NCBI RefSeq assembly: GCF_964213995.1
Contig: NC_135812.1
Location: 79,546,001 to 79,610,000 of the forward strand
DNA from: Mustelus asterias
Taxonomy: Eukaryota
DNA length: 64,000 nt
Direction of reading: 5' to 3'
Shown here: in pieces, positions 1-64,000 of the stretch
Layout: each line of letters opens with the position of its first letter
Position numbering within the stretch: position 1 is the stretch's first letter
Notes under the pieces: generated by a model
The model's database searches: none
What the model was told of the DNA's origin: nothing
Seen by the model: the letters and a program-made list of their open reading frames with translations, nothing else
Program-made: the position numbers and the translations under genes

Positions 1-690
1 GCTGATTGCTGTCCACTCCCCTCGATTTTCTCATATTTCTGGAACTTTATCATCTTCCTCTCCTGTGAACTGCAGTACAAAGGAAATAATTAAGGAGTCT
101 GCCATTTCCCAATTTTTAATTACAGTGTTATCTGCATCTCTCTTTAAAGGACCCAAATTACTCTTAGCTATCCTCGCTTTCTTTAAATGCTTGTAAAAAA
201 ATCTCTTCTTTCCATTGAAAGCTATTTAAAAATATGAGGTTCCAATAAATAGATTTCCAGCATCTGCTCTCAGTGAAATGGCACAAGTTACCACTATAAA
301 TGTTTCAGGTAAAAGCTAACAGCTGAACTCAAATGTTTGTGACTTAGGAAAATTACAATGGTGTGCAGCCCTTCAACTCTTGTTGGATTTCTGCGAACTT
401 TTGCCCTCTGAAATTCCAACACCAGTATTAATTTAATTATTTTAAACAATTGAAATTAAATCAATATGTATTTGCATATAGTGTTCCATTGTTTAATTTG
501 AAGCTCTATGAGCGCTACTTAAGAAACAGTTTTACACAAGAAAATATATAATAAAACCATTGTACTTTGTTTTTTCAATGGAGAACATCCAATCAATGTT
601 GCTATGAATAGTCTCTTATTTTAGCCATGATAATTAATGATTTCTACTGTGAAAACTGTTGTGATTGTGACTACCATCACAAAGATATAA

Positions 691-1554
691 GGGGCGATTT
701 TACCAAAATAAGTGCTGAACAAATGTGAAAACAGGAGAGAATCGCACCCTTTTTTGGGGTGAGCTCTCAGATGCAATCATGCGGCACTTAGTGCAAAAAG
801 AGAGGCAAAGTGTGATTCACGACAGTAAGGGGAGCGGACGGAATCTATTCTCATCAGGAAGCCGGCTGCTGACTGCGAGGAGCACTATTGCACACACACC
901 TTGATCTCTGAGTGTACTGTGTACAAGTGCACAGAGAACACTGAGAGATCTATTAATGATTGCTGGACTCCATCCTCGATCGCTGGCCTCTCCCTTCAAT
1001 CGCTGGCCCTTCCGGCCAATCACTGTCCACTCCCCTCGATCGCTGGTCTCCCCAGCCGATCTCTGGCTTCTCCCCTCGATTGATTGCCTCCCTGGATGAT
1101 CACTGAACTCCCAGACCCATCTCTGTCCTCCCTAGATGATCGCTGGCTTCCTCATCTGATCGCCACCCCCATACCCCTCCACCCCCGGCTGATTGCCACC
1201 TCCATTCCCTGCCTCCCGGCCGATTGCTGCCCCGATAGCCAGGCTGGCACTGCCAAAGGAGCACTGTTCCCCCTCCCCCGACCACCTGCGGGGCCTCCAG
1301 TCACACGGTGAGGCCATCACATCCGGTCCCCATTTCTGGTGATCCTTGCCAGGGAGGATCTACACCTCTGAGGCCGTTAAGGCAAGTGAGCCTGAACAAT
1401 TCTGTCCTGGGCTCACTAATAACATTGAAATGCAGATTGAAATATTTACATCAGCCTCGCACCCTTCCCGGACGAACCTGCTTTTTCGCCTCTCTTGCGA
1501 TCTTACCGGCTCGCCCCGACGATTGACCATTGTGACGAGCGGTAAGATCGCCCC
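691..1554. mobile_element. Non-autonomous DNA transposon (Harbinger-type MITE) with internal ~20-bp subrepeats
   Basis: 14-bp TIR GGGGCGATTTTACC / GGTAAGATCGCCCC; preceded by TAA. Confidence 0.75.
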
Positions 1555-1801
1555 CAGATTCTTTACCTCAGTACTATCCCGTTCATCAGGGCTTGGAGTC
1601 GAATTATTCACACTTTTGTGAACTGCAACATTTATTTATTCACACGGCTCAAATATTACCATCTTTTCCCCCGAAGTCGAAGGACGTGCATTCAAACACT
1701 GCAGATGTAAGCATCGGACCTCGGCCGACAATTTGATTCAATACTAGCTTGATTCCCAGATGGGTAGTTAAACCAAGGTCATGTTTACCAATTTAGCCAG
1801 T

Positions 1802-1928
1802 TATAAAAGATCCTGGGCTATTATCTGGAATCTGTGGTACATGTTTCAGACTGCTGTTCTAATTGCAGCATAAGCATAAGTGGAGACCACACTGCTCGGA
1901 TCACAAGTAGGCATGTGCAGATAACCAT
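1802..1928 (+). promoter_or_regulatory. Possible TATA box and non-coding first exon of gene 1
   Basis: TATAAAA at 1802-1808; strong donor gtaagt at 1929; the ATG exon has an acceptor at 2087-2088, which implies an upstream UTR exon. Confidence 0.35.
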
Positions 1929-2111
1929 GTAAGTGCTTGATCTATTTTTGAGCACAAGACTCAGGAACCCGAGCACCCAGTCTCAATTAATTGTGCCAAA
2001 TAAATATAGCATTTGAGTGCAAAACAAATGTCTCCAAAACTGATTATGTGCCAGTAATGATACAGTAATATCCCAATATTTTAAACAGGTTCTTGAAAGT
2101 CCCGGAAAAGA

Positions 2112-5100
2112 ATGGCTACTTACCATTTTCCAAGAATTCTTTGTTTTATTGTGATTTCCTTCTTTGTGACCATTATAGCTGGTGGTGAGTAATACCAGTA
2201 TATAACTTCTGCCATATTCAATGTTTCTATTACGTGCCTCTGTACCATAAAGGATAAATGCTAATAGATCATTATATTTATTTCAGACGCATTTATAAAT
2301 GTCTGGTGTAAGAATCCAGTCACAGGGATCCATAACAAACGCACTGTTTTGGCTTGTGAGTACAAGTCAATGAAGAAGAAAGAATGTAACTGTAGCTGGA
2401 CTCACATGACAATGAATCCTACTGGAATCCCATGTACATCCAATAAAAAAGCAAATGCCCCGGAAAGAAGAAGGTGTCTCACAGATTCAGGAAATGTAAC
2501 ATTGATAATTGAGAAAACGGAAATTTTGGATGAAGGGAAATATCAGCTTCTCGTAGACTGTGAATCAAGTGGTTATAAAACAGCAGATACCGAACTTTTG
2601 GTGAAAGGTAGGTAAAGAAAATCCCTTTTTGTCACCAGAACAGTACAAGAGATTGAAATATTTCAAATCAAGCATTGAAGATGAAAACTAATAGGGTTAC
2701 ATCAATATTTATAATATTGGTCTTTTCTGTGTCAGTATGGTCTCATGTTCCTAAGGATAGATAAATACTTGTGATGATTTAACGTTGCTAGCCATGTACG
2801 TCTGAAGTTGGCTATAATGTTGTTGGCATAAAATCAGACAGAATCCCTGTTTCTGGTTGATTCCAATAATACCTTCTGAAAGTATGTATGAGTAGACATT
2901 GGGTGACAAAGCAATTGAGCTTGGTTTTAAGGCCCCAGTGGTTGAAGCTCATGTCATAATTTACTTTCAGGATTCACAAATGACAAACAACCACCTTGGC
3001 TGAGGTACTGGAGAGGCCTTTTAAACATCCTGCTTCCAGAAAGTGCTGCTCCTGGGTCAGCTGGCTCAACTGCAGCCCACACCCGCGCACCAATGAAGAT
3101 CTTGCCTTGTGGGCACTTTCTCCAGAGGCAGGCTTGCTGAGCCATGAATTTTCCCAATCCCATTGCCAACCTCATGGATGAAAATTTAGACCTACTATCC
3201 CAATATTTCTACACAGAATGCATTCACCTGCATTCACTCCATCATTCAAGAGTAATGGATCTTTATAGAGTAATGGATGTCTGGGCTCTTAGACAAGCAT
3301 ACATCATGAACCTTAGCTGCAAACCGAGGAAGCCCTATTACACTTGTTAAATAGCTGCACCCCAGAGAAAACATTGCTTCACTGACAGCTCTAGTCTGAT
3401 CTATGTGGTCAATTTCACTCTTTTTATAGAAAACTAAGCAGTTTGAAGAGTTTGTGATTTCTGTTATTGATACTTTAAAGGGTCTTACTGATTGATATTT
3501 TTATTCCCTTATCATAATGTGACTTCCTTAACACAGTAGAAAGTAATGAACGAATGAATTTTTTAAAGCTTATTTTACACACCCTGCTGTCATTATAGGG
3601 CTCATTGCTGTACTATGCAGTTTATAAATAGGTCAATAAGCATTGCAGTACCATAGCTTGGTATAGGGGACACCAGGGGCCTTGAGAGGTAGTGGAGAGA
3701 CAAAAGTTGACATGGGTGTATGAGGGTCCATCGGACCATCGGGGTGGGTAGAGTGGCATCATTTGGCATTGGGGGAATGAGGGGCCATGGGGCTGGGTGC
3801 AGGGGCATAGTTTGTTATAAAGGGCTTGAAGAGGATCTTTGGCACTCACCTTTTTAAAAGTCCCCTTGTGAAAAGTAGAGTTCATGAGGAGACCATTGGA
3901 GGGGGATGAACCATAACTCATGAAAGACTGTGTCCAACTCCATGAATATATTGGAGGACTAGGATGTGCCGAGCTCCACAATGAATGGGGAGTTCCGGCT
4001 GTCAATGTTTGACAGTCACAAGCCAGCATCCTTTAAAGGCACTTCTGGAAGTCAGACAGCCCAGAGATAGGATTGGAAATCCCAGAATTGGTCCCGCCTG
4101 TCATTTTTAAAGAGGCCATCATGAATCAGTGGAAACTCAGCCTATAATGTTTGTGATGCTACTGGAACGATTGGTGTTGGTCTTGTTAAATCCAGCTGTA
4201 CATCACTAACTTGGATTTGCAACATTAAACTTGTAAAACATGTTTTCAGCCAGATATACCGTACCGCAAGTAACCAAAAGCGACCGAGGTGGTGAGAAAG
4301 GTCTTTCTTGTACCACAGTTGGATATCCTTTGGCAGAACTTCACTGGCAGATTGAAAATGGAACCAAATTAACTGCTAATTCCAGCATAATACAAATGGA
4401 AGATAAGTTGTACAACATCACTACTTACATTTCAGTCATTGACGAAGGGTATTGCATAAACTACAGTTGCTCTGTATGCATTGAAAATGCATGCACATCT
4501 GCAAGTAAGTTTATGCAAGCTTTTTTTTCCCATGATTTTCATTGCCTAGTACACATGTAGGAAAGAAAAGATATGGACTGAGGGAAATATCTCTGCAAAT
4601 GATGCTAACCCAAGAGCTCACATACAATAAAATCATTAGTGAGTTGTGGTTGCCTTGAGCACTGCAAATGCAAAGTGCTCACGGGTATAGTGCAAAACAT
4701 ATTTAACAAAATGTGGTAGGCTGACAATCTGAAGGGAAAAATTAAAGTGAGGTTATTGATCTACAGGGACCCAGGTTTAATTCCTGGCTTGAGTCACTGG
4801 CTATGAGGAGACTACATGTTCTCCCCATGTCTGTGTGGGTTTCCTCCCACAGTCTGAAAGATGTGCTGGTTAGGTGCATTGGCTATGCTAAATTCTCCCT
4901 CGATGTATCCGAACAGGTGCCGGAGTGTGGCGACTCGGAGGTTTTCACAGTAACTTCATTGCTGTGTTAATGTAAGCCTACTTGTGACACTAATAAATAA
5001 ACTTTTAACTAAGCTTTAATGGTGGTCTCCCACTAGCATTGTTTTCTGCATGGCGAAATTCTATAAGGACAGAAGCGTTATTCTATTTAACACAGAAAGT

Positions 5101-8100
5101 GGAGCTTTCTTTAACATTACTTGCTCCATTGAGGCACATAGCTACATCTTGAGGAAATGTCATGGCTAATAGAAGTTAAGGAACTCCGAAGATTAAGATA
5201 AATTAAAATGACTTGTTTCTCTGTTGATTGGAGGCAGATCAGAAATGTTACAATATATACTACTGCCTCACAGCGCCAGGGACCCGGGTTCGATTCCCGG
5301 CTTGGGTCACTGTCTGGCGGAGTTTGCCCGTTCTCCCCGTGTCTGCGTGGGTTTCCTTCGGCTGCTCCGCTTTCCTCCCGCAGTCCGAAAGACACGATGG
5401 TTAGGTGCGTTGGCCATGCTAAATTCTTCCTCAGTGTACCCGAATAGGCGCCGGATTGTGGCGACTCGGCGATTTTAACAGTAACTTCATTGCAGTGTTA
5501 ATGTAAGCCTACTTATGACATTAGTAAATAAATATAAATAAATATAAATATATAAATATGCGCATCTCTTTAAGGTAGTGTTTGCTGTATTTCTTAAGTG
5601 AGAGATATGATTGCCGGGAAATATGGGGAAAAGCCAGCACTGTAAGGAATGGACTCTTGAGTTTTAAGTTGAGGCATTTCTTTGAGATGGAACAGAAAGC
5701 ATGGTGTTTTGGAACAAAACTCTTTGGTACTTAACATGGGACTTCCCACTTTGATACTGTCTGGAGAAAGTATTCCCAAACCCCAACTACTTTCACCATG
5801 AGCAACATAAAATTCAAACTGCACTCTCCCAAAATAGCTCAAAAATTCCCCCAGAGGAGATTTTGTTTATAATACAATCCCAGAATTGAATTATTTCCCA
5901 TGCACCCTAATTCAATTACCATTGGCTCCACAAAACACAAACTGATTTGCATTTTCCTGTGGATGGGCCCACTATTACTTAGAACTTTAACAATGCCATA
6001 AAAGGGAACACCATTTTATTCTATAAAGTATAGATGTTTTAAGGAAAATACTCATCCTAATTCTGTATTCATTTGTAAGGCTAAGAAAACATGTGGCTTT
6101 GGTTTGATGTTAGCAACCCTCAGCAGTAGTTCTTGGTACTTCTGAAGCTGCCATGAATTTATGTCACAAATTTCTGAACCATTCCAGATGGCAAAGCTGT
6201 GTCTCTGGAAGCCGGAGAATGTGAAGTCTAGCACTGAGCCTGAGAACCTGAGAAACTCCGCAATAATGTTAGGAAAATGGGAGGCCCAGTAGCTCTTGTG
6301 GATAGGCAAGACTGCTCTGACTGGAAGTGAATGGTTGGAGATGTCAATGGGGACATGTCAAGGGAGGACAAGTAATCAGGTCCAAGCTTGGAGTTTGGTT
6401 AGAGAGGAATCTCTTTTTCAATTGAGAGAAAAGGCTGGATGCTCGCGGCCGTTGAGTAGGAGTTTGGGGATCCATTAAAATCATCGATTGATCAAAAATA
6501 CTAAATAGCATATCATTTAAGTGTGACATTCAGATTGCAAGAGGACCCAGACTCATTTTTTAATGTTACATTTGTAATGTAGTGGGAAAAGTGAACACAA
6601 TGTCTGATATAATAAAAGCGAAGTACTGCAAATACTGGGAATTTGAAATAGAAATAGAAAATGCTGGAAAAGCTCAGCAGGTCAGGCAGCATCTGTGTAC
6701 AGAGAAGCAGAACTCTGTAGAAGAGTCATGTGTCTGTTTCTCATGTTGCTATTGTGTAGTCAGGTCCCAGCATAATAGATTGTAACTTCTATAATTTGTT
6801 TCCAGAGGTGGATGAACAGAGTCACAGCGTTGCCATTTAACTTTCAATAAAATAATAAAACATTTATTAAACAAGAAGATGTTAACTATAATACATTATT
6901 CATTCAGCCAACTCTACCTTTTATAGATCTATAGAGATTTGTTAGGATAACACAAATTACAAATTTATCTTAGGCTCTGTAATGTTATCATGCAAATCAA
7001 CAGGGCCAACTGTGGCCCCAGACAAACCATACTCTGAAACCAAGTGACCTGATGCCACCCAAAACAACTTCTGTGGATTTCTCATCAAATCCCCCCTCAG
7101 ATGCTTTTCACACTCTGAACCAACTGATCTCATTGGAACTCTGATGTCCATATGAGGGTTTCCAAACTCCCCTCTCAAAGAACATGCCTGAAATCTTGCC
7201 CGAAGCAGAACATTCTCTCAGATGCCTTCACCAAGGATCCACCTCCAGCATTTCAATCTCTCCATACTGATATGCCTTGGATTTGCCACTTGCATTCAAG
7301 CTTCCACACCTTGCCAACAGAACACCACTGCTTCACAGGCTGGTTTAAGGTGCCACCAAACTTTTGATTTACCTCGGATGTCTGGCTTCTCACCTAGCTG
7401 ACCTTAAATCTGGTTCTTGCAGCTGTCCCTTTAATTCAGAATACTTCCTCTGCTTCTTACTTGAATTCTCCTGGACAGGACCTTGAGTTTTTCCAGCTTT
7501 TTCTGTTTTTATTCCAGTGCCTACTATACTTTGTTCCTGAATAAAACCCATCAACATACTTCTGCACAATATGTATTTTTTAAAATTTCTTTTATGATGT
7601 GGACAGTATTGAATATTTTAGATGACAAGCATTTTTTAAAAATCTGCGATCTTAGTTAAATTGTTATATCACTTCTGCTCCTTATTGCACTCTAGGCAGT
7701 AAGTCCCCGTTTCCACTTGCCATGTCCTGCTGCAAACTAGTAATATCGCTGAACCCCAACCTGCGGTTGACACTATCTGTCAATTTGTTCCTGTTTCCTG
7801 AGTCCAAAATGAACATCACTAATTCCTATTCATTGAGTGCCACTTAATTCTGATAATGTGGCCAAGGGCAATGTCTAATCGAAGGAAGCACTTAGGCACA
7901 ATTGTATAACTAAGTCATTGCTACATAATTCATTTAACCCATGGCACTGTGATCTCATAAATTAATATAATATGCTCCGTCCTATTTTGCACAAAAGATG
8001 TTTGAAGTAAAGCTCTCAGAGTACATGATATAAATTGTAATTAAACATGCCAATTATATACCTGTCATTTCAGGATTGGACAATCCTAAAACGGAAGGAA

Positions 8101-11100
8101 ACTATCAGCAACAAGAACCAAAAATCAGAAAATCTACTGGTGTTTATTTCTCTCTGGGCTTCGTCATCGTAATTTTCGCACTTCTGGCAATGATGGTGCC
8201 CCTTTACTGGAGAAATCAAATTTCTCAAGGTACAATATTAGTTCAAATAAGGGCAATGGCAGAGCTGTTTTTGCTGAGGAGCTTTCCAAGATTACATTTT
8301 CCTTCTCCAAAGCTGCATTAAAGTCCGCTCCCATCCCCCCACTCCACCCCCTCCCAACCACTCTTCCTCCCTCTGACTTACGGGGCAGAATTTAATCATT
8401 CCCTAAAGGCAGGTTTGAAGATTGGATGGCCAGTTAAATAAACCGGTTGACCTCTCTGTCGCCCTTTCCACATTGGGCTCTCCCTCACCCAAGGTCTTCC
8501 CTCTCTCCCCCTTGTTTGTTCCTCCCCCCTCCATCTTCTCTAACAAATTCTCCCGATCACCTTGGAGACACCCTTCGCATTCTCGCCTAAAGACCCCCAG
8601 TACATACCTGCATCTAGCTCCAGGGCTTTGCGCTGGGGACTCCCTGTAGTCCCATCTCAATTAGCTTGGCCAACTGCTCTCTGATGCAAGATTTCCACCT
8701 GAGTGATAAAGTGAAAGCCACACCTCCAGCCAATTAACACTCGTTAAATGGCTGAGGGATGGCCGACATCAGCAAGGATACGTTCTCTACCAACTCTTCA
8801 GGTATTGTAAACACCACTCCTGTTAAATTCTGCCCAGGGTGTAAAATTGCACTCTATACCTGTCAACGTGACCACTTTTCACATTAAATATAGGCAGCCT
8901 ATATGAAAATAAGATGGTCATAGCTGTGTTTAGTCCAGTTTTCTCCCAGTGTCACTATCACGTTTGCTCAGCACCAAAAACAACTCACATTTATATTGTC
9001 CCTTTAACAGAATAAAACATCCACACGGGGGCACAGTGGTTAGCACTGCTGCCTCACGGCACTGGGAATCCAGGTTCAGTTCCGGCTTTGGGTGGCTATC
9101 TCTGTGGAGTTTGTACATTCCCCCCGTATCTGCCTGGGTTACCTCTGGGTGCCCCAGTTTCCTCCGTCACTCCAAAGATCTGTGGGTTACATTGATTGGC
9201 CATGCTAAATTTCCCCTTAGTGTCAGAGGGATTAGCAGGGTAAATATGTGGGGTTACGGGGGTAGGGCCTGGGTGAGATTGTTCTCGGTGCAGACTCAAT
9301 GGGCCTAATGGACTCCTTCTGCATTGTATGATTCTATGATAAATCTAAAGCACTTCACAGGAGTGCAAGCAGATGAAAATTAATGTAATTCTAAAGGAGA
9401 AAGGTGGAGAATCAATTAGGTTTTAGGAGAGAATTCCAGAGCTTAGGGCGAAGGCAGTCAAAAGCCTAGCTACCAATGGTGGAGATGCAAAAAGGGCCAA
9501 GAACCCTTGGAATGAAACATTCTCGGAAGGCTGTAGGGATGGCAGAGTCTGTAAGGGTAGATAGAGAGGGCTGAGGATAAAAAGGATTTAAGTACATGTT
9601 TGACAATTTTTACTATGGGGTCTGGGAGCTAATGTAGGTCAGCGAGCATTGGGTTGGTGTGTGTGGGGAATGGGGGGGGAGTGCATGGCTTGCAGGTGAG
9701 TGAATAGGATTTGATGCTAGTTGGATTATAGACACCAGAACTCACATTTATGGAGGGTGAAAGATGTGAGGCCAGCCAGGAGAGGACTGGTATATTTGAG
9801 ATTGGAGGGAATGAAAGCATTAATGAGAGTTTGAGCAGCAGATGGACTGAGGCAATGACAAAGATAGGTGGAAACAGTCAATCTTGATGATGGAAAGGTT
9901 ATTCCAGCTAAAGCCATTGAATAGCATTCAGCAAATGAAATTTTGATTGATATTCGTTCACCTTAACTGAAAGACACTAAGTATAATATTAACGTCCCCA
10001 GTAGCTGCTCTGGCTGACATCAGCTGATTGAATTCCAACAACTGCATCTGGGCCAGGATTCTCCCCAAAAAATTCTAAATCCTCAGTTCATGTGAAAACG
10101 GTAATAACTCTCCCGTCGATTTCTTTCGCGGGATTTTCAGATTGAATCTCCCACACTCTGAGCACTGCAGAGTGCACTAGCGGGATTCCCTCTGAAAATC
10201 AGAGGCACGGCCTATTCCGACCGAGAGGCCGGCACCAGAGGGACGAGCGGGCCACTGCGCAGGCGCTGATCTGTCAGTATGGAGATTGGCGCGTGCTCAC
10301 TCACCCCGCATTGCCAGCCTCCTGATCACTGGCCAGCCAGGAGAATCCCCATTGAACCACCATCCCCCTCTCCCCACCACCACCCCCCGATCGCTGGCCT
10401 TCCGGGCCTCTTCAGGCCAACCCGATGTCTTCCCACCCCCCGGCAGTCCCGACAAACCCCCCCACCCCAGCAGCTGTAACTCCCCCAGTAGCCCTGACCC
10501 CCTCCATCCACCCCAATGACCCCGATGGCCATCCCCGATCACCATCTTCCCTCCTTCTACCAGCAATCCCATTGCAGAGTGGCAGTGGGACACCCCCACT
10601 GATCGCCCCCTATGGCCCCCTATAGGCCCTGACCCCAATAGGCCCTGCCCCCTCTGGCCCCTGCCCCCTTGGCACTGCCTGATGCCTAATGGGCAGTGCC
10701 AATGTGCCCCTTGGCCATTGCCAGTTTGCCTCTTGGGCACTGCCAGGCTGGCCCTGCCCTGCTGGCACTGCCCAGATGCCACCCACCTCACTCTGACCTA
10801 CTGGGACTCTGTTCCCTCCAGTAGGGTCCCCATCCACGGGGAGCAGTAGGAAACCCTGCTGGAGTGAACCATACCATACTCTCGCGGGCCCAGAGACTTC
10901 AGTCCAGGCCCGCTAATGATATGCTACTCACAATTTAAATATTGAAATCAGCTCCATGCCAATTTCAGGCGCAGAGCTGATGGCGCTAAAAATCTTGACC
11001 CCTGAGATGCACAGAGGCTCAGGGGGTCCCGAAACAGCCTTCTGACGTCCCCTGGCCCATTACACTACTAGAGCAGTGCAGCGGGCTGGAAGAATCTCCC

Positions 11101-11609
11101 CCCTTGATCTTTATTCCTTGGTACTCGATGTCGGATCGGATCATTGAGTGCTCCAGCTTGCTATGCTCATGGGGCTGCAGGGAACTGATTTTTAAAATTG
11201 ACCAATAATTTTATTTTCCAAATGATAATTAGAACATTAAACTAAGAACTTTAATGTATTGACAACCACATATAAAGCAACGCTAAGTGGGGCTGTAACT
11301 TTTTAGATTGTTGCACTACTAACTAACATGCCTTGTTCGTGCTTTAACGCAATGACCAGAAAGAAGAATGGCAGGAAAGTATTCAATGTATGATGTTATG
11401 TATGAGAGTAATCTATTGCTAACATAAAAGCTGCTTGAAAACTAATATTTTCATTTTCACTAAAGCGTTCATGAGGCCACGATCCAAATCAGCAACATCA
11501 GACTTAATCGGTATGCAACTCTCTCAGAATATATTTTATAATTTGCAATGAGAAGTAGTCCTTTACATTTCATTATTGAACTTTATTTCCAACAGAGAAT
11601 GCTGAATAA
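2112..11609 (+). CDS. Gene 1: B7-family / PD-L1(CD274)-like type I membrane Ig-superfamily protein (signal-IgV-IgC-TM-short tail), 287 aa, cysteine-rich
   Basis: Hand-spliced GT-AG exons, all phase 1: 2112-2184 (MATYHFPRILCFIVISFFVTIIAG), 2287-2607 (IgV), 4250-4504 (IgC), 8074-8229 (stalk+TM), 11466-11510 (AFMRPRSKSATSDLI), 11596-11609 (ENAE*). Total 864 nt, open frame; AATAAA at 11900. Confidence 0.85.
2287..2607 (+). CDS. Gene 1 IgV exon
   Basis: tttcag acceptor, AAG/gtaggt donor; V-set motifs LAC, SW, GNVTLIIEKTEILDEGKY; 7 Cys. Confidence 0.9.
4250..4504 (+). CDS. Gene 1 IgC exon
   Basis: tttcag acceptor, /gtaagt donor; LSCTTVGYPLAELHW...YNITTYI...NYSC, a B7-type C domain. Confidence 0.9.
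4765..5005 (+). mobile_element. tRNA-derived V-SINE (HE1-like)
   Basis: B-box-like head, V-domain ttctcccc..gtgggtttcc, tail gtaacttcattgc..gtaagcctacttgtgac. Confidence 0.8.
5258..5530 (+). mobile_element. V-SINE (HE1-like)
   Basis: gggttcgattccc B box, V-domain, same tail. Confidence 0.85.
8074..8229 (+). CDS. Gene 1 stalk + transmembrane exon
   Basis: tttcag acceptor; hydrophobic GVYFSLGFVIVIFALLAMMVPLYW; phase 1/1 fits. Confidence 0.8.
8383..8835. mobile_element. MITE with perfect 13-bp TIR
   Basis: GGGCAGAATTTAA at 8383 / TTAAATTCTGCCC at 8823-8835. Confidence 0.7.
9025..9340 (+). mobile_element. HE1 SINE with HER1-type tail
   Basis: ggcacagtggttagcactgctgcctcac head; attctatgat tail. 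Confidence 0.85.
10050..11103. mobile_element. Harbinger-type MITE related to 691-1554
   Basis: Imperfect GGG-starting TIRs; shared internal gatcgctggcc and ggcactgcc motifs. Confidence 0.6.
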
Positions 11610-12364
11610 GGAAGACCTGGACGATATTGATCTTAGGAATAAATTTTCTGCTAATCTGCCAGGCTTCATGAAAAATTGTGCCAATGCATTAATAGGCACT
11701 TGTTTTTAAAATATGTAATCACATTGTAACCATGAAAATTATTAATGCAATCTGTGTGGTTAATATATTGTCAATTACATTGATAAATTTGTTTCCTGTC
11801 ATGTTGATTACACAGTTGGGTTGTAATTGTTTTCAAGCACATGTAAATAAGGGATCACTGGAATATTGGGGATGATAAACTTGTGAAACCAAATAAGTGA
11901 ATAAAGAAAAGCTCTATTCTTTGGTTCCAGCTTCCCCAACTGACTTGGATCCTTTTGACATGTGTGAACACTGAAGAAGTAAGAGGTCTAATTGGTTAGA
12001 ATAGGCTATCACTGCAGCTGCAGTTGATGGAAACTGCAATTCTTGCTATTTGCCGGCTCACATTTCTTGGAATTGCAGTAGAGTCCCAATCTCAAAAATA
12101 AGTGTGGTGATTCATGAAATGGTTGCAAAATTCCACAGCTATATTCAGCATGTCCCTATTTACGGGTAGCACGCTGACACAGTGGTTAGCACTGTTGCCT
12201 CACAACGCCAGAGATCCGGGTTCAATTCCGGCCTTGTGTGACTGTCTGTCTGTGTGGAGTTTGTACATTCCCCCGGAGTCTGCGTGGGTTTCCTCCGGGT
12301 GCTCCGGTTTCCTTCCACAGTCCAAAGGTGTGCAGGTTAGGTGGATTGGCCATCCTAAATTGCC

Positions 12365-13835
12365 ACTTACCATTTTAATTCTAAGTGCCATTCAGACTTC
12401 AAACTGGGAGTGTTTGAGATCTGACTTTTTCGCCCATTCTCAGGCACCCCCATAAGCACTCTGCCTGAAAAAATATCAGCGATTCCAAATCACGCTGTAG
12501 AAGCCTGTGGGCGGGGTTTAACGTGCCCGAAATCCTGCAGCTCTGATCGGCCCCTCCAACTGCGCATGCGCAGAAACAAAATGATAGAATGCGGCTCCCC
12601 TGCCACAGCGCTCCCAGGCCGGATAATGCCTCCCCCTGGCCCCCATTGCCCCACCCCCCCCTAACATTACTGACCCCCTTATCCCCCCACCTCCATGCCA
12701 CCTGGGCTGATCGCGGGCCCATCCCCTCCTCCCCCCCCCATCAACCTCAGGCAGAGTGGCAGCAGACCCATCGTCCCCCCACCGATCACAGGTAGAGTGG
12801 CAGTAGACTCCCCTTCCCCCACTCCCCCCCCCATTGATCTCAGGCGGAGTGGCAGCAGAACCCCGTTCCTCCACTGATCTCAGGTAGAGTGGCAGCAGAA
12901 CCCCCTTCCCCCACTGATCTCAGGTAGAGTGGCAGCAGAACCCCCTTCCCCCACTGATCTCAGGCGGAGTGGCAGCAGAACGCCCTTCCCCCAATGATCT
13001 CAGGCGGAGTGGCAGCAGAACCCCCTTCCCCCAATGATCTCAGGCGGAGTGGCAGCAGAACCCCCTTCCCCCACTGATCTCAGGCAGAGTGGCAGCGGAC
13101 CCCCTTCCCCTCCATTGATCTCAGGCAGAGTGGCAGCAGGCCCCTCTCCTCCCGCCGCCCCCCCCCACCCCCCCACTGATCACAGGCAATGTGGCAATGG
13201 AGTGGTAGCGGGCCCCCCTTTCCCCACTGATCTCAGGCGGAGTAACATCTGGCCCCTCCCCCACCCACCCACTGATCTCAGGCAAAGTGGCAGCAGGCCC
13301 CTCTCCTTCCCCCCCACTGATCTCAGGCAGAGTGGCAGCGGACCCCCCCTCCCCCCACTGATCACAGGCAGAGTGGCAGCAGACCCCCCCACTGATCACA
13401 GGCAGAGTGGCAGCAGACCCCCCCCCTCCACTGAACACAGGCAGAGTGGCAGCGGACCCTCCTCTCCCACCCCCCCCACCGATCTCAAGCAGAGAGCCGT
13501 CGGACACTCGGCACCTACCTCCTCACTAACTGGAGCGCCCAAATCGGACTTTTATGGAGCATGTCTGTTTCGTGCCAATTCTGGATGGGAAAACGCGGTG
13601 GTAAAGGGGGAATTGCCGGTAAAGTTGGACGTGCAGCCCATTAAGTCAATTTAAATGCAGGCAAATGCATTTAACTGGCCAACGTGCCCATTTTGGGCAC
13701 GGTCCCGATTTTCGAGCCTTGGTAAAGGGGGAACCAGCGCGGAGGCGGGTACAGATTGCGCTATTCACCTCACGCCTGACTTTACCAAGTTTGTGCACCT
13801 GAAAACAGGTGTAACGCAATGGTAAAATCGAGCCC
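12365..13835. mobile_element. Harbinger-type MITE inserted in a V-SINE (12163-12364 / 13836-14003)
   Basis: Right TIR GGTAAAATCGAGCCC followed by TTA; left TIR truncated (ttaccattt); SINE resumes colinearly. Confidence 0.7.
12740..13490 (+). repeat. ~40-bp C-rich minisatellite inside the MITE
   Basis: Unit ccccactgatctcaggcagagtggcagcagaaccccctt, roughly 17 copies. Confidence 0.9.
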
Positions 13836-14316
13836 TTAGTGTCCAAAGATGTGTAGGTTAGATGCATTCGCCATGGTAAATGTGTGGGGTTACGGGGATA
13901 GGATAGTGGAGAGGGCCTAGGTAGCATATTCTGTTGGAGAGTAGATGCAGACTTGATGGGCTTAATGGCCTCCTTCTACTTTGTAGGGATTCTATGATTC
14001 TATTGTAAATTCAAAGTCAGTGCATTTTATACCGGCATATTCGAGTGGAAGCAATCTCTGTCAGTTTTCCATCCCAGAATCTGTTCCACGCCTTTTTTGG
14101 TTCATCCCACAATCCACCCATGAAGTTCCCAGCCATCTATTGAATATTAATTAACATGACAATCATTGGCACTGCGACCAAGACTTTCCTCATTTTACAC
14201 TCTTATTATACTATGGGTAAGTTAGAATGGAAAAGTCAGGTACAGCTGTTGATGGAAATAAGAATTATTTTAGCATGAAGATGGCTGTATGTCTGAATCA
14301 GGATTACCACAACTAG

Positions 14317-15629
14317 TGTGAAAATTGATTTTTTTAAATGTGTCTTTAAATACTTTAAATAAGCTGGGGAAAGTTAATAGAGCCAATTTGTCTGGAGAAT
14401 TCACAGATGAAAATGAATAGACATGCTAAATGCATGCATTTGTAATAAAGGTAGGGTCAGGTGGATTTATAAGTAAATTTTAGAAATTTGTATTAGGAGA
14501 TAGTGAGGGACTTGGTTTTTACAGTTGCTAAGTTTCAAAGCTGAGAAAAAGGCTTTTAAAATTTGCAAACATTTCATACATAAATAAGGGAAAGTTGTTA
14601 AATTTTATTTGACATGAAAGTCAGGCGGCACGATGGCACAGTGGTTAGCACTGCTGCTTCACAGCTTCAGGGACCTGGGTTCGATTCTCGGTTTGGGTCA
14701 CTGTCTGTGTGGAGTTTGCACATTCTCCTCGTGTCTGCGTGGGTTTCCTCCGGGTGCTCCGGTTTCCTCCCACGTCCAAAGATGTGCGGGTTAGGTTGAT
14801 TGGCCATGCTAAAAATTGCCCTTAGCGTCCTGAGATGCGTAGGTTAGAGGGATTAGTGGGTAAATATATGGGGGTAGGGCCTGGGTGGGATTGTGGTCGG
14901 TGCAGACTCGATGGGCCGAATGGCCTCTTTCTGTACTGTAGGGTTTCTATGATTTCTATAAAGGTAGGGGGGCATTGTGACAGGGCATTGGAAAATATAA
15001 AAGATAGAAAAATAAAAAAGGTGAGTTCAAAGAAGTGTTGAGGACAATGTAATGAAAGATGAAAGGGGAAAAGGATACTTAAGGAAAGATGTGGAGCTGA
15101 GCTGGGTTGGCCTTGTGGGAAGTCCTCCTGGGGGTAACTCTGTGCTGGCAGAAGATGTAAAGTTCAAATCAGCCATCTAATCAAGCTAGAGAAGTCTTGA
15201 GCTGCAAAGCAGTCTTGTTTCTGAAGTTTCTTGGATTTTCGCAGCAGAGTGGAGGCAAGGTTGTGAGGTTATGTGCTATACGACAGTGGCAGCTATTCAG
15301 CCTTGGATAATATACCTGGACTAGTTTAAAATGTATAAGGGAGTTTTGCCTGGAAGGTGTTTATTTAGGGGTCTTTTGGGGGATGTTTTATATGATTTTT
15401 AACTATGTAACTATAATCTTATGTACTTAAGTTTTATTTTCTTCTTGCTAATAAATCATTTAGTTTTAATTTTTTAAATCCCAAAAGTGTTGTTGGACTT
15501 CTTTGCGGCTGAGATCAGTACGGTTTCTTCCCATTTTTAGAATACAGAAAAAAAGGGTTGTGGTCCGTAAATCAAGTTTCCCTCTGGGATTGAATTACTC
15601 AACAATTATCATCTGGTGTCATCATAACA
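14317..15629 (+). mobile_element. Solo LTR with nested V-SINE (14625-14959)
   Basis: TG...CA termini; 4-bp TSD CTAG at 14313-14316 and 15630-15633. Confidence 0.7.
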
Positions 15630-15891
15630 CTAGGAACAACTTTGCGGAGTAACCTTTTTTTTATATTCAGTCCGATTGCTGTGTTTATTCTGAATATTAG
15701 TGAGAAAATTGAGACTTTTTTATTCTTTCATCACCCCTACCCACATTGGCATCTTCACTGGAGCAGGTTTCACATTCTATCCAAGTTAGTGATGTATATA
15801 GTGAGAAGTTGATGTTCTAGTACAGATCACGAGGGTACACCAATAGTCATGTCATGCCAAGCACAATATATTCCTTTCATACTTACATTTT

Positions 15892-16027
15892 GGCTGGAAT
15901 TCTCTGGCCGTTCCTACCCTGCCTCCGCTGCCAGCGAGAACGGAGGAGTTGACACTCAACCAATTCTCCATTCACTGCAGCAGGACTGGAGAATCCCAGC
16001 TGTGGGCGAGGTCAGAGAACCTGGCCC
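15892..16027. mobile_element. Short MITE
   Basis: Imperfect TIRs ggctggaattctctggcc / ggtcagagaacctggccc. Confidence 0.5.
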
Positions 16028-17699
16028 TTTATCTCTTGCCTCCCAACCAATAACTAACCTATGCTACAAGATTGTGTATACTTCCATGCTCTTTCAGTTT
16101 GACTATCATTGTCCTGGGTATAAGGATCAAATGTCTTCTGAAAGTCCGTGTAGACCATCCAGAGACACTTCCCTATCCATCGTGCAGCGACTTCCTTAAA
16201 AAAGCTGTCTAAATTAGTCAGACATGATCTACCCTTCGTAATCTGTGCTGAGTCAACAAATACACGTCGAAGCGTTCAGTCACTCTTCTCTAATTATGGA
16301 TTCCAGGAAGTTCCCATTGACTCACTGGACAAATCAGATTGGCAAGCTAGTCTGGATGATCAGTTCTTTGAGTCTTTTGAGGACAGTTTCTTCAAGTAGC
16401 ACATTCTAATACCAGTCAGAGAGCAGGCTGTACTAGATCTGGTAATGTGCGATGTGACAGTATTAATTAATGACTCCATCATGAAGGTGCCCTAGGTAGC
16501 AGTGATCATAATATGGTTGTGTTTTATATTTAGTTTGAGGGAGAGATGACTTGATCTAAGACTAGTGTTTTAAGCACATATAAGGGCAATTATTAGGGCA
16601 CAAAGACAGAGTTGGCAAAGGCGAACTGAGAAAATAAGTTAAGGGAAAGGTCAGTAGAAATGCAATGGCAATCATTTAAGAAGCTACTTCAGAATTCTCA
16701 GAAAAGACACATTCCAGTGAGAAATAAAGACTCCAAGGGAAGGATGCACCATCTGTGGCCAACTAAAGAAGGTAAAGGTAGTTGCTGATGGCGCACCTGC
16801 CATGGATTTCTCAGCGGTGAGGGGTGTATTCAATAGGGATAACTATTTATAATGGCAGGACCATATGATCTTGCCGCCAGTGAGCGGCATTCTGCCTTTC
16901 ACCGCCACAAAACATGCCGCAGAGGGGAAGGAATATCCTGTCCATTATCAAATTTAAAACAAAAGTGTATAACTCCACAAAGATGAGTGGTAGATGAGTC
17001 AATGGGTCAAGATATAAAGAACAGCAAAGAATAACTAAAAAATTAATAAGACAGGAGGAGTATCAGAGAAAGCTAGACAGAAATATAGAAACAGGTAATA
17101 AGGGTTATACCTGAGGCAAGTATAAGTATGGAAATCAAAGAAATGTTGGATGAGCCGAAGAGTTATCTTTACATCTATCTTTATTGTAGTGAATATAAAT
17201 AACATCCCAAAAAAATGAGGAATAATGAAACGATAGTTGCTACTTTCCAATCCACAGGCATAATTCCTGAACAAAGAAATTTCTGGAAAATTATGATGGA
17301 TACACCAACAGTTTTCTAACCAAAATCATTTAGGATGATGGGGGAATTTTATGGCCATCTGCCTGTGTGTTTAAAGATATGGGATATGGATAATAAAATA
17401 CAGTGGATGGCCTGCCTGCCATCTTTGCATTTGCCCCGACCTGCCGCCACTTTGGGGGACAGGAGAGGCATTGGGCAAGACACACCCCAAACTTCAAAAT
17501 ATGAAATTTGATCCAAAATGTTGGAAAGTGATTCATGGGACATGAGTTTACAAACCCTCAGTGGCAATCTAGATGTTCAGGGATGGGAGGGTGGGGTTGC
17601 GGCGGAGGCGGGGGGGGGGGGGGGGGGGTGCGCGGGGGTGGTGCAGGCATGGGAAGCCACATTGGGTGTGCTCGATAATGCAGCCCTGCTGCTGAGCTG

Positions 17700-18090
17700 T
17701 TTGTGTGTGAGCTATTGGTCAGGTGTGCAGGGGATGTGAAGGTGCATGCTGTGCAAGTATGTGTGTTTGCGGACTGGGTGTGATGTGGGTGCGAGTATGC
17801 AGGGAATGTATGCATGTGGGGTGTGGGTGTGCGCAGTGTGAGCGTGTGGGGAGGGGGTGCTGGTTTGTGTGGGATCCAATGAGGGGTGCATGTGTGTGGA
17901 ATGTGAGTTTGTGGGGGCTGCACAATTGTGGAATGTGGGTGTATGGGGTATGTGTGGGGTGCGTGTATGTGTGTGTGAGGGGGTGCATGTGGGGTGCAGG
18001 TGCATGTGGGTCTGTGTATGTGTGTGGGTGCGGGTGTGTGGATGTTGGATGCGGGTGTGTGTGGGTATGTGTATGTGTGGGGGCAGGTGT
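17700..18090 (+). repeat. GT-rich low-complexity tract
   Basis: Degenerate (GT)n / gtgtgggg; continues at 19390-19860. Confidence 0.85.
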
Positions 18091-18240
18091 TTTAAAGTTT
18101 ATTTATTAGTCACAAGTAGGCTTACATTAATCCTGCAATGAAGTTACTGTGAAAATCCTCTAGTCGTCACACTCTGGTGCCTGTTTGGGTACACTGAGGG
18201 AGAATTTAACATGGCCAATGCACCTAACCAGCACATCTCA

Positions 18241-19357
18241 GGAGCATTGGATCTCATGGGATAAAGGGGGAGGTGGCTAGATGGGTGGAGAACTGGCTTG
18301 GTCACAGAAGACAGAGGGTGGTAGTGGAAGGGTCTTTTTCCGGCTGGATGCCTGTGACTAGTGGTGTTCCGCAGGGCTCTGTATTGGGACCTCTGCTGTT
18401 TGTGATTTATATAAACAATCTGGAAGAAGGTGTAACTGGGGTGATCAGTAAGTTTGCAGACGACACAAAATTGGCAGGACTTGCAGATAGTGAGGAGCAT
18501 TGTCAGAGGCTACAGAATGATATAGATAGGCTGGAAATTTGGGCAAAGAAATGGCAGATGGAGTTCAATCCTGATAAATGCGAAGTGATGCATTTTGGTA
18601 GAAATAATGTAGGGAGGAGCTATACGATAAATGGCAGAACCATAAAGGGTGTAGATACGCAGAGGGACCTGGGTGTGCAAGTCCACAGATCCTTGAAGGT
18701 GACGTCACAGGTGGAGAAGGTGGTGAAGAAGGCATATGGCATGCATGCCTTTATAGGACGAGGCATAGAGTATAAAAGTTGGGGTCTAATGTTGCAGATG
18801 CATAGAACTTTCGTTCGGCCGCATTTGGAATACTGCGTCCAGTTCTGGCCGCCACACTACCAGAAGGATATGGAGGCTTTGGAGAGAGTACAGAGGAGGT
18901 TTACCAGGATGTTGCCTGATATGGAGGGGCTTAGTTATGAGGAGAGATTGGGTAAACTGGGGTTGTTCTCCCTGGAAAGACGGAGGATGAGGGAAGACTT
19001 AATCGAGGTGTATAAAATTATGAAAGGCATAGATAGGGTGAACAGTGGGAAGCTTTTCCCCAGGTCGGTGGTGACGTTCACGAGGGGTCATAGATTCAAG
19101 GTGAAGGGGGGGAGGTTTAACACAGATATCAGAAGGACATATTTTACACAGAGGGTGGTGGGGGCCTGGAATACGCTGCCAGGCAAGGTGGTGGAGGTGG
19201 ACACACTGGGAACATTTAAGACTTATCTAGATAGCCACATGAACGGAGTGGGAATGGAGGGATACAAAAGAATGGTCTAGTTTGGACCAGGGAGCGGCGC
19301 GGGCTTGGAGGGCCAAAGGGCCTGTTCCTGTGCTGTATTGTTCTTTGTTGTTCTTTG
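18241..19357 (+). mobile_element. 5'-truncated CR1-clade (HER1-like) LINE, ORF2 RT C-terminal part
   Basis: ORF 18273-19280 with GVPQGSVLGP, KFADDTK, RPHLEYC; ttctttgttgttctttgttc tail. Confidence 0.93.
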
Positions 19358-19389
19358 TTCGTTGGCCATGCTCAATTCTCCCTCAGTGT

Positions 19390-19860
19390 GTTTGTGATGT
19401 GCAGGTGTTTGGGGGTATGTGTATGTGTGCGGGTTTGTGTGTGTGTGGGGTGTAGGTGGGCATGTGTATATGTGTGGGGTGTAGGTGTTTGGGAGAGTAT
19501 ATGTATATGTGTGGAGTGCAGCTTTGGGTGTGTAGGGTGTATGTGTTTGTGGTTATGTGTATATATGTGGGATGTGGGTGCATGTGGGGTGTTTTTTTCG
19601 GGGGGGTATGTGTATGTGTGTGGAGTGCAGGTCTGTGTGGGGTTATGTGTATGTGTGTGGAGTGCAGGTCTATGTGGGGTTATGTGTATGTGTGTGGGGT
19701 GTGGGTGCGTGTGGAGTGTATGTATTTGGGGTATGTGTATGTGTGTGGGGTGCAAATCTGTGTAGTGATATGTGTATGTGTGTGGGTTTGTGTGTAGGTG
19801 CTGCGGGTCTGTGTGGGTGAAACTTGTGTGTGGGATACCAATATGTGTTTGGGGTGTAGG
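19390..19860 (+). repeat. GT-rich low-complexity tract
   Basis: Degenerate gtatgtgtgtgggg units. Confidence 0.85.
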
Positions 19861-20189
19861 TTTCTGAGGGATGAGATGTGAAAGCAGGGTACAGTGGAAT
19901 GAGAACAAGGCTCAGGATATTACCTCAAAGAAAGCTGACACTCTGCTGAGCTCTTCATTCAAGCTTCGGGGAAATCAGCTTTCCACCATTGATAGTAAAG
20001 ATGATGAGGTTTAGGAGGCGAGGGACATCCTCAGGTAGCCATAAGTGAGGTTGTGACTCTTCTCCCTTTCAACCATAATAGAAAATTCAACCATATTATG
20101 GTCCTTGTTTGCAAGATGTGCTGTTACTGTCAAATTGGTTCATTCCTCCTTACTAAACCTATTATCATAGAATCATAGAATCCCTATAG

Positions 20190-21068
20190 AGAACAAACAA
20201 AGAACAAACAAAGAACAATACAGCACAGGAACAGGCCCTTCAGCCCTCCAAGCCCGCGCCGCTCCCTGGTCCAAACTAGACCATTCTTTTGTATCTCTCC
20301 ATTCCATTCATGTGGCTATCTAGATAAGTCTTAAACATTCCCAGTGTGTCCGCCTCCACCACCTTGCCCAGCAGCGCATTCCAGGCCCCCAACACCCTCT
20401 GCGTAAAATACGTCCTTCTGATATCCGTGTTAAACCTCCCCCCCCCTCACCTTGAATCTATGACCCCTCGTGAACGTCACCACCGACCTGGGAAAAAGCT
20501 TCCCACCGTTCACCCTATCTATGCCTTTCATGATTTTATACACCTCTATTAGGTCACCCCTCATCCTCCGTCTTTCCAGTGAGAACAACCCCGGTTTACC
20601 CAATCTCTCCTCATAACTAAGCCGTTCCATACCGGGCAACATCCTGGTAAACCTCCTCTGCACTCTCTCTAAAGCCTCCACGTCCTTCTGGTAGTGTGGC
20701 GACCAGAACTGGGCGCAGTATTCCAAATGCAGCCGAACCAACGTTCTATACAACTGCAACATCAGACCCCAACTTTTATACTCTATGCCCCGTCCTATAA
20801 AGGCAAGCATGCCATATGCCTTCTTCACTACCTTCTCCACCTGAGACGTCACCTTCAAGGATCTGTGGACTTGCACACCCAGATCCCTCTGCGTATCTAC
20901 ACCCTTTATGGTTCTTTATCGTATAGCTCCCCCCTACGTTAGTTTTACCAAAATGCATCACTTCGCATTTATCAGGATTGAACTCCATCTGCCATTTCTT
21001 TGCCCAAATTTCCAGCCTATCTATATCCTTCTGTAGCCTCTGACAATGTTCCTCACTATCTGCAAGTC
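20190..21068 (-). mobile_element. CR1/HER1 LINE fragment, inverted relative to 18241-19357, inserted in a SINE
   Basis: ORFs 20430-20876 and 20776-20988; same subfamily tail. Confidence 0.92.
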
Positions 21069-21408
21069 AGAAGAGGTCATTCATCCCATCAAGTTTGCAT
21101 TGACTCTCTGACAGAGTATCCTACCCAGACCCTTTCCATCACCCTATCCTCGTAACCCCACACATTTACCATGGCCAATCCATTTAACCTACACATCTTG
21201 GGACACTAAGGGGCAAGTCAACATGGCCAATCCACCTAACCTGAACATCTTTGGATTTTGGGAGGAAAGTGGAGCACCCGGAGGAAACCCTCGCAGACAC
21301 AGGGAGGACGTTGAAATTTCACACAGTCACCCGAGGCCAGAATCAAACCCGGGGCCCTGGCACTGTGAGGCAGTAGTGCTAATCACTGTGTCACCATGCC
21401 ATCCCACG
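21068..21408 (-). mobile_element. HE1 SINE (tail at 20164-20189 split off by LINE)
   Basis: Reverse complement of the HE1 pattern. Confidence 0.85.
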
Positions 21409-21412
21409 TAAG

Positions 21413-21657
21413 TCAATTCGGGTCACTGTCTGTGCGGAGCCGGCACGTTCTTCCTATGTCCGCGTGGGTTTCCTCCGGGTGCTCCAGTTTCCTCCCACAG
21501 TCCGAAAGATGTGCTGGATAAGTGGATTAGTCTTGCTAAATTCTCCCTTGGTGTACTTGAACAGGCGCTGGAGTGTGGTGACTGGGGGATTTTCACAGTA
21601 ACTTCATTGTAGTGTTAATGTAAGCCTACTTGTGACATGATAAATAAACTTATAAAC
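21413..21657 (+). mobile_element. V-SINE
   Basis: V-domain and gtaagcctacttgtgac tail. Confidence 0.8.
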
Positions 21658-21927
21658 TTCTGAAACATATTTAGCCTGTGTTTGCTGCCAGGGTTTTGCA
21701 TCCATTGCTGCTGCTTCATTCTGTCTATACTATTTCACTGCTCAATCATCCTGACTGAAACTCCTTCTATTTGCAATAACTGTGTCTTTTAATAATGTTG
21801 CTGAGGAGTTAATCCAGTTTGGTGTGAAAACAAGGTGAAAAATGGTCATCCAGATTTACTGGTTTGTTCATGTTGGCTTTAGAAACTCTGACCCCAACAG
21901 AAAGAGTTTCCTGACCCTGAATATACT

Positions 21928-22070
21928 ATGATGTGGAGATGCCGGCGTTGGACTGGGGTAAGCACTGTAAGAAGTCTCACAACACCAAGGTTAAAGTCCA
22001 ACAGGTTTATTTGGTAGCACAAGCCACAAGTTTTCAGAGCGCTTCTCCTTCATCAGGTGAATGGGAGACT
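21928..22070 (-). mobile_element. Penelope 3' end/pLTR fragment with hammerhead motif (22025-22059)
   Basis: Closely matches 61544-61685; minus strand cac-CTGATGA-aggag aagcg ctct-GAAA-actt-gtg. Confidence 0.8.
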
Positions 22071-22078
22071 CCCACAGA

Positions 22079-22345
22079 CAGGGCCAGGGCCCCGGGTTCG
22101 ATTCTGGCCTCGGGTGACTGTGTGGAGTTTGTACGTTCTTCCCGTGTCTGCAAGGGTTTCCTCCGGGTGCTCCACTTTCCTCCCACAGTCCAAAGATGTT
22201 CAGGTTTGGTGGATTGGCCATGTTAACTTGCCCCTTAGTGTCCCAAGATGTGTAGGTTAAATGGATTGGCCATTGTAAACATAGGGTGATGGAGAGGGTC
22301 TGGGTAGCATACTCTGTCAGAGAGTCGATGCAAACTTGATGGGAC
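22079..22345 (+). mobile_element. HE1 SINE, near-identical inverted partner of 21083-21365
   Basis: Shares unusual substitutions with the 21 kb copy. Confidence 0.85.
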
Positions 22346-22346
22346 A

Positions 22347-23124
22347 GTAATACAGGTAGGAAATATACAGTAAATGGCAGAACCCTTAAGAGTATTGATA
22401 AGCAAAGGGATCTGGGTGTACAGGTACACATGTCACTGAAAGTGGCAATGCAGGTGGAGAAGGTAGTCAAGAAGGCATATGGCATGCTTGCCTTCATTGG
22501 CCGGGGTATTGAGTTTAAAAATTGGCAAGTCATGTTGCAGCTTTATAGAACCTTAGTTAGGCCGCACTTGGAATATAGTGTTCAATTCTGGTCACCACAC
22601 TACCAGAAGGATGTGGAGGCTTCGGAGAGGGTACAGAAAAGATTTACCAGGATGTTGCCTGGTATGGCGGGCATTAGCTATGAGGAGAGGTTGGAGAAAC
22701 TTGGTTTGTTCTCACTGGAGCGACGGAGGTTGAGGGGAGACCTGATAGAAGTCTACAAGATTATGAGAGGCATGGACAGAGTAGACAGTCAGAAGCTTTT
22801 TCCCAGGGTGGAAGAGTCAATTATGAGGGGGCATAGGTTTAAGGTGCGAGGGGAAAGGTTTAAAGGAGATGTACGAGGCAGATTTTACACAGAGTAGTGG
22901 GTGCCTGGAACTCGTTGCCAGGGGAGGTAGTGGAAGCGGATACAGTCGTGACTTTTAAGGGGCGTCTTGACAAGTACATGAATAGGATAGGAATAGAGGG
23001 ATACGGTCCCCGGAAAGGTAGAGAGTTTTAGTTCAGCCGGGCAGCATGGTCGGTGTAGGCTTGGAGGGCCGAAGGGCCTGTTCCTGTGCTGTAATTTTCT
23101 TTGTTCTTTGTTATTTTCTTTGTT
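22347..23124 (+). mobile_element. CR1/HER1 LINE 3' fragment
   Basis: ORF 22430-22897 (RPHLEYSVQFW...RGHRFKV); ttctttgtt tail abuts the U2-derived array. Confidence 0.92.
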
Positions 23125-24240
23125 CACTGGAGGACGTGCAATGCCTCTTCTTACCAGCTTGGATCATGTGGATCAAGCCCAAGACAGGAGGTGAGAGCCC
23201 TGTCTTGTCAGCTTGGATGGGGAATGTCTCACTTGATGAGACTCTGAATTGGATTTGATTGGACTGAATTAGATATATAAACAAAAAAAAAGTGTAGTAT
23301 CGACATGCTGTACTTGGTTGAAGTCATAAGTTACATTGTGGCTTCATTTGAAGCAATTTTTAAAAGCGGCATCTCGGCCTTTTGGCTAAGATGCAAATGA
23401 GATCAAACACTGGAGGGGATGCAATGCCTGTTCCTACCAGCTTGGATCATGTAGATCAAGCCCAAGACAGGAAGCGGCCAGCTTGTCTTGCCAGCTTGGA
23501 TCTGGAATGTCTCGTTTGTCGAGATTTTGATTTGGACTTTGATTGCATTGAATTGGATATAACAAAAAAAATGTAGTTTTGCTGTTCTGCACTTGAGAGA
23601 AGTTAATGCGGTTACACTGAGGCTTCATTTGAAACAATTTTTTAAAAACGGCATCTAAGCCTTTTGGCTAAGATGCAAATGAGATCAAACACTGGAGGGG
23701 GTGCAATGCCCACTCCTATCAGTTTGGATCATGTAGATCAAGCCCAAGACAGGAAGAGGCTTGCCTGTCTTGTCAGATTGGATCTGTAATGTCTCACTGG
23801 TTGAGACTTTGACTAGACCAATTTGGCTTTTGATTGGATATAACTAAAAAGAAAAAGTGTAATAGCTGGTCTTGGCCAATTAGGTTAAACTGGGGCTTCA
23901 CCTGAAGCAATTTTTTAAAAAATCCATCTGGGCCTTTTGGCTAAGATGAAGCTTAGATCCAGCCCGGGAATGGGTGTAATGCCTCATCCTGTCAGCTTGG
24001 ATCTTATCTGATCGAACCCAAGATGGGATGTATATCTTGTCTTGTCAGCTTGGATCTTCCTTGTCTCTCATGTGGGGACTCTGATTGGACCAAATTGGAT
24101 TTTTGATTGGGAATAAAGTACCAAAAGGTACAAAAAAATCAAGTGTCAGATCAAGCCCAAGACGGGATGCATGCCTTATCTTGTCAGCTTGGATCTTGTT
24201 TGTCTCCCTTAAGGGGACCATTAAATGGATTCAATTTGAA
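23125..24240 (+). repeat. Tandem array of rearranged U2 snRNA-derived units (~273-282 bp period)
   Basis: TCTCGGCCTTTTGGCTAAGAT (U2 nt 7-27) at 23372-23392, with variants near 23652 and 23925; AAGTGTAGTATC at ~23290; ATTAAATGGATT at ~24220; internal hairpins and A-rich tails. Confidence 0.8.
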
Positions 24241-24772
24241 ATTCTATGCAAATGTATTGCAGCACATCAGAATGCAACATGCCAGATGTGTATAGTTTGA
24301 ACAGAATTGTGAAAATATTGAAATGATTGTAATGTTGTCATTACTGAACTGAAGCACCTCAGAGAGCATCTTGATCTCTGGGGTGGCACGGTGTTGCCTC
24401 ACAGCGCCAGGGACCTGGGTTTGATTCCAGCTCGGGTCACTGTCTGTGCGGAGTCTGTATGTTCTCCCCGTGTCTGCTTGGGTTTCCTCCGGGTGCTCCT
24501 GTTACCTCCCACAGTTCAAAAGACGTGCTGGTTAGGTGCATTGGCCATGCTAAATTCTCCCTCAGTGTCCCAGAACAGGCGCGGAGTGGGGCGACTTGGG
24601 GATTTTCACAGTTACTTCATTGCAGTGTTAATGTAAGCCTACTTGTGACAATAATAAATAAACTTTAAACTTTTAGAGAGTGTGAAAATCATTGCTATTT
24701 ACTGTTATAATAATTTGAAATGTTTTGAAATGTGTCTTTCTGATTTTATATGAATAAAGTATACTTTTGCAG
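24240..24772 (+). mobile_element. Possible L1/Tx1-type 3' tail following the U2-derived array (interrupted by a SINE at 24381-24672)
   Basis: AT-rich tail ending tatgaataaagtatacttttg, a poly(A)-signal-like terminus; family assignment from recall only. Confidence 0.35.
24381..24672 (+). mobile_element. V-SINE
   Basis: Head, V-domain, tail. Confidence 0.85.
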
Positions 24773-25069
24773 AAGGAAAGAACAGGAAGTCCATGTTAAG
24801 GTCTAAGAGTGAAGATGGATTTAATTGGTATGATTCATCTGGGTTTTTTTCTGTTGTACGAGACGTGAGACAATATAAACTTGGACGAGCTAAAAATAAA
24901 TTATTTGGAATTTCCTTAGCCAATATTTCAGAGCTAATCTGCCGGAGAGAGTAACAAAGGGAAAATACGTGCAGACGCTGGAAGGGAGCAAATTTAAGAG
25001 AGGAAATCTGGCCTTTCCCTGCTAGCAGTTTCCTATGCTAGATTTCACACACTCCTTTGCTCCTATTAC

Positions 25070-25631
25070 TTCCTGGAATGCTCTGTGAGGAAGGATACCA
25101 AGGACGAAGTGTTTGACAATTGCAAGTCTAACTAACAGCAGTGTTGCTGGGGAAAGTTCTGTGAATGCACACCGCTCAGATACATTTGTTCCCCTTTTTT
25201 GGCGATTGAAACTCGTTATTTGCCAACCCGACTGCTGCTGGCCAGTCATATTGAAACAGAAAGTAAAAAACAAGGAAGAAAAAAAATCTGGAAGAGTCAA
25301 CTCTTCGCTGGCTTCAGTTTCAACGGCGGCGATGCACAGGAAAACGGTGGATGAACTGCAGAGATGACCTCTGTTCGCTGTTTGTTGTCAACACCAGCTA
25401 ACAGGCGCTGGTAACTTTCCCAGATTGATCAACAGATCGAGAGCCGACTGCCTCAACTTTCTCCCCGCAGATCCCAGCTTTCGGTTCCGAGTCCAGCGGT
25501 GTCCGGATCCCTGAAACACTCGCAGCAATTGTCTAAGTGTGGGATTTTGTATGGTGATTTCTGTTGGGTCAGTTTGAACCCCCGCTTGGTGCTGGACAGG
25601 TTGAACGTCTGCATTTTGTTGGATATAAAAG
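25070..25631 (+). promoter_or_regulatory. Gene 2 promoter and non-coding exon 1 (GAS, NF-kB, ISRE-like motifs)
   Basis: TTCCTGGAA 25070-25078; GGGAAAGTTC 25150-25159; GAAACAGAAAGT 25253-25264; GGTAACTTTCCC 25410-25421; donor AAG/gtacag at 25632; paralogous to 41626-42095. Confidence 0.6.
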
Positions 25632-25868
25632 GTACAGTTTGACTTTCAGAAACGTAAGAATTGTTTCATTGACATTTGTGTAAAGCTCACGTCCCCAGCA
25701 TCTGGTGTGAATTTGAGTAGTTCAACTATACACCCATTAAATTCCCGACAAAACCTACCTTACGATGCACAAACAAACTGAATCAGATTTGATTTCGATT
25801 ACTGAGGGTTGGGAAGCAGCAGGAGAACTGGCAGTAGTCTGGTACCATCCTGCTGGCAAAACATATTG

Positions 25869-26005
25869 TGGAGATGCCGGCGTTGGACTGGGGTGAACAC
25901 AGTAAGAAGTTTAACAACACCAGGTTAAAGTCCAACAGGTGTCCGATGACTTTTGCTACCAAATAAACCTGTTGGACTTTAACCTGGTGTTATTAAACTT
26001 CTTAC
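25869..26005 (-). mobile_element. Mini Penelope insertion with inverted pLTR (hairpin) in gene 2 intron 1
   Basis: TSD GGCAAAACATATTG at 25855-25868 and 26006-26019; 39-bp inverted repeat 25902-25940 / 25967-26005. Confidence 0.85.
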
Positions 26006-26036
26006 GGCAAAACATATTGCCAACCTAAGACCCTAA

Positions 26037-26350
26037 ATCATAGATTCGCTACAGTGTAGAAGGAGACCATCGAGCCTGCACTGACAACAATGCCTCCCCA
26101 GGCCCCATTCCAGTAACCCCACGTATTTATCCTGCTAATCCCCCTGACAGTAAGGGGCAATTTAGCATGGCTAATCAACCTAACCCACACATCTTTGGAG
26201 TGTGGGAGGAAACCAGAGCACCCGAAGGAAACCCACACAGACACGGGGAGAATGTGCAAACTCCACACAGACACTGACCTGAGGCCGGAATGGAATCTGG
26301 GTCCCTGGCGCTGTGAGGCAGCAACGCTAACCACTGTGCCACCGAGCCAA
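26037..26350 (-). mobile_element. HE1 SINE
   Basis: Reverse-complement head, V-domain, HER1-type tail. Confidence 0.85.
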
Positions 26351-26816
26351 CATTCTGTAGACTAACCTAGTTAGTGCCACTGCCTTGCAAATTTATTTTG
26401 CTGAAGTGCCCATCCAATTACCTCAATTGGAATCATTAACTCATATCATGATGTTAAAAGGTGAGTTCCCATTTGAGGGGGGGGAGGGGGGCAAATCCAA
26501 CCTCACTTCACCAGTGCTGAGGGGAGGGGTTGCTTGCTGCTGTGTGGGGAAATCACCAGACTTTACCAACCAGTTCCTGTAGAAAGGCTGTTGCAAAGTT
26601 GAAGAGAGCTCTATGGGGTTTGGAAAGGCTATTTAGTGGCAATGGCCTGCTACACACCCGAAGTGGTGCTGCCGGGATAATCCCCCCCAGTTTACCTCCC
26701 ATTGCTGGGGCTTGTTGATCCCTGGCTTCTTTGGCATTGAAGTGCCCCCTCCTTCAAGAGACAGCCACTACTACGAGTGGCACTGCCTGGACTGCTGAGT
26801 TACCAGTTGTCGAATT

Positions 26817-27437
26817 GGCTCGGTGTGGGTGGGGGGGGTGGCTCGGTGTGGGTGGGGGGGTGGCTCGGTGTGGGTGGGGGGGTGGCTCGGTGTGGGTGGG
26901 GGGGTGGCTCGGTGTGGGTGGGGGGGTGGCTCGGTGTGGGTGGGGGGGTGGCTCGGTGTGGGTGGGGGGTGGCTCGGTGTGGGTGGGGGGTGGCTCGGTG
27001 TGGGTGGGGGGGTGGCTCGGTGTGGGTGGGGGGGTGGCTCGGTGTGGGTGGGGGGGTGGCTCGGTGTGGGTGGGGGGGTGGCTCGGTGTGGGTGGGGGGG
27101 GCTCGGTGTGGGTGGGGGGGGCTTGGTGTGGGCGGGGGGGTCGGTGGGTGGGGGGGTTGGTGGGGGGGGGTCGGTGGGTTTGGGGGGTCGGTGGGGTGGG
27201 GGAGGGTCGGTGTGGGGTGGGGGGGGTCAGTGTGGGGGGGGGTCGGTGTGGGGGTGGGTCGGTGGGGGGGGTCGGTGGGGGGGTGGGGTGGTTGGGGGGG
27301 GTCGGTGTGGGGGGGTCGGTGGGGGGGGCGGGGGTCGGTGGGGGGGGCGGGGGTCGGGGGAGGGGGGCGGTGGTCGGTGGGGGGGGTCGAGGGGGGGGTC
27401 AGTGGGGGCGGGGGGGGTCGGTAGCGGGGGGGCGGGT
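26817..27437 (+). repeat. G-rich ~22-bp minisatellite (G-quadruplex-prone) in gene 2 intron 1
   Basis: Unit GGCTCGGTGTGGGT-G(6-8)-T, about 14 copies, then degenerating to ggtcggtgggggg. Confidence 0.9.
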
Positions 27438-27638
27438 TGAAAGGGTCAGGCCACTATCCTCAAATGAAGTTAATTGGATAGTCCAGCACAATGCTGCACG
27501 CCTGGGTCCCATTGCCCACCAAAGCAAGTTTATCTGCTGCATTCAACAGGACATGATCCACTGAAACAAACTCAGCCTTGCGTTTTTAGTGATTTTTCTC
27601 TATTACCTTCATATTAGCAGGTGAACTGAATTCCGGTA

Positions 27639-30600
27639 ATGGATATACACCGTGCAATAATTTTCCTTAATGTCATCTTATGCAAAGGTGCATCCTTTGC
27701 ACAGAGTAAGTATTGGAATATTACTCAATTTATAGTTCATTGAACACTGATTATCACTGAGGCAATCTCAACTAATGAAAATTCTTGTTTTTCAGGCTTT
27801 GTGTCATTAGATTGTGAGAATGTAGCGACAGGAATATTGAATGAAGACACTAAACTAACATGCTCAATCCAATCAACAATAGTAAAAACATATGATTACA
27901 TTGAACTGAGTAAAATTGAAAAAAATGAAAAACGAACATCCGTGTTCAGCTTAAAAGCTGGTGCCAAACAACCTCATAATCGAATTATAATAATTCATCC
28001 AGATTCAAAAAATGTATCACTGTTAATCCAGAAAACACAGCTGCAAGATGAAGGGAATTATCAATATTATTTGGAAACAGTTTCTGGTCATGACTATCAA
28101 GTCATCACGTTGAAGGTTAAAGGTGGGTAACAGTATTCTTTCCCTGATATTCTCCCTTCTATTGGTTGCCTGTAATTAGCAACAAATTCCTATTTTGTTT
28201 GCACAGGGCGGCACGGTGGCACGGTGGTTAGCACTGCTGCCTCACAGTACCAGGGCCCAGGTTCAATTTCTGACTTGGGTCACTGTGTGGGGTTTGCACA
28301 TTCTCCCCGTGTCTGCGTGAGTTTCCTCCGGGTGCTCCGGTTTCCCCCCACAATCCAGATGACGCGCTGGTTAGGTGCATTGGCCATGCTAAATTCTTCC
28401 TCAGTGTACCAGAACAGGTGCCAGAGTGTGGCGACCAGGGGATTTTCACAGTAATTTCATTGCAGTTTTAATGTAAGTCTACTTGTGACAATAATGAATA
28501 AACTTTAAACTCAAACTTATCTAAAAGCTTGACATGTGAGAGTCAAACAGTAAGTTATAATAAGAGTCATGTTGAGAGAAGAAATCATGGTTATGCATTT
28601 CTAAAAAACCTTTCATATCTTTAGAACATCTTAAATCACTGAAGTTAGAGGAGGATGCACATGCACTATTTGCTATGTAATCTAAACAGTTTGGAATTCA
28701 CATATTCAGAAATCAGATCAAAATCCCAAATTTGAGCCATTAAATATTTTCTTCACCCCTACACATCTGTCACCTTAAGTAAATAAATTAAATCCCTACT
28801 GCTGTCATCTTATTGTTGTGGTCTATTGCTGGCTGATGAAGTGGAGAAACTGCTCCTATGTTATTCTATGCCTCTCTCTTATTACATTAATAAAAATGTA
28901 ATTTATTTTCAGCTCCATACAGTTTGCCAAAAGTGAGGTTGGCATCAAATGTCACAAGAAGGATGAAAGCGACGGACCTCATCTGTGAAACGACTGGCTA
29001 TCCACTCTCTGAGATTCACTGGTTTGTCTATGAGAAAACAAACCTCACCTCTCGTGCTGAAACTAATCACGTAAAGACCTCACAGGGGCTGTTCAAGCTC
29101 ACCAGTACACTTCCGATCACCGTTGCAGAAAGTGCTTTGGAAGGCAATTACACTTGTGCTGTGTGGAATGTGGAAGAACGTGTATATGAGGTTAAGAAGC
29201 ATTTTCCAAGTAAGTTCATAGCTTTTATCCAAAACAGTCTCAGAAAATAGCTGCTTAAAGAATTGATTTTGTTCTTTTCTTGTGTTGAAGATGAGTGCAA
29301 TGCCACAAAATCTAATTTACCACCTGTAACCATTTTTCTTGAGAAGGTTTTGTGGCTTCCTATTAAACTGCTGCCATCCTTTTCCTCTGTGCAGTTCCAA
29401 CTTCAACATGTCCCTTTATAATTAATATCATCATTATTATACATGCAAAGGTTGAAACTGGAGATTGCAATTAATTAAATTTTTCCACCCAACTTTTCAG
29501 TTCCCTTCTTGGATGAACCTAATACTCACCGGCAAAGTGAAGAAAAAAAGACTCAGGTTCTCACGGCCATCTTTGTCATTGTTGGAGCGCTTGCAATTGG
29601 AATAATCATCTTGACTATTTTTCGATTCAGGAGAAATTTATATACAGGTATGATGATTGTGTAAAGGTTTCTGATTTCTAACAAACTTTTCAGACTTTGA
29701 TACATAAATTCTGACATCTTATTGAAAAAATACCCTTGCTTGATTTTTTTTTGTTTTTGAATACAGCCCAGAATCTAGAAACCTGATAATTCTGTTTAAA
29801 CATATTATCTGGCCAAGAAAGGGAGGGCGGAATCTGAAACACTCTCAATGGCTTCAGGTTCTGCCTGGCATTCTTATTCACTTCCCAGAGTTGTGTGCTT
29901 ATTAGGTTCTTAGCCCAATCATTGGATGTCCAGTACCTCTCTGAGGATGAAAACATTCACCAAATATTTGCTTAAGAAATAGAAAGAAGTTTAATGCTCT
30001 GGATTTTCCCTACTTGACCTGAGTCTTCTTGCTTCCTTACATTCTAGTTGGTTAAAGTGGATAGGTGAAAAGGTGGCTGATTAACGCACCACGATAATAA
30101 GCCTGTTACCCAGCTTCTAGCTAGAGAATGTAGAAAAACTCCAGATTAGTCACATTGAATAACTCTGGAGCACCTTCTGTTGAGCTGCATCCAAACATCA
30201 AACAGAATTGGAGGAGGTAGCTGCAGGAATGAGTCATCTGTGACACTTCAAATCACAAATTCCAAGCTGTAGTGTTTAGTACAGGAAGAAGCCAATCAGA
30301 TAGGGGAAAAAAGGAAACATTCTCTATGTAGGAACTACAACTTCTAAAAAAATCATCCTCTAGTTGTGATCAACGTTTATTGCCCTGAAAATACATTTTT
30401 CTTTGTAGCCTTTTATAACTGACTGGCCTGCTGGGCTAATTCAGGGATCAGTTAAGAATCAACCGCATTGGTGTAGGACTTGAGACACATATCAGACAGA
30501 CAGAGTAAGAACTGTAGGTTTCCTTTGCAAAAAAAGATTAGTAAACCCTTTTGTTTTTACAACATGGTCAAATATTGACCAAAGATTCAGGGTCACCTTC

Positions 30601-32244
30601 TAAAAATTTAAAGTTTATTTATTAGTGTCACAAAAAGGCTCACATTAGCACTGCAATGAAGTTACTATGAAAATCCCCTAGTCGCCACACTCCGGCGCCT
30701 GTTTGGGTATACTGAGAGCGAATTTAGCATAAGAACATAAGAAATAGGAGCAGGAGTAGGCCATCTAGCCCCTCGAGCCTGCCCCGCCATTCAATAAGAT
30801 CATGTCTGATCTGAAGTGGATCAGTTCCACTTACCCGCCTGATCCCTATAACCCCTAATTCCCTTACCGATCAGGAATCCATCTATCCGTGATTTAAACA
30901 TATTCAACGAGGTAGCCTCCACCACTTCAGTGGGCAGAGAATTCCAGAGATTCACCACCCTCTGAGAGAAGAAGTTCCTCCTCAACTCTGTCCTAAACTT
31001 ACCCCCCTTTATTTTGAGGCTGTGCCCTCTAGTTCTAGTTTCCTTTCTAAGTGGAAAGAATCTCTCCATCTCTACCCTATCCAGCCCCTTCATTATCTTA
31101 TAGGTCTCTATAAGATCCCCCCTCAGCCTTCTAAATTCCACGAATACAAACCCAATCTGCTCAGTCTCTCCTCATAATCAACACCCCTCATCTCTGGTAT
31201 CAACCTGGTGAACCTTCTCTGCACTCCCTCCAAGGCCAATATATCCTTCCGCAAATAAGGGGACCAATACTGCACACAGTATTCCAGCTGCAGCCTCACC
31301 AATGCCCTGTACAGATGCAGCAAGACATCTCTGCTTTTATATTCTATCCCCCTTGCGATATAGGCTAACATCCCATTTGCCTTCTTGATCACCTGTTGCA
31401 CCTGCAGACTGGGTTTTTGCGTCTCATGCACAAGGACCCCCAGGTCCCTCTGCACAGCAGCATGTTGTAATTTCTTTCCATTTAGATAATAATGCATGGC
31501 CAATGCACCTAACCAGTACGTCCTTCGGACTGTGGGAGGAAACCGGAGCACCAGGAGGAAACCCACGCAGACACGGGGAGAAGGTGCAAACTCCATATAG
31601 GCAGTGACCCAAGCCAGGAATTGATTGCAGGTCCCTGAAGCTGTGAGGGTTATAAATACCAAGGTTCCTTTTAAAAAAATGGAATTCATATTCTTTCGCT
31701 GTGATAATGGGATTTGAACATATGTCCTTGGGATTGCTAGAACAATTTCTTGAATAGTTTGTTAACGTGACCGCCACATAATCACCGAGTCAAGTTGGAA
31801 GAAGAAAAATTGTAAGGCAAATAGGTGATTGCATTTATTTTGGATCCCCTTTCTTATCAGATCATTTTTGTAAATCATTGGACAAATGAGTTAGAGAAAC
31901 TCTTCAAGTGTCAATTAGTCAAAATATGAGCATTGTTGATAACTGATAAAATTATCACAATTGTACAGAGATTGCTATATTTCATACGATTGGAACTACA
32001 AGAAATAATGGACTACAGTTTTGTACAGCTGGAGATGTATATTCAAATTTTATGTACTAGAAATAATGAATTAATTGTTTCTTTATTGTTTTACTTTCAG
32101 TGATTCAAAGGGAGTCGACAATGCCAATGGTAGGTGCGATTTGAAATATCTGAATTTTTTTTTCGAAGACTTTCTGTCATTGGTTTCATCATTTCCTTCA
32201 TTTCATTTTAACAGATGCAAAGTGTCCAGGGTGCTGATAGTTAA
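27639..32244 (+). CDS. Gene 2: B7-family / PD-L1(CD274)-like type I membrane Ig-superfamily protein, 298 aa
   Basis: Exons 27639-27705 (MDIHRAIIFLNVILCKGASFAQ), 27796-28122 (IgV), 28913-29209 (IgC), 29501-29647 (TM), 32101-32129 (VIQRESTMPM), 32215-32244 (MQSVQGADS*). Total 897 nt, open. V/C junction SGHDYQVITLKVKAPY resembles PD-L1 GGADYKRITVKVNAPY (from memory). Confidence 0.88.
27796..28122 (+). CDS. Gene 2 IgV exon
   Basis: tttcag acceptor, AAG/gtgggt donor; TKLTC...NVSLLIQKTQLQDEGNYQY. Confidence 0.9.
28206..28510 (+). mobile_element. V-SINE in gene 2 intron 3 (absent from the paralogous gene 3 position)
   Basis: gggcggcacggtggc head; flanks align across it to 43080-43100. Confidence 0.87.
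28913..29209 (+). CDS. Gene 2 IgC exon
   Basis: APY...LICETTGYPLSEIHW...GLFKLTSTL...NYTCAVWN; /gtaagt donor. Confidence 0.9.
29501..29647 (+). CDS. Gene 2 stalk + transmembrane exon
   Basis: VLTAIFVIVGALAIGIIILTIF followed by RFRR; tttcag acceptor, CAG/gtatga donor. Confidence 0.87.
30731..31493 (-). mobile_element. CR1 LINE 3' fragment inserted into a V-SINE (30605-30730 / 31494-31648) in a gene 2 intron
   Basis: ORFs 30821-31141 and 31123-31689; short GCAT duplication at the junctions. Confidence 0.9.
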
Positions 32245-33156
32245 TAACGATTGCAGCGAACACTCCTTATTTCCACTTGTGATGAATGCATTGATATCAT
32301 GGACTACTTCAAGAACATTTTTGTGATATGATGCTTCAAGCATACATCCCAGCCACGTCCTTGCGGATGGCAGAAGGTGAATGCACATCATACAGATTAT
32401 TTCAAGCACTGTCACTTTCCAGTGACCACCTGGAATCTCCAACTATTTTTAGTGATTGATCAAGATGGTAATTCAGCCTCTGTCACTGTGCTAGAGTCTT
32501 CACTATTTGCTTTTGTATATAGAGAACCAAACCAAAGGTTGGATACTAACACCGTCCACAAACCATTTGATCCATAAAACATGAGAACGCCACAAACTAT
32601 AGAGAGCTTGGCCCTCAATCTTGACTGTTTTTCAAGGAATGTCCCTATTTTACAGCTGGGTTAATAAATGGATTCATTTGTGATGCCACAGCACTCTATA
32701 AAAGGAGAAGAAGACCATAGAGACTCATTCTTACTTTGAAAACATTCTTCCTGCTGGTTGATTGCAGAAATATTGTGAAAGAGTTGGTGTGACTCTAATT
32801 TTCACTCAGTAGGAGAGGAAATGCTATTGTAAGCAACTATGTTGGAAAACTGAAGTAGGGAGAGGATTTCTCACTTCACAAAATTATTTCCTCAATTAGA
32901 TTTACACATGTAATTGGTTTTAATTTAAAATGGAATGTATAATTCTTCAACATGTTGATTTATTTGTATTCTAACTATTTGATGGAACCATGAAATGAAT
33001 GGGAAATTAATATATTTTTTGTAAAATTTGAGATGCTTGATATCCTGTTCTCACTTTGGGGTGAATACCATTTGTAAATACATTTTAAATAGTATAAATT
33101 ACCTATTTTTCCTTTACCACCATTTTGTATCAATGTATAAAGATAGTGTACCTTCT

Positions 33157-33486
33157 TGTGGTGAACCATCGTTGGTTCCCACTAGATAGTACTGAGCCAG
33201 GGTCTGGCCAGTACTACAAGTATGTATATATGTTGCTGTTGGGGTTAGCGATGGGTTGTTCTACTTGTTGCTGTTGGGGTTAGGGTTGGGCTGTTACATC
33301 TTGTATTATAGTTATTGTGGTACATCCCAGTCGGGCTCCGCCTCCTGGGAGAGGTATAAAGGTCACTGCTCTGTCTGGGACTCCTCAGTCTGGGATCGTG
33401 TATATAATTAGTAGCTTCGTTGTAACAGCAAATAAAAGCCTTTATTTCCTGAGCATCTCAAGCCTCGTGTGTGATAACGCGCATCA
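33157..33486 (+). mobile_element. Solo LTR (330 bp) downstream of the gene 2 stop codon
   Basis: TG...CA; 5-bp TSD CTTCT; TATAAA 33355, AATAAA 33431. Confidence 0.85.
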
Positions 33487-35554
33487 CTTCTAAAGCTTAA
33501 TGAACATGGTTCTCTTTTTCTTGATTATAGACCTTTAATATATGAATTTGGGAGCAATGGTACGGATAAGACATTGAGATTCTTGATGGAGCAGATTGTG
33601 CGTACATTTTTTACTACTAGTACAGTTGAAAAGGAGTGAAAAGAGCAGGTTTAATGGAATAATATTTGTGGGGCAGGAATGCTCTTCCAGACCAGACAGA
33701 TGTACTCTGACTGCTGCCACTCTGGGCTACCCACCTCAGCACCATTCCCCTCCCCATGATTGCTAGGATTCCCCAGATCTTACCTTGGTTGCAGACTGGG
33801 CCACAGGATCGTGCACTTATCCAAATCCATTGAGGTGCAGCCTGTTCATGTTGCTTCGATTTAAATAGCAGCTTGTGTCTCAAATTGGATTTATTCTCTA
33901 CACTACTGGAGGAGATTGCCAGGTCTCATGCTTGACGACTGAATGGTTCACTCTCATTCTCCCAAAACTCTACAGTCAGTTTCACAGTTGGAGGCCATTC
34001 AATCCATCAAGTCCATGCTAGCTCACTGCAGAGCAATCCAGTCAGCCTCACTCCCCTGCTGATTCCCAATTGCCCCGCATTTATTTCCTCCAAGTGCTCA
34101 TCCAATGTCTTGTCTACACCCCTGATTGATTCCACTTCAACATTCCCCTCACCATTGCGGGCAGCAAGTTCCAATCATCTGATTGTGGCCCCAATGCCAC
34201 TTGTCTAACTGTCCCTTGACTCCCTTGTACCTCAAAGATCTGTCCAACACGGCCTTGAATATATTCATTGACCCAGCCCTCGTGCTCTCTGGGTTAAGAG
34301 TATTACAAAGGTTAATGACTTTCTGAGAAAATAAATTCCACTCCCCATCCTCCCATCTAGGTCATAAATGGGCGACAACTTACTGTGAAATTGTACTCCT
34401 TAGTTCTAGATTCCCACATGAGGAGAAATAATAGCCTGGATCTTCCTGAAACCAACAATGACCAATGTTGAGACATTTGCCTCTGTTGTGCATTGAGACC
34501 CTTCAGAAGACCAAACATGCATGGTATTGTCTGGGAAGCTTATATTCCTGATGGACAGGTCTATGTTTCCCAGGTCCTCTGAGAATATCTCAGACATTGA
34601 GCTCAGTGGGCCGGTTGTACAATGCTTACCCAGATAATTACACAAGCATTGTTCCTCTGTTCCTGGCATAAGTCAATGATTAACAGCAAAGCCCATCCCA
34701 TTGCCCCGACAGCACCCACCCGTACACAAGCCTCCATGGCCCCTACAAAGCCCACCACCCATCCCAACTGCCTCCACTTCCCACTGATTATTCACCCCCG
34801 ACCACTCACCCTGCAATTATCCAGTTCCCCGACCTGTCTATCCCAGCCCTTCCCCACCCACACCCAACCACACAACCCGACTCCCCATCCCCCGACTATC
34901 CAACCACATGTCCTGAATACCCACCCCCACACTACAAAATCAGCCAAGTACCTAACCATCTCACCACCCAAACCACCTTGCAATATTCCCCACCCCAACT
35001 AACCCTTTAAAAAAACCCTTCAGGCATTTAAAAACCTATGTGAACATGGCAGAGTCAGAACATGTGAACATGGCAGAGTCAGAAGACAGGTGTCTTTCCG
35101 TATCTCTGTCCAAAGGGGTTAAAAGGCTGGAAATCTAGCATCCATGCTAGATTTGTGCTAACTGATTCCGAAGAAGGCTGTATGTGGGAACAGTGCTTAA
35201 ATTGGAACTGTGGAAATAGCAGTTAAGAATTATACCTTGTTATGTTTAAGTATTTCAGTTGGTAAAAGTTATTCAAATTCTTTTTGGTATATTTTAACTG
35301 TATTGTTAAAAAAAAGTTTTTTAAAAATAAAAGTTTCCTAATGAATTAATAGAATCACACCTGGAGCGAAACACTGTAGCCTGGCACTAATGCCAAAATC
35401 AAAAAAAGTCAGGGATCTAGGCTAACTTTATAATGTATCTTGGGATTTCTGATCTGCTCTCGAACACTGTTCATTCTTCTAAACTCCAGATACAGGTCCA
35501 ACATGTTCAACCTCTCCCTTGCTATTTCTTAAACCATTTGCTTTCTCTGATGAT

Positions 35555-35810
35555 CCCGTGGTACTATTTCAAAGAAGGGGAATTATCCAAGTTCCTGGTC
35601 CATATTTATCTGCCAATCCAAATCACTAAAACAGATTCGCTGGCCATTATCACATTGCTGTTTGTGAGAGTTTGCTGTGTACAAAGTTACCAGCTGTGTT
35701 TTAGCATTGGGACAGTGACTACACTTCAAAGGGATTTTATTGGCCATAAGGCCTTTTTAAAAAATCCAGGGGTCATGGAAAGTGTTACTTAAATGTAGAT
35801 CTTTCTTTGA
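35555..35810 (+). mobile_element. DeuSINE (SacSINE1/AmnSINE1-like) fragment
   Basis: cattatcacattgctgtttgtg..cagtgactacacttcaaa Deu-domain-like motif (from recall). Confidence 0.6.
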
Positions 35811-35854
35811 ACATAGAATTCCTGCTTAAATGTGAGTGATGAGGAAATAAAAAT

Positions 35855-36062
35855 TTAAGTTTATTTATTAGAGTCACAAGCATGCTTACGTAAAAAAAGG
35901 AATGAAGTCATTGTGAAAATCCCCGAGTCACCCGGACGAAACCCACGCAGACACGGGGAGAACATGCAAACTCCACACAGACAGTGACCCAAGCTGGGAA
36001 TCGAACACGGGTCCCTGGCACTGTGAAGCAGCAATGCTAACCACTGTGCCACTGTGCCACCC
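35855..36062 (-). mobile_element. V-SINE with internal deletion
   Basis: Reverse-complement head and V-domain joined to tail. Confidence 0.75.
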
Positions 36063-36224
36063 TAAAAGGAAGAGGAAGATAGAATTGCATAGTGGTCTAT
36101 GACAGGGAAAAAGGTTAAGAACAAAGGTTTGTGGTAATATCGACATTTCCAGCTTACTGAACTACCAAATACGTTATTCCAGTCCTCTGCCCAAACCAAT
36201 ATAAATGGCACTTTAAAAAAAATT

Positions 36225-36414
36225 TAACTGCGTTCTTAAAGTTACAAAGCCAATGCTCAGAGTGGACTGGGCAAACCCAAATCCATCTCCTTCCTTGTTC
36301 CAAAAACCAAATTCAAACTGAGTCCGATTCATGGCCCCAGAAGAGAAACATACAAGATCCAAGCTAACAAGATAAGGCATTGCACCCATCTTGGGCTTGA
36401 TCTGACATTTGATC
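36225..36414 (-). pseudogene. Dispersed U2-variant copy: modified 5' module plus U2 3' half (Sm-site-like, stem III)
   Basis: Minus strand reads gatcaaatgtcagatcaagcccaagatggg...cttatcttgttagcttggatc...ggtttttggaacaaggaaggagatggatttgggtttgcccagtccactctgagcattggc, aligning to U2 GGATTTTTGGAGCAGGGAGATGGAATAGGAGCTTGCTCCGTCCACTCCACGCATCGAC. Confidence 0.75.
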
Positions 36415-37727
36415 ATATACTCTTGTGCGCTGCAATCACATTTTCTCGCTTCTGTTAAATCCCCATCCGCCACCTCTTTACTTTAGGTTTCCCTGCCTTA
36501 TTGGACAGATAAGTGACTTGGTCATGAGGAAATAACACTGGGCTTACAATTGGAGTTGCTGCATTCTTGGCATGACTCCCAGACTCAAGGTGACGTTATA
36601 TGTTACTGGCTGTAATAGGATTCCTTGAAACTGTCCTGAAATAGTCCAACATGAACATCTCCCAAAACTAAACGAGATTCAGAACTCACGAAACAATGAA
36701 ATGTTCTCAGGTTTGGACTTGTTGCTAAACTCAGTTTTAAATGCTGGGGGCCATGAATGAGCTGATTTGGACAAGTTTCAAAAATCCTCTCCGGGGGAAC
36801 AATTAGCAGCTCACTTTTCCGGGAAATCATATGAGAAAAGCTAAAGCGTGCATGAAAAGTCTTGGCAACTGGGTACGCTGAGTGAAGTCCCAATCCAGGA
36901 AATGCCACTCCATTGTTCAAGAAAACTGTCCCCAATACATTCTAGAAATTATAACTCCCTTTACCACTGCTCTGCTTTAATCAGTCCCTGTGAAAATGAA
37001 AATTTTCCATTAACCATTTTATTTTTGCCACGAATCCCTGTTCTCTTTATTTATGTACAGTCCTGACTACTGTTAGAAGATTGTAGACAAATCCTGCATT
37101 CCTTGCCTGCCCCCCATCTCCCCTCCTCCCTCCCCCCTGCCCCTTCTGCTAATTCCATATCTCACTCATCATGACTGAAATCTCTTTTAATCTGCGGCAA
37201 TGGATCTTTCAGCAATATTTCCAAGAAATTGATTACAGCAAGGCAGGAGCAAGAACATCCAATTTTATTGGGTTGCTTATGTTGCTTTACAAACTTGGAC
37301 AGCCAGAGTTTCCAATCCCTGAATGAACAGATTCTTTTCATTCATTGTGAAGGTTAATGACAGATTTTCTGTGTGCTATCATGATTGGAATGCAATTAGA
37401 ATTATTCTGGGAAAATAGTGTGAATGGTTTACCGGTGAAGGAGCCTTAGCTCCTCCTGCTCACCTGAATGACTCAGCTGTGTGCAAGTAGATAGGAACGC
37501 TGAACACCTCACCTAGAGTGTTCATTACTACAGGAAAACGTATTCTTTATCTGAGACAGTTCAGGGAGGGCTCTGAAATATGCTGACATTTATGTTCTAT
37601 ATTGCAGCCAACTGTACTCAGTTGAGTTATAAAAAGGTAAACCATATGGATCATCTTTAATTACATTACAGTGCAGCATATACATCAAAGTATTGTTCTA
37701 CTGTAACACTCAATGTCAACATCAAAA

Positions 37728-38059
37728 GGCTGGCATGGTGGCACAGTGGTTAGCATTGCTGCCTCACAGTGCCGAGGGCCTGGGTTCAATTCCAACCTTC
37801 TGCAACTGTGAGGAATTTACATGTTCTCCCTGTGCCTGCGTGGAGTTCCTCCGGGTGCTCTGGTTTCCTCCTACACTCCAAAGATGTGCAGGTTAGGTGG
37901 ATTGGCCATGGTAAATTGCCCCTTAGTGTCAGGGAGATTAGCAGCATAAATACATGGGGTTATGGGGATAGGGCCTAGGGTGTTCAGTGTTCCTAGATTG
38001 TTGTTGGTGCAAACTCGATGGGCTGAAAAGTTTCTTTCCGCACTCTAGGGATTCTATGA
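37728..38059 (+). mobile_element. HE1 SINE
   Basis: Head, V-domain, ggattctatg tail. Confidence 0.85.
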
Positions 38060-40964
38060 AAGTTAACTGAAGTTCATTTATATTAAAAAAAACACTAATT
38101 GTATGTATGAAAGTGTCTATTGGAGTTCAATGTTCACAAATTATGGGTAATTAATGATTTCAATTCCTGTCATGGCTATTAATGTTGAACCAATCCGATA
38201 TCTGATACATAGTACTTCCTGGAACATGAAGCAGGGAAGGGCCTTTTAGGATTAATTGTAGTTTCACATCGAGAAAGTGGTGCAATGATTCAAAAACATT
38301 TGAGTTTCTTTTTTGATGGAAACTTTGGAAGCAGAAAGCTTGAAAAACTCAGAGAATGGGAAAGGCAAGGGAACACTATCACTGACCAATGCAAGTCAGC
38401 ATCACGTCCACTCTCTGTGATTGGTCAGATGCATGGATTGCTTGTGCAATGGCTGAGTTAAACAGCCATTTGCAAATGATAACAACAACAGCAACTGCAG
38501 TCCATATTGATCTATCTATCTTGCGAGCAGGCAGTAGCTTCATTACAAATCTGTCCATTGTATTTGGTACAGGGGAAAGGCAAATGGGGCAGGGACAGAA
38601 AAAAAAATCTTCAATAGGAAATTGAATTCTACCTGGGGGACGCCAACTTGCAAAGTCACTTTCTATGTTGACATTGAGTTTTACAGTAAAATAATACTTT
38701 GGTGTATACTGTGCTGTAATGTAATTAAAGGTGATCTGCATCATTCACCTTTTTCAAGCCAAAACCCTTTAAAGAGGGAATATGTGCCAAATCAAAGCTG
38801 ATTCTAAAGTTTAAATTTAAAATTTATATCTTGTAATGTACACTTGGCACATCAGATGTACAAGTTTCCAGTATCATTTCAAACATTATACAAGTTCAAA
38901 GATATCCCAATGCAGTTTACTTTTTTGTACAGTGTATTTACAAGCACTCATCACAATGAATGACTTACTCCACTGTTTCCATTTATTCAACACAAATATC
39001 CATCAAATACTTATTTTCAGGTGATTCTAAGGTGAAGTCTTCTCCAATGTAGTTTGACACACCTGATTGGTATGCTAGGGCAGTTCAGAGTGAACCAAAA
39101 TAGTGTGGGATTGGAGTCACATATAAACCAGCACTGGCTAAAGGAGGACTACCTGTTCATGCCAAGCAACATGAATGAATCAGCTGGATTTGTCCAATGG
39201 TCTAAAAATGTCATGCTCATGTTATGGCACTAGCTTACTTTTTAACTGAATTCAAATTCGCACAAAGTGGTGGTGGGATTTGAACTCATTAATTTTGAGT
39301 TACTACTTCAGTCTTCTGGATTAGCCAAAGCAGCCTGCTTGATTGGCACCCCATCCATCACTGACACACAATGGCACAATACACAAAATGCACTGCAGCA
39401 ACTCGCCAAGCCTCTGTTGGCTGCACAGTCCAAACCAGCAACCAGTACCACCGAGAAGTGCAAGCGTAGCAGTGGCAGGGGAGTTCCCCTCACTTCGTGC
39501 AAGTTCCCCTCCAAGCCCACAACATTCTAACTTGGAAATATTTTGGCAGTCATTCACTGTTGCTGGGTCAAAAATCTGGAAGTGCACCTACATTAGATGA
39601 ACCTCAGTGGTTCAAGAAGGCAGTAACATCACCTTCTCAGGGGAAATTAGGGATGGGCCTTGCCAGCAACATTCATAATCCATGGACGCTAGAGTCACTA
39701 CCATGGGTCTGGATGACCCTTCGTCAGAGCTCTGATGAAGCATCATCTGTTCTCTCTCCACAGATACTGTCAGACCTGCTGAGATTTTCCAGCATTTTCT
39801 AGTTTTGGAATCTTTGCTATTGCCATGTTCGTTGGTGTTCAACAATTTCTGATAACTTATCAACAAATTCTTTTACTCCTATGTCAGCTTTGACTCTGAA
39901 TGCCAAAAGGTTATTCAACATTGGGAGTTTTTCTAACTAAGTCTGATCCTGGTGAGTTCAACTTGTTGTCACTGGGTCTGCGATGGCCTGAATTGTGCCT
40001 TGTGGATGGTTCCCTATTAACTTTGATACTTTAGCCTTCATTACCTATCAGTGGACTGTTGAAGTTCCTTTTGTTTCAGGTAAGAGACCTGGTTCTTGAA
40101 ACACCAGCCATTGGCAACATCCTTCTGCGCTATTTTATATGTTTTCAATGAGATCACCTCTCATTCTTCTAAACTCCTGAGAATAAAAGCCCAGTCTATT
40201 TAATCTCCCTTTGTGGAACAATTTCATCACCCCAACAATCAGTCTGGTGAATCTGGTGTTGCACTCACTTTGTGGCAAATATATCTTTCCTTAGGTAAGA
40301 AGACCAAAACTGCGCACACTACTCCAGGTGTAGTCTCACCAAGGCTCTATATAATTGCAACAAGACATCATTGCTCTTACTCAAATCCTCCTGGAAATAT
40401 ATCGCCGTTCCTTCGCAGTCGCTGGGTCAAAATCCGGGAATTCCCTCCATAATGGCAATCTGAGTCAACCCACAGCACATGCACTGCAGCGTTTCAAGAA
40501 GGCAACTCAGCACGACCTTCTCAAGGGCAACTAGGGATTGGCAATAAATGGTGGCCAGCCAGCAACACCCATGTCCCACAAATGAATAAAAAAAATAAAG
40601 GCCAACATATCATTGCCTTCCTAATTGCTTGCTTCACCTGCATACTAGTTTTCGGTGACTTATGAACAAGGATACCCAGGTCCCATTGGACATCAACACT
40701 TCCCAATCACTCAGCATTTAAGCAATACTCGTTATTTCTGTTTTTCCTACCAAAGTGGATAACCTCACATGCCCCCACATAGTACTCCACCTGCCAAATG
40801 CTTGCTCTCTCCTCTTAGTGTCTCCAAATGTCCTTGAAGCATCTCTTCAAAACTCACACTTTTGTATCATCTAAAAAAATTTGGAAAGTTAAATGTAATC
40901 CCCCAGATCCAAATCAGTAATATAGATTCTGAATTTGATTTGATTTATTGTTGTCAATTTTTTT

Positions 40965-41277
40965 ATTCATTCATGGGACATGGGTGGTGCTGACTGGCCA
41001 ACATTTATTGCCCATCCCTAGTTGCCCTTAGAGGACAGTGGAGAGTCAACCGCATTATTGTGGCTCTGGAGTCACTTACCCAGACCGGGTAAGTATGGCA
41101 GATTTCCTTCCCTAAAGGACGTAAGTGAAGCAATGGTTTCACGGCCATCAGTATATTCTTAATTCCAGATTTTCTTTATTGAATTCAAATTCCACCAGGA
41201 TTCAAACCCGGGTCCCCAGAACATTAGCTGAGTTTCTGGATTAATAGTCGAGCAATAATACCACTAGGCCATCGCTC
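40965..41277 (-). mobile_element. Other shark SINE/LINE-tail repeat (copies also ~30440-30560, 39075-39325, 53130-53425)
   Basis: Recurrent gagtcaaccgcattg..ggagtcac..ggcagatttccttccctaaagg..gaattcaaattc motif. Confidence 0.6.
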
Positions 41278-41625
41278 CATGAATGTATTAGTATATAGTG
41301 AAAAGTATTGTTTCTTGCATGCTGGTTGGGACTGAAGTGCTGATCCTTTCTGTTCCCCCTGCCCCATTAGTTACAGCCTTCAACCTGAGAATGATTAATT
41401 TATTCCTACTCTCTGTTAAATTCTCAATTCATGTCAGTATATCACCCCAAATCACATGTGCTGTCTCTTCTACACTACTTTATCCCATCTCACGGTTTGG
41501 CAAAATTGAGTTTTCACTCCATCTAGTGTTTGAAACAGTTCCTTAACTGTGTTAAAAAAAACTCCCCTTGCTGGACTTAAAACTGATATCAAATTTCATT
41601 CGTAAAATCCCCTTACTTAAATGGT

Positions 41626-42095
41626 TTCAGAGAAAATGCATCGTTTGAAGTGCTTCTGTGCTGGGAGGGAAAGTTCGGTGACATCAGGCACATCTGGCTT
41701 TTTTCCTCTTCTTTGCCAACTCCCAACTCGCCAAATGTCCAATCATAGCGAAAGGGAAAGTTTAAAGGCGAGGGAAGAAAATGTGGAGCGCCAGTTGTTC
41801 CCTGTTTTTGCACTGAGTCGATTATAGGAACCAGAGATAACTTTTGTTCGCTGTTTGTTGTCAACACCAGCTAACAGGCGCTGGTAACTTTCCCAGATTG
41901 ATCAACAGATCGAGAGCCGACTGCCTCAACTCTCTCCCCGCAGATCCCAGCTTTCGGTTCCGAGTCCAGCGGTGTCCGGATCCCTGAAACACTCGCAGCA
42001 ATTGTCTAAGTGTGGGATTTTGTATGGTGATTTCTCTTGGGTTAGTTTGAACCCGTTGGACAGGTTGGATCTCTGCATTTTGCTGGGAACAAAAG
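41626..42095 (+). promoter_or_regulatory. Gene 3 promoter and non-coding exon 1 (GAS, NF-kB, ISRE-like motifs)
   Basis: TTCAGAGAA 41626-41634; GGGAAAGTTC 41667-41676; CCAAT 41739; GAAAGGGAAAGT 41750-41761; GGTAACTTTCCC 41883-41894; donor AAG/gtacag at 42096. Confidence 0.6.
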
Positions 42096-42532
42096 GTACA
42101 GTTTGACTTTCAGAAACTTTAAGAATTATTTTATTGACATTTGTGTAAAGCTAACGTCCCCAGCAATGCAAATGCATCTGATGTGAATTTGAATGCTTCA
42201 ACCATACATCCTCCCATGAAAGGCCGGACAAAATCTACACAAAGTGAATCAGGTTTGACTGAGATTACTGAGGGTTGGGAGACAGCAGGAAAACTGAAAT
42301 TGCCAGTTCTCTAGTTGGCTCTGGAACTTTGGGGGGGGGGGGGGGGGGAGGGGCAGACCACCGTCCTCAAATGATGTTAATGCCTGGGTCCCATTGCGCT
42401 CCCAGAACAAGTTTGTCTGCCGCTTTCTGACCCATTAACAGGACTTGATCTCTTGTGAAAAAAAAACTGCCTTGTGTTATTAGTGATGTTTTTCTATTAT
42501 ATTCATATTAGCAGGTGAACTGAATCCCGGTA

Positions 42533-45500
42533 ATGGATTTACACCGTACAATAATTTTCCTTAATGTCATCTTATGCAAAGATGCATTCTTTGCGCAAAG
42601 TAAGTACTGGAGTATTACTCAATTTATAGTTCATTGAACACCGATTATCACTGAGGCAATGTGAACTAATGGAAATTCTTGTTTTTCAGGCTTTGTGACA
42701 TTAGATTGTGAGGATGTAGTGACAGGAATATTGAATGAAGACACTAAACTAACATGCTCAATCCAATCAACAATAGTAAAAACATATGATCACGTTACAC
42801 TGAGCAAAATGGAAAAAAATGAAAAACGAACATCCGTGTTCAGCTTAAAAGCTGGTGCCAAACAACCTCATAATCGAATTATAATAATTCGTCCGGATTC
42901 AAATGATGTATCACTGTTAATCCAGAAAACACAACTGACAGATGAAGGGACTTATCAATATGATTTGGAAACAGTTTCTGGTCACAGGGATAAAGAAATC
43001 ACACTGAAGGTTAAAGGTGGGTAACAATATTCTTTCCCTGATATTCTCCCTTGTATTGGTTGCCTTTAATTAGCATCAAATTCTTATTTTATTCTCACAT
43101 CTAAAATCTTAACATGTGAGATAGGCAAAATGTAAGTTATAACCAGAGTCATGTTGAGAGAAGAAATCATGATTGTGCATTTCCAGAAAACCTTTCATAT
43201 CTTTGGAAATCTCAAAACATATTTTAGCCTTTGAAGTTAGCGGAGGATGCATTGATGATTTAGGTGACCACATTGTAAGGCAGGATAATCAGGATTTGCT
43301 TATTATAGAGGGAGTACAGCGAAGGGCTACCAGGCTGATTTCAAAGATGGCAGGTCTGTCATATGAGGAGAGACTAAGATGGTTAGGATTATATTCACTG
43401 GAGTTTAGAAAAGTGCGAGGATCTCATAGAAACTTATAAAATTGGCACAGTGGTTAGCACTGCTGCCTCACAGCACCAGGGACCTGGGTTCGATTCCTGG
43501 TTTGGGTCACTGTCGGTGTAGAGTCTGCACATTTTCACTGTGTCTGCGTGGGTTTTTTCCCCCAGTCCGAAAGATGTGCTGGTTAGGTGTATTGGCCATG
43601 CTAAATTCTCCCCAGTGTACCTGAACAGGTGCTGGAGTGTGGCGATTAGGGAATTTTCACAGTAACATCATTGCAGTGTTAATGTAAGCCTACTGGTGAC
43701 ACTAATAAATACACTTTTAAACTTTCTAACAGGGTTAGACAGGGTAGATTCAGAAAGAATGTTCCCATTGGTGGGGGAATCCAGAACTAGGGATAAGGGG
43801 TGAACCTTTTAGAAATGAGATGTGGAGAAATTTCTTCACCCAGAGAGTGGTGAATGTGTGGAATTCACTCCCACAGAATGTAATTGAGGCCACAACATTG
43901 TCTGATTTGAAGAAAAAATTAGATATAGCTCTGGGAGCAAGGGATACGGGAGGAAGGAGGGAATCAGGATATTGAATTTGATGATCAGCCATGGTCAAAA
44001 TGAATGGCGGAGCAGACTCGAAGGGCTGAATGGCCTACTCCTGCTTCTTGTTTCTATGTACTATGATTTGATGCACACCCACTAGTTACTATGTAATCAA
44101 ACTCAATATCCAGTCTATCGATACTAAATAAGCTTGATTCGCAGAGGTTGCAGATGTATTCTAGAAAAATATCCAAGATTTCTATACAAGCATATATTTG
44201 GCACAAAATGTAGAAAGAAAAGTGCAATAAAATCTGACTAATGAGTTTTGAATTGAAATATTAAGAATGCAGGCCAAAGTCATAAACTGACACCATTAAA
44301 TATTATCTCTTTCACACACTGTATCAAAGGTAATCTAAGTGTAAAGCTGATCTAAGTGTAATTAATTTATTGTGGTAAATCTGGGAATTACTATTTACTG
44401 AGAACTGTTGTTCTTTACTGGGTGCAGAAGAAGCATAAAAAACTGTTTTATATCATTTTACAGTGCTTTCTCATCACAATAATAACAGCATAATCATGTT
44501 TAGCTCCATACAGTTTGCCAAATGTGACCTCACTCTTGAATACTACAACAAGCACTATAAATCTAAATTGTGAAACAACTGGATACCCACAGGCACAGAT
44601 ACATTGGTTTGTCAATGGAAACCTCACATCTGAGTCTAATAGTTACAGTAATAAAACCCCAGCGGGACTGATGAAGATCACCAGCATACTTCAAACCAAT
44701 AAAGGGCGAATTACCTCGGAAGACAATTATACTTGTGCTGTGTGGAATATAGACGAGAATGTATATGAGGTCCAGGAACAGCTTTCGAGTAAGTTCATAG
44801 CACTTATTCTTCAAATCATTTCAACAAATAATTTTTTAAATTATTAATTTTAATGAATAATTAAAATTTTAAAACTTAAATTCATTCTATTTGCTCTCAA
44901 TATGTGAATAATGCCACAAGGCTCTATTTAATACCCATGATTATATCCTCTGAGAAGCTTGTGGATCGTTATAAACTGTTGCTGTCCTTTTCCTCAGAGT
45001 ATTATTTGAACGTCGACTTTGCTGTTGTCTTAGTCATGGAAGCATAGAAATAAGTTATGCATATTTATGCATATGAAGACTGATACTGGAATTAATAATT
45101 AATTAAATTGTTCCCCCCCCCCCCCCCCCCCCCCCCCCACATTTTCATTTTCAGACTTCGGTCCAACTCAACGAAGAATAAAGAGGAAGAAATCGAATCT
45201 CATCACTGTCTTTGTGATTATTGGAGTAGGTTTTCTTGCACTAGCAATCTTGGTGGTTTGGCAACTGCAGAAAACAAGTCAGCCAGGTATGATGATTATA
45301 GAAATGTTTCTGGCTCCTTTTAAAAGTTGTAATTATTGCAAGAATAATTACATAAGCTTCTGTTTAAAATATGTTTGCTCAGCCTTTGCACATGCCTAGA
45401 ATCTGGTAACCAATTCAATTATAGAACATAGAACCAGACAGCTCAGGAACAGGCCCTTCAGCCCACGATGTTATGCCCAACATGATGCCAAATTAATCTA

Positions 45501-47850
45501 ATACCTTCTGCCTGTCCTTAGTCCATATCCCTCTATGCCTTGCATATTCATGTGCTGATCTAAAAGCCCTAAAATGTCCCTCTCATATCCCTGAAGACAA
45601 TTATACCTGTGCTGTGTGGAATATAGATGAGAAAGAATATGAGGTCCAGGGACAGTTTCGGAGTAAGTTCATGGCACTTATTCTTCAAATAATTTCAACA
45701 AGTAATTTTTTTAATGACGGCGCGTTCCAGAAACCTACCACTCTCTGTGTAAAAAAGTTGCCCCTCAAATCTCCTTTGAACTTTCTCCCTCTCACCTTAT
45801 GTGCATGCCCCCTAGTATGAGGCATTTCAACTCTGGGAAGAAGATTCTGACTGTCAACCCTATCTATGCCTCTCAAAATTTTATAGACTTCTATCAGGTC
45901 TCCCCTCAGCCTCTGCTGCTCCAGAGACTATAGACTTATATACCAACTATATAAGTTCCAAAACTTAATAAAGATGACAGAATCTCAAATATCCTGAGCA
46001 GTTTCAGATTCTGTCTGCCATTCTAATTCACTAGCAAGCTCTTTGCTGAACTGCCGAACCAAATATCGTTATTGATCAGGAAAATGTTTGCTGATTAGTT
46101 TGCTCAGGAGACTTCGAGAGACAACTCAAGCTATGACTGTTGCCTAATGAGTTACAACCTTTAGATTTAGTTGGGTGATGAGCAGAGAGACAAGAAACAA
46201 ATCGTAATTTACATTTTTCTACCCCTCAATGAAGAAAAGCACAGATGAGGCAAACTGAACTGCTCTGGAGCACCTTCTATTGAGGCACATTCAGCAAGCA
46301 ACATTGGCAGAGGTGTGTGGAATAAGTTACCTTGGAGGTTCTCCACCCGCCAAGGGAGAGGTGAATGGATGAAGGAAAGGAAGGAAACAAACAAATAAAT
46401 CTTTAGTTGTGTGCACCTCTGGCAATGCTGGTATTTATTTTGGAGTAGTCATGAGTTGATGGTAGGCCATCCCCATTGCCTTGTAATACAATCAATAACT
46501 TGCTCAGCTCATTCAGAAAAAAGGCTGGGGCAACCATATGGGTGGGCTACTTGACTCAAGTAGAGGACTGTAGCTTTCCTTCCCACAAAACACTTTTCAG
46601 GACGTTGTTGTAAAAATGACTGAATTTTATTTATTAGCATCACAAGCTTACATTAACACTGCAATGAAGTTCCTATGAAAATCCCCTAGTCACTGCACTC
46701 TGGCGCCTGTTCATGTACACTGAGGGAGAATTTTGCCTGGCCAGTGCACCTAACTAGCACATCTTTCGGACTGTGGGAGCAAACCAGAGCACCCCGAGGA
46801 AACCCACGCAGACATGGGGAGAACGTGTAGACTCCACACAGACAGTGACCCAAGCCAGGTCCCTGGTGCTGTGAGGCAACAGTGCTGACCACTGTGCCAT
46901 CGTGCTGCCCATTCTTCAGGGTAGTGGTAGCAGCTTTTTTTTTTAAAGAAATATCTGAATTTGAATGCTCACTTTGTGATGGTGGGATTTGAACTCTCTT
47001 TTTGAATCACGAATCCAGACTTCTGTCTTACTAATTTGGTAACATAATCAGTACAATACTGTGCATTCCTCATCAAATCAGAGGGCTGAAATCTTATGTA
47101 CAGGATTGGTGATTGAACTTAATTTGGATCAATTTGGTTATGAAGTTTTTTTTATGGTTAGCTAAAGGAGTAGCAGAAATTGTTTGAATGGTCATTATGT
47201 GAGTATTGCATATAACAGTCAATATGATGGCAACTGTACTGAGATTACTGCCTTTATTATATTATTGGGTGGCACGGTGGCACAGTGGTTAGCACTGATG
47301 CCTCACAGCGCCAGGGACCCGGGTTCAATTCCCAGCTTGGGTCACTGTCAGTGTGGAGTTTGCACGTTCTCCCCGTGTCTGCGTGGTTTTCCTCTGGGTG
47401 CTCCGGTTTCCTCCCACAGTCCGAAAGACGTGCTGGTTAGGTGCATTGGCCATGCTAAATTCTCCCTCAGTGTACCCAAACAGGCACTGGAGTGAGGCAA
47501 CTAGGGCATTTCCACAGTAACTTCATTGCAGTGTTAATGTAAGCCTACTTGTGACTGATAAATAAAGAAATAAACTTTATATGTGATTCAGAGTTTTAGA
47601 AATATAAGAAATAATGAACAGCAAATTTTCAGAGCTGGGCAGGTTAATTCAAATCAAACATTATGTGCCTAAATAATGAATTAATTGTTGTTTTGTTTTT
47701 ATTTCAGCAGTTAGAAGTGCATGCAGAATCTCAATGGTAGGTATAATTACAAACGTTAGCCTATTTTTCAAAGTCTTGTGTCATTTGTTATCAATTAAGA
47801 TTTTTGTATTCTTTTAACAGATGTCAAGTGACCAGAGAACTGATGTTTAA
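42533..47850 (+). CDS. Gene 3: paralog of gene 2, B7-family / PD-L1-like protein, 289 aa
   Basis: Exons 42533-42599, 42690-43016 (IgV), 44504-44788 (IgC), 45155-45286 (TM), 47708-47736 (AVRSACRISM, NAGNAG acceptor), 47821-47850 (MSSDQRTDV*). Total 870 nt, open; leader, V and both tail exons have the same sizes as in gene 2. Confidence 0.88.
42690..43016 (+). CDS. Gene 3 IgV exon
   Basis: Same length as gene 2 V exon (327 nt); 17 amino-acid differences. Confidence 0.9.
43275..44066 (+). mobile_element. Degenerate CR1 3' fragment with nested V-SINE (43443-43725)
   Basis: EGVQRRATRLI...LSYEERL; ttctatgt tail. Confidence 0.8.
44504..44788 (+). CDS. Gene 3 IgC exon
   Basis: APY...LNCETTGYPQAQIHW...NYTCAVWN; /gtaagt donor. 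Confidence 0.9.
45155..45286 (+). CDS. Gene 3 stalk + transmembrane exon
   Basis: LITVFVIIGVGFLALAILVVW; CAG/gtatga donor. Confidence 0.87.
45421..45927 (-). mobile_element. CR1/HER1 3' fragment (hosts the orphan exon copy)
   Basis: atagaacatagaac tail; minus-strand MRGIDRVDSQ...TRGH...FFTQRVV. Confidence 0.85.
45593..45715 (+). pseudogene. Orphan copy of the 3' end of an IgC exon plus its donor and intron start, embedded in a LINE fragment
   Basis: Encodes EDNYTCAVWNIDEKEYEVQGQFR, then gtaagttcatggcacttattcttcaaat; homologous to 44719-44840. Confidence 0.85.
46625..46910 (-). mobile_element. V-SINE
   Basis: Reverse-complement pattern. Confidence 0.83.
47267..47580 (+). mobile_element. V-SINE
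   Basis: Full head, V-domain, tail. Confidence 0.87.
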
Positions 47851-48007
47851 CAGTAACTGTGGTGAAGCTTATCCGTGTCCCTGCGAATAAAGCAAGGTGA
47901 ATTGAAACTACACAGACTATTTCAGGCACTGTCACTTTCCACTTCAATGCGTATCTGGAAACTGAATTATTTTGGGTGCAGTTATTGCCCAGGATATTGC
48001 ATTAGTC

Positions 48008-49580
48008 TCGTTGGACGCCAGTTTTCACTGAGATAGAGCTTGTGCTGGTTCTGCTGGTGAGGATCACGGCTTGCGTGTCATCATGGAGTAGGCTGAGTGA
48101 CAAATTTGTGAGGGCAATAAAATTTGAGGAATATGCTCTATAAACTTTCATGGTCGAGAGAGAAAAAAGCCTTTCTGAGATCGAAAAAGACCATTCACAT
48201 CAGCTAGTACTGTTCCTTGCATTTTTCTGTGCAGTGTGTGTCACGTCATGCCTCCTGGTGGGTGAAAACCTCACTGCAACTGGAAGGAGCTTCCTGGACA
48301 CTGGGCAGAGGCAGTTAAGGAGGATCTTTGTAATTAACCTCCCTGTAGTAGTCTGCTGGGAAATCCCTCTATAGTTACTGGAAGTGAACTTGTCTCCCTT
48401 CTTTAATATAACACACAGTATTCCTGAGATCCCAAGCATGTGCTCTTCCTCCCAAATGAGGGACATGAAGGCTATGTTATTGCACCAACTCTTCTCTCCA
48501 TTTTCCTCACGCCAATATTTTACGTCCTGCAAATTACACAGAGGCATGGAGATAATCTACAGAACAGAGAGGAAACTATTCAACCTACGTTGCCTTCAAT
48601 CCAAATCCAAAACCACTCTATTATCTGTCATTGAGCATCAGTAAGAAGGTAATGCTTGCGTGTTGCTCATTCAGAAACTAAGCTCCAGGTCAATGTTTAT
48701 TCTCTGAAACATATGAGAAAATGGGTCTTTCACTAAAAACACGGAAAATTAAGGCCCTCTTCCAACCAGCTTTCAAGGCATAACACCTCCCCTCCATCGA
48801 TCAACAACAATGAAGGCAGACATGGACAATGAGATTCATCATTGACTCCAATATGCCAGATCAACTTTCCATCGACAGAGGAAAAGACTATTTAAGGACT
48901 CGGATCTTAAATCCAAGGTTAAGCCCATGGTTGACCAAGCAGCAGTGTTCCCTGTGCTGTGTGCTTTCGAGACTTGGACACCTTGCAGCAGATATTTCAA
49001 AGAACTGAAAAAATATCACTGTTGGTGCCTTCACAAATTACTCCAAATCCAGCAGCAAGTAAGGCAGTCCAACAGCAGTGTACCCTCCCAAACCAACTCA
49101 CCAAGCATCGAGGTGTGGGTCACTCAAAACAAGCTGAGTTGGCCAGGACATGACATTCATATATCTGACAGCAGATTCCTAAAGCAACTGCTGTACGCGG
49201 AACTCAGCCACAGTAGGATACTCCCCGGAGGACATCAGAAATACTTTAGGGCTAGTCTCAAAGCATACTTGAAGGGGGTCAAACACCCCTGCCAGCTCAC
49301 AGGAGACCCTAGCTTGTGACCAACTAAAATGTCGAAGATGCATTTGGGAAGGCATTGAATACATCGAGATACTTTGTCAGGAACAAAGGTGGCGTAGATG
49401 CATTGGAGGTGGTGCATAAACCCCCAGGCAACCCATCTAGTTGGCCCTTCAAGCACCACCTTCTCTCCATGTAGTAGAGTCTGCAGATTGTGCATCAGAT
49501 GGATCAGCCGTCTCAGAATGAATGGAACTGGAATGGAAGCAAATCTTCCTTTATCCTGAGGAATTGCCAAAGAAGAGAAG
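48008..49580 (+). mobile_element. RTE-clade LINE fragment with 5' inversion in gene 3 3' UTR region
   Basis: Minus 48465->48008: LIWEEE..KKGDK..NYRGIS..FDLRKAF..VKTGV. Plus 48468->: EGYVIAPTLLSIF..YRTERKLFNLRCLQSKSK..C-terminal Zn-finger relic and aagaagagaag tail. Confidence 0.8.
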
Positions 49581-50484
49581 ACACCTGACTGGCCTAATGT
49601 GATGAACTCTTCACTGTTTCCTCTGTAAGGAATCAATGCTACACATTGGTTGTCCACTGGCACATTTGGTAAAACACTAAACAGAAAACTGCACACAAGA
49701 GGGCTTGGCCCTCAATCTAACATGGTGCCTTTCAAAGAGTATCCCTGGTTCACAGCTGGATAGAATGTGGTTTTTGAGTGACATCACAGCACTCTGAAAA
49801 AGAAGAACATTATTAGCCCAGTTGTACATAATAAAATGTATTCCTGCTGGATGATTACAGAAATATTCCGAAGATGTTTCTCTGCTGGGGTTGTATTTCT
49901 CATTCAATTAAAAAGGAATTGCAGGCACTTACAATGAAAAACTGAAACTTTGCAAAGTTGTGAAAATTGGTCATTGACACACTAGTTACTGTAAATCACT
50001 ATAATGTAAAACAAATTGACCCATTTTATCCTCTAACAGGTTGCTTCATTACTTTATTCCATATCATAATCAGAGCCATTGATACAAGTGAATAAATGTA
50101 TCATTTTATTCTAAAAACTGGTTTGATTAAGATACCAGGTTTCATAGTTTGCTGCTAAACACAAATAAATACATTTTTAAAATGCAGTGATGATTTTTTA
50201 CCTTATCCTCATTTTATACAAAACAAAAATATTGCGCCTCATAAAGTTTAATAAGTAGCTTTCTTGTTTCAGCTGCTTTGTTCATTTGCTGATATTCTGG
50301 ACTGTTTCCATTCAATAAAGATATCTCTTTACTATTAATCCTCTGTAAATACTTAGACAAAGCTTATCACAAAGATCTTTGCAAGATAACAGTCTCCAAT
50401 TAAAGTTAAGGTTAAAATTTGCATCATTGCAAGTCAGTATTTTGTTAAAGACTGATATTCCTCTAATTTCCATGCATGGCAAAT

Positions 50485-50780
50485 ATTTATTATTTATTTA
50501 TTAGTCAGAAGCAGGCTTACATTAACATTGCAATGAAGTTACTGTGAAAATCCCCTAGTCGCCACACTCTGGCACCCTTTGGGTACACTGAGGAAGAATT
50601 TAGCATGGCCAATACAGCTAACCAGCATTTCTTTCGGTCTGTGGGAGGAAACTGGAGCACCCGGATGAAAACCACACAGACAAGGGGAGAACGTGCAAAC
50701 TCCACAGAGACAGTGACCCAAGCCGGGAATCGCACCAGGGTCCCTGGTGCTGTGAGGCAGCAGTGCTAACCACTGTGCCA
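50485..50780 (-). mobile_element. V-SINE
   Basis: Reverse-complement pattern. Confidence 0.85.
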
Positions 50781-51594
50781 GTTAGATTTTTGGGAATATA
50801 TCCTCCGGGTTGACTGTGGAATTGGAAAGGAATAGTCCAGTATTAGGTAGAATCTTCTTCTAACATCGTGACTCCCAATGGTAGGAACAGAGCTTTATGG
50901 CATTTCTGCTTGTAGGTGGGACAATTGGCCACGTGTAATCACGTGGCTGCTCTGTGAATTAGATATGCAGAGGCAAGGGCACTGGGCAATCATGTGGCAA
51001 GGATGGACAGGAAGTCACCAGCCCCACTGTTAGCTCATGGGTTCAAAGGTCCAGGTGCCATTTTTCAACAGGCATTCCAGCAGAATCAGTGGCTGGGATT
51101 TTGCATCCTTGTTTGCCGCAAGCAAGTGGTGATGGGAATACAAAATATCTCGAGAGGCCCATCATAGCGAGCCTGGACTCAGTTTTGCTTTTAATGCAAA
51201 CTAACTTTGATGGGTCCATAACTGTCTCATTAATGAGATTCCAGGTATCACTTGCAGCCTATTAAATACTGACACTGTTCTCATGGTGTCATAAGGCCCC
51301 AGGTCTGTTACAATTAATTACTTTGAACTGTGAGATTGTTTAACACACTCCTCCTTGCCTATGTTACAAGTCAGTCTGGTGCTGAACATCAGTAAATTGG
51401 GAAAATGTATATAATTACAGGGCAAGATAACAGTCCACCATGATTGCTTGCCAGCTGTTTCTGAGGTAGGGCACTTCTCAAATAAGAATTCTATAATGTT
51501 GGTTCCAATTCATGCAAATTTGCATCCAGCCTTTGGAACATGCATGTATAAAGGTTCATTATAGTACAGATAATTGGGTGGCTAATTTTATACT

Positions 51595-52270
51595 GACCGG
51601 AATTTTCTCGGAAAAATTCCAGGTGTAAAATGGGCGAGAAAACGGGAGGATTTCTTGACTGTTTTTTCAATAATAGTAATGGTGATGGCAATTTACGGCA
51701 CTCTGTGCAATACAGAAGCTGGAATGTGAATCTCCTCGGGAGGGGGGATGTAGAGTTTCAGCTCGTCCGGAAGCTGGCTGCTGAAGGGATCTCCCAGTAT
51801 ACTGTGTACACTGTATACACAGTATACTGGGAGATCTGTCACTCCCCTCTCTCTCTGCCCCCTCACACTCTGCCCCCTTGGCACTGCCAGGGTGCCAGGC
51901 TGGAACTACCCAAGAGGCATTGCCCGACCCTGTGCCCCCCACCATCCGGGACTTAAATGGCCTCCGGTCCCGCCAGCAAGGCCATCACAACTGGTCCCTG
52001 TTGGTGGGAATCATCTGTGCTCCTCGCTGGTGAGGTCCTCGACCAGCAAGTTGAGAAAGGTAGGTGAGCCTGGATGATTGTAAAACATGTCATTAATATT
52101 TAAATCCACCTCGCGCCCTTCCCTTGTGCGAGGCTGATTTTGCCGGTAGAACGCAAGGCCGGGAATATCGCAAGAGGTGAAAAATCAAGTGCAAACCTGA
52201 TCTGTCGCCTCTCACTCATATTTCCTGCCCCACTACTCGACCAAAGCAGCAGGATGGAAAATTCCCATCC
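51595..52270. mobile_element. Harbinger-type MITE (boundaries uncertain)
   Basis: Shares ggcactgccagggtgccagg and gcactctgtgca motifs with the other MITEs; 21-bp perfect hairpin 51788-51836. Confidence 0.45.
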
Positions 52271-52876
52271 ATAGTTCCTTGTATGCTGTTGGTGGCTTTC
52301 CTTTTAATACATGCTACCCCTGCCTTATCACTGAATTCTGACTGTGCCAAGGCTCCTTGGGGGTCAAACCATTTCCGATAACTTACCCATAAGGATTCTA
52401 TATCCACCTATATCCATCCATGTCAGCCTGGACTGTGAATGTGAGCAGGTTATTTAAGCCTGGCACGACTGTCTCATTTCACTGCTACTGGGTCTGTTAT
52501 GGCTTAATCATGGTTTATAAACTGTCCTAATAATATTAATGTTTTTTGGTCTCCACCATTTTTCCAAGGGCCTATCACTGGATTGTTGAAGTTCATTGTT
52601 TTAAGCAATAGACCTCTCTTATTATATAAATTGGAGACCAATGACAGGCCTAGGACATAGATTGCCATTTTAGACCAAACTTATCGAGTCCATGTGTGTA
52701 CATTTACTGCCAGTACAGTTGAAAAATTGGGCAAAAGACAGGCTTTGAATTATTTTTGCAGGGCAAAGGAAGGGCTTTTCCAGGGCAGAAAATAAATGAG
52801 GGCCTCTGCTTTCCTGGACTTCTGTCTCTGCCTCTCTCCACTCCATCCATGTTTGCTCTCCCTTCCAAGTTTAGGG

Positions 52877-53097
52877 CCATAGAACTATAGAATTCTTTCA
52901 GTGCAGGAGGAGGCCGTTTGGCCCATTGAATCTGCACCAGCTCTCTGAAAGAGCATCTTTCCCAGGCTATCCCTCCCCCTGCCCTATCCCTGTAACCTCG
53001 CACATTTGTCATGGCTCATCCACCTCAACTACACATCTTTGGACACCAAAGGATAATTTAACATGGTCAATCCACCTAACCTGCATATCTTTGGACT
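52877..53097 (-). mobile_element. HE1 SINE 3' part
   Basis: catagaa tail, ggacaccaaagg..aatccacctaacc. Confidence 0.75.
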
Positions 53098-54221
53098 GAC
53101 CAAATGATATTACACCTGTCCAACACTAGAGGTATTAAGAATTAACCACATTGCTGTGGATCTGGAGTCACATGTAGGCCAGACCAGGACTAGGACAGCA
53201 TGCCAGATGTCCTTCACCACATAGCTGTTGGTAATCGAAAAACATTTTCCAACAATTGGTTATAGTTGTCATGGTCACCAGTCTGAGATAAGTTTTCAAT
53301 TCCGGATTTTATTAATCGAATTCAAATTCCACCCACGAGCTGCCATGGTGGGATCTGAACCCATATCCCCAAAGCATTAATTAACCTGGGTCTCTATATT
53401 ACTAGTCCAAAAATATTACCACCATCTCTCCCCATTTAAAAGAGACTTAGATGTGTGTTTGAAGTGACGTAACCTGTAAGACCAAAAGCAAGGAAATTAA
53501 ATAAGGCTGGATTTCTCTTTTTCATTCAAACGATGAACGGATGGCCGTTGTCTGTGTTCCAATATCCTCACTTTGACTTACCCAACCTTATTTCAGCTGA
53601 TACCTATAATTATAATGCTCCCTCCCTTAACTCCATTCTCACTAAGTTCCTGACATATAATTGCCTTTCTGTCTCTGTTTAATTAACATTGTAAATAATT
53701 ATCTCTCTTCAGCGATCACACATTTGAATTTCCATTCAGGCATTGGCCATGATTCCACACCCTCCAGCCTGGCCAAACCATTTTAGTCACTCACCTTCTC
53801 AAATTGCTCACTGTTTACTCAATCAGTCCTTGCTAACTTTCTCCAAACCCTAAGTTCCCCATTCTCTGCATTGTCATCTCCCAACTCACTCTGTGAACAT
53901 TAATTTTCGAACTCTCTGTTTGAATCATTGCACCCTTCTCACAGCTTCAGAGTAGTTTGACCCTATTATTCAATGAAATTCTCAGTGACTGTGACCACAG
54001 TGCATTATTTTTCATTTATGAAATAAGGTTCAATGTAGTCATTAACACTCTCCTTCAGTGCCTTCTCTCTGTTGTCCTGCTCTGTGGAACCAACCTGACT
54101 TGTTCCACCTCATCAGTTTGAGCCTGAGGTAATATTCCCATGAATATATAAAAGGTTGCAAGGTTTTAGAAAGAGGAAATTTTGTTCCTTGTATTTATTT
54201 GAGTTTCCTGAGGATGTAAAT

Positions 54222-54610
54222 TTCCACATTCTCCTCCTCAAGAAGGTCTCCGCGCTGCTCCAAGGCAGAGCACACCACCATAATGCGGGACAATATCAGG
54301 GGGCTATATTGGAGAGCCCCACCAGAGTATTCCAGGCACGTGAACCGCATCTTGAGGAGCCCCATGCACTGCTCCACTATCGAACGGGTGGCAACGTGGG
54401 CCTCATTATATTGGGTCTCCACCTCAGTCTCAGGCCTCCGCACAGGTGTCATCAGCTAAGTCCGAAGTGGGTCCTCCATGAGCCATCTTTGCACCCTTGG
54501 CTCCTCCTCAAAGACTTCCGGGATATCCGAACTCCTCAATTTGAAGCTGTCAGGGTGTCTGGCACAGACATGTATGATGTTGAGCCGATGGTCACACACA
54601 AATTGCACAT
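54222..54610 (-). mobile_element. PIF/Harbinger (HARBI1-like DDE) transposase relic
   Basis: VQFVCDHRLNIIHVCARHPDS ... MTPVRRPETEVETQYNEAHVATRSIVEQCMGLLKMRFTCLEYSGGALQYSP. Confidence 0.8.
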
Positions 54611-56577
54611 GCTAGCCAAAGAGAAAAAGGAAGCATTTGTCAAAGCTAGGAGGCTGGGAACACACGAAGCAAGTGTGGAATACAAGGAAAATAGAAAGAA
54701 ACATAAGCAAGGAGTAAGAAGAGCTAAAAGGGGTCATGAAAAAGCATTGGCCAGCAGGATTAAGGAAAATCCAAGGCTTTTTACACATATATAAAGAGCA
54801 AGAGGGTTGGCCCACTTGAGGACAAGGGAAGGAATCTATGTGTGGAGCCAGAGGAAATGGGCGAGGAATTAAATGAGTACTTTGCGTCAGTATTCACCAA
54901 AGAGAAGGACTTGGTGGATGATGAGTCTGGGAAAGGGTGTGTAGATAGTTTGAGTCATGTTGAGATCAAAAAGGAGGTATTGGGGTTCTTGAGAAACATC
55001 AAGGTAGACAAGTCTCCAGGGCCTGATGGGATATACCCCAGAATACTGAGAGAGGCAAGAGAGCAAATTGCTGGAGCCTTGAGAGAAATCTTTGTATCCT
55101 CACTGGCTAGAGGGGAGGTCACAGAGGATTGGAGAATAGCCAATGTTGTTCCTTTGTTTAAGAAGGGTAGCAAGAATAATCCAGGTAATTACAGGCCAGT
55201 GAGCCTTACATCAGTGGTAGGGAAATTATTGGAGAGGATTCTTCAAGACAGGATTTATTCCCACTTGGAAATAAGTGGACGTTTTAGTGAGAGACAACAT
55301 GGTTTTATGAAGGGGAGGTCGTGTCTCACGAACTTGATTGAGTTTTTTGAGGAAGTGACGAAGATGATTGAGGGTAGGGCAGTGGATGTTGTCTACATGG
55401 ACTTCAGTAAGGCCTTTGACAAGGTCCCTCATGGCAGACTGGTGCAGAAGGTGAAGTCGCATGGGATCAGAGGTGAGCTGGCAAGGTGGATACAAAATTG
55501 GCTCGGTCAAAGAAGACAGAGGGTAGCAGTGGAAGGGTGCGTTTCTCAATGGAGGGCTGTGACAAGTGGTGTTCCTCAGGGATCAGTGCTGGGACCTTTG
55601 CTGTTTGTAATATATATAAACGATTTGGAGGAAAATGTAACTGGTTTGATTAGTAAGTTTGCGGACAACACAAAGGTTGGTGGATTTGCGGATAGCAATG
55701 AGGACCATCAGAGGATACAGCAGGATATAGATCAGTTGGAGACTTGGGCGGAGAGATGGCAGATGAAGTTTAATCCGGACAAATGTGAGGTAATGCATTT
55801 TGGAAGGTCTAATACAGATAGGAAATATACAGTAAATGGCAGAACCCTTAGGAGTATTGATAGGCAAAGGGATCTGGGTGTACAGGTACGCAGGTCACTG
55901 AAAGTGGCAATGCCAGTGGAGAAGGTAGTCAAGAAGGCATACGGCACGCTTGCCTTCATCGGCCGGGGTATTGAGTTTTAAAATTGGCAAGTCATGTTGC
56001 AGCTTTATAGAACGTTAGTGAGGCCGCACTTGGAATATAGTGTTCAATTCTGGTTGCCACACTACCAGAAGGATGTGGAGGCTTTGGAGAGGGTACAGAA
56101 AAGATTTACCAGGATGTTGCCTGGTATGGAGGGCATTAGCTATGAGGAGAGGCTGGAGAAACTTGGTTTGTTCTCACTGGAGCGACGGAGGTTGAGGGGA
56201 AACCTGATAGAAGTCTACAAGATTATGAGAGGAATGGACAGAGTGGATGGTCAGAAGTTTTTTCCCAGGGTGGAAGAGTCAACTACTAGGGGGCATAGGT
56301 TCAAGGTGTGAGGGGCAAGTTTTAAAAGAGATGTACGAGGCAGATTTTTTACACAGAGGGTGGTGGGTGCCTGGAATTCGTTGCCGGGGGAGGTAGTGGA
56401 AGCGGATACGGTAGTGGCTTTTAAGGGACATCTTGACAAGTACATGAATGAGATGGGAATAGAGGGATATGGTCCCTGGAAGAGTAGGGGGTTTTAATTA
56501 AGTCAGGCAGCATGGTCGGTGCAGGCTTGGAGGGCCGAAGGGCCTGTTCCTGTGCTGTAATTTTCTTTGTTCTTTGT
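54611..56577 (+). mobile_element. 5'-truncated CR1/HER1 LINE, inactivated ORF2
   Basis: ORFs 54842-55981 and 55994-56311: KSPGPDG, NYRPVSLTS, DFSKAFDKV, FADN (catalytic D lost), two nonsense codons. Confidence 0.95.
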
Positions 56578-57860
56578 AACTAGTGCGATAGATAAAGGAG
56601 AACCTGTAGATTTAATATTCCTGGATTTCCAAAAGGCAAAATACGGGCTGATGGAGATGGGGTAATATATTAGCGCGGGTACGGGATGGGTTAACAGACT
56701 AAAAGCAAAATAAAGGGCATAAGTGAGCCATTTTCAAGTTCACAAGCTGTGACTAGTGGAGTGCCGTAAATACAAGTGCTGGGGTCTCAGCTATTTACAA
56801 TCTATATTGATGACTTAGATGAATAAACAGAGAGTAATTTGTCTAAGTTTGTTGATGAAACTAAGCGAGCTGAGAAGATAAACTGTGGGGAGGACAGAGA
56901 GGCTGGAAAGAAATATAGATAAAGTGAGTGAAAATAAGATGACACATGGAGGCTAAAATGGAGAAGTGGATGTTATTCATTTTGGTCATAAGAATATAAA
57001 AGCAGAATATTTTTCAAATTCCAATTCTTTTCTCGCACGTAGTGGTGCACGAAGGCAGACCATTGTCTGTCTCCATAGCTAGTAATTGCCGGAACAGGCC
57101 GTGAGTCTGCATTAGGGACGCCACTCCACATCGAGCGTGGCTGACCAGGAGTCTCTCCCACTCTTACCACCAGTTATTGGCGTGTTTAGAAGGATTTGCA
57201 AGTTGACACACTCAACCTGTTTGACCGTGTTATGAACACAACTTCCTCGACCATCAAGTCTTGGGCTGAGACTCGAAAAAATATTTTTTAAAAGGTGTTA
57301 AACTTCTAAATGTTGATGTTTAAAGAGACTTGGATGCGCTCATACAATCAATGCAGAAAATTGTCATGTGGGTGCAACAAACAATTAGAAAGGCAACGGG
57401 CATTTTAGCCTTTAGTGCAAAGGGATTGGAGAGCAGGAGAAAAGACATCTTGCTACTGTTGGCCAAGGTTTTGGTGCGGCCACATCTGGAATTTTGTATG
57501 CAGTATTGTTCTCCATTTTTAAGGGAAGATATATTTGCAGTCGGGATGGTTCTACAAACGTTCACTAAATTGATCCGATGATGAGGGGCTAAGTAAATTG
57601 GGCTTGTATTCTCTAGTGTTTAGAAGAATGAGAGGTGATCTCACTGAGATATTCACGATTCTGAAGGGACTTGATAGGGTGGACACTGGGAGATTATTTC
57701 AGTTGGTAGACGAATAAGGCAAAATCCTAGGATAAGTGGACAATCATTTAGGACTGAGATGAAGAGAGATTTCACTCTGAGGGCATTGAATCTTGGGAAT
57801 TTTCTATCCTAGGGGGTTGTGAGTGCTTCATCATTGAGTACAGTTATGGCTGAGCTTGAC
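56578..57860 (+). mobile_element. Older degenerate CR1 fragment (with a SINE-like insert ~57016-57277)
   Basis: Decayed DFQKA, VTSGVP, LVRPHLEFC motifs. Confidence 0.7.
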
Positions 57861-57884
57861 ATATTTTTGGTTTCTTCGGGAACC

Positions 57885-58080
57885 AAGGTGGTGCAGTGGC
57901 ACAGCGATTAGCACTGCAAACAGCTGCCTCACTGCACCAGGGATCCAAGTTCAATTCCGGTGACTGTATGGAGTTTGCACATTCTCCCTGTGTGCGTGGG
58001 TTTCTCCAGGTGCTCCGGTTTCCCATACTCCAAAGATGCGCGGGTTAGGTTAATTGGCATGCTAAATTGCCCCTTAGTGT
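57885..58080 (+). mobile_element. HE1 SINE 5' part
   Basis: Head and V-domain ending at ctaaattgccccttagtgt. Confidence 0.75.
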
Positions 58081-60705
58081 TGTAATTAGTTTAGGGGAAA
58101 GAAGACAGAGATTGCCTGGACTACGTCTCAAAAAGAAAATAAATAACCGTGGTTTACAAACCACAAATCACGGTTAACATTGGAGAGCAACCAGAAGAAA
58201 TACATCGGGAATTTTCCATTGATGCCAGTTAAACTCGGGATCGGGGCCAAAGTTCATTTGTGGGAAGTGCAAATAAAAATAAAGGCACTGTATCAAGAAA
58301 TAAAGAGGCCACACCCAACAAAAGAAAATAGAGGGAAGATTGATATGGACAAGTCACCTCATTGCCTTGCCTTTGTTTGCCTGATAACTGTGATAGTGAA
58401 TGAGTCAATCACAGAGTGTAGGATGGACTTTTACATTGATGAGAAAAGATCAGGTTAATACTTCCTATCAGTTGCTAACCCAACAATTTAGCAGATTTAT
58501 TGATTTAATTTCAAAGTCTGAATAGCTGGTACACTAGTATGACCATCACACTGGCATACTCTGATGACCAAACCTTCCCCCTGCTCCTCATCTCCTGCTT
58601 TCGTCCAGCTTCCTAAGTGCTTGAGGCCCCTTTTACCTGCTTCACGTCTCCCTGAGGCTCCTCTCCTGCTCATTCCCTCTGTCATCCATGTTGCTTCCAC
58701 TGATGTAAGTGAACAACCATCTCATTACGGGATGTGTTCCCGGAAAAACCCGTAAGATTTGCATGAGTCAAAAAGATTGTTATGAAAAGTTCCCGTGCCT
58801 TTGTGCATAATCGAACATGGGATATAATACTGCGGATGAGCAGCGGAAACTTGCAAGTCAATCCGAATTTCACTATTGTACCGATAGGTGCCTGCAGTAA
58901 CATAAACAGCTGGCAGAGGGCAACAGTTGCATAAAATACCTGTTCCAGGTTAGCTACCTGCCAATAGAGGGTGTCAGATATACTGAAGTTCCTTCAAAAT
59001 GTCCAAACATCTCAAAAAGGTACAAATGAGAAAAACTATTTAGCTTGGTCATATGGAATTTAAAAATATACCTTCCCTCTTATAAGAATATAAGAACTAA
59101 GAGCAGCAGCAGGCAATTCAGTCCCTTGAGTCTGTTCTGCCATTCAATACAATCATGGCTGATCTCATCTCAGCCTCATCTCCATCTTCCCGTCCACTCC
59201 CCATAACCCTTAATCTCATTATTAACCAAAAACCTATCTATCTCCTTCAATTTGTTCAGTGTTCCGGTGTCCACTGTACTGTGGGGTAGAGAATTCCACG
59301 GATTCAGGACTCTTTGAGTGAAGTAGTTCCTCCTCATTTCTGTTTTAAATCTGCTACTCCTCAGCCTAAAACTATTCTAGAATATCCAACAAGGAAAAAC
59401 ATCTACTTTACGTCTACCTTGTCAATCCCTTTTAGCGTCTTACATACTTCCTCTCATTCTTCTAGACTCCAACATGTAGAGGCCTAAACTGTTCAATCTC
59501 TCTTCATAAGATAAGTCCTTCATACCTGGAGCAATCTAGTGAACATTCTCTAGGTCACCTCTAATGTATTTACATCTTTCCTTAAGTAAGGGGACCAAAA
59601 CTGGGTGCAGTACTCTAGATGCAGTCTCACCAATGCCCTGTACAGTTACAAAAGCACTTCCCTACTTTTATACTCTATTCCATTAGCAATGAATGCCAAA
59701 ATTCAATTTTCCTTCCTTATTACTTGCTGCACCACATAGAGTCATAGAATCATAGAGGTTTACATCATGGAAACAGGTCCTTCGGCCCAACTTGTCCATG
59801 CCACCCTTTTTTTGTAAACCCCAAAGCTAGTCCCAATTGCCCACATTTGGCCCATATCCCTCTATACCCATGTTACCCATGTAACTGTCTAAATGCTTTT
59901 TAAAAGACAAAATTCTACCTGCCTCTACTACTACCTCTGGCGGCTTGTTCCAGACACTCACCACCCTCTGTATGAAAGAATTGCCCCTCTGGACCCATTT
60001 GTAACTCTCCCCTCTCACTTTAAACCTATGCCCTCTAGTTTTAGACTCCCCTACCTTTGGGAAAAGATGTTGACTATCTAGCTGATCTATGCCCCTCATT
60101 ATTTTATAGACCTCTATAAGATCACCCCTCAGCCTTCGACGCTCCAGAGAAAAAAGTTCCAGTCTATCAAACCTCTCCTTATAACTCAAACCATCAAGTC
60201 CCGGTAGCATCCTAATAAATCTTATCTGCATTCTTTCTAGTTTAATAATATCCTTTCTATAATAGGGTGACCAGAACTGTACACAGTATTCCAAGTGTGG
60301 CCTTACCAATGTCTTGTACAACTTCAACAAGACGTCCCAACTCCTGTATTCAATGTTCTGACCAATGAAACCAAGCATGCTGAATGCCTTCTTCACCACT
60401 CTGTCCACCTGTGACTCCGCTTTCAAGGAGCGATGAACATGTGCCCCTAGATCTCTTTGTTCTATAACTCTCCCCAACGCCCTACCATTAACTGAGTAAG
60501 TCCTGCCCTGGTTCAATCTACCAAAATGCATCACCTCGCATTTATCTAAATTAAACTCCATCTGCATACCAACTTTCTGCAGTTCATGCCCAAGGACACC
60601 CAGATCTCCCTGCACTGAAACATTTTGAAATTTCTCTCCATTTAGATAGTAAGTTGCCTTTTTATTCCTCTAACCAAAATGGATACCCTCACATTTATCC
60701 ACCAT

Positions 60706-61336
60706 TGTGATATGGCACAAACTAATAATGGCATGATGGGAAAAGTGGCTACTTGCTCGAAGTGATACTAACAAAAAACCACAGAACAAAGCAGCTGCTA
60801 AACCATTTGACCCTCACCCGAACTAGTAAGTTTAAACTAAGGCTGACTCTGCTTATCTTAGGGAAGGGAAGTAAGAAAACAATATAAGGCCAACTGGCCT
60901 GATCTCAGGTTGTTTTGAGAAGTGCCCTAGAACTACGTACATAAACACGATAAGGTCGGAGGTGAGGGAGTCACAGAACCATTTTGTTCCTTCAAAGGAC
61001 AAGATAATGTTATTATTGATAAGACCGAGGGGCCTCGGAAGTTACGGTGAGATGCCACTTGTATTGACGTTGCTACTAATTGTTTTATTGTTCATTTTCC
61101 CGCGTAAGCCTTTGTCACAAAACCTGATACTGACTTTGTATAAATTGTGGACTGTTTCTGGGGCTAGGGGCGGACTTGGTGGAGGAATTAGCAGCTGTAC
61201 CAACTGCTCTCTGACCTCAAGTTTCAGCCAAAACTGCATGCAGTCTGTCGTAAATAAATAGTTGTATTGTCGGAATGAATTTTTGTAGAGTCTGTCTTTT
61301 ACAAGTAATTAGCAGGAAAAAAGTTACACTTCAACA
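60706..61336 (+). mobile_element. Solo LTR (631 bp) inserted in CR1
   Basis: TG...CA; 4-bp TSD CCAT at 60702-60705 and 61337-61340; AATAAA near the 3' end. Confidence 0.85.
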
Positions 61337-61542
61337 CCATAAATTCCACCTGCCAAATTTCGGCTCACTCACCTATCCATATCAATTTGTAAATATATTT
61401 CCGCATTACAATTTGCTTTCCCACCTATTTTACTGTCATCTGCAAATTTGGCTATAGTACATTCTATCCCTGCTACCATGACATGAATATGGATAGCAAA
61501 TGGTTGGGGCCCGAGGACTGAACCCTGTGACACACTACTAGT

Positions 61543-63409
61543 CATGATGTGGAGATGCCGGCGTTGGACTGGGGTAAACACAGTAAGAAGTTTAACAACA
61601 CCAGGTTAAAGTCCAACAGGTTTATTTGGTAGCAAAAGCCACACAAGCTTTCGGAGCTCCAAGCCCCTTCTTCAGGTGAGTGGGAATTCTGTTCACAAAC
61701 AGAGACACAAACTCAATTTACATGAATAATGGTTGGAATGCGAATACTTACAACTAATCAAGTCTTTAAGAAACAAAACAACGTGAGTGGAGAGAGCATC
61801 AAGACAGGCTAAAAAGATGTGTATTGTCTCCAGACAAGACAGCCAGTGAAACTCTGCAGGCCCAGGCAACTGTGGGGGTTACAAATAGTGTGACATGAAC
61901 CCAATATCCCGGTTGAGGCCGTCCTCGTGTGTGCGGAACTTGGCTATCAGTTTCTGCTCAGCGACTCTGCACCGTCGTGTGTCGCGAAGGCCGCCTTGGA
62001 GAACGCTTACCCGAATATCAGAGGCCGAATGCCCGTGACCGCTGAAGTGCTCCCCAACAGGAAGAGAACAGTCTTGCCTGGTGATTGTCGAGCGGTGTTC
62101 ATTCATCCGTTGTCGCAGCGTCTGCATAGTTTCCCCAATGTACCATGCCTCGGGACATCCTTTCTTGCAGCGTATCAGGTAGGCAACATTGGCCGAGTTG
62201 CAAGAGTATGTACCGTGTACCTGGTGGATGGTGTTCTCACGTGAGATGATGGCATCTGTGTCGATGATCCGACACGTCTTGCAGAGGTTGCTGTGGCAGG
62301 GTTGTGTGGTGTCATGGTCACTGTTCTCCTGAAGGCTGGGTAGTTTGCTGCGGACAATGGTCTGTTTGAGATTGTGCGGTTGTTTGAAGGCAAGAAGTGG
62401 GGGTGTGGGGATGGCCTTGGCGAGATGTTCGTCTTCATCAATGACATGTTGAAGGCTCCGGAGGAGATGCCGTAGCTTCTCCGCTCCGGGGAAGTACTGG
62501 ACAACGAAGGGTACTCTGTCCACTGTGTCCCGTGTTTGTCTTCTGAGGAGGTCGGTGCGGTTTTTCGCTGTGGCGCGTTGGAACTGTTGATCAATGAGTC
62601 GAGCGCCATATCCTGTTCTTATGAGGGCATCTTTCAGCGTCTGGAGGTGTCTGGTGCGATCCTCCTCATCCGAGCAGATCCTGTGTATACGGAGGGCTTG
62701 TCCGTAGGGGATGGCTTCTTTAACGTGTTTAGGGTGGAAGCTGGAGAAGTGGAGCATCGTGAGGTTATCTGTGGGCTTGCGGTACAGTGAGGTGCTGAGG
62801 TGACCGTCCTTAATGGAGATGCGTGTGTCCAAGAATGCAACCGATTTCGGAGAGTAGTCTATGATGAGTCTGATGGTGGGATGGAACTTGTTGATGTCAT
62901 CATATAGTTGTTTCAGTGATTGTTCACCATGAGTCCAAAGGAAGAAAATGTCATCGATGTATCTAGTGTATAGCATCAGTTGAAGGTCCCGTGCGGTGAA
63001 GAAGTCTTGTTCGAACCTGTGCATGAAGATGTTGGCATATTGAGGTGCGAATTTGGTCCCCATGGCTGTTCCGTGTGTCTGGATAAAGAACTGGTTGTTG
63101 AAGGTGAAGATATTGTGGTCCAGGATGAAGCGGATGAGATGTAAAATTGCATCTGGAAACTGGCAGTTGTTGGCGCTGAGCACTGAGGCCATTGCAGCAA
63201 TGCCATCGTCATGGGGGATGCTGGTGTAGAGTGCCGAGACATCCATTGTGACGAGGAGCGCTCCTGGTTCAACTGCTCCATGTGTGCCGAGTTTCTGTAG
63301 GAAGTCCGTCGTGTCGCGACAAAAGCTGGGGGTTCTTTGTACAATGGGTTTCAGGATGCCCTCGACATAGCCGGAGAGGTTCTCGCACAGGTTCTCGCAC
63401 AGGTTCTCG
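61543..63409 (-). mobile_element. 5'-truncated Penelope-like element (RT + GIY-YIG endonuclease), frame intact 63409-61879
   Basis: RT motifs MDVSALYTSIP, QTHGTAMG, RYIDDIF; GIY-YIG region AYLIRC...WYIGET...RMNEH; 12-bp TSD CACACTACTAGT at 61531-61542 and 63410-63421. Confidence 0.95.
61642..61678 (-). ncRNA. Minimal type-I hammerhead ribozyme motif in the Penelope pLTR
   Basis: Minus strand cac-CTGAAGA-aggggc ttgga gctcc-GAAA-gctt-gtg: core CUGANGA/GAAA, stem II, stem I cac/gtg. Confidence 0.6.
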
Positions 63410-64000
63410 CACACTACTAGTACAGCTTGCCAACCAGAAACAAACTCATTTGTCCCCACTCTCTGCTTCCTGGTTAGCCAATGCTCTATCCAAAACAATA
63501 TATTAAACCCAGACCCATGGGATCTCACCTTATGTCATACCTTTTTTGCAGCACCTTATCAAAAGCCATCTGGAAGTCCAGATACACTACATCTACAGAA
63601 TCCCTATGATCCACTCTGCTTATTACATCTTCAATGAACTCTAACAAATCAGTCAAACATTATTTATCCTTCATAAAACCATGCTGATTCTGACGGATTA
63701 TATTTTGACTTTCTAAATGTCATGTTACTACTTCGTTAATAATGGATTCAAACAGTGACATACATTAAGCTAACTGGTCTATAGTTTCCTACTCTCTGCC
63801 TTTTTGAACAGGGGTGTTACATTAGCTTTTTTTCTAATTCACTGGAACCCGTCCAGAATCCAGGAAATTTTGGAATAGTATAACCAATGCCTCCACTATC
63901 TCTGCTGCCACTTCCTTGAAGATCCGAGGATGAAGGCCATCAGGACCTGGGGACTTGTCCACCTTTTATCCAAATAGTTTGCTCAGTACTTCTTCCTTCG

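Follow-up and report, generated by a model that had tools for sequence, protein, structure and literature searches.

The closest described system is the mammalian pair of SECTM1 (K12) and CD7, whose human genes adjoin at 17q25.3. SECTM1 has been described as placental-specific, and its odd Ig domain has gone unexplained. The published signature (PMC4603632) comprises Trp33, the invariant Cys38 and Cys55, absence of the canonical bridge, and G113-x-Y115-x-W117-x-L119-x-G121, the motif in full being G-x-Y-x-W-x-L-x-G-x-Q. In that 2015 survey, BLAST with a cut-off of 65 bits and 28% identity detected SECTM1 in none of zebrafish, chicken, platypus and marsupials, and the gene was called eutherian-specific. 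Human SECTM1 expression is myeloid, and induction by interferon, epithelial expression and a soluble form are further traits by which SECTM1 is characterised. Mouse Sectm1a and Sectm1b have been reported as ligands of differing strength, and CAR-T cells have been directed at CD7 with SECTM1 as the binder. In zebrafish, the orphan zgc:174863 is enriched in microglia and macrophages, and adhesion has been guessed as its function (PMC7720500). We found no literature that connects SECTM1 with fish, sharks or B7 proteins, although earlier ligand surveys or orthology tables may cover the family described here.

In a 64,000-nucleotide stretch of the Mustelus asterias genome (the window), positions 2112-47850 hold three tandem genes on the forward strand, placed and oriented as the first-pass annotation had them, each with six coding exons (one of them optional in gene 1) and canonical splice sites. 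The best explanation, to which we assign a probability of roughly three in four, is that these genes encode B7-type V+C type I proteins that are co-orthologues of SECTM1, predicted to bind CD7 and thereby to costimulate T and NK cells. The features are as follows.

2089..11609, + strand: gene 1 (RefSeq XP_078081611-15, automatic name PD-L2-like), of a Cys-rich branch of the family; exon order leader, V, C, TM, optional 45-nt exon, terminal exon; coding exons 2112-2184, 2287-2607, 4250-4504, 8074-8229, optional 11466-11510, and 11596-11609
2287..2607, + strand: gene 1 IgV exon, with the Cys32/Cys48 pair, no F-strand Cys and 5 more Cys
4250..4504, + strand: gene 1 IgC exon, butyrophilin/B7-type C2-set_3, passing the curated cut-off
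8074..8229, + strand: gene 1 stalk and transmembrane exon
25359..25830, + strand: candidate promoter and putative non-coding first exon of gene 2, sharing 87.5% identity with 41832-42296
27621..32244, + strand: gene 2 (XP_078081616.1, automatic name PD-L1-like), 298 aa; coding exons 27639-27705, 27796-28122, 28913-29209, 29501-29647, 32101-32129 and 32215-32244
27796..28122, + strand: gene 2 IgV exon, with Phe24, Cys29, Cys45, G109-x-Y111-x-Y113-x-L115 and Gly120
28913..29209, + strand: gene 2 IgC exon, top PDB matches CD276, PD-L2 and PD-L1
29501..29647, + strand: gene 2 stalk and transmembrane exon
41832..42296, + strand: candidate promoter and putative non-coding first exon of gene 3
42515..47850, + strand: gene 3 (XP_078081617.1, uncharacterized in RefSeq), 289 aa; coding exons 42533-42599, 42690-43016, 44504-44788, 45155-45286, 47708-47736 and 47821-47850
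42690..43016, + strand: gene 3 IgV exon, 91% nucleotide identity to the gene 2 V exon
44504..44788, + strand: gene 3 IgC exon, 66% nucleotide identity to the gene 2 C exon
45155..45286, + strand: gene 3 stalk and transmembrane exon

At the level of sequence the three gene models can be regarded as confirmed; all three translations equal the RefSeq Mustelus asterias proteins letter for letter, and a search of AG/GT sites yields one exon set per protein. The product of gene 1 has 287 or 272 aa, depending on whether exon 11466-11510 is included. Every leader, V, C and TM exon ends in phase 1, and all six Ig exons match Pfam Ig models. Gene 1 is far more divergent, as had been recognised, with about 33% protein identity to gene 2 in both V and C, as against 84% (V) and 51% (C) between genes 2 and 3. 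Gene 3 is a mosaic, its leader and V exon resembling those of gene 2 and its C exon being nearest to another paralogue group. Over 108 codons, genes 2 and 3 differ by 17 non-synonymous and 6 synonymous changes, which gives no sign of selection. No fourth copy was found within 100 kb on either side, a genome search returned three matches from 12 candidates, and an Rfam search gave no match. The seven-exon layout proposed earlier holds for the six coding exons; a non-coding first exon in each gene is inferred from the AG acceptor that sits 18-23 nt upstream of the ATG in each leader exon, together with the upstream block common to genes 2 and 3. The gene 1 candidate is a CpG-rich stretch ending at a donor at 1707, with nothing more seen. 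Promoter motifs upstream of the genes do not exceed background, and GAS-like sites precede genes 2 and 3 but are frequent throughout the window (31 sites).

The V domains of all three genes lack the canonical B-F disulfide. They carry instead an N-terminal Cys pair, invariant in elasmobranchs and 16 residues apart; Cys29, Cys45, G109, Y111 and G120 are found in 36 of 36 elasmobranch family proteins. Across the wider family (48 of 50 rows could be parsed), the pair is present in 47/48 rows with a gap of 15-16, an aromatic stands five residues before the first Cys in 38/48, and the F-strand Cys is absent from 37/48, including 31/31 elasmobranchs. The remaining 11 of the 48 rows are all from bony fish (11 of the 17 parsed bony-fish rows), and since these keep the canonical disulfide, its loss was secondary or repeated. 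In eight outgroup rows the F-strand Cys is present throughout and the pair is missing from seven. The missing B-F bond had been overlooked in the first-pass annotation. The zebrafish gene zgc:174863 and the 'CD276-like' genes of sturgeon, bichir, bowfin, gar and coelacanth have the A-strand Cys as in the shark genes, although many ray-finned members, unlike those of sharks, retain the F-strand Cys and so have three. SECTM1 and the shark genes have in common the N-terminal Cys pair, the aromatic five residues ahead of it and the absence of the F-strand Cys, as well as a G-x-Y-x-aromatic-x-L motif and an FG-loop Gly. Both are type I membrane proteins encoded beside CD7 as tandem duplicates. The likeness is one of published residue positions and not of alignment score or tree placement. 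Neither PDB, Pfam, the Atlas nor the viral fold library yielded a SECTM1 sequence, mammalian or from another tetrapod, and a word-indexed protein search gave 57 matches, the top 7989 candidates being scored, with no SECTM1 among them; both results are weak evidence.

Position provides a further argument. Two CD7-like genes lie downstream of the cluster on the same strand, at 43 and 105 kb, with no gene found between, and a genome search matched their V exons (C12:79,637,134 and 79,698,829) and nothing else. Among 1054 PDB sequences, no single-domain entry matches the shark CD7-like exon better than human CD7 (E 2.9e-12). A multi-domain antibody alone stood above human CD7, by summed score. In CD7-like copy 1 a candidate leader and a Cys stalk/TM exon are present, and the tail reads VYEDM; CD28X likewise bears YEDM. 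Farther out, at 1.2 Mb on the upstream side of the cluster, are CYBC1 and a NARF-family gene, with SEPT9 at 0.3 Mb and a FASN-type gene at 5.9 Mb downstream; CYBC1, NARF, SEPT9 and FASN all map to human 17q25. By comparison with the human SECTM1 locus, TEX19, UTS2R and CSNK1D were not seen near the shark cluster (no CSNK1D or UTS2R motifs within C12:79.246-80.11 Mb), and searches for the HEXD and OGFOD3 families gave no C12 match. In one sturgeon model (P0188) and one teleost model (P0153) a family gene is fused to the V domain behind it, and that domain is a match to the shark CD7-like exon (E 4e-12 in the sturgeon, 2e-4 in the teleost), although the sturgeon CD7-like protein is closer to antibody light chains than to CD7 (E 1.4e-6), and CD7 is absent among the best 60 of 117 matches to the teleost one. 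The proximity of SECTM1 to CD7 had not been considered in the first-pass annotation.

The strongest of the competing explanations, itself unlikely, is a fish-wide orphan B7 family, lost in tetrapods and perhaps CD7-binding but not ancestral to SECTM1, which would have arisen separately in eutherians. The protein searches retrieved no tetrapod member, the published survey has SECTM1 as eutherian-specific (PMC4603632), and the flanking genes past CD7 are unlike those of humans, all of which would fit. Such a history nevertheless needs two origins of the Cys pair together with loss of the F-strand Cys, both beside CD7, and needs the agreement of coelacanth, in which G-x-Y-x-W-x-L/I is read in 3 of 4 rows, to have come about by chance. 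Further, the cut-off of that survey would be too strict to detect relatives as distant as these.

If the genes are indeed SECTM1 co-orthologues, a mechanism can be proposed. In the predicted complex, the CD7-binding face of the gene 2 V domain is formed by the F, G and C strands. The model of gene 2 with the shark CD7-like protein scores 0.83 (0.00 for the best of three controls, which were unrelated proteins and not other IgV domains, with gene 2 as the only ligand), the runs agree in 100% of contacts, and partner pLDDT is at least 90. Among microbial pairs, 51 of 78 solved ones reach the score mark, as do 2 of 108 mismatched ones; for eukaryotic pairs the figures are 39 of 65 (novel solved) and 2 of 126 (unrelated). 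Similarity to B7/CD28-type complexes already solved may account for the pass, and CD7 with partners is in PDB 12hp/12np. On the CD7 side, four CD7-like rows have 17 invariant residues out of 113, and these include 6 of the 15 at the interface (p=0.01); the positions at which genes 2 and 3 differ show no enrichment on the predicted interface (3/17, p=0.33). An A-strand/B-strand disulfide would replace the canonical B-F bond, and the F/G/C face, centred on the invariant Gly120 and aromatic 121, would dock on the G-I-Y-L strand of CD7, whose YEDM tail would then recruit PI3K, as reported for mammals. Given that the ligand tails contain no recognisable signalling motif, the signal would pass into the CD7-bearing cell, and the three copies might supply ligands of different strength. 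Mammalian SECTM1 would be derived via loss of the C exon; with the shark V+C form read as the ancestral state, the relationship proposed is co-orthology and not identity of form. It is also probable that SECTM1-CD7 is an overlooked costimulatory pair of B7/CD28 type dating from the origin of jawed vertebrates, with a V+C ligand, an A-B bond in place of the core disulfide, linkage to its receptor gene preserved between sharks and humans, and a C domain that was later lost in the line leading to mammals.

Less probable still is that the genes are divergent orthologues of CD80/CD86, ICOSL, B7-H4, B7-H6, HHLA2 or CD276 and engage a receptor of the CD28 family. RefSeq automatic names within the family include CD276, CD80, ICOS ligand and VTCN1-like, although they are mutually inconsistent, and CD276 is the best PDB match of the C exon. 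The gene family reaches rays, coelacanth (whose members also appear tandem, judged by consecutive accessions), bichir, sturgeon, bowfin and teleosts (zgc:174863), and from shark to teleost it forms a single clade (support 99/97) apart from the CD276-like, PD-L and HHLA2-like rows, in a tree without CD80/86, ICOSL, B7-H4 (VTCN1) or B7-H6 (NCR3LG1) rows. In that tree the family joins the CD276-like and PD-L rows with support of 86/82, the outgroups sampled being B7/BTN only. Another tree likewise unites the shark genes and bony-fish members (98 SH-aLRT). The V+C architecture and B7-like fold noted earlier are borne out: the ectodomain model (pLDDT 80 with a 36-sequence alignment; a five-sequence version was poor, at 61) is closest to B7/butyrophilin structures (TM-score 0.7-0.8 to target, Z 15-17), and the C domain is B7-type by Pfam and PDB sequence matches. 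The V domain alone as query retrieved no B7 chains. The structural scores are tied across BTN, B7-H3, B7-H6 and PD-L2 (Z 16.1-16.7), and the surrounding markers belong to the CD7 chromosome.

A translocated or duplicated PD-L1/PD-L2, serving as a PD-1 checkpoint ligand, is very improbable. It would suit the RefSeq names PD-L1-like and PD-L2-like, the shared exon layout and the D-Y that opens strand G of gene 2. However, fish have one PD-L gene, and in M. asterias the canonical PD-L1 lies at C6:17.22 Mb, 0.77 Mb from PLGRKT, and closely resembles, by eye, the catshark PD-L1 of PMC12151841 (supplement 2). The AU test rejects a grouping of genes 2 and 3 and four relatives with two PD-L rows (p=0.0046), and the Tyr of the DY occurs in 3 of 36 family members. 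PD-L1 orthology of the cluster is rejected on these grounds; the caution of the first-pass annotation in declining to claim CD274 orthology was well placed, its description of the genes as PD-L1-like was not, and the motifs it quoted from gene 2 are present, with three residues, not two, separating YP from I. The predicted costimulatory role finds support. The suggestion of a lineage-specific, shark-only expansion is likewise rejected, given members in rays and bony fish and a split of gene 1 from genes 2/3 that is older than the shark-ray split. Nectin- or CD200-like adhesion molecules with no costimulatory role, suggested by V-domain language-model neighbours (nectin-2, CD200R and CD200 clusters, 0.95) and by the guess for zgc:174863 (PMC7720500), are just as improbable, as those neighbours are generic V-set matches, B7/BTN chains outrank nectins structurally (by about 1-1.5 Z only) and the C domain is B7-type.

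Several implications would follow if the main reading is true. SECTM1 would join the B7 family as a descendant without a C domain, the published eutherian-specific view would be overturned, and CD7 signalling would be as old as Ig/TCR/MHC immunity. Likewise, a misnamed fish gene family, including the orphan zgc:174863, would gain a ligand identity, zebrafish would become a model for the SECTM1-CD7 pair, and residues conserved on both partners would indicate the binding interface.

Set beside the known systems, the shark genes share with B7 proteins and butyrophilins (CD276, PD-L1/2, B7-H6, ICOSL, BTN) the phase-1 leader-V-C-TM exons, the short tail, the V+C fold and the B7-type C domain. They differ from this group in that their V domains lack the canonical B-F disulfide, and those of genes 2 and 3 the C-strand Trp; a B30.2 domain is also missing. 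Shark PD-L1, described by Kondo et al. 2025 (PMC12151841), has the same exon layout and C-domain type, but stands apart as a single gene on C6 whose V domain is canonical. As compared with mammalian SECTM1, which has a single Ig-like domain, the shark proteins have an additional B7-type IgC domain, a Cys gap of 16 and not 17, and Tyr or Leu in place of Trp117. The motif of genes 2 and 3 reads G-x-Y-x-Y-x-L, lacks the Gln and has its Gly three residues farther on than in SECTM1, and the FG-loop Gly follows the first Gly of the motif by 11-12 residues in sharks and coelacanth as against 8 in SECTM1, the FG loop of the shark proteins being the longer.

The three genes of the cluster probably (at roughly three chances in four) represent an ancestral SECTM1 that has both V and C domains and lies beside CD7. 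The genes are real. The first-pass annotation had proposed a three-gene cluster on one strand, and the six Ig exons lie on the forward strand where it placed them; searching proteins brought up three RefSeq entries from Mustelus asterias, each recovered exactly by an AG/GT splice-site search of the window. Genes 2 and 3 have six coding exons and gene 1 five or six; the proposed non-coding first exon stays presumptive. The RefSeq automatic names conflict with one another, and no additional family copy was found within 100 kb or elsewhere among the scored genome-search candidates. A structure model from 36 sequences (pLDDT 80) found its best matches (Foldseek, VIA-align) in CD276, PD-L1, butyrophilins, B7-H6 and PD-L2, tied at Z 16.1-16.7, with nectins at 15.2; on these modelled grounds the proposed B7-like character holds as regards architecture.

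The narrower label "PD-L1-like" has to be given up. The C exon of the cluster also matches a locus at C6:17.22 Mb, on another contig, that carries a canonical PD-L1 V exon:

C6:17,222,266-17,225,481 (stretch L003): canonical PD-L1 of this genome; its V, C and TM exons fit inside 3.2 kb

By eye, this gene is close to the catshark PD-L1 in the available text of PMC12151841, and PLGRKT is located on the same contig (C6:16.45 Mb). Constraining genes 2 and 3 and four relatives to group with two PD-L rows was rejected (p-AU 0.0046).

A five-protein profile retrieved 37 proteins from sharks and rays only (17 species by name; no chimaera), of which 36 were aligned, one short isoform being set aside. 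The full HMMER search gave 3378 matches, with many giant multi-Ig proteins among the 150 listed; bony-fish members were drawn from 42 of these 150, chosen mainly on length, and 20 were named. Family members among the named matches come from coelacanth, bichir, sturgeon, bowfin and teleosts (including zgc:174863), which overturns the suggestion of a lineage-specific expansion; coelacanth has four such genes among the matches listed, three with consecutive accessions. The phylogenetic comparison envisaged at first pass yielded a single family clade both in a quick tree (50 of 58 rows; support 98) and in a careful one (21 of 28 rows; 99/97), and spoke against the PD-L grouping, in trees from which CD80/86, ICOSL, B7-H4, B7-H6 and SECTM1 rows are absent. 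Outgroup labels, except that of the genome's own PD-L1, are our presumption from sequence features. Domain number varies in batoids, four stingray models (P0017, P0018, P0020, P0024) being V-C-C.

Identity between genes 2 and 3 is 88-93% in the upstream block, in the leader, in the first coding intron and in the V exon, against 66% in the C exon and 50% in the TM exon. Their V domains are sisters in the tree (100/98); the gene 3 C domain is nearest a second paralogue group (62-65%) and 51% identical to gene 2. The simplest reading is that gene conversion homogenised their 5' half. The gene 1 branch includes both shark and ray members, and the cluster therefore predates the shark-ray split. That branch carries up to five additional Cys in its V domain, and its C domain ends in a Cys-rich stretch (window 2287-2607, 4250-4504), which suggests further disulfides or dimers. 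In gene 3, the 3' end of the C exon and its splice donor recur past the TM exon (window 45593-45681), with no acceptor or use evident. A G-rich low-complexity tract of 600 bp (window 26800-27430) lies within gene 2's presumed first intron; the matching spot in gene 3 holds a short G run only.

At human 17q25.3, SECTM1 adjoins the gene of its receptor CD7 (PMC4603632, available text). Past gene 3, at distances of 43 and 105 kb, come two V exons whose best single-domain PDB match is human CD7 (E 2.9e-12):

C12:79,632,772-79,643,015 (stretches L018, L019), same strand as gene 3: CD7-like copy 1
C12:79,698,829-79,705,229 (stretches L024, L025), same strand as gene 3: CD7-like copy 2

The two V domains share 92% identity. 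For copy 1 there is a candidate leader, a stalk and TM exon with Cys, and a tail ending VYEDM; the copy 2 tail exon matched in part only and no YEDM frame was found there, and this copy may therefore be truncated or have another mode of signalling. The link of CD7 YEDM to PI3K goes by the title of a reference in PMC10320036. YEDM is found in CD28X as well, a gene that lies with PUDP/STS/ANOS1 (PMC11599192) and has a PPP loop; these exons lack that loop. Fused gene models in sturgeon and one teleost place a similar V domain directly 3' of a family gene, its match to CD7 being weak or CD7 not among the matches listed. On C12 lie CYBC1 and a NARF-family gene (78.34-78.38 Mb), SEPT9 as the first identified gene downstream of the CD7-like pair, and a FASN-type gene (85.47 Mb), markers whose 17q25 location and strand we presume. 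A span of 864 kb around the window gave no CSNK1D or UTS2R motif, and C12 no match to HEXD or OGFOD3. What is conserved is the pairing of ligand and CD7 on a chromosome of 17q25 type, rather than the full order of genes seen in human.

The surroundings are rich in repeats, SINE copies being numerous in the window. About four tandem 282-bp units (window 23074-24110), with no Rfam match at gathering score, include a stretch that presumably resembles the 5' end of U2 snRNA. Other elements in the window carry labels that we likewise assume:

Window 61882-63534 (- strand), 54764-56308 (+) and 18228-19277 (+): reverse-transcriptase/GIY-YIG-like frame of 551 aa and several CR1-type LINE fragments

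What we take to be LTR-element gag/pol-like frames lie upstream (L008-L009 region, near C12:79.48 Mb), and a presumed env-like frame without Pfam match between the CD7 copies (L023:6877-7299). At C12:79,794,800-79,838,927 a segment of 20.25 kb has a second copy, 99.8% identical to it, which is a recent duplication or an assembly artefact.

Modelled as a complex, the V domains of gene 2 and CD7 copy 1 scored 0.83, 0.83 and 0.81 (contact agreement 100%; partner pLDDT at least 90), and the best of three unrelated control proteins 0.00. In calibration, 51/78 solved against 2/108 mismatched microbial pairs reached the mark, and 39/65 novel solved against 2/126 unrelated eukaryotic ones. The high score may reflect resemblance to solved IgV-IgV complexes, the controls being unrelated proteins and none IgV, and the model, confined to gene 2 and copy 1, does not single out the binding paralogue. 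The best modelled contacts join Ser119-Gly120-His121 of gene 2 to CD7 Gly34, Tyr36, Tyr49, His51 and Thr56. Gly120 is invariant and position 121 Tyr or His in all 36 elasmobranch proteins, and on the CD7 side 6 of the 15 residues in contact do not vary among four CD7-like rows (p=0.01); because the model was made without alignments, this conservation was not fed into it. A ligand on myeloid or epithelial cells would likely meet CD7 on T/NK cells, the two V domains being predicted to engage face to face, with the ligand C domain as a putative spacer and PI3K brought in by the YEDM of CD7. The mammalian function behind this proposal is that in the available parts of PMC13223139, PMC10320215 and PMC8515872; PMC7720500 reports microglia/macrophage enrichment of zgc:174863 in zebrafish and lists the gene without human orthologue.

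Literature searches, with key B7 surveys outside them, found no published link of SECTM1 to non-mammals or to B7. Some non-eutherian tetrapods may carry SECTM1-like automatic names; these would weaken an "eutherian-specific" contrast and leave the B7 link unaffected. The main text of PMC13262535 mentions neither SECTM1 nor CD7. In the available text of PMC4603632, the SECTM1 Ig region starts at Trp33, has invariant Cys38 and Cys55 with an atypical bridge predicted, and carries the motif G113-x-Y115-x-W117-x-L119-x-G121-x-Q123. Cys29 and Cys45 (gene 2 numbering) are invariant in 36/36 aligned elasmobranch proteins, and the F-strand Cys is missing in 31/31 parsed elasmobranch rows. Motif counts come from 48 of 50 family rows, two not being parsed. 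Unlike SECTM1, the family has its FG-loop Gly three residues later, has no motif Gln, and retains the F-strand Cys in 11 bony-fish rows. Like SECTM1, it has an aromatic at -5 (38/48 rows) and a Cys pair, with a gap of 15-16 in 47/48; the second Cys stands 57-73 residues from the motif, against 58 in SECTM1, and three of four coelacanth proteins carry G-x-Y-x-W-x-L/I. Skate P0090, a V-V-TM model without C domain, parallels SECTM1 in its C-less form.

What the first reader, a model, noticed from the sequence alone, without database searches (positions are those of the whole stretch)
23125..24772. Tandem array built from rearranged U2 snRNA modules: candidate shark SINEU-like or variant-U2 system
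Seen: ~280-bp units start near 23365, 23647 and 23920, with partial units at 23125 and 24138. Each full unit opens with U2 stem-loop I; nt 7-27 match exactly at 23372-23392. Where U2 has its branch-point-pairing GUAGUA, the unit repeats AGATCAA(G) and inserts new sequence that folds back on the downstream U2-like CTGTCTTGTCAGCTTGGATC (GATCAAGCCCAAGACAGG...CCTGTCTTGTCAGCTTGGATC); this module occurs twice per unit. A stem-IIb-like hairpin (gtctc..gagac), an AATTGGATTT segment and an A-rich tail follow. The spacer after the tail restarts with U2 AAGTGTAGTATC (~23290), as if a poly(A)-tailed U2 variant sits inside another U2 5' half at about nt 27/28. The hairpin stems differ in sequence between units but stay paired. 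The array runs into an AATAAA-ended tail. Known: snRNA-headed SINEs (SINEU) were described in crocodilians, and U2-targeting retroelements (Keno, Utopia) exist. Inference: a U2-derived, probably LINE-mobilised, self-nesting element, or a structured variant snRNA family, in sharks. I do not know of a description.
Basis: partly seen in the sequence, partly recalled or inferred. Interest (0 to 1): 0.82.

Follow-up and report, generated by a model that had tools for sequence, protein, structure and literature searches.

The report
Shark U2-derived retroposon cluster
This stretch is a head-to-tail cluster of old, decayed copies of a short mobile element that was built from pieces of the U2 spliceosomal RNA and is scattered in very many copies through this shark-like genome; it is not a set of working U2 genes.

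Summary
A 282-bp tandem array lies at 23125-24138: one 5'-truncated unit, two full units and one short unit. A longer single-module copy follows, running to about 24790 and interrupted by an unrelated SINE.

Each unit opens with U2 stem-loop I, an exact 20-21 nt match. It then carries two copies of a hairpin module, a stem-IIb-like hairpin, an Sm-like stretch and an A-run. An ~80-nt spacer follows that restarts at U2 nt 29.

Rfam does not call any of it U2 (best 19.5 bits, cut-off 46). Alignment to a verified vertebrate-type U2 with shuffle controls does show U2 descent.

Contigs of two whole-genome runs pile on the units at roughly 10^2 to 10^4 times the depth of the unique flank. Some have boundaries exactly at U2 nt 1. 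So this is a dispersed, SINEU-like, U2-headed retroposon family, and the array is one local cluster of it.

Working variant snRNA genes are very unlikely. Self-nesting and a Tx1/Keno partner remain untested.

This scan's first readers noted U2-headed elements at many other places in this genome (108 notes, none followed up). I found no description in print for cartilaginous fish.

The parts
23125..23364 (+). Unit u0. It is 5'-truncated inside module 1 and abuts the (TTCTTTG)n tail of an upstream LINE fragment. It contains module 2, a IIb-like hairpin, an Sm-like stretch, an A-run, and spacer 23290-23364 that begins with U2 nt 29-40.
   Evidence: (nhmmer E 8.6e-66)
23365..23646 (+). Unit u1, a full 282-bp period. 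U2 stem-loop I lies at 23372-23392 (exact), module 1 at 23392-23450, module 2 at 23449-23505, the IIb-like hairpin at about 23510-23526, the A-run at 23563-23571 and the spacer at 23570-23646.
   Evidence: (head z 6.7, 0 of 500 shuffles)
23647..23919 (+). Unit u2, a full period. The stem-loop I-like stretch is at 23654-23674. Spacer 23855-23919 aligns to U2 nt 29 to about 70.
   Evidence: (spacer z 5.4, 1 of 1000 shuffles)
23920..24138 (+). Unit u3, a short-form element running from U2 nt 1 (stem-loop I-like at 23927-23947) to the A-run at 24131-24138, with no spacer. Paralogous contigs elsewhere in the genome begin exactly at 23920.
   Evidence: X1 record 3, X3 record 21; head z 5.2, 0 of 500
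24139..24380 (+). Copy u4, the long single-module form lacking U2 nt 1-26. It starts at U2 nt 27-40 with the hexamer changed, then has one hairpin module, a IIb-like hairpin, an Sm-like stretch, an 11-nt exact match to U2 nt 157-167, and further family sequence.
   Evidence: depth 1.4e5 falling to 3.0e3; z 3.9, 2 of 500; E 3.2e-46 to the model that includes it
24381..24670 (+). An unrelated, very high-copy SINE inserted into the long form. It is not part of the U2-derived family.
   Evidence: depth 1e6-2e7; joint 24381 to 24698 skipping it in 3 (X1) and 4 (X3) contigs
24671..24790 (+). The 3' end of the long form, still repeated in the genome. It contains GAATAAAGTA, which resembles the GGGAATAAAGTA at the end of u3. 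Repetition stops within 24742-24808.
   Evidence: depth 6298 and 4831, then 17.7
36225..36425 (-). Dispersed copy, 5'-truncated at about U2 nt 24. It has one hairpin module followed by U2 up to nt 150 or beyond (Sm site and stem-loop III recognisable).
   Evidence: score 64, z 9.9, 0 of 500; U2 nt 22-150; 3' half alone z 6.4, 0 of 1000

Best explanation
The region is a cluster of decayed copies of a dispersed, non-coding, U2 snRNA-derived retroposon family of this elasmobranch genome. It works like the crocodilian SINEU elements.

The family ancestor was a U2 sequence that gained about 22 extra nucleotides next to the branch-point-pairing region. Those nucleotides pair with the downstream stem-IIa region to make a long hairpin. 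Later forms doubled that module, lost the U2 3' half and ended in an A-run (short form). Others kept a longer 3' region (long form).

Shown here: U2 descent, the module anatomy, and a high and dispersed copy number in two whole-genome runs, with some copies starting exactly at U2 nt 1.

Inferred: copies spread as RNA copied by a LINE reverse transcriptase.

Inferred with less confidence (about 0.45 of the total): this particular array arose when a two-part unit was duplicated in tandem by unequal crossing-over. That unit is one short-form element sitting in a plain U2-like sequence whose nt 29 onward forms the spacer. Later exchange between units would have followed. The copies here are relics, not genes.
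For: U2 descent:
- cmscan aligns 23372-23391 to RF00004 positions 7-26 without a mismatch.
- The reference is L011 824-1014, RF00004 190.7 bits.
- In Smith-Waterman with dinucleotide shuffles, the dispersed copy scores 64 against a shuffle mean of 24.9 (sd 4.0), with 0 of 500 shuffles as high. It covers U2 nt 22-150. Its 3' half alone has 0 of 1000.
- Heads: u1 0 of 500, u3 0 of 500, u2 2 of 500. u4 has 2 of 500.
- Spacer 2 against U2 nt 28-112: 1 of 1000.
- The unit bodies link to these by nhmmer, E 3.5e-10 to 3.7e-17.

Dispersal (80% likeness):
- Unique-flank bins 24809-25000 have summed depth 17.0-23.3 (X1) and 6.5-12.6 (X3).
- The 18 array bins have 1.4e3 to 8.2e5 (X1) and 3.3e2 to 1.5e5 (X3).
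- 39-115 distinct contigs are listed per variant site.
- X1 record 3 and X3 record 21 align from exactly 23920, with unlike sequence upstream.
- The single-module form recurs as joint 23952 to 24171 in 7, 6 and 1 contigs.

Decay: pairwise identity of units is 55-89% by segment, with indels.

Earlier first-reader notes of U2-headed elements elsewhere in this genome are leads only.
Against: - The tool warns that summed contig depth is not a copy number, so 10^2 to 10^4 is only an order of magnitude.
- I found no target-site duplication around the dispersed copy. That copy ends in a T-run, not poly(A).
- A-runs in the array are short, 7-9 nt.
- I saw no partner LINE in the window, and the family 3' end matches nothing else there.
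- Rfam does not recognise the dispersed copy as U2 even at E 10.
- Unit bodies, two of the three spacers and module 2 of u1 are not significantly U2-like on their own.
- Between u1 and u2, the head plus hairpin modules are 89% identical (124 of 139). The rest is 69% (90 of 130), Fisher p 6.6e-5. Uniform neutral decay after a simple duplication does not predict this. It could mean gene conversion, separate insertions, or constraint on the hairpins.
- Other genomic copies carry the spacer-to-head junction too (X1 record 2, X3 record 17). So the two-part unit may itself be a mobile form rather than a local product.
Confidence: 0.75

Rival explanations
1. Self-nesting. The array grew by repeated insertion of family members into the U2-like target sequence carried by earlier copies. 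The target is regenerated after each insertion, as known target-specific LINEs sometimes insert in tandem. It did not grow by duplication of DNA already in place.
For: - After all 4 of 4 A-runs the sequence resumes inside U2 at nt 27-31 (23290, 23570, 23855, 24139).
- The u3/u4 junction has a different downstream partner (long form) from the other three, so there are at least two independent junctions at the same U2 place.
- The same sequence can be read as an insertion after nt 40 with nt 29-40 duplicated (my reading by eye).
- Depth falls from left to right in equivalent bins (for example 4.0e5, 2.3e4, 3.4e4, 1.8e4). This fits younger units on the left.
- Identity along the unit is uneven.
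- Kojima and Jurka 2015 (passages) report tandem insertion of Utopia in U2 genes.
- Unchecked notes from elsewhere in this genome describe a Keno-like Tx1 LINE with U2 heads.
Against: - The downstream U2 starts at nt 27-31, not at nt 39 as reported for Keno and Utopia.
- The three spacer junctions may be one event copied by duplication.
- No partner LINE or clean duplicated target could be examined here.
- The regular period (283, 282, 273) is what duplication gives most simply.
Confidence: 0.3
2. One retroposition event with serial template switching. The reverse transcriptase stalled at the base of stem-loop I of one U2-like RNA and jumped to the poly(A) end of the next. This laid down a 5'-truncated concatemer in a single insertion.
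For: - All units have the same orientation.
- The leftmost unit is 5'-truncated (23125).
- A-run to U2 nt 27-31 junctions are of the kind template switching gives.
- Kojima 2015 argues that template switching added U1/U2 pieces to SINEU (section 18).
Against: - Strict alternation of spacer-type and full-type templates three times over is improbable by chance.
- The left end abuts a LINE tail, which may have truncated the array later.
- No duplicated target flanks the whole block.
Confidence: 0.12
3. A tandem family of working variant U2-like snRNA genes with an altered branch-point-pairing region and an added hairpin.
For: - Stem-loop I is exact in u1 and nearly so in u2 and u3.
- The hairpin is kept in 9 of 9 module copies, with 88.9% of cells paired.
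- The structured 5' part is better kept than the rest.
Against: - There is no Rfam hit at gathering in 64 kb. The best U2 score is 19.5 bits against a cut-off of 46.
- The hexamer that pairs with the branch point is changed in every head.
- Stem-loops III and IV are absent from the array units.
- Only about 80 nt lie between units, and that stretch is itself U2-derived, leaving no room for the usual upstream promoter elements (recalled knowledge, not tested).
- Fold energies are only modestly better than shuffles (z -0.8 to -2.6).
- Thousands of diverged copies are the signature of a repeat.
Confidence: 0.04
4. An ordinary locus-specific minisatellite grown from one decayed U2 pseudogene, with no family elsewhere.
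For: Within the window the only other copy is one fragment at 36225-36425.
Against: Depth on the units in two whole-genome runs is two to four orders of magnitude above the unique flank. Contigs run into unlike flanks. The dispersed copy shares the family-specific extra 22 nt.
Confidence: 0.03

Closest known systems
SINEU (crocodilian SINEs with U1/U2 snRNA-derived heads; Kojima 2015, PMC4494074: abstract and sections 10, 12, 18 read)
   Same: - A short non-coding retroposon whose 5' part is U2.
- The body is made of further U2 pieces.
- Internal deletion of U2, as in SINEU-3 (5' 32 bp plus middle 83 bp of U2 plus unrelated 3' sequence).
- Repeated addition of U2 pieces, as in SINEU-1.
- A-rich 3' end.
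- Internal T-runs that argue against RNA polymerase III.
- Subfamilies with 5' extensions.
   Different: - The host is an elasmobranch. The paper states that no SINEU was found outside crocodilians.
- There is a family-specific 22-nt addition that forms a long hairpin, and that module is doubled.
- Apparent abundance is high.
- The long form ends without a clear poly(A).
- Sequence relationship to the crocodilian consensus was not tested. Consensus sequences are in supplements and Repbase, which I did not see.
Keno (Tx1 clade) and Utopia, LINEs that insert into U2 snRNA genes (Kojima and Jurka 2015, PMC4640811: passages only)
   Same: - U2 is the substrate.
- The family's extra 22 nt lies, by my eye, within about 2 nt of their insertion site (downstream U2 starting at nt 39).
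- Tandem insertions in U2 are reported for Utopia.
   Different: - No LINE coding sequence of that kind was examined here.
- The A-run junctions in the array are at U2 nt 27-31, not 39.
- The aligner itself preferred to read the extra 22 nt as a diverged duplicate of U2 nt 22-40.
snRNA retropseudogenes and snRNA/LINE chimeric retrocopies made by template switching (as summarised in Kojima 2015, section 18)
   Same: The dispersed copy at 36225-36425 looks like a 5'-truncated U2 retrocopy. The A-run to internal-U2 junctions resemble template-switch joints.
   Different: The shared 22-nt addition and shared module structure show one amplifying lineage, not independent copies of normal U2.

Membership tests
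SINEU-type retroposon | 5' region derived from U1 or U2 snRNA | tested here: met
   Exact match to RF00004 positions 7-26. Heads against a verified U2: 0 of 500, 0 of 500 and 2 of 500 shuffles as high.
SINEU-type retroposon | Short (under about 500 bp) and non-coding | tested here: met
   Short form is about 219 bp (23920-24138) and the period is 282 bp. No ORF of 100 aa or more overlaps 23125-24790.
SINEU-type retroposon | Many dispersed copies of the same structure | tested here: met
   array bins are 10^2 to 10^4 times the unique flank in X1 and X3. Contigs have boundaries at U2 nt 1 and unlike flanks. Depth is only a rough proxy for copy number.
SINEU-type retroposon | 3' poly(A) tail | tested here: inconclusive
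   A-runs of 7-9 nt end u0-u3. The long form ends near GAATAAAGTATAC without a poly(A). The dispersed copy ends in a T-run.
SINEU-type retroposon | Retroposition marks (target-site duplication or empty orthologous site) | tested here: inconclusive
   No convincing duplication flanks the dispersed copy. Array junctions are ambiguous. Empty sites could not be examined.
SINEU-type retroposon | Mobilised by a Tx1-clade LINE (shared target preference or 3' end) | not testable with these tools
   I saw no Tx1 in the window; by eye the long ORFs are other LINE fragments, three of which Pfam confirms only as RVT_1. The family 3' end matches nothing else in the window. Only unchecked notes point to a Keno-like Tx1 elsewhere.
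U2 spliceosomal RNA gene (RF00004) | Covariance-model score at or above the curated cut-off (46 bits) | tested here: not met
   0 hits at gathering in 64 kb. Best scores are 19.5, 19.0 and 17.3 bits. No U2 hit at E 10 or less on the dispersed copy or u4.
U2 spliceosomal RNA gene (RF00004) | Intact branch-point-pairing hexamer after stem-loop I | tested here: not met
   Heads read ATGAGATC (u1, u2) or CTTAGATC (u3) where the verified U2 has GTAGTATC. The intact hexamer survives only in spacer 0, at 23295-23300.
U2 spliceosomal RNA gene (RF00004) | Sm site followed by stem-loops III and IV | tested here: not met
   Array units end in an A-run after an Sm-like stretch. Bodies are not U2-like on their own (z 0.0-1.8). 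Only the dispersed copy keeps stem-loop III sequence.
Keno/Utopia insertion in U2 | Element joined to U2 with the downstream U2 starting at nt 39 | tested here: not met
   Downstream U2 after the A-runs starts at nt 27-31. Only the internal 22-nt addition lies near nt 39-40, and that placement is by eye.

The most novel reading that the evidence does not exclude
Elasmobranchs may carry a U2-directed LINE/SINE system (a Keno-like Tx1 partner) in which the SINE's head and reiterated modules are copies of the enzyme's own U2 target. Every insertion would then create new targets and the family would nest into itself, building head-to-tail arrays like this one. The long hairpin, kept better than the rest of the unit, would be the RNA feature that the partner enzyme or the transcription/processing machinery needs.
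Probability: 0.2. Interest if true: 0.7.

Novelty: new member of a known kind. Interest (0 to 1): 0.45.

Why it matters
SINEs with snRNA-derived heads are in print for crocodilians only. How elements derived from an RNA-polymerase-II snRNA gene get transcribed is an open question stated in that paper.

An abundant second lineage in sharks would give an independent case for attacking that question. It has many copies, several structural forms (full U2 with a 22-nt addition, doubled module, short and long forms) and possibly a Keno-like partner. It would also help in dating snRNA-targeting LINE activity in early vertebrates.

For genome annotation, the family should be masked and not called as U2 genes or pseudogene arrays. 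This single locus adds little beyond showing the family's forms side by side.

Tried and rejected
- **Rfam at gathering on the whole window:** nothing. At E 10 or less on the array, the hits to MIR530 (24.6 bits, cut-off 85), U8 (21.9, cut-off 41), mir-2229 and others are far below their cut-offs. I treat them as chance.
- **Rfam on the dispersed copy:** only U6atac at 12.7 bits, also treated as chance.
- **More family copies in public collections:** the viral-contig scan with the U2 21-mer found 0. The metagenome scan with a family-specific two-motif pattern found 0.
- **The search of earlier findings by sequence:** nothing.
- **Raw-read run X22:** it turned out to be a distant organism. 271 reads laid, all on the unrelated SINE core and 0 on the array, so it gave no copy-number estimate.
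- **Run X15:** it is only guessed to be RNA. It holds family copies inside contigs of 1237 and 2252 nt, so I draw no conclusion on expression.
- **U2 similarity of parts on their own:** spacers 0 and 1, the unit bodies, module 2 of u1 and the u4 3' part are not significant alone. The spacers do not resemble the start of the long form.
- **Other copies of the family 3' region or spacers in the window:** none.
- **Target-site duplication around the dispersed copy:** none convincing.
- **Compensatory change as evidence of selection:** rejected as decisive, because several double changes are CpG-decay pairs and the copies are related (sequence by eye).

**Literature.**
- SINEU plus shark gave 1 paper, irrelevant.
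- A six-term search was uninformative: 2270 papers, and the 20 listed all lack SINEU.
- SINEU plus snRNA gave 7 papers, none on cartilaginous fish by title and abstract start. Passages were read in two of them.
- U2 snRNA plus SINE plus shark gave 5 papers, none relevant by listing.
- The U2-derived / snRNA-derived / SINE / retroposon search had nothing on cartilaginous fish among the 25 listed. A review's passages name only the crocodilian case.
- Repbase, Dfam and paper supplements were not seen. They could hold this family, the crocodilian consensus sequences or the exact Keno junctions.
Full report
**What is there.** Between 23125 and 24138 the + strand carries a tandem array with a period of 282 bp. 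TRF reports 23125-23812 (2.4 copies, 82% matches, score 890) and 23340-24110 (2.8 copies, 77%, score 655). An independent repeat finder gives spacings of 283 and 282, and of 282 and 273.

The array has the following parts:
- a unit truncated at its 5' side (u0, from 23125);
- two full units (u1 from 23365, u2 from 23647);
- a short unit that ends in an A-run without a spacer (u3, 23920-24138);
- a structurally different copy (u4, from 24139) that has one module instead of two and runs on to the right.

The left end abuts the (TTCTTTG)n tail of a LINE fragment whose last ORF is at 22430-22897. I judged this by similarity of its translation to the RVT_1-bearing ORF at 18273-19280. Within the 64-kb window, the only other relative is a fragment on the minus strand at 36225-36425.

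**Is it U2?** Rfam finds no family at its curated cut-offs anywhere in the window. With relaxed thresholds, U2 (RF00004) appears only at 19.5, 19.0 and 17.3 bits against a cut-off of 46. The best of these is simply the exact 20-nt match of 23372-23391 to model positions 7-26. The dispersed copy and u4 get no U2 hit at E 10 or less.

To test descent rather than function, I needed a real U2:
- The window's 21-mer retrieved 120 metagenome loci.
- Of the 112 candidates extracted from them, one (L011) stood out in similarity to the dispersed copy.
- Rfam confirms L011 as U2 at 190.7 bits, next to a U1 gene at 162.7 bits.

Local alignment against the L011 U2, with dinucleotide-preserving shuffles as control, gave these results:

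| Segment | U2 region matched | Score or z | Shuffles as high |
|---|---|---|---|
| Dispersed copy | nt 22-150 | score 64 vs mean 24.9 (sd 4.0), z 9.9 | 0 of 500 |
| Dispersed copy, 3' half alone | nt 106-150 | z 6.4 | 0 of 1000 |
| Head of u1 | nt 3-40 | z 6.7 | 0 of 500 |
| Head of u3 | nt 0-40 | z 5.2 | 0 of 500 |
| Head of u2 | nt 3-40 | z 4.0 | 2 of 500 |
| u4 | nt 43-105 | z 3.9 | 2 of 500 |
| Spacer of u2 | nt 29 to about 70 | z 5.4 | 1 of 1000 |

Several parts are not significant on their own:
- the spacers of u0 and u1 (z 0.7-2.0);
- the unit bodies (z 0.0-1.8);
- module 2 of u1 (z -0.5);
- the u4 3' part (z 0.9, despite an 11-nt exact match to U2 nt 157-167).

These parts are tied to the significant ones by homology within the family: nhmmer E 3.5e-10 to 3.7e-17, and blastn between spacers at 3e-10 to 2e-5.

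**Anatomy of a unit.** In the numbering of the verified U2, a full period reads as follows:
- U2 nt 1-27 (stem-loop I), then nt 28-40 with the branch-point-pairing hexamer changed.
- About 22 extra nucleotides, then a U2 nt 40-62-like stretch. Together these form module 1.
- Module 2, which repeats nt 32-40, the extra 22 nt and nt 40-62.
- A stem-IIb-like hairpin, an Sm-like stretch, and ATATAA plus an A-run.
- A spacer that restarts at U2 nt 29 (AAGTGTAGTATC at 23290-23301, degenerate at 23570 and 23855) and runs as plain, decayed U2 without the extra 22 nt.

The extra 22 nt pairs with the following U2-like stretch. All 9 of 9 module copies fold into the same two-helix hairpin. Energies are -14.9 to -21.7 kcal/mol and z is -0.8 to -2.6, so they are only modestly better than shuffles.

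The aligner placed the extra stretch of the dispersed copy on U2 nt 22-40, which reads it as a diverged duplicate of that segment. By eye it can equally be read as an insertion after nt 39-40, or as an inverted copy of the downstream arm. I cannot decide between these readings.

The dispersed copy and u4 show the simpler single-module form. The dispersed copy still has U2 through at least nt 150. These forms suggest a series: U2 with a 22-nt addition, then doubling of the module, then loss of the 3' half.

**A dispersed family.** I laid the contigs of two whole-genome runs on 23000-25000 at 80% likeness. One of the runs has a contig 99.6% identical over the unique flank 24734-25000.

| Region | X1 summed depth | X3 summed depth |
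|---|---|---|
| Unique bins 24809-25000 | 17.0-23.3 | 6.5-12.6 |
| 18 array bins | 1.4e3 to 8.2e5 | 3.3e2 to 1.5e5 |
| Array bins without stem-loop I | 2.3e4 to 4.0e5 | not extracted |

Other points from the same call:
- 39-115 distinct contigs are listed at each of the variant sites on the units.
- The tool warns that summed depth is no copy number. I take it only as two to four orders of magnitude above single copy.
- X1 record 3 (444 nt) and X3 record 21 (491 nt) align from exactly 23920 (U2 nt 1), with unlike sequence on the other side, as solitary insertions would.
- X1 record 2 and X3 record 17 extend 57-69 nt upstream of the head into the spacer. The spacer bins are themselves 3e4 to 6e4 deep in X1, except 23804-23870 at 1.4e3. 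So the spacer-plus-head arrangement also exists elsewhere.
- A joint from 23952 to 24171 with 27 other letters between, which is the single-module form, stands in 7, 6 and 1 contigs of three runs.
- The repeated sequence continues past u4 (2.2e4, then 3.0e3). It is interrupted by an unrelated, enormously abundant SINE at 24381-24670 (up to 2e7), which other copies lack (joint 24381 to 24698 in 3 and 4 contigs). It resumes at 6.3e3 and 4.8e3, and stops within 24742-24808.
- A raw-read run of another organism (X22) put 0 reads on the array.
- Run X15 is only guessed to be RNA. It carries copies inside contigs of 1237 and 2252 nt, so nothing can be said about expression.

**Not working snRNA genes.** The reasons are:
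- The Rfam scores are far below the cut-off.
- Every head has lost the hexamer that pairs with the branch point.
- The array units lack stem-loops III and IV.
- The 80 nt between units is itself decayed U2.
- Pairwise identity between units is 55-89% by segment, with many indels.

On the hairpin, 88.9% of cells pair (shuffles 85.9%, 8 of 500 as high). 3 of 18 pairs change on both sides (7 cells, 6 of 500). These come down to one to three events among related copies, and some are the two decay products of paired CpGs (sequence by eye).

One point remains unexplained. Between u1 and u2, the head and both modules are 89% identical (124 of 139). The rest of the period is 69% identical (90 of 130), Fisher p 6.6e-5. 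In its 3' body, u2 shares motifs with u3 rather than u1. Gene conversion, separate insertions of different family members, or constraint on the structured part could each give this.

**How the array arose.** I see three mechanisms.
- *Tandem duplication by unequal crossing-over.* The duplicated unit would be a short-form element lying in a plain U2-like sequence. This explains the regular period most simply, and I give it about 0.45.
- *Repeated insertion into the U2-like target carried by earlier copies (self-nesting), about 0.3.*
  - For it: all 4 of 4 A-runs are followed by U2 restarting at nt 27-31. These include the u3/u4 junction, whose downstream partner is different.
  - For it: depth on equivalent bins falls from left to right, and identity along the unit is uneven.
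  - Against it: the junction is not at nt 39, where Keno and Utopia leave their downstream U2 (passages of PMC4640811).
- *A single event with serial template switching, about 0.12.* It fits the common orientation and the 5'-truncated left end. It does not fit the strict alternation of two template types.

None of these can be settled from one locus.

**Comparison with what is known.** The closest described kind is SINEU (Kojima 2015, PMC4494074; I read the abstract and sections 10, 12 and 18). As described there:
- They are short retroposons with U1- or U2-derived heads and poly(A) tails.
- Further U1/U2 pieces were added repeatedly at the 5' end.
- One family (SINEU-3) is an internally deleted U2.
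- Some subfamilies have 5' extensions.
- Internal T-runs exclude polymerase III.
- A Tx1-clade LINE is the proposed driver.

The shark family shares the first five of these features. It differs in host, in its hairpin-forming addition and doubled module, and in apparent abundance. The Tx1 link, target-site duplications and sequence relationship to the crocodilian families could not be tested here.

My searches of the paper library found no description of an snRNA-headed SINE in cartilaginous fish (passages). Repbase, Dfam and supplements were not available, so a database entry cannot be excluded.

First readers of this scan flagged U2-headed elements at many other places in this genome. 108 notes fit "U2 snRNA" and none has been followed up. 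Eight notes link them to a Keno-like Tx1 LINE. These are unchecked leads. Only the abundance and the copy at 36225-36414 were tested here.

**Verdict.** This is one decayed cluster of a dispersed, U2-derived, SINEU-like retroposon family. As far as I could search, it is a new member of a known kind. Interest is moderate for the family and low for this locus by itself.

Noticed in passing
window 24381-24670: A SINE (it starts GGGGTGGCACGGTG and ends in an A/T-rich tail) inserted into the U2-derived long form. Summed contig depth is up to 2e7 against about 20 for unique sequence. Its core is also hit by reads of a distant organism (X22), so it carries a widely conserved SINE core.
   Followed up: partly
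window 22430-23124: The 3' end of a LINE, ending in a (TTCTTTG)n microsatellite that directly abuts the truncated first unit of the array. Its post-RT ORF is similar to the ORFs at 18273-19280, 20430-20876 (-) and 59827-60615 (-). Pfam gives RVT_1 for 18273-19280 and 54842-55981.
   Followed up: partly
window 27801-28130 and 28924-29250; 42695-43024 and 44515-44847: Two paralogous pairs of exon-like ORFs. For the first pair Pfam gives a V-set Ig domain (E 1.3e-7) followed by an Ig constant-like domain, including a weak butyrophilin-type C2-set hit. The array lies about 3 kb upstream of the first pair.
   Followed up: partly
window 24776-24835: Directly after the end of the repeated sequence there is an acceptor-like ttttgcag, about 55 nt of unique sequence containing ATG, and a donor-like gtatga. 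This is a possible small exon, by eye only. Depth shows the region is single-copy.
   Followed up: no
window 26731-27564: A G-rich minisatellite that reads as long open frames of GGGV/WLGVGG-type repeats in three + frames.
   Followed up: no
window 61879-63528 (-): A 549-aa ORF with an RVT_1 match (E 4.7e-10) and a C-terminal stretch that looks by eye like a GIY-YIG nuclease, as in Penelope-like elements.
   Followed up: partly
L058 (metagenome contig JGI1221J15618_1174789, 1760 bp): A tandem array with a period of about 37 nt, made of U2 nt 5-40-like units. There are 9 exact stem-loop I 21-mers and more degenerate ones, in an unknown eukaryote. This is an independent case of U2 5' modules forming a minisatellite.
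   Followed up: no
L005, L014, L056, L084, L065, L113 (metagenome contigs): U2 5' parts that break off into unrelated sequence at about nt 34-39. In L065 and L113, U2 resumes after an insert of about 66 nt. This is the place where U2-targeting LINEs are reported to insert.
   Followed up: no
window 23365-23919: Between u1 and u2, the head plus hairpin modules are 89% identical while the rest of the period is 69% identical (Fisher p 6.6e-5). This is unexplained.
   Followed up: partly
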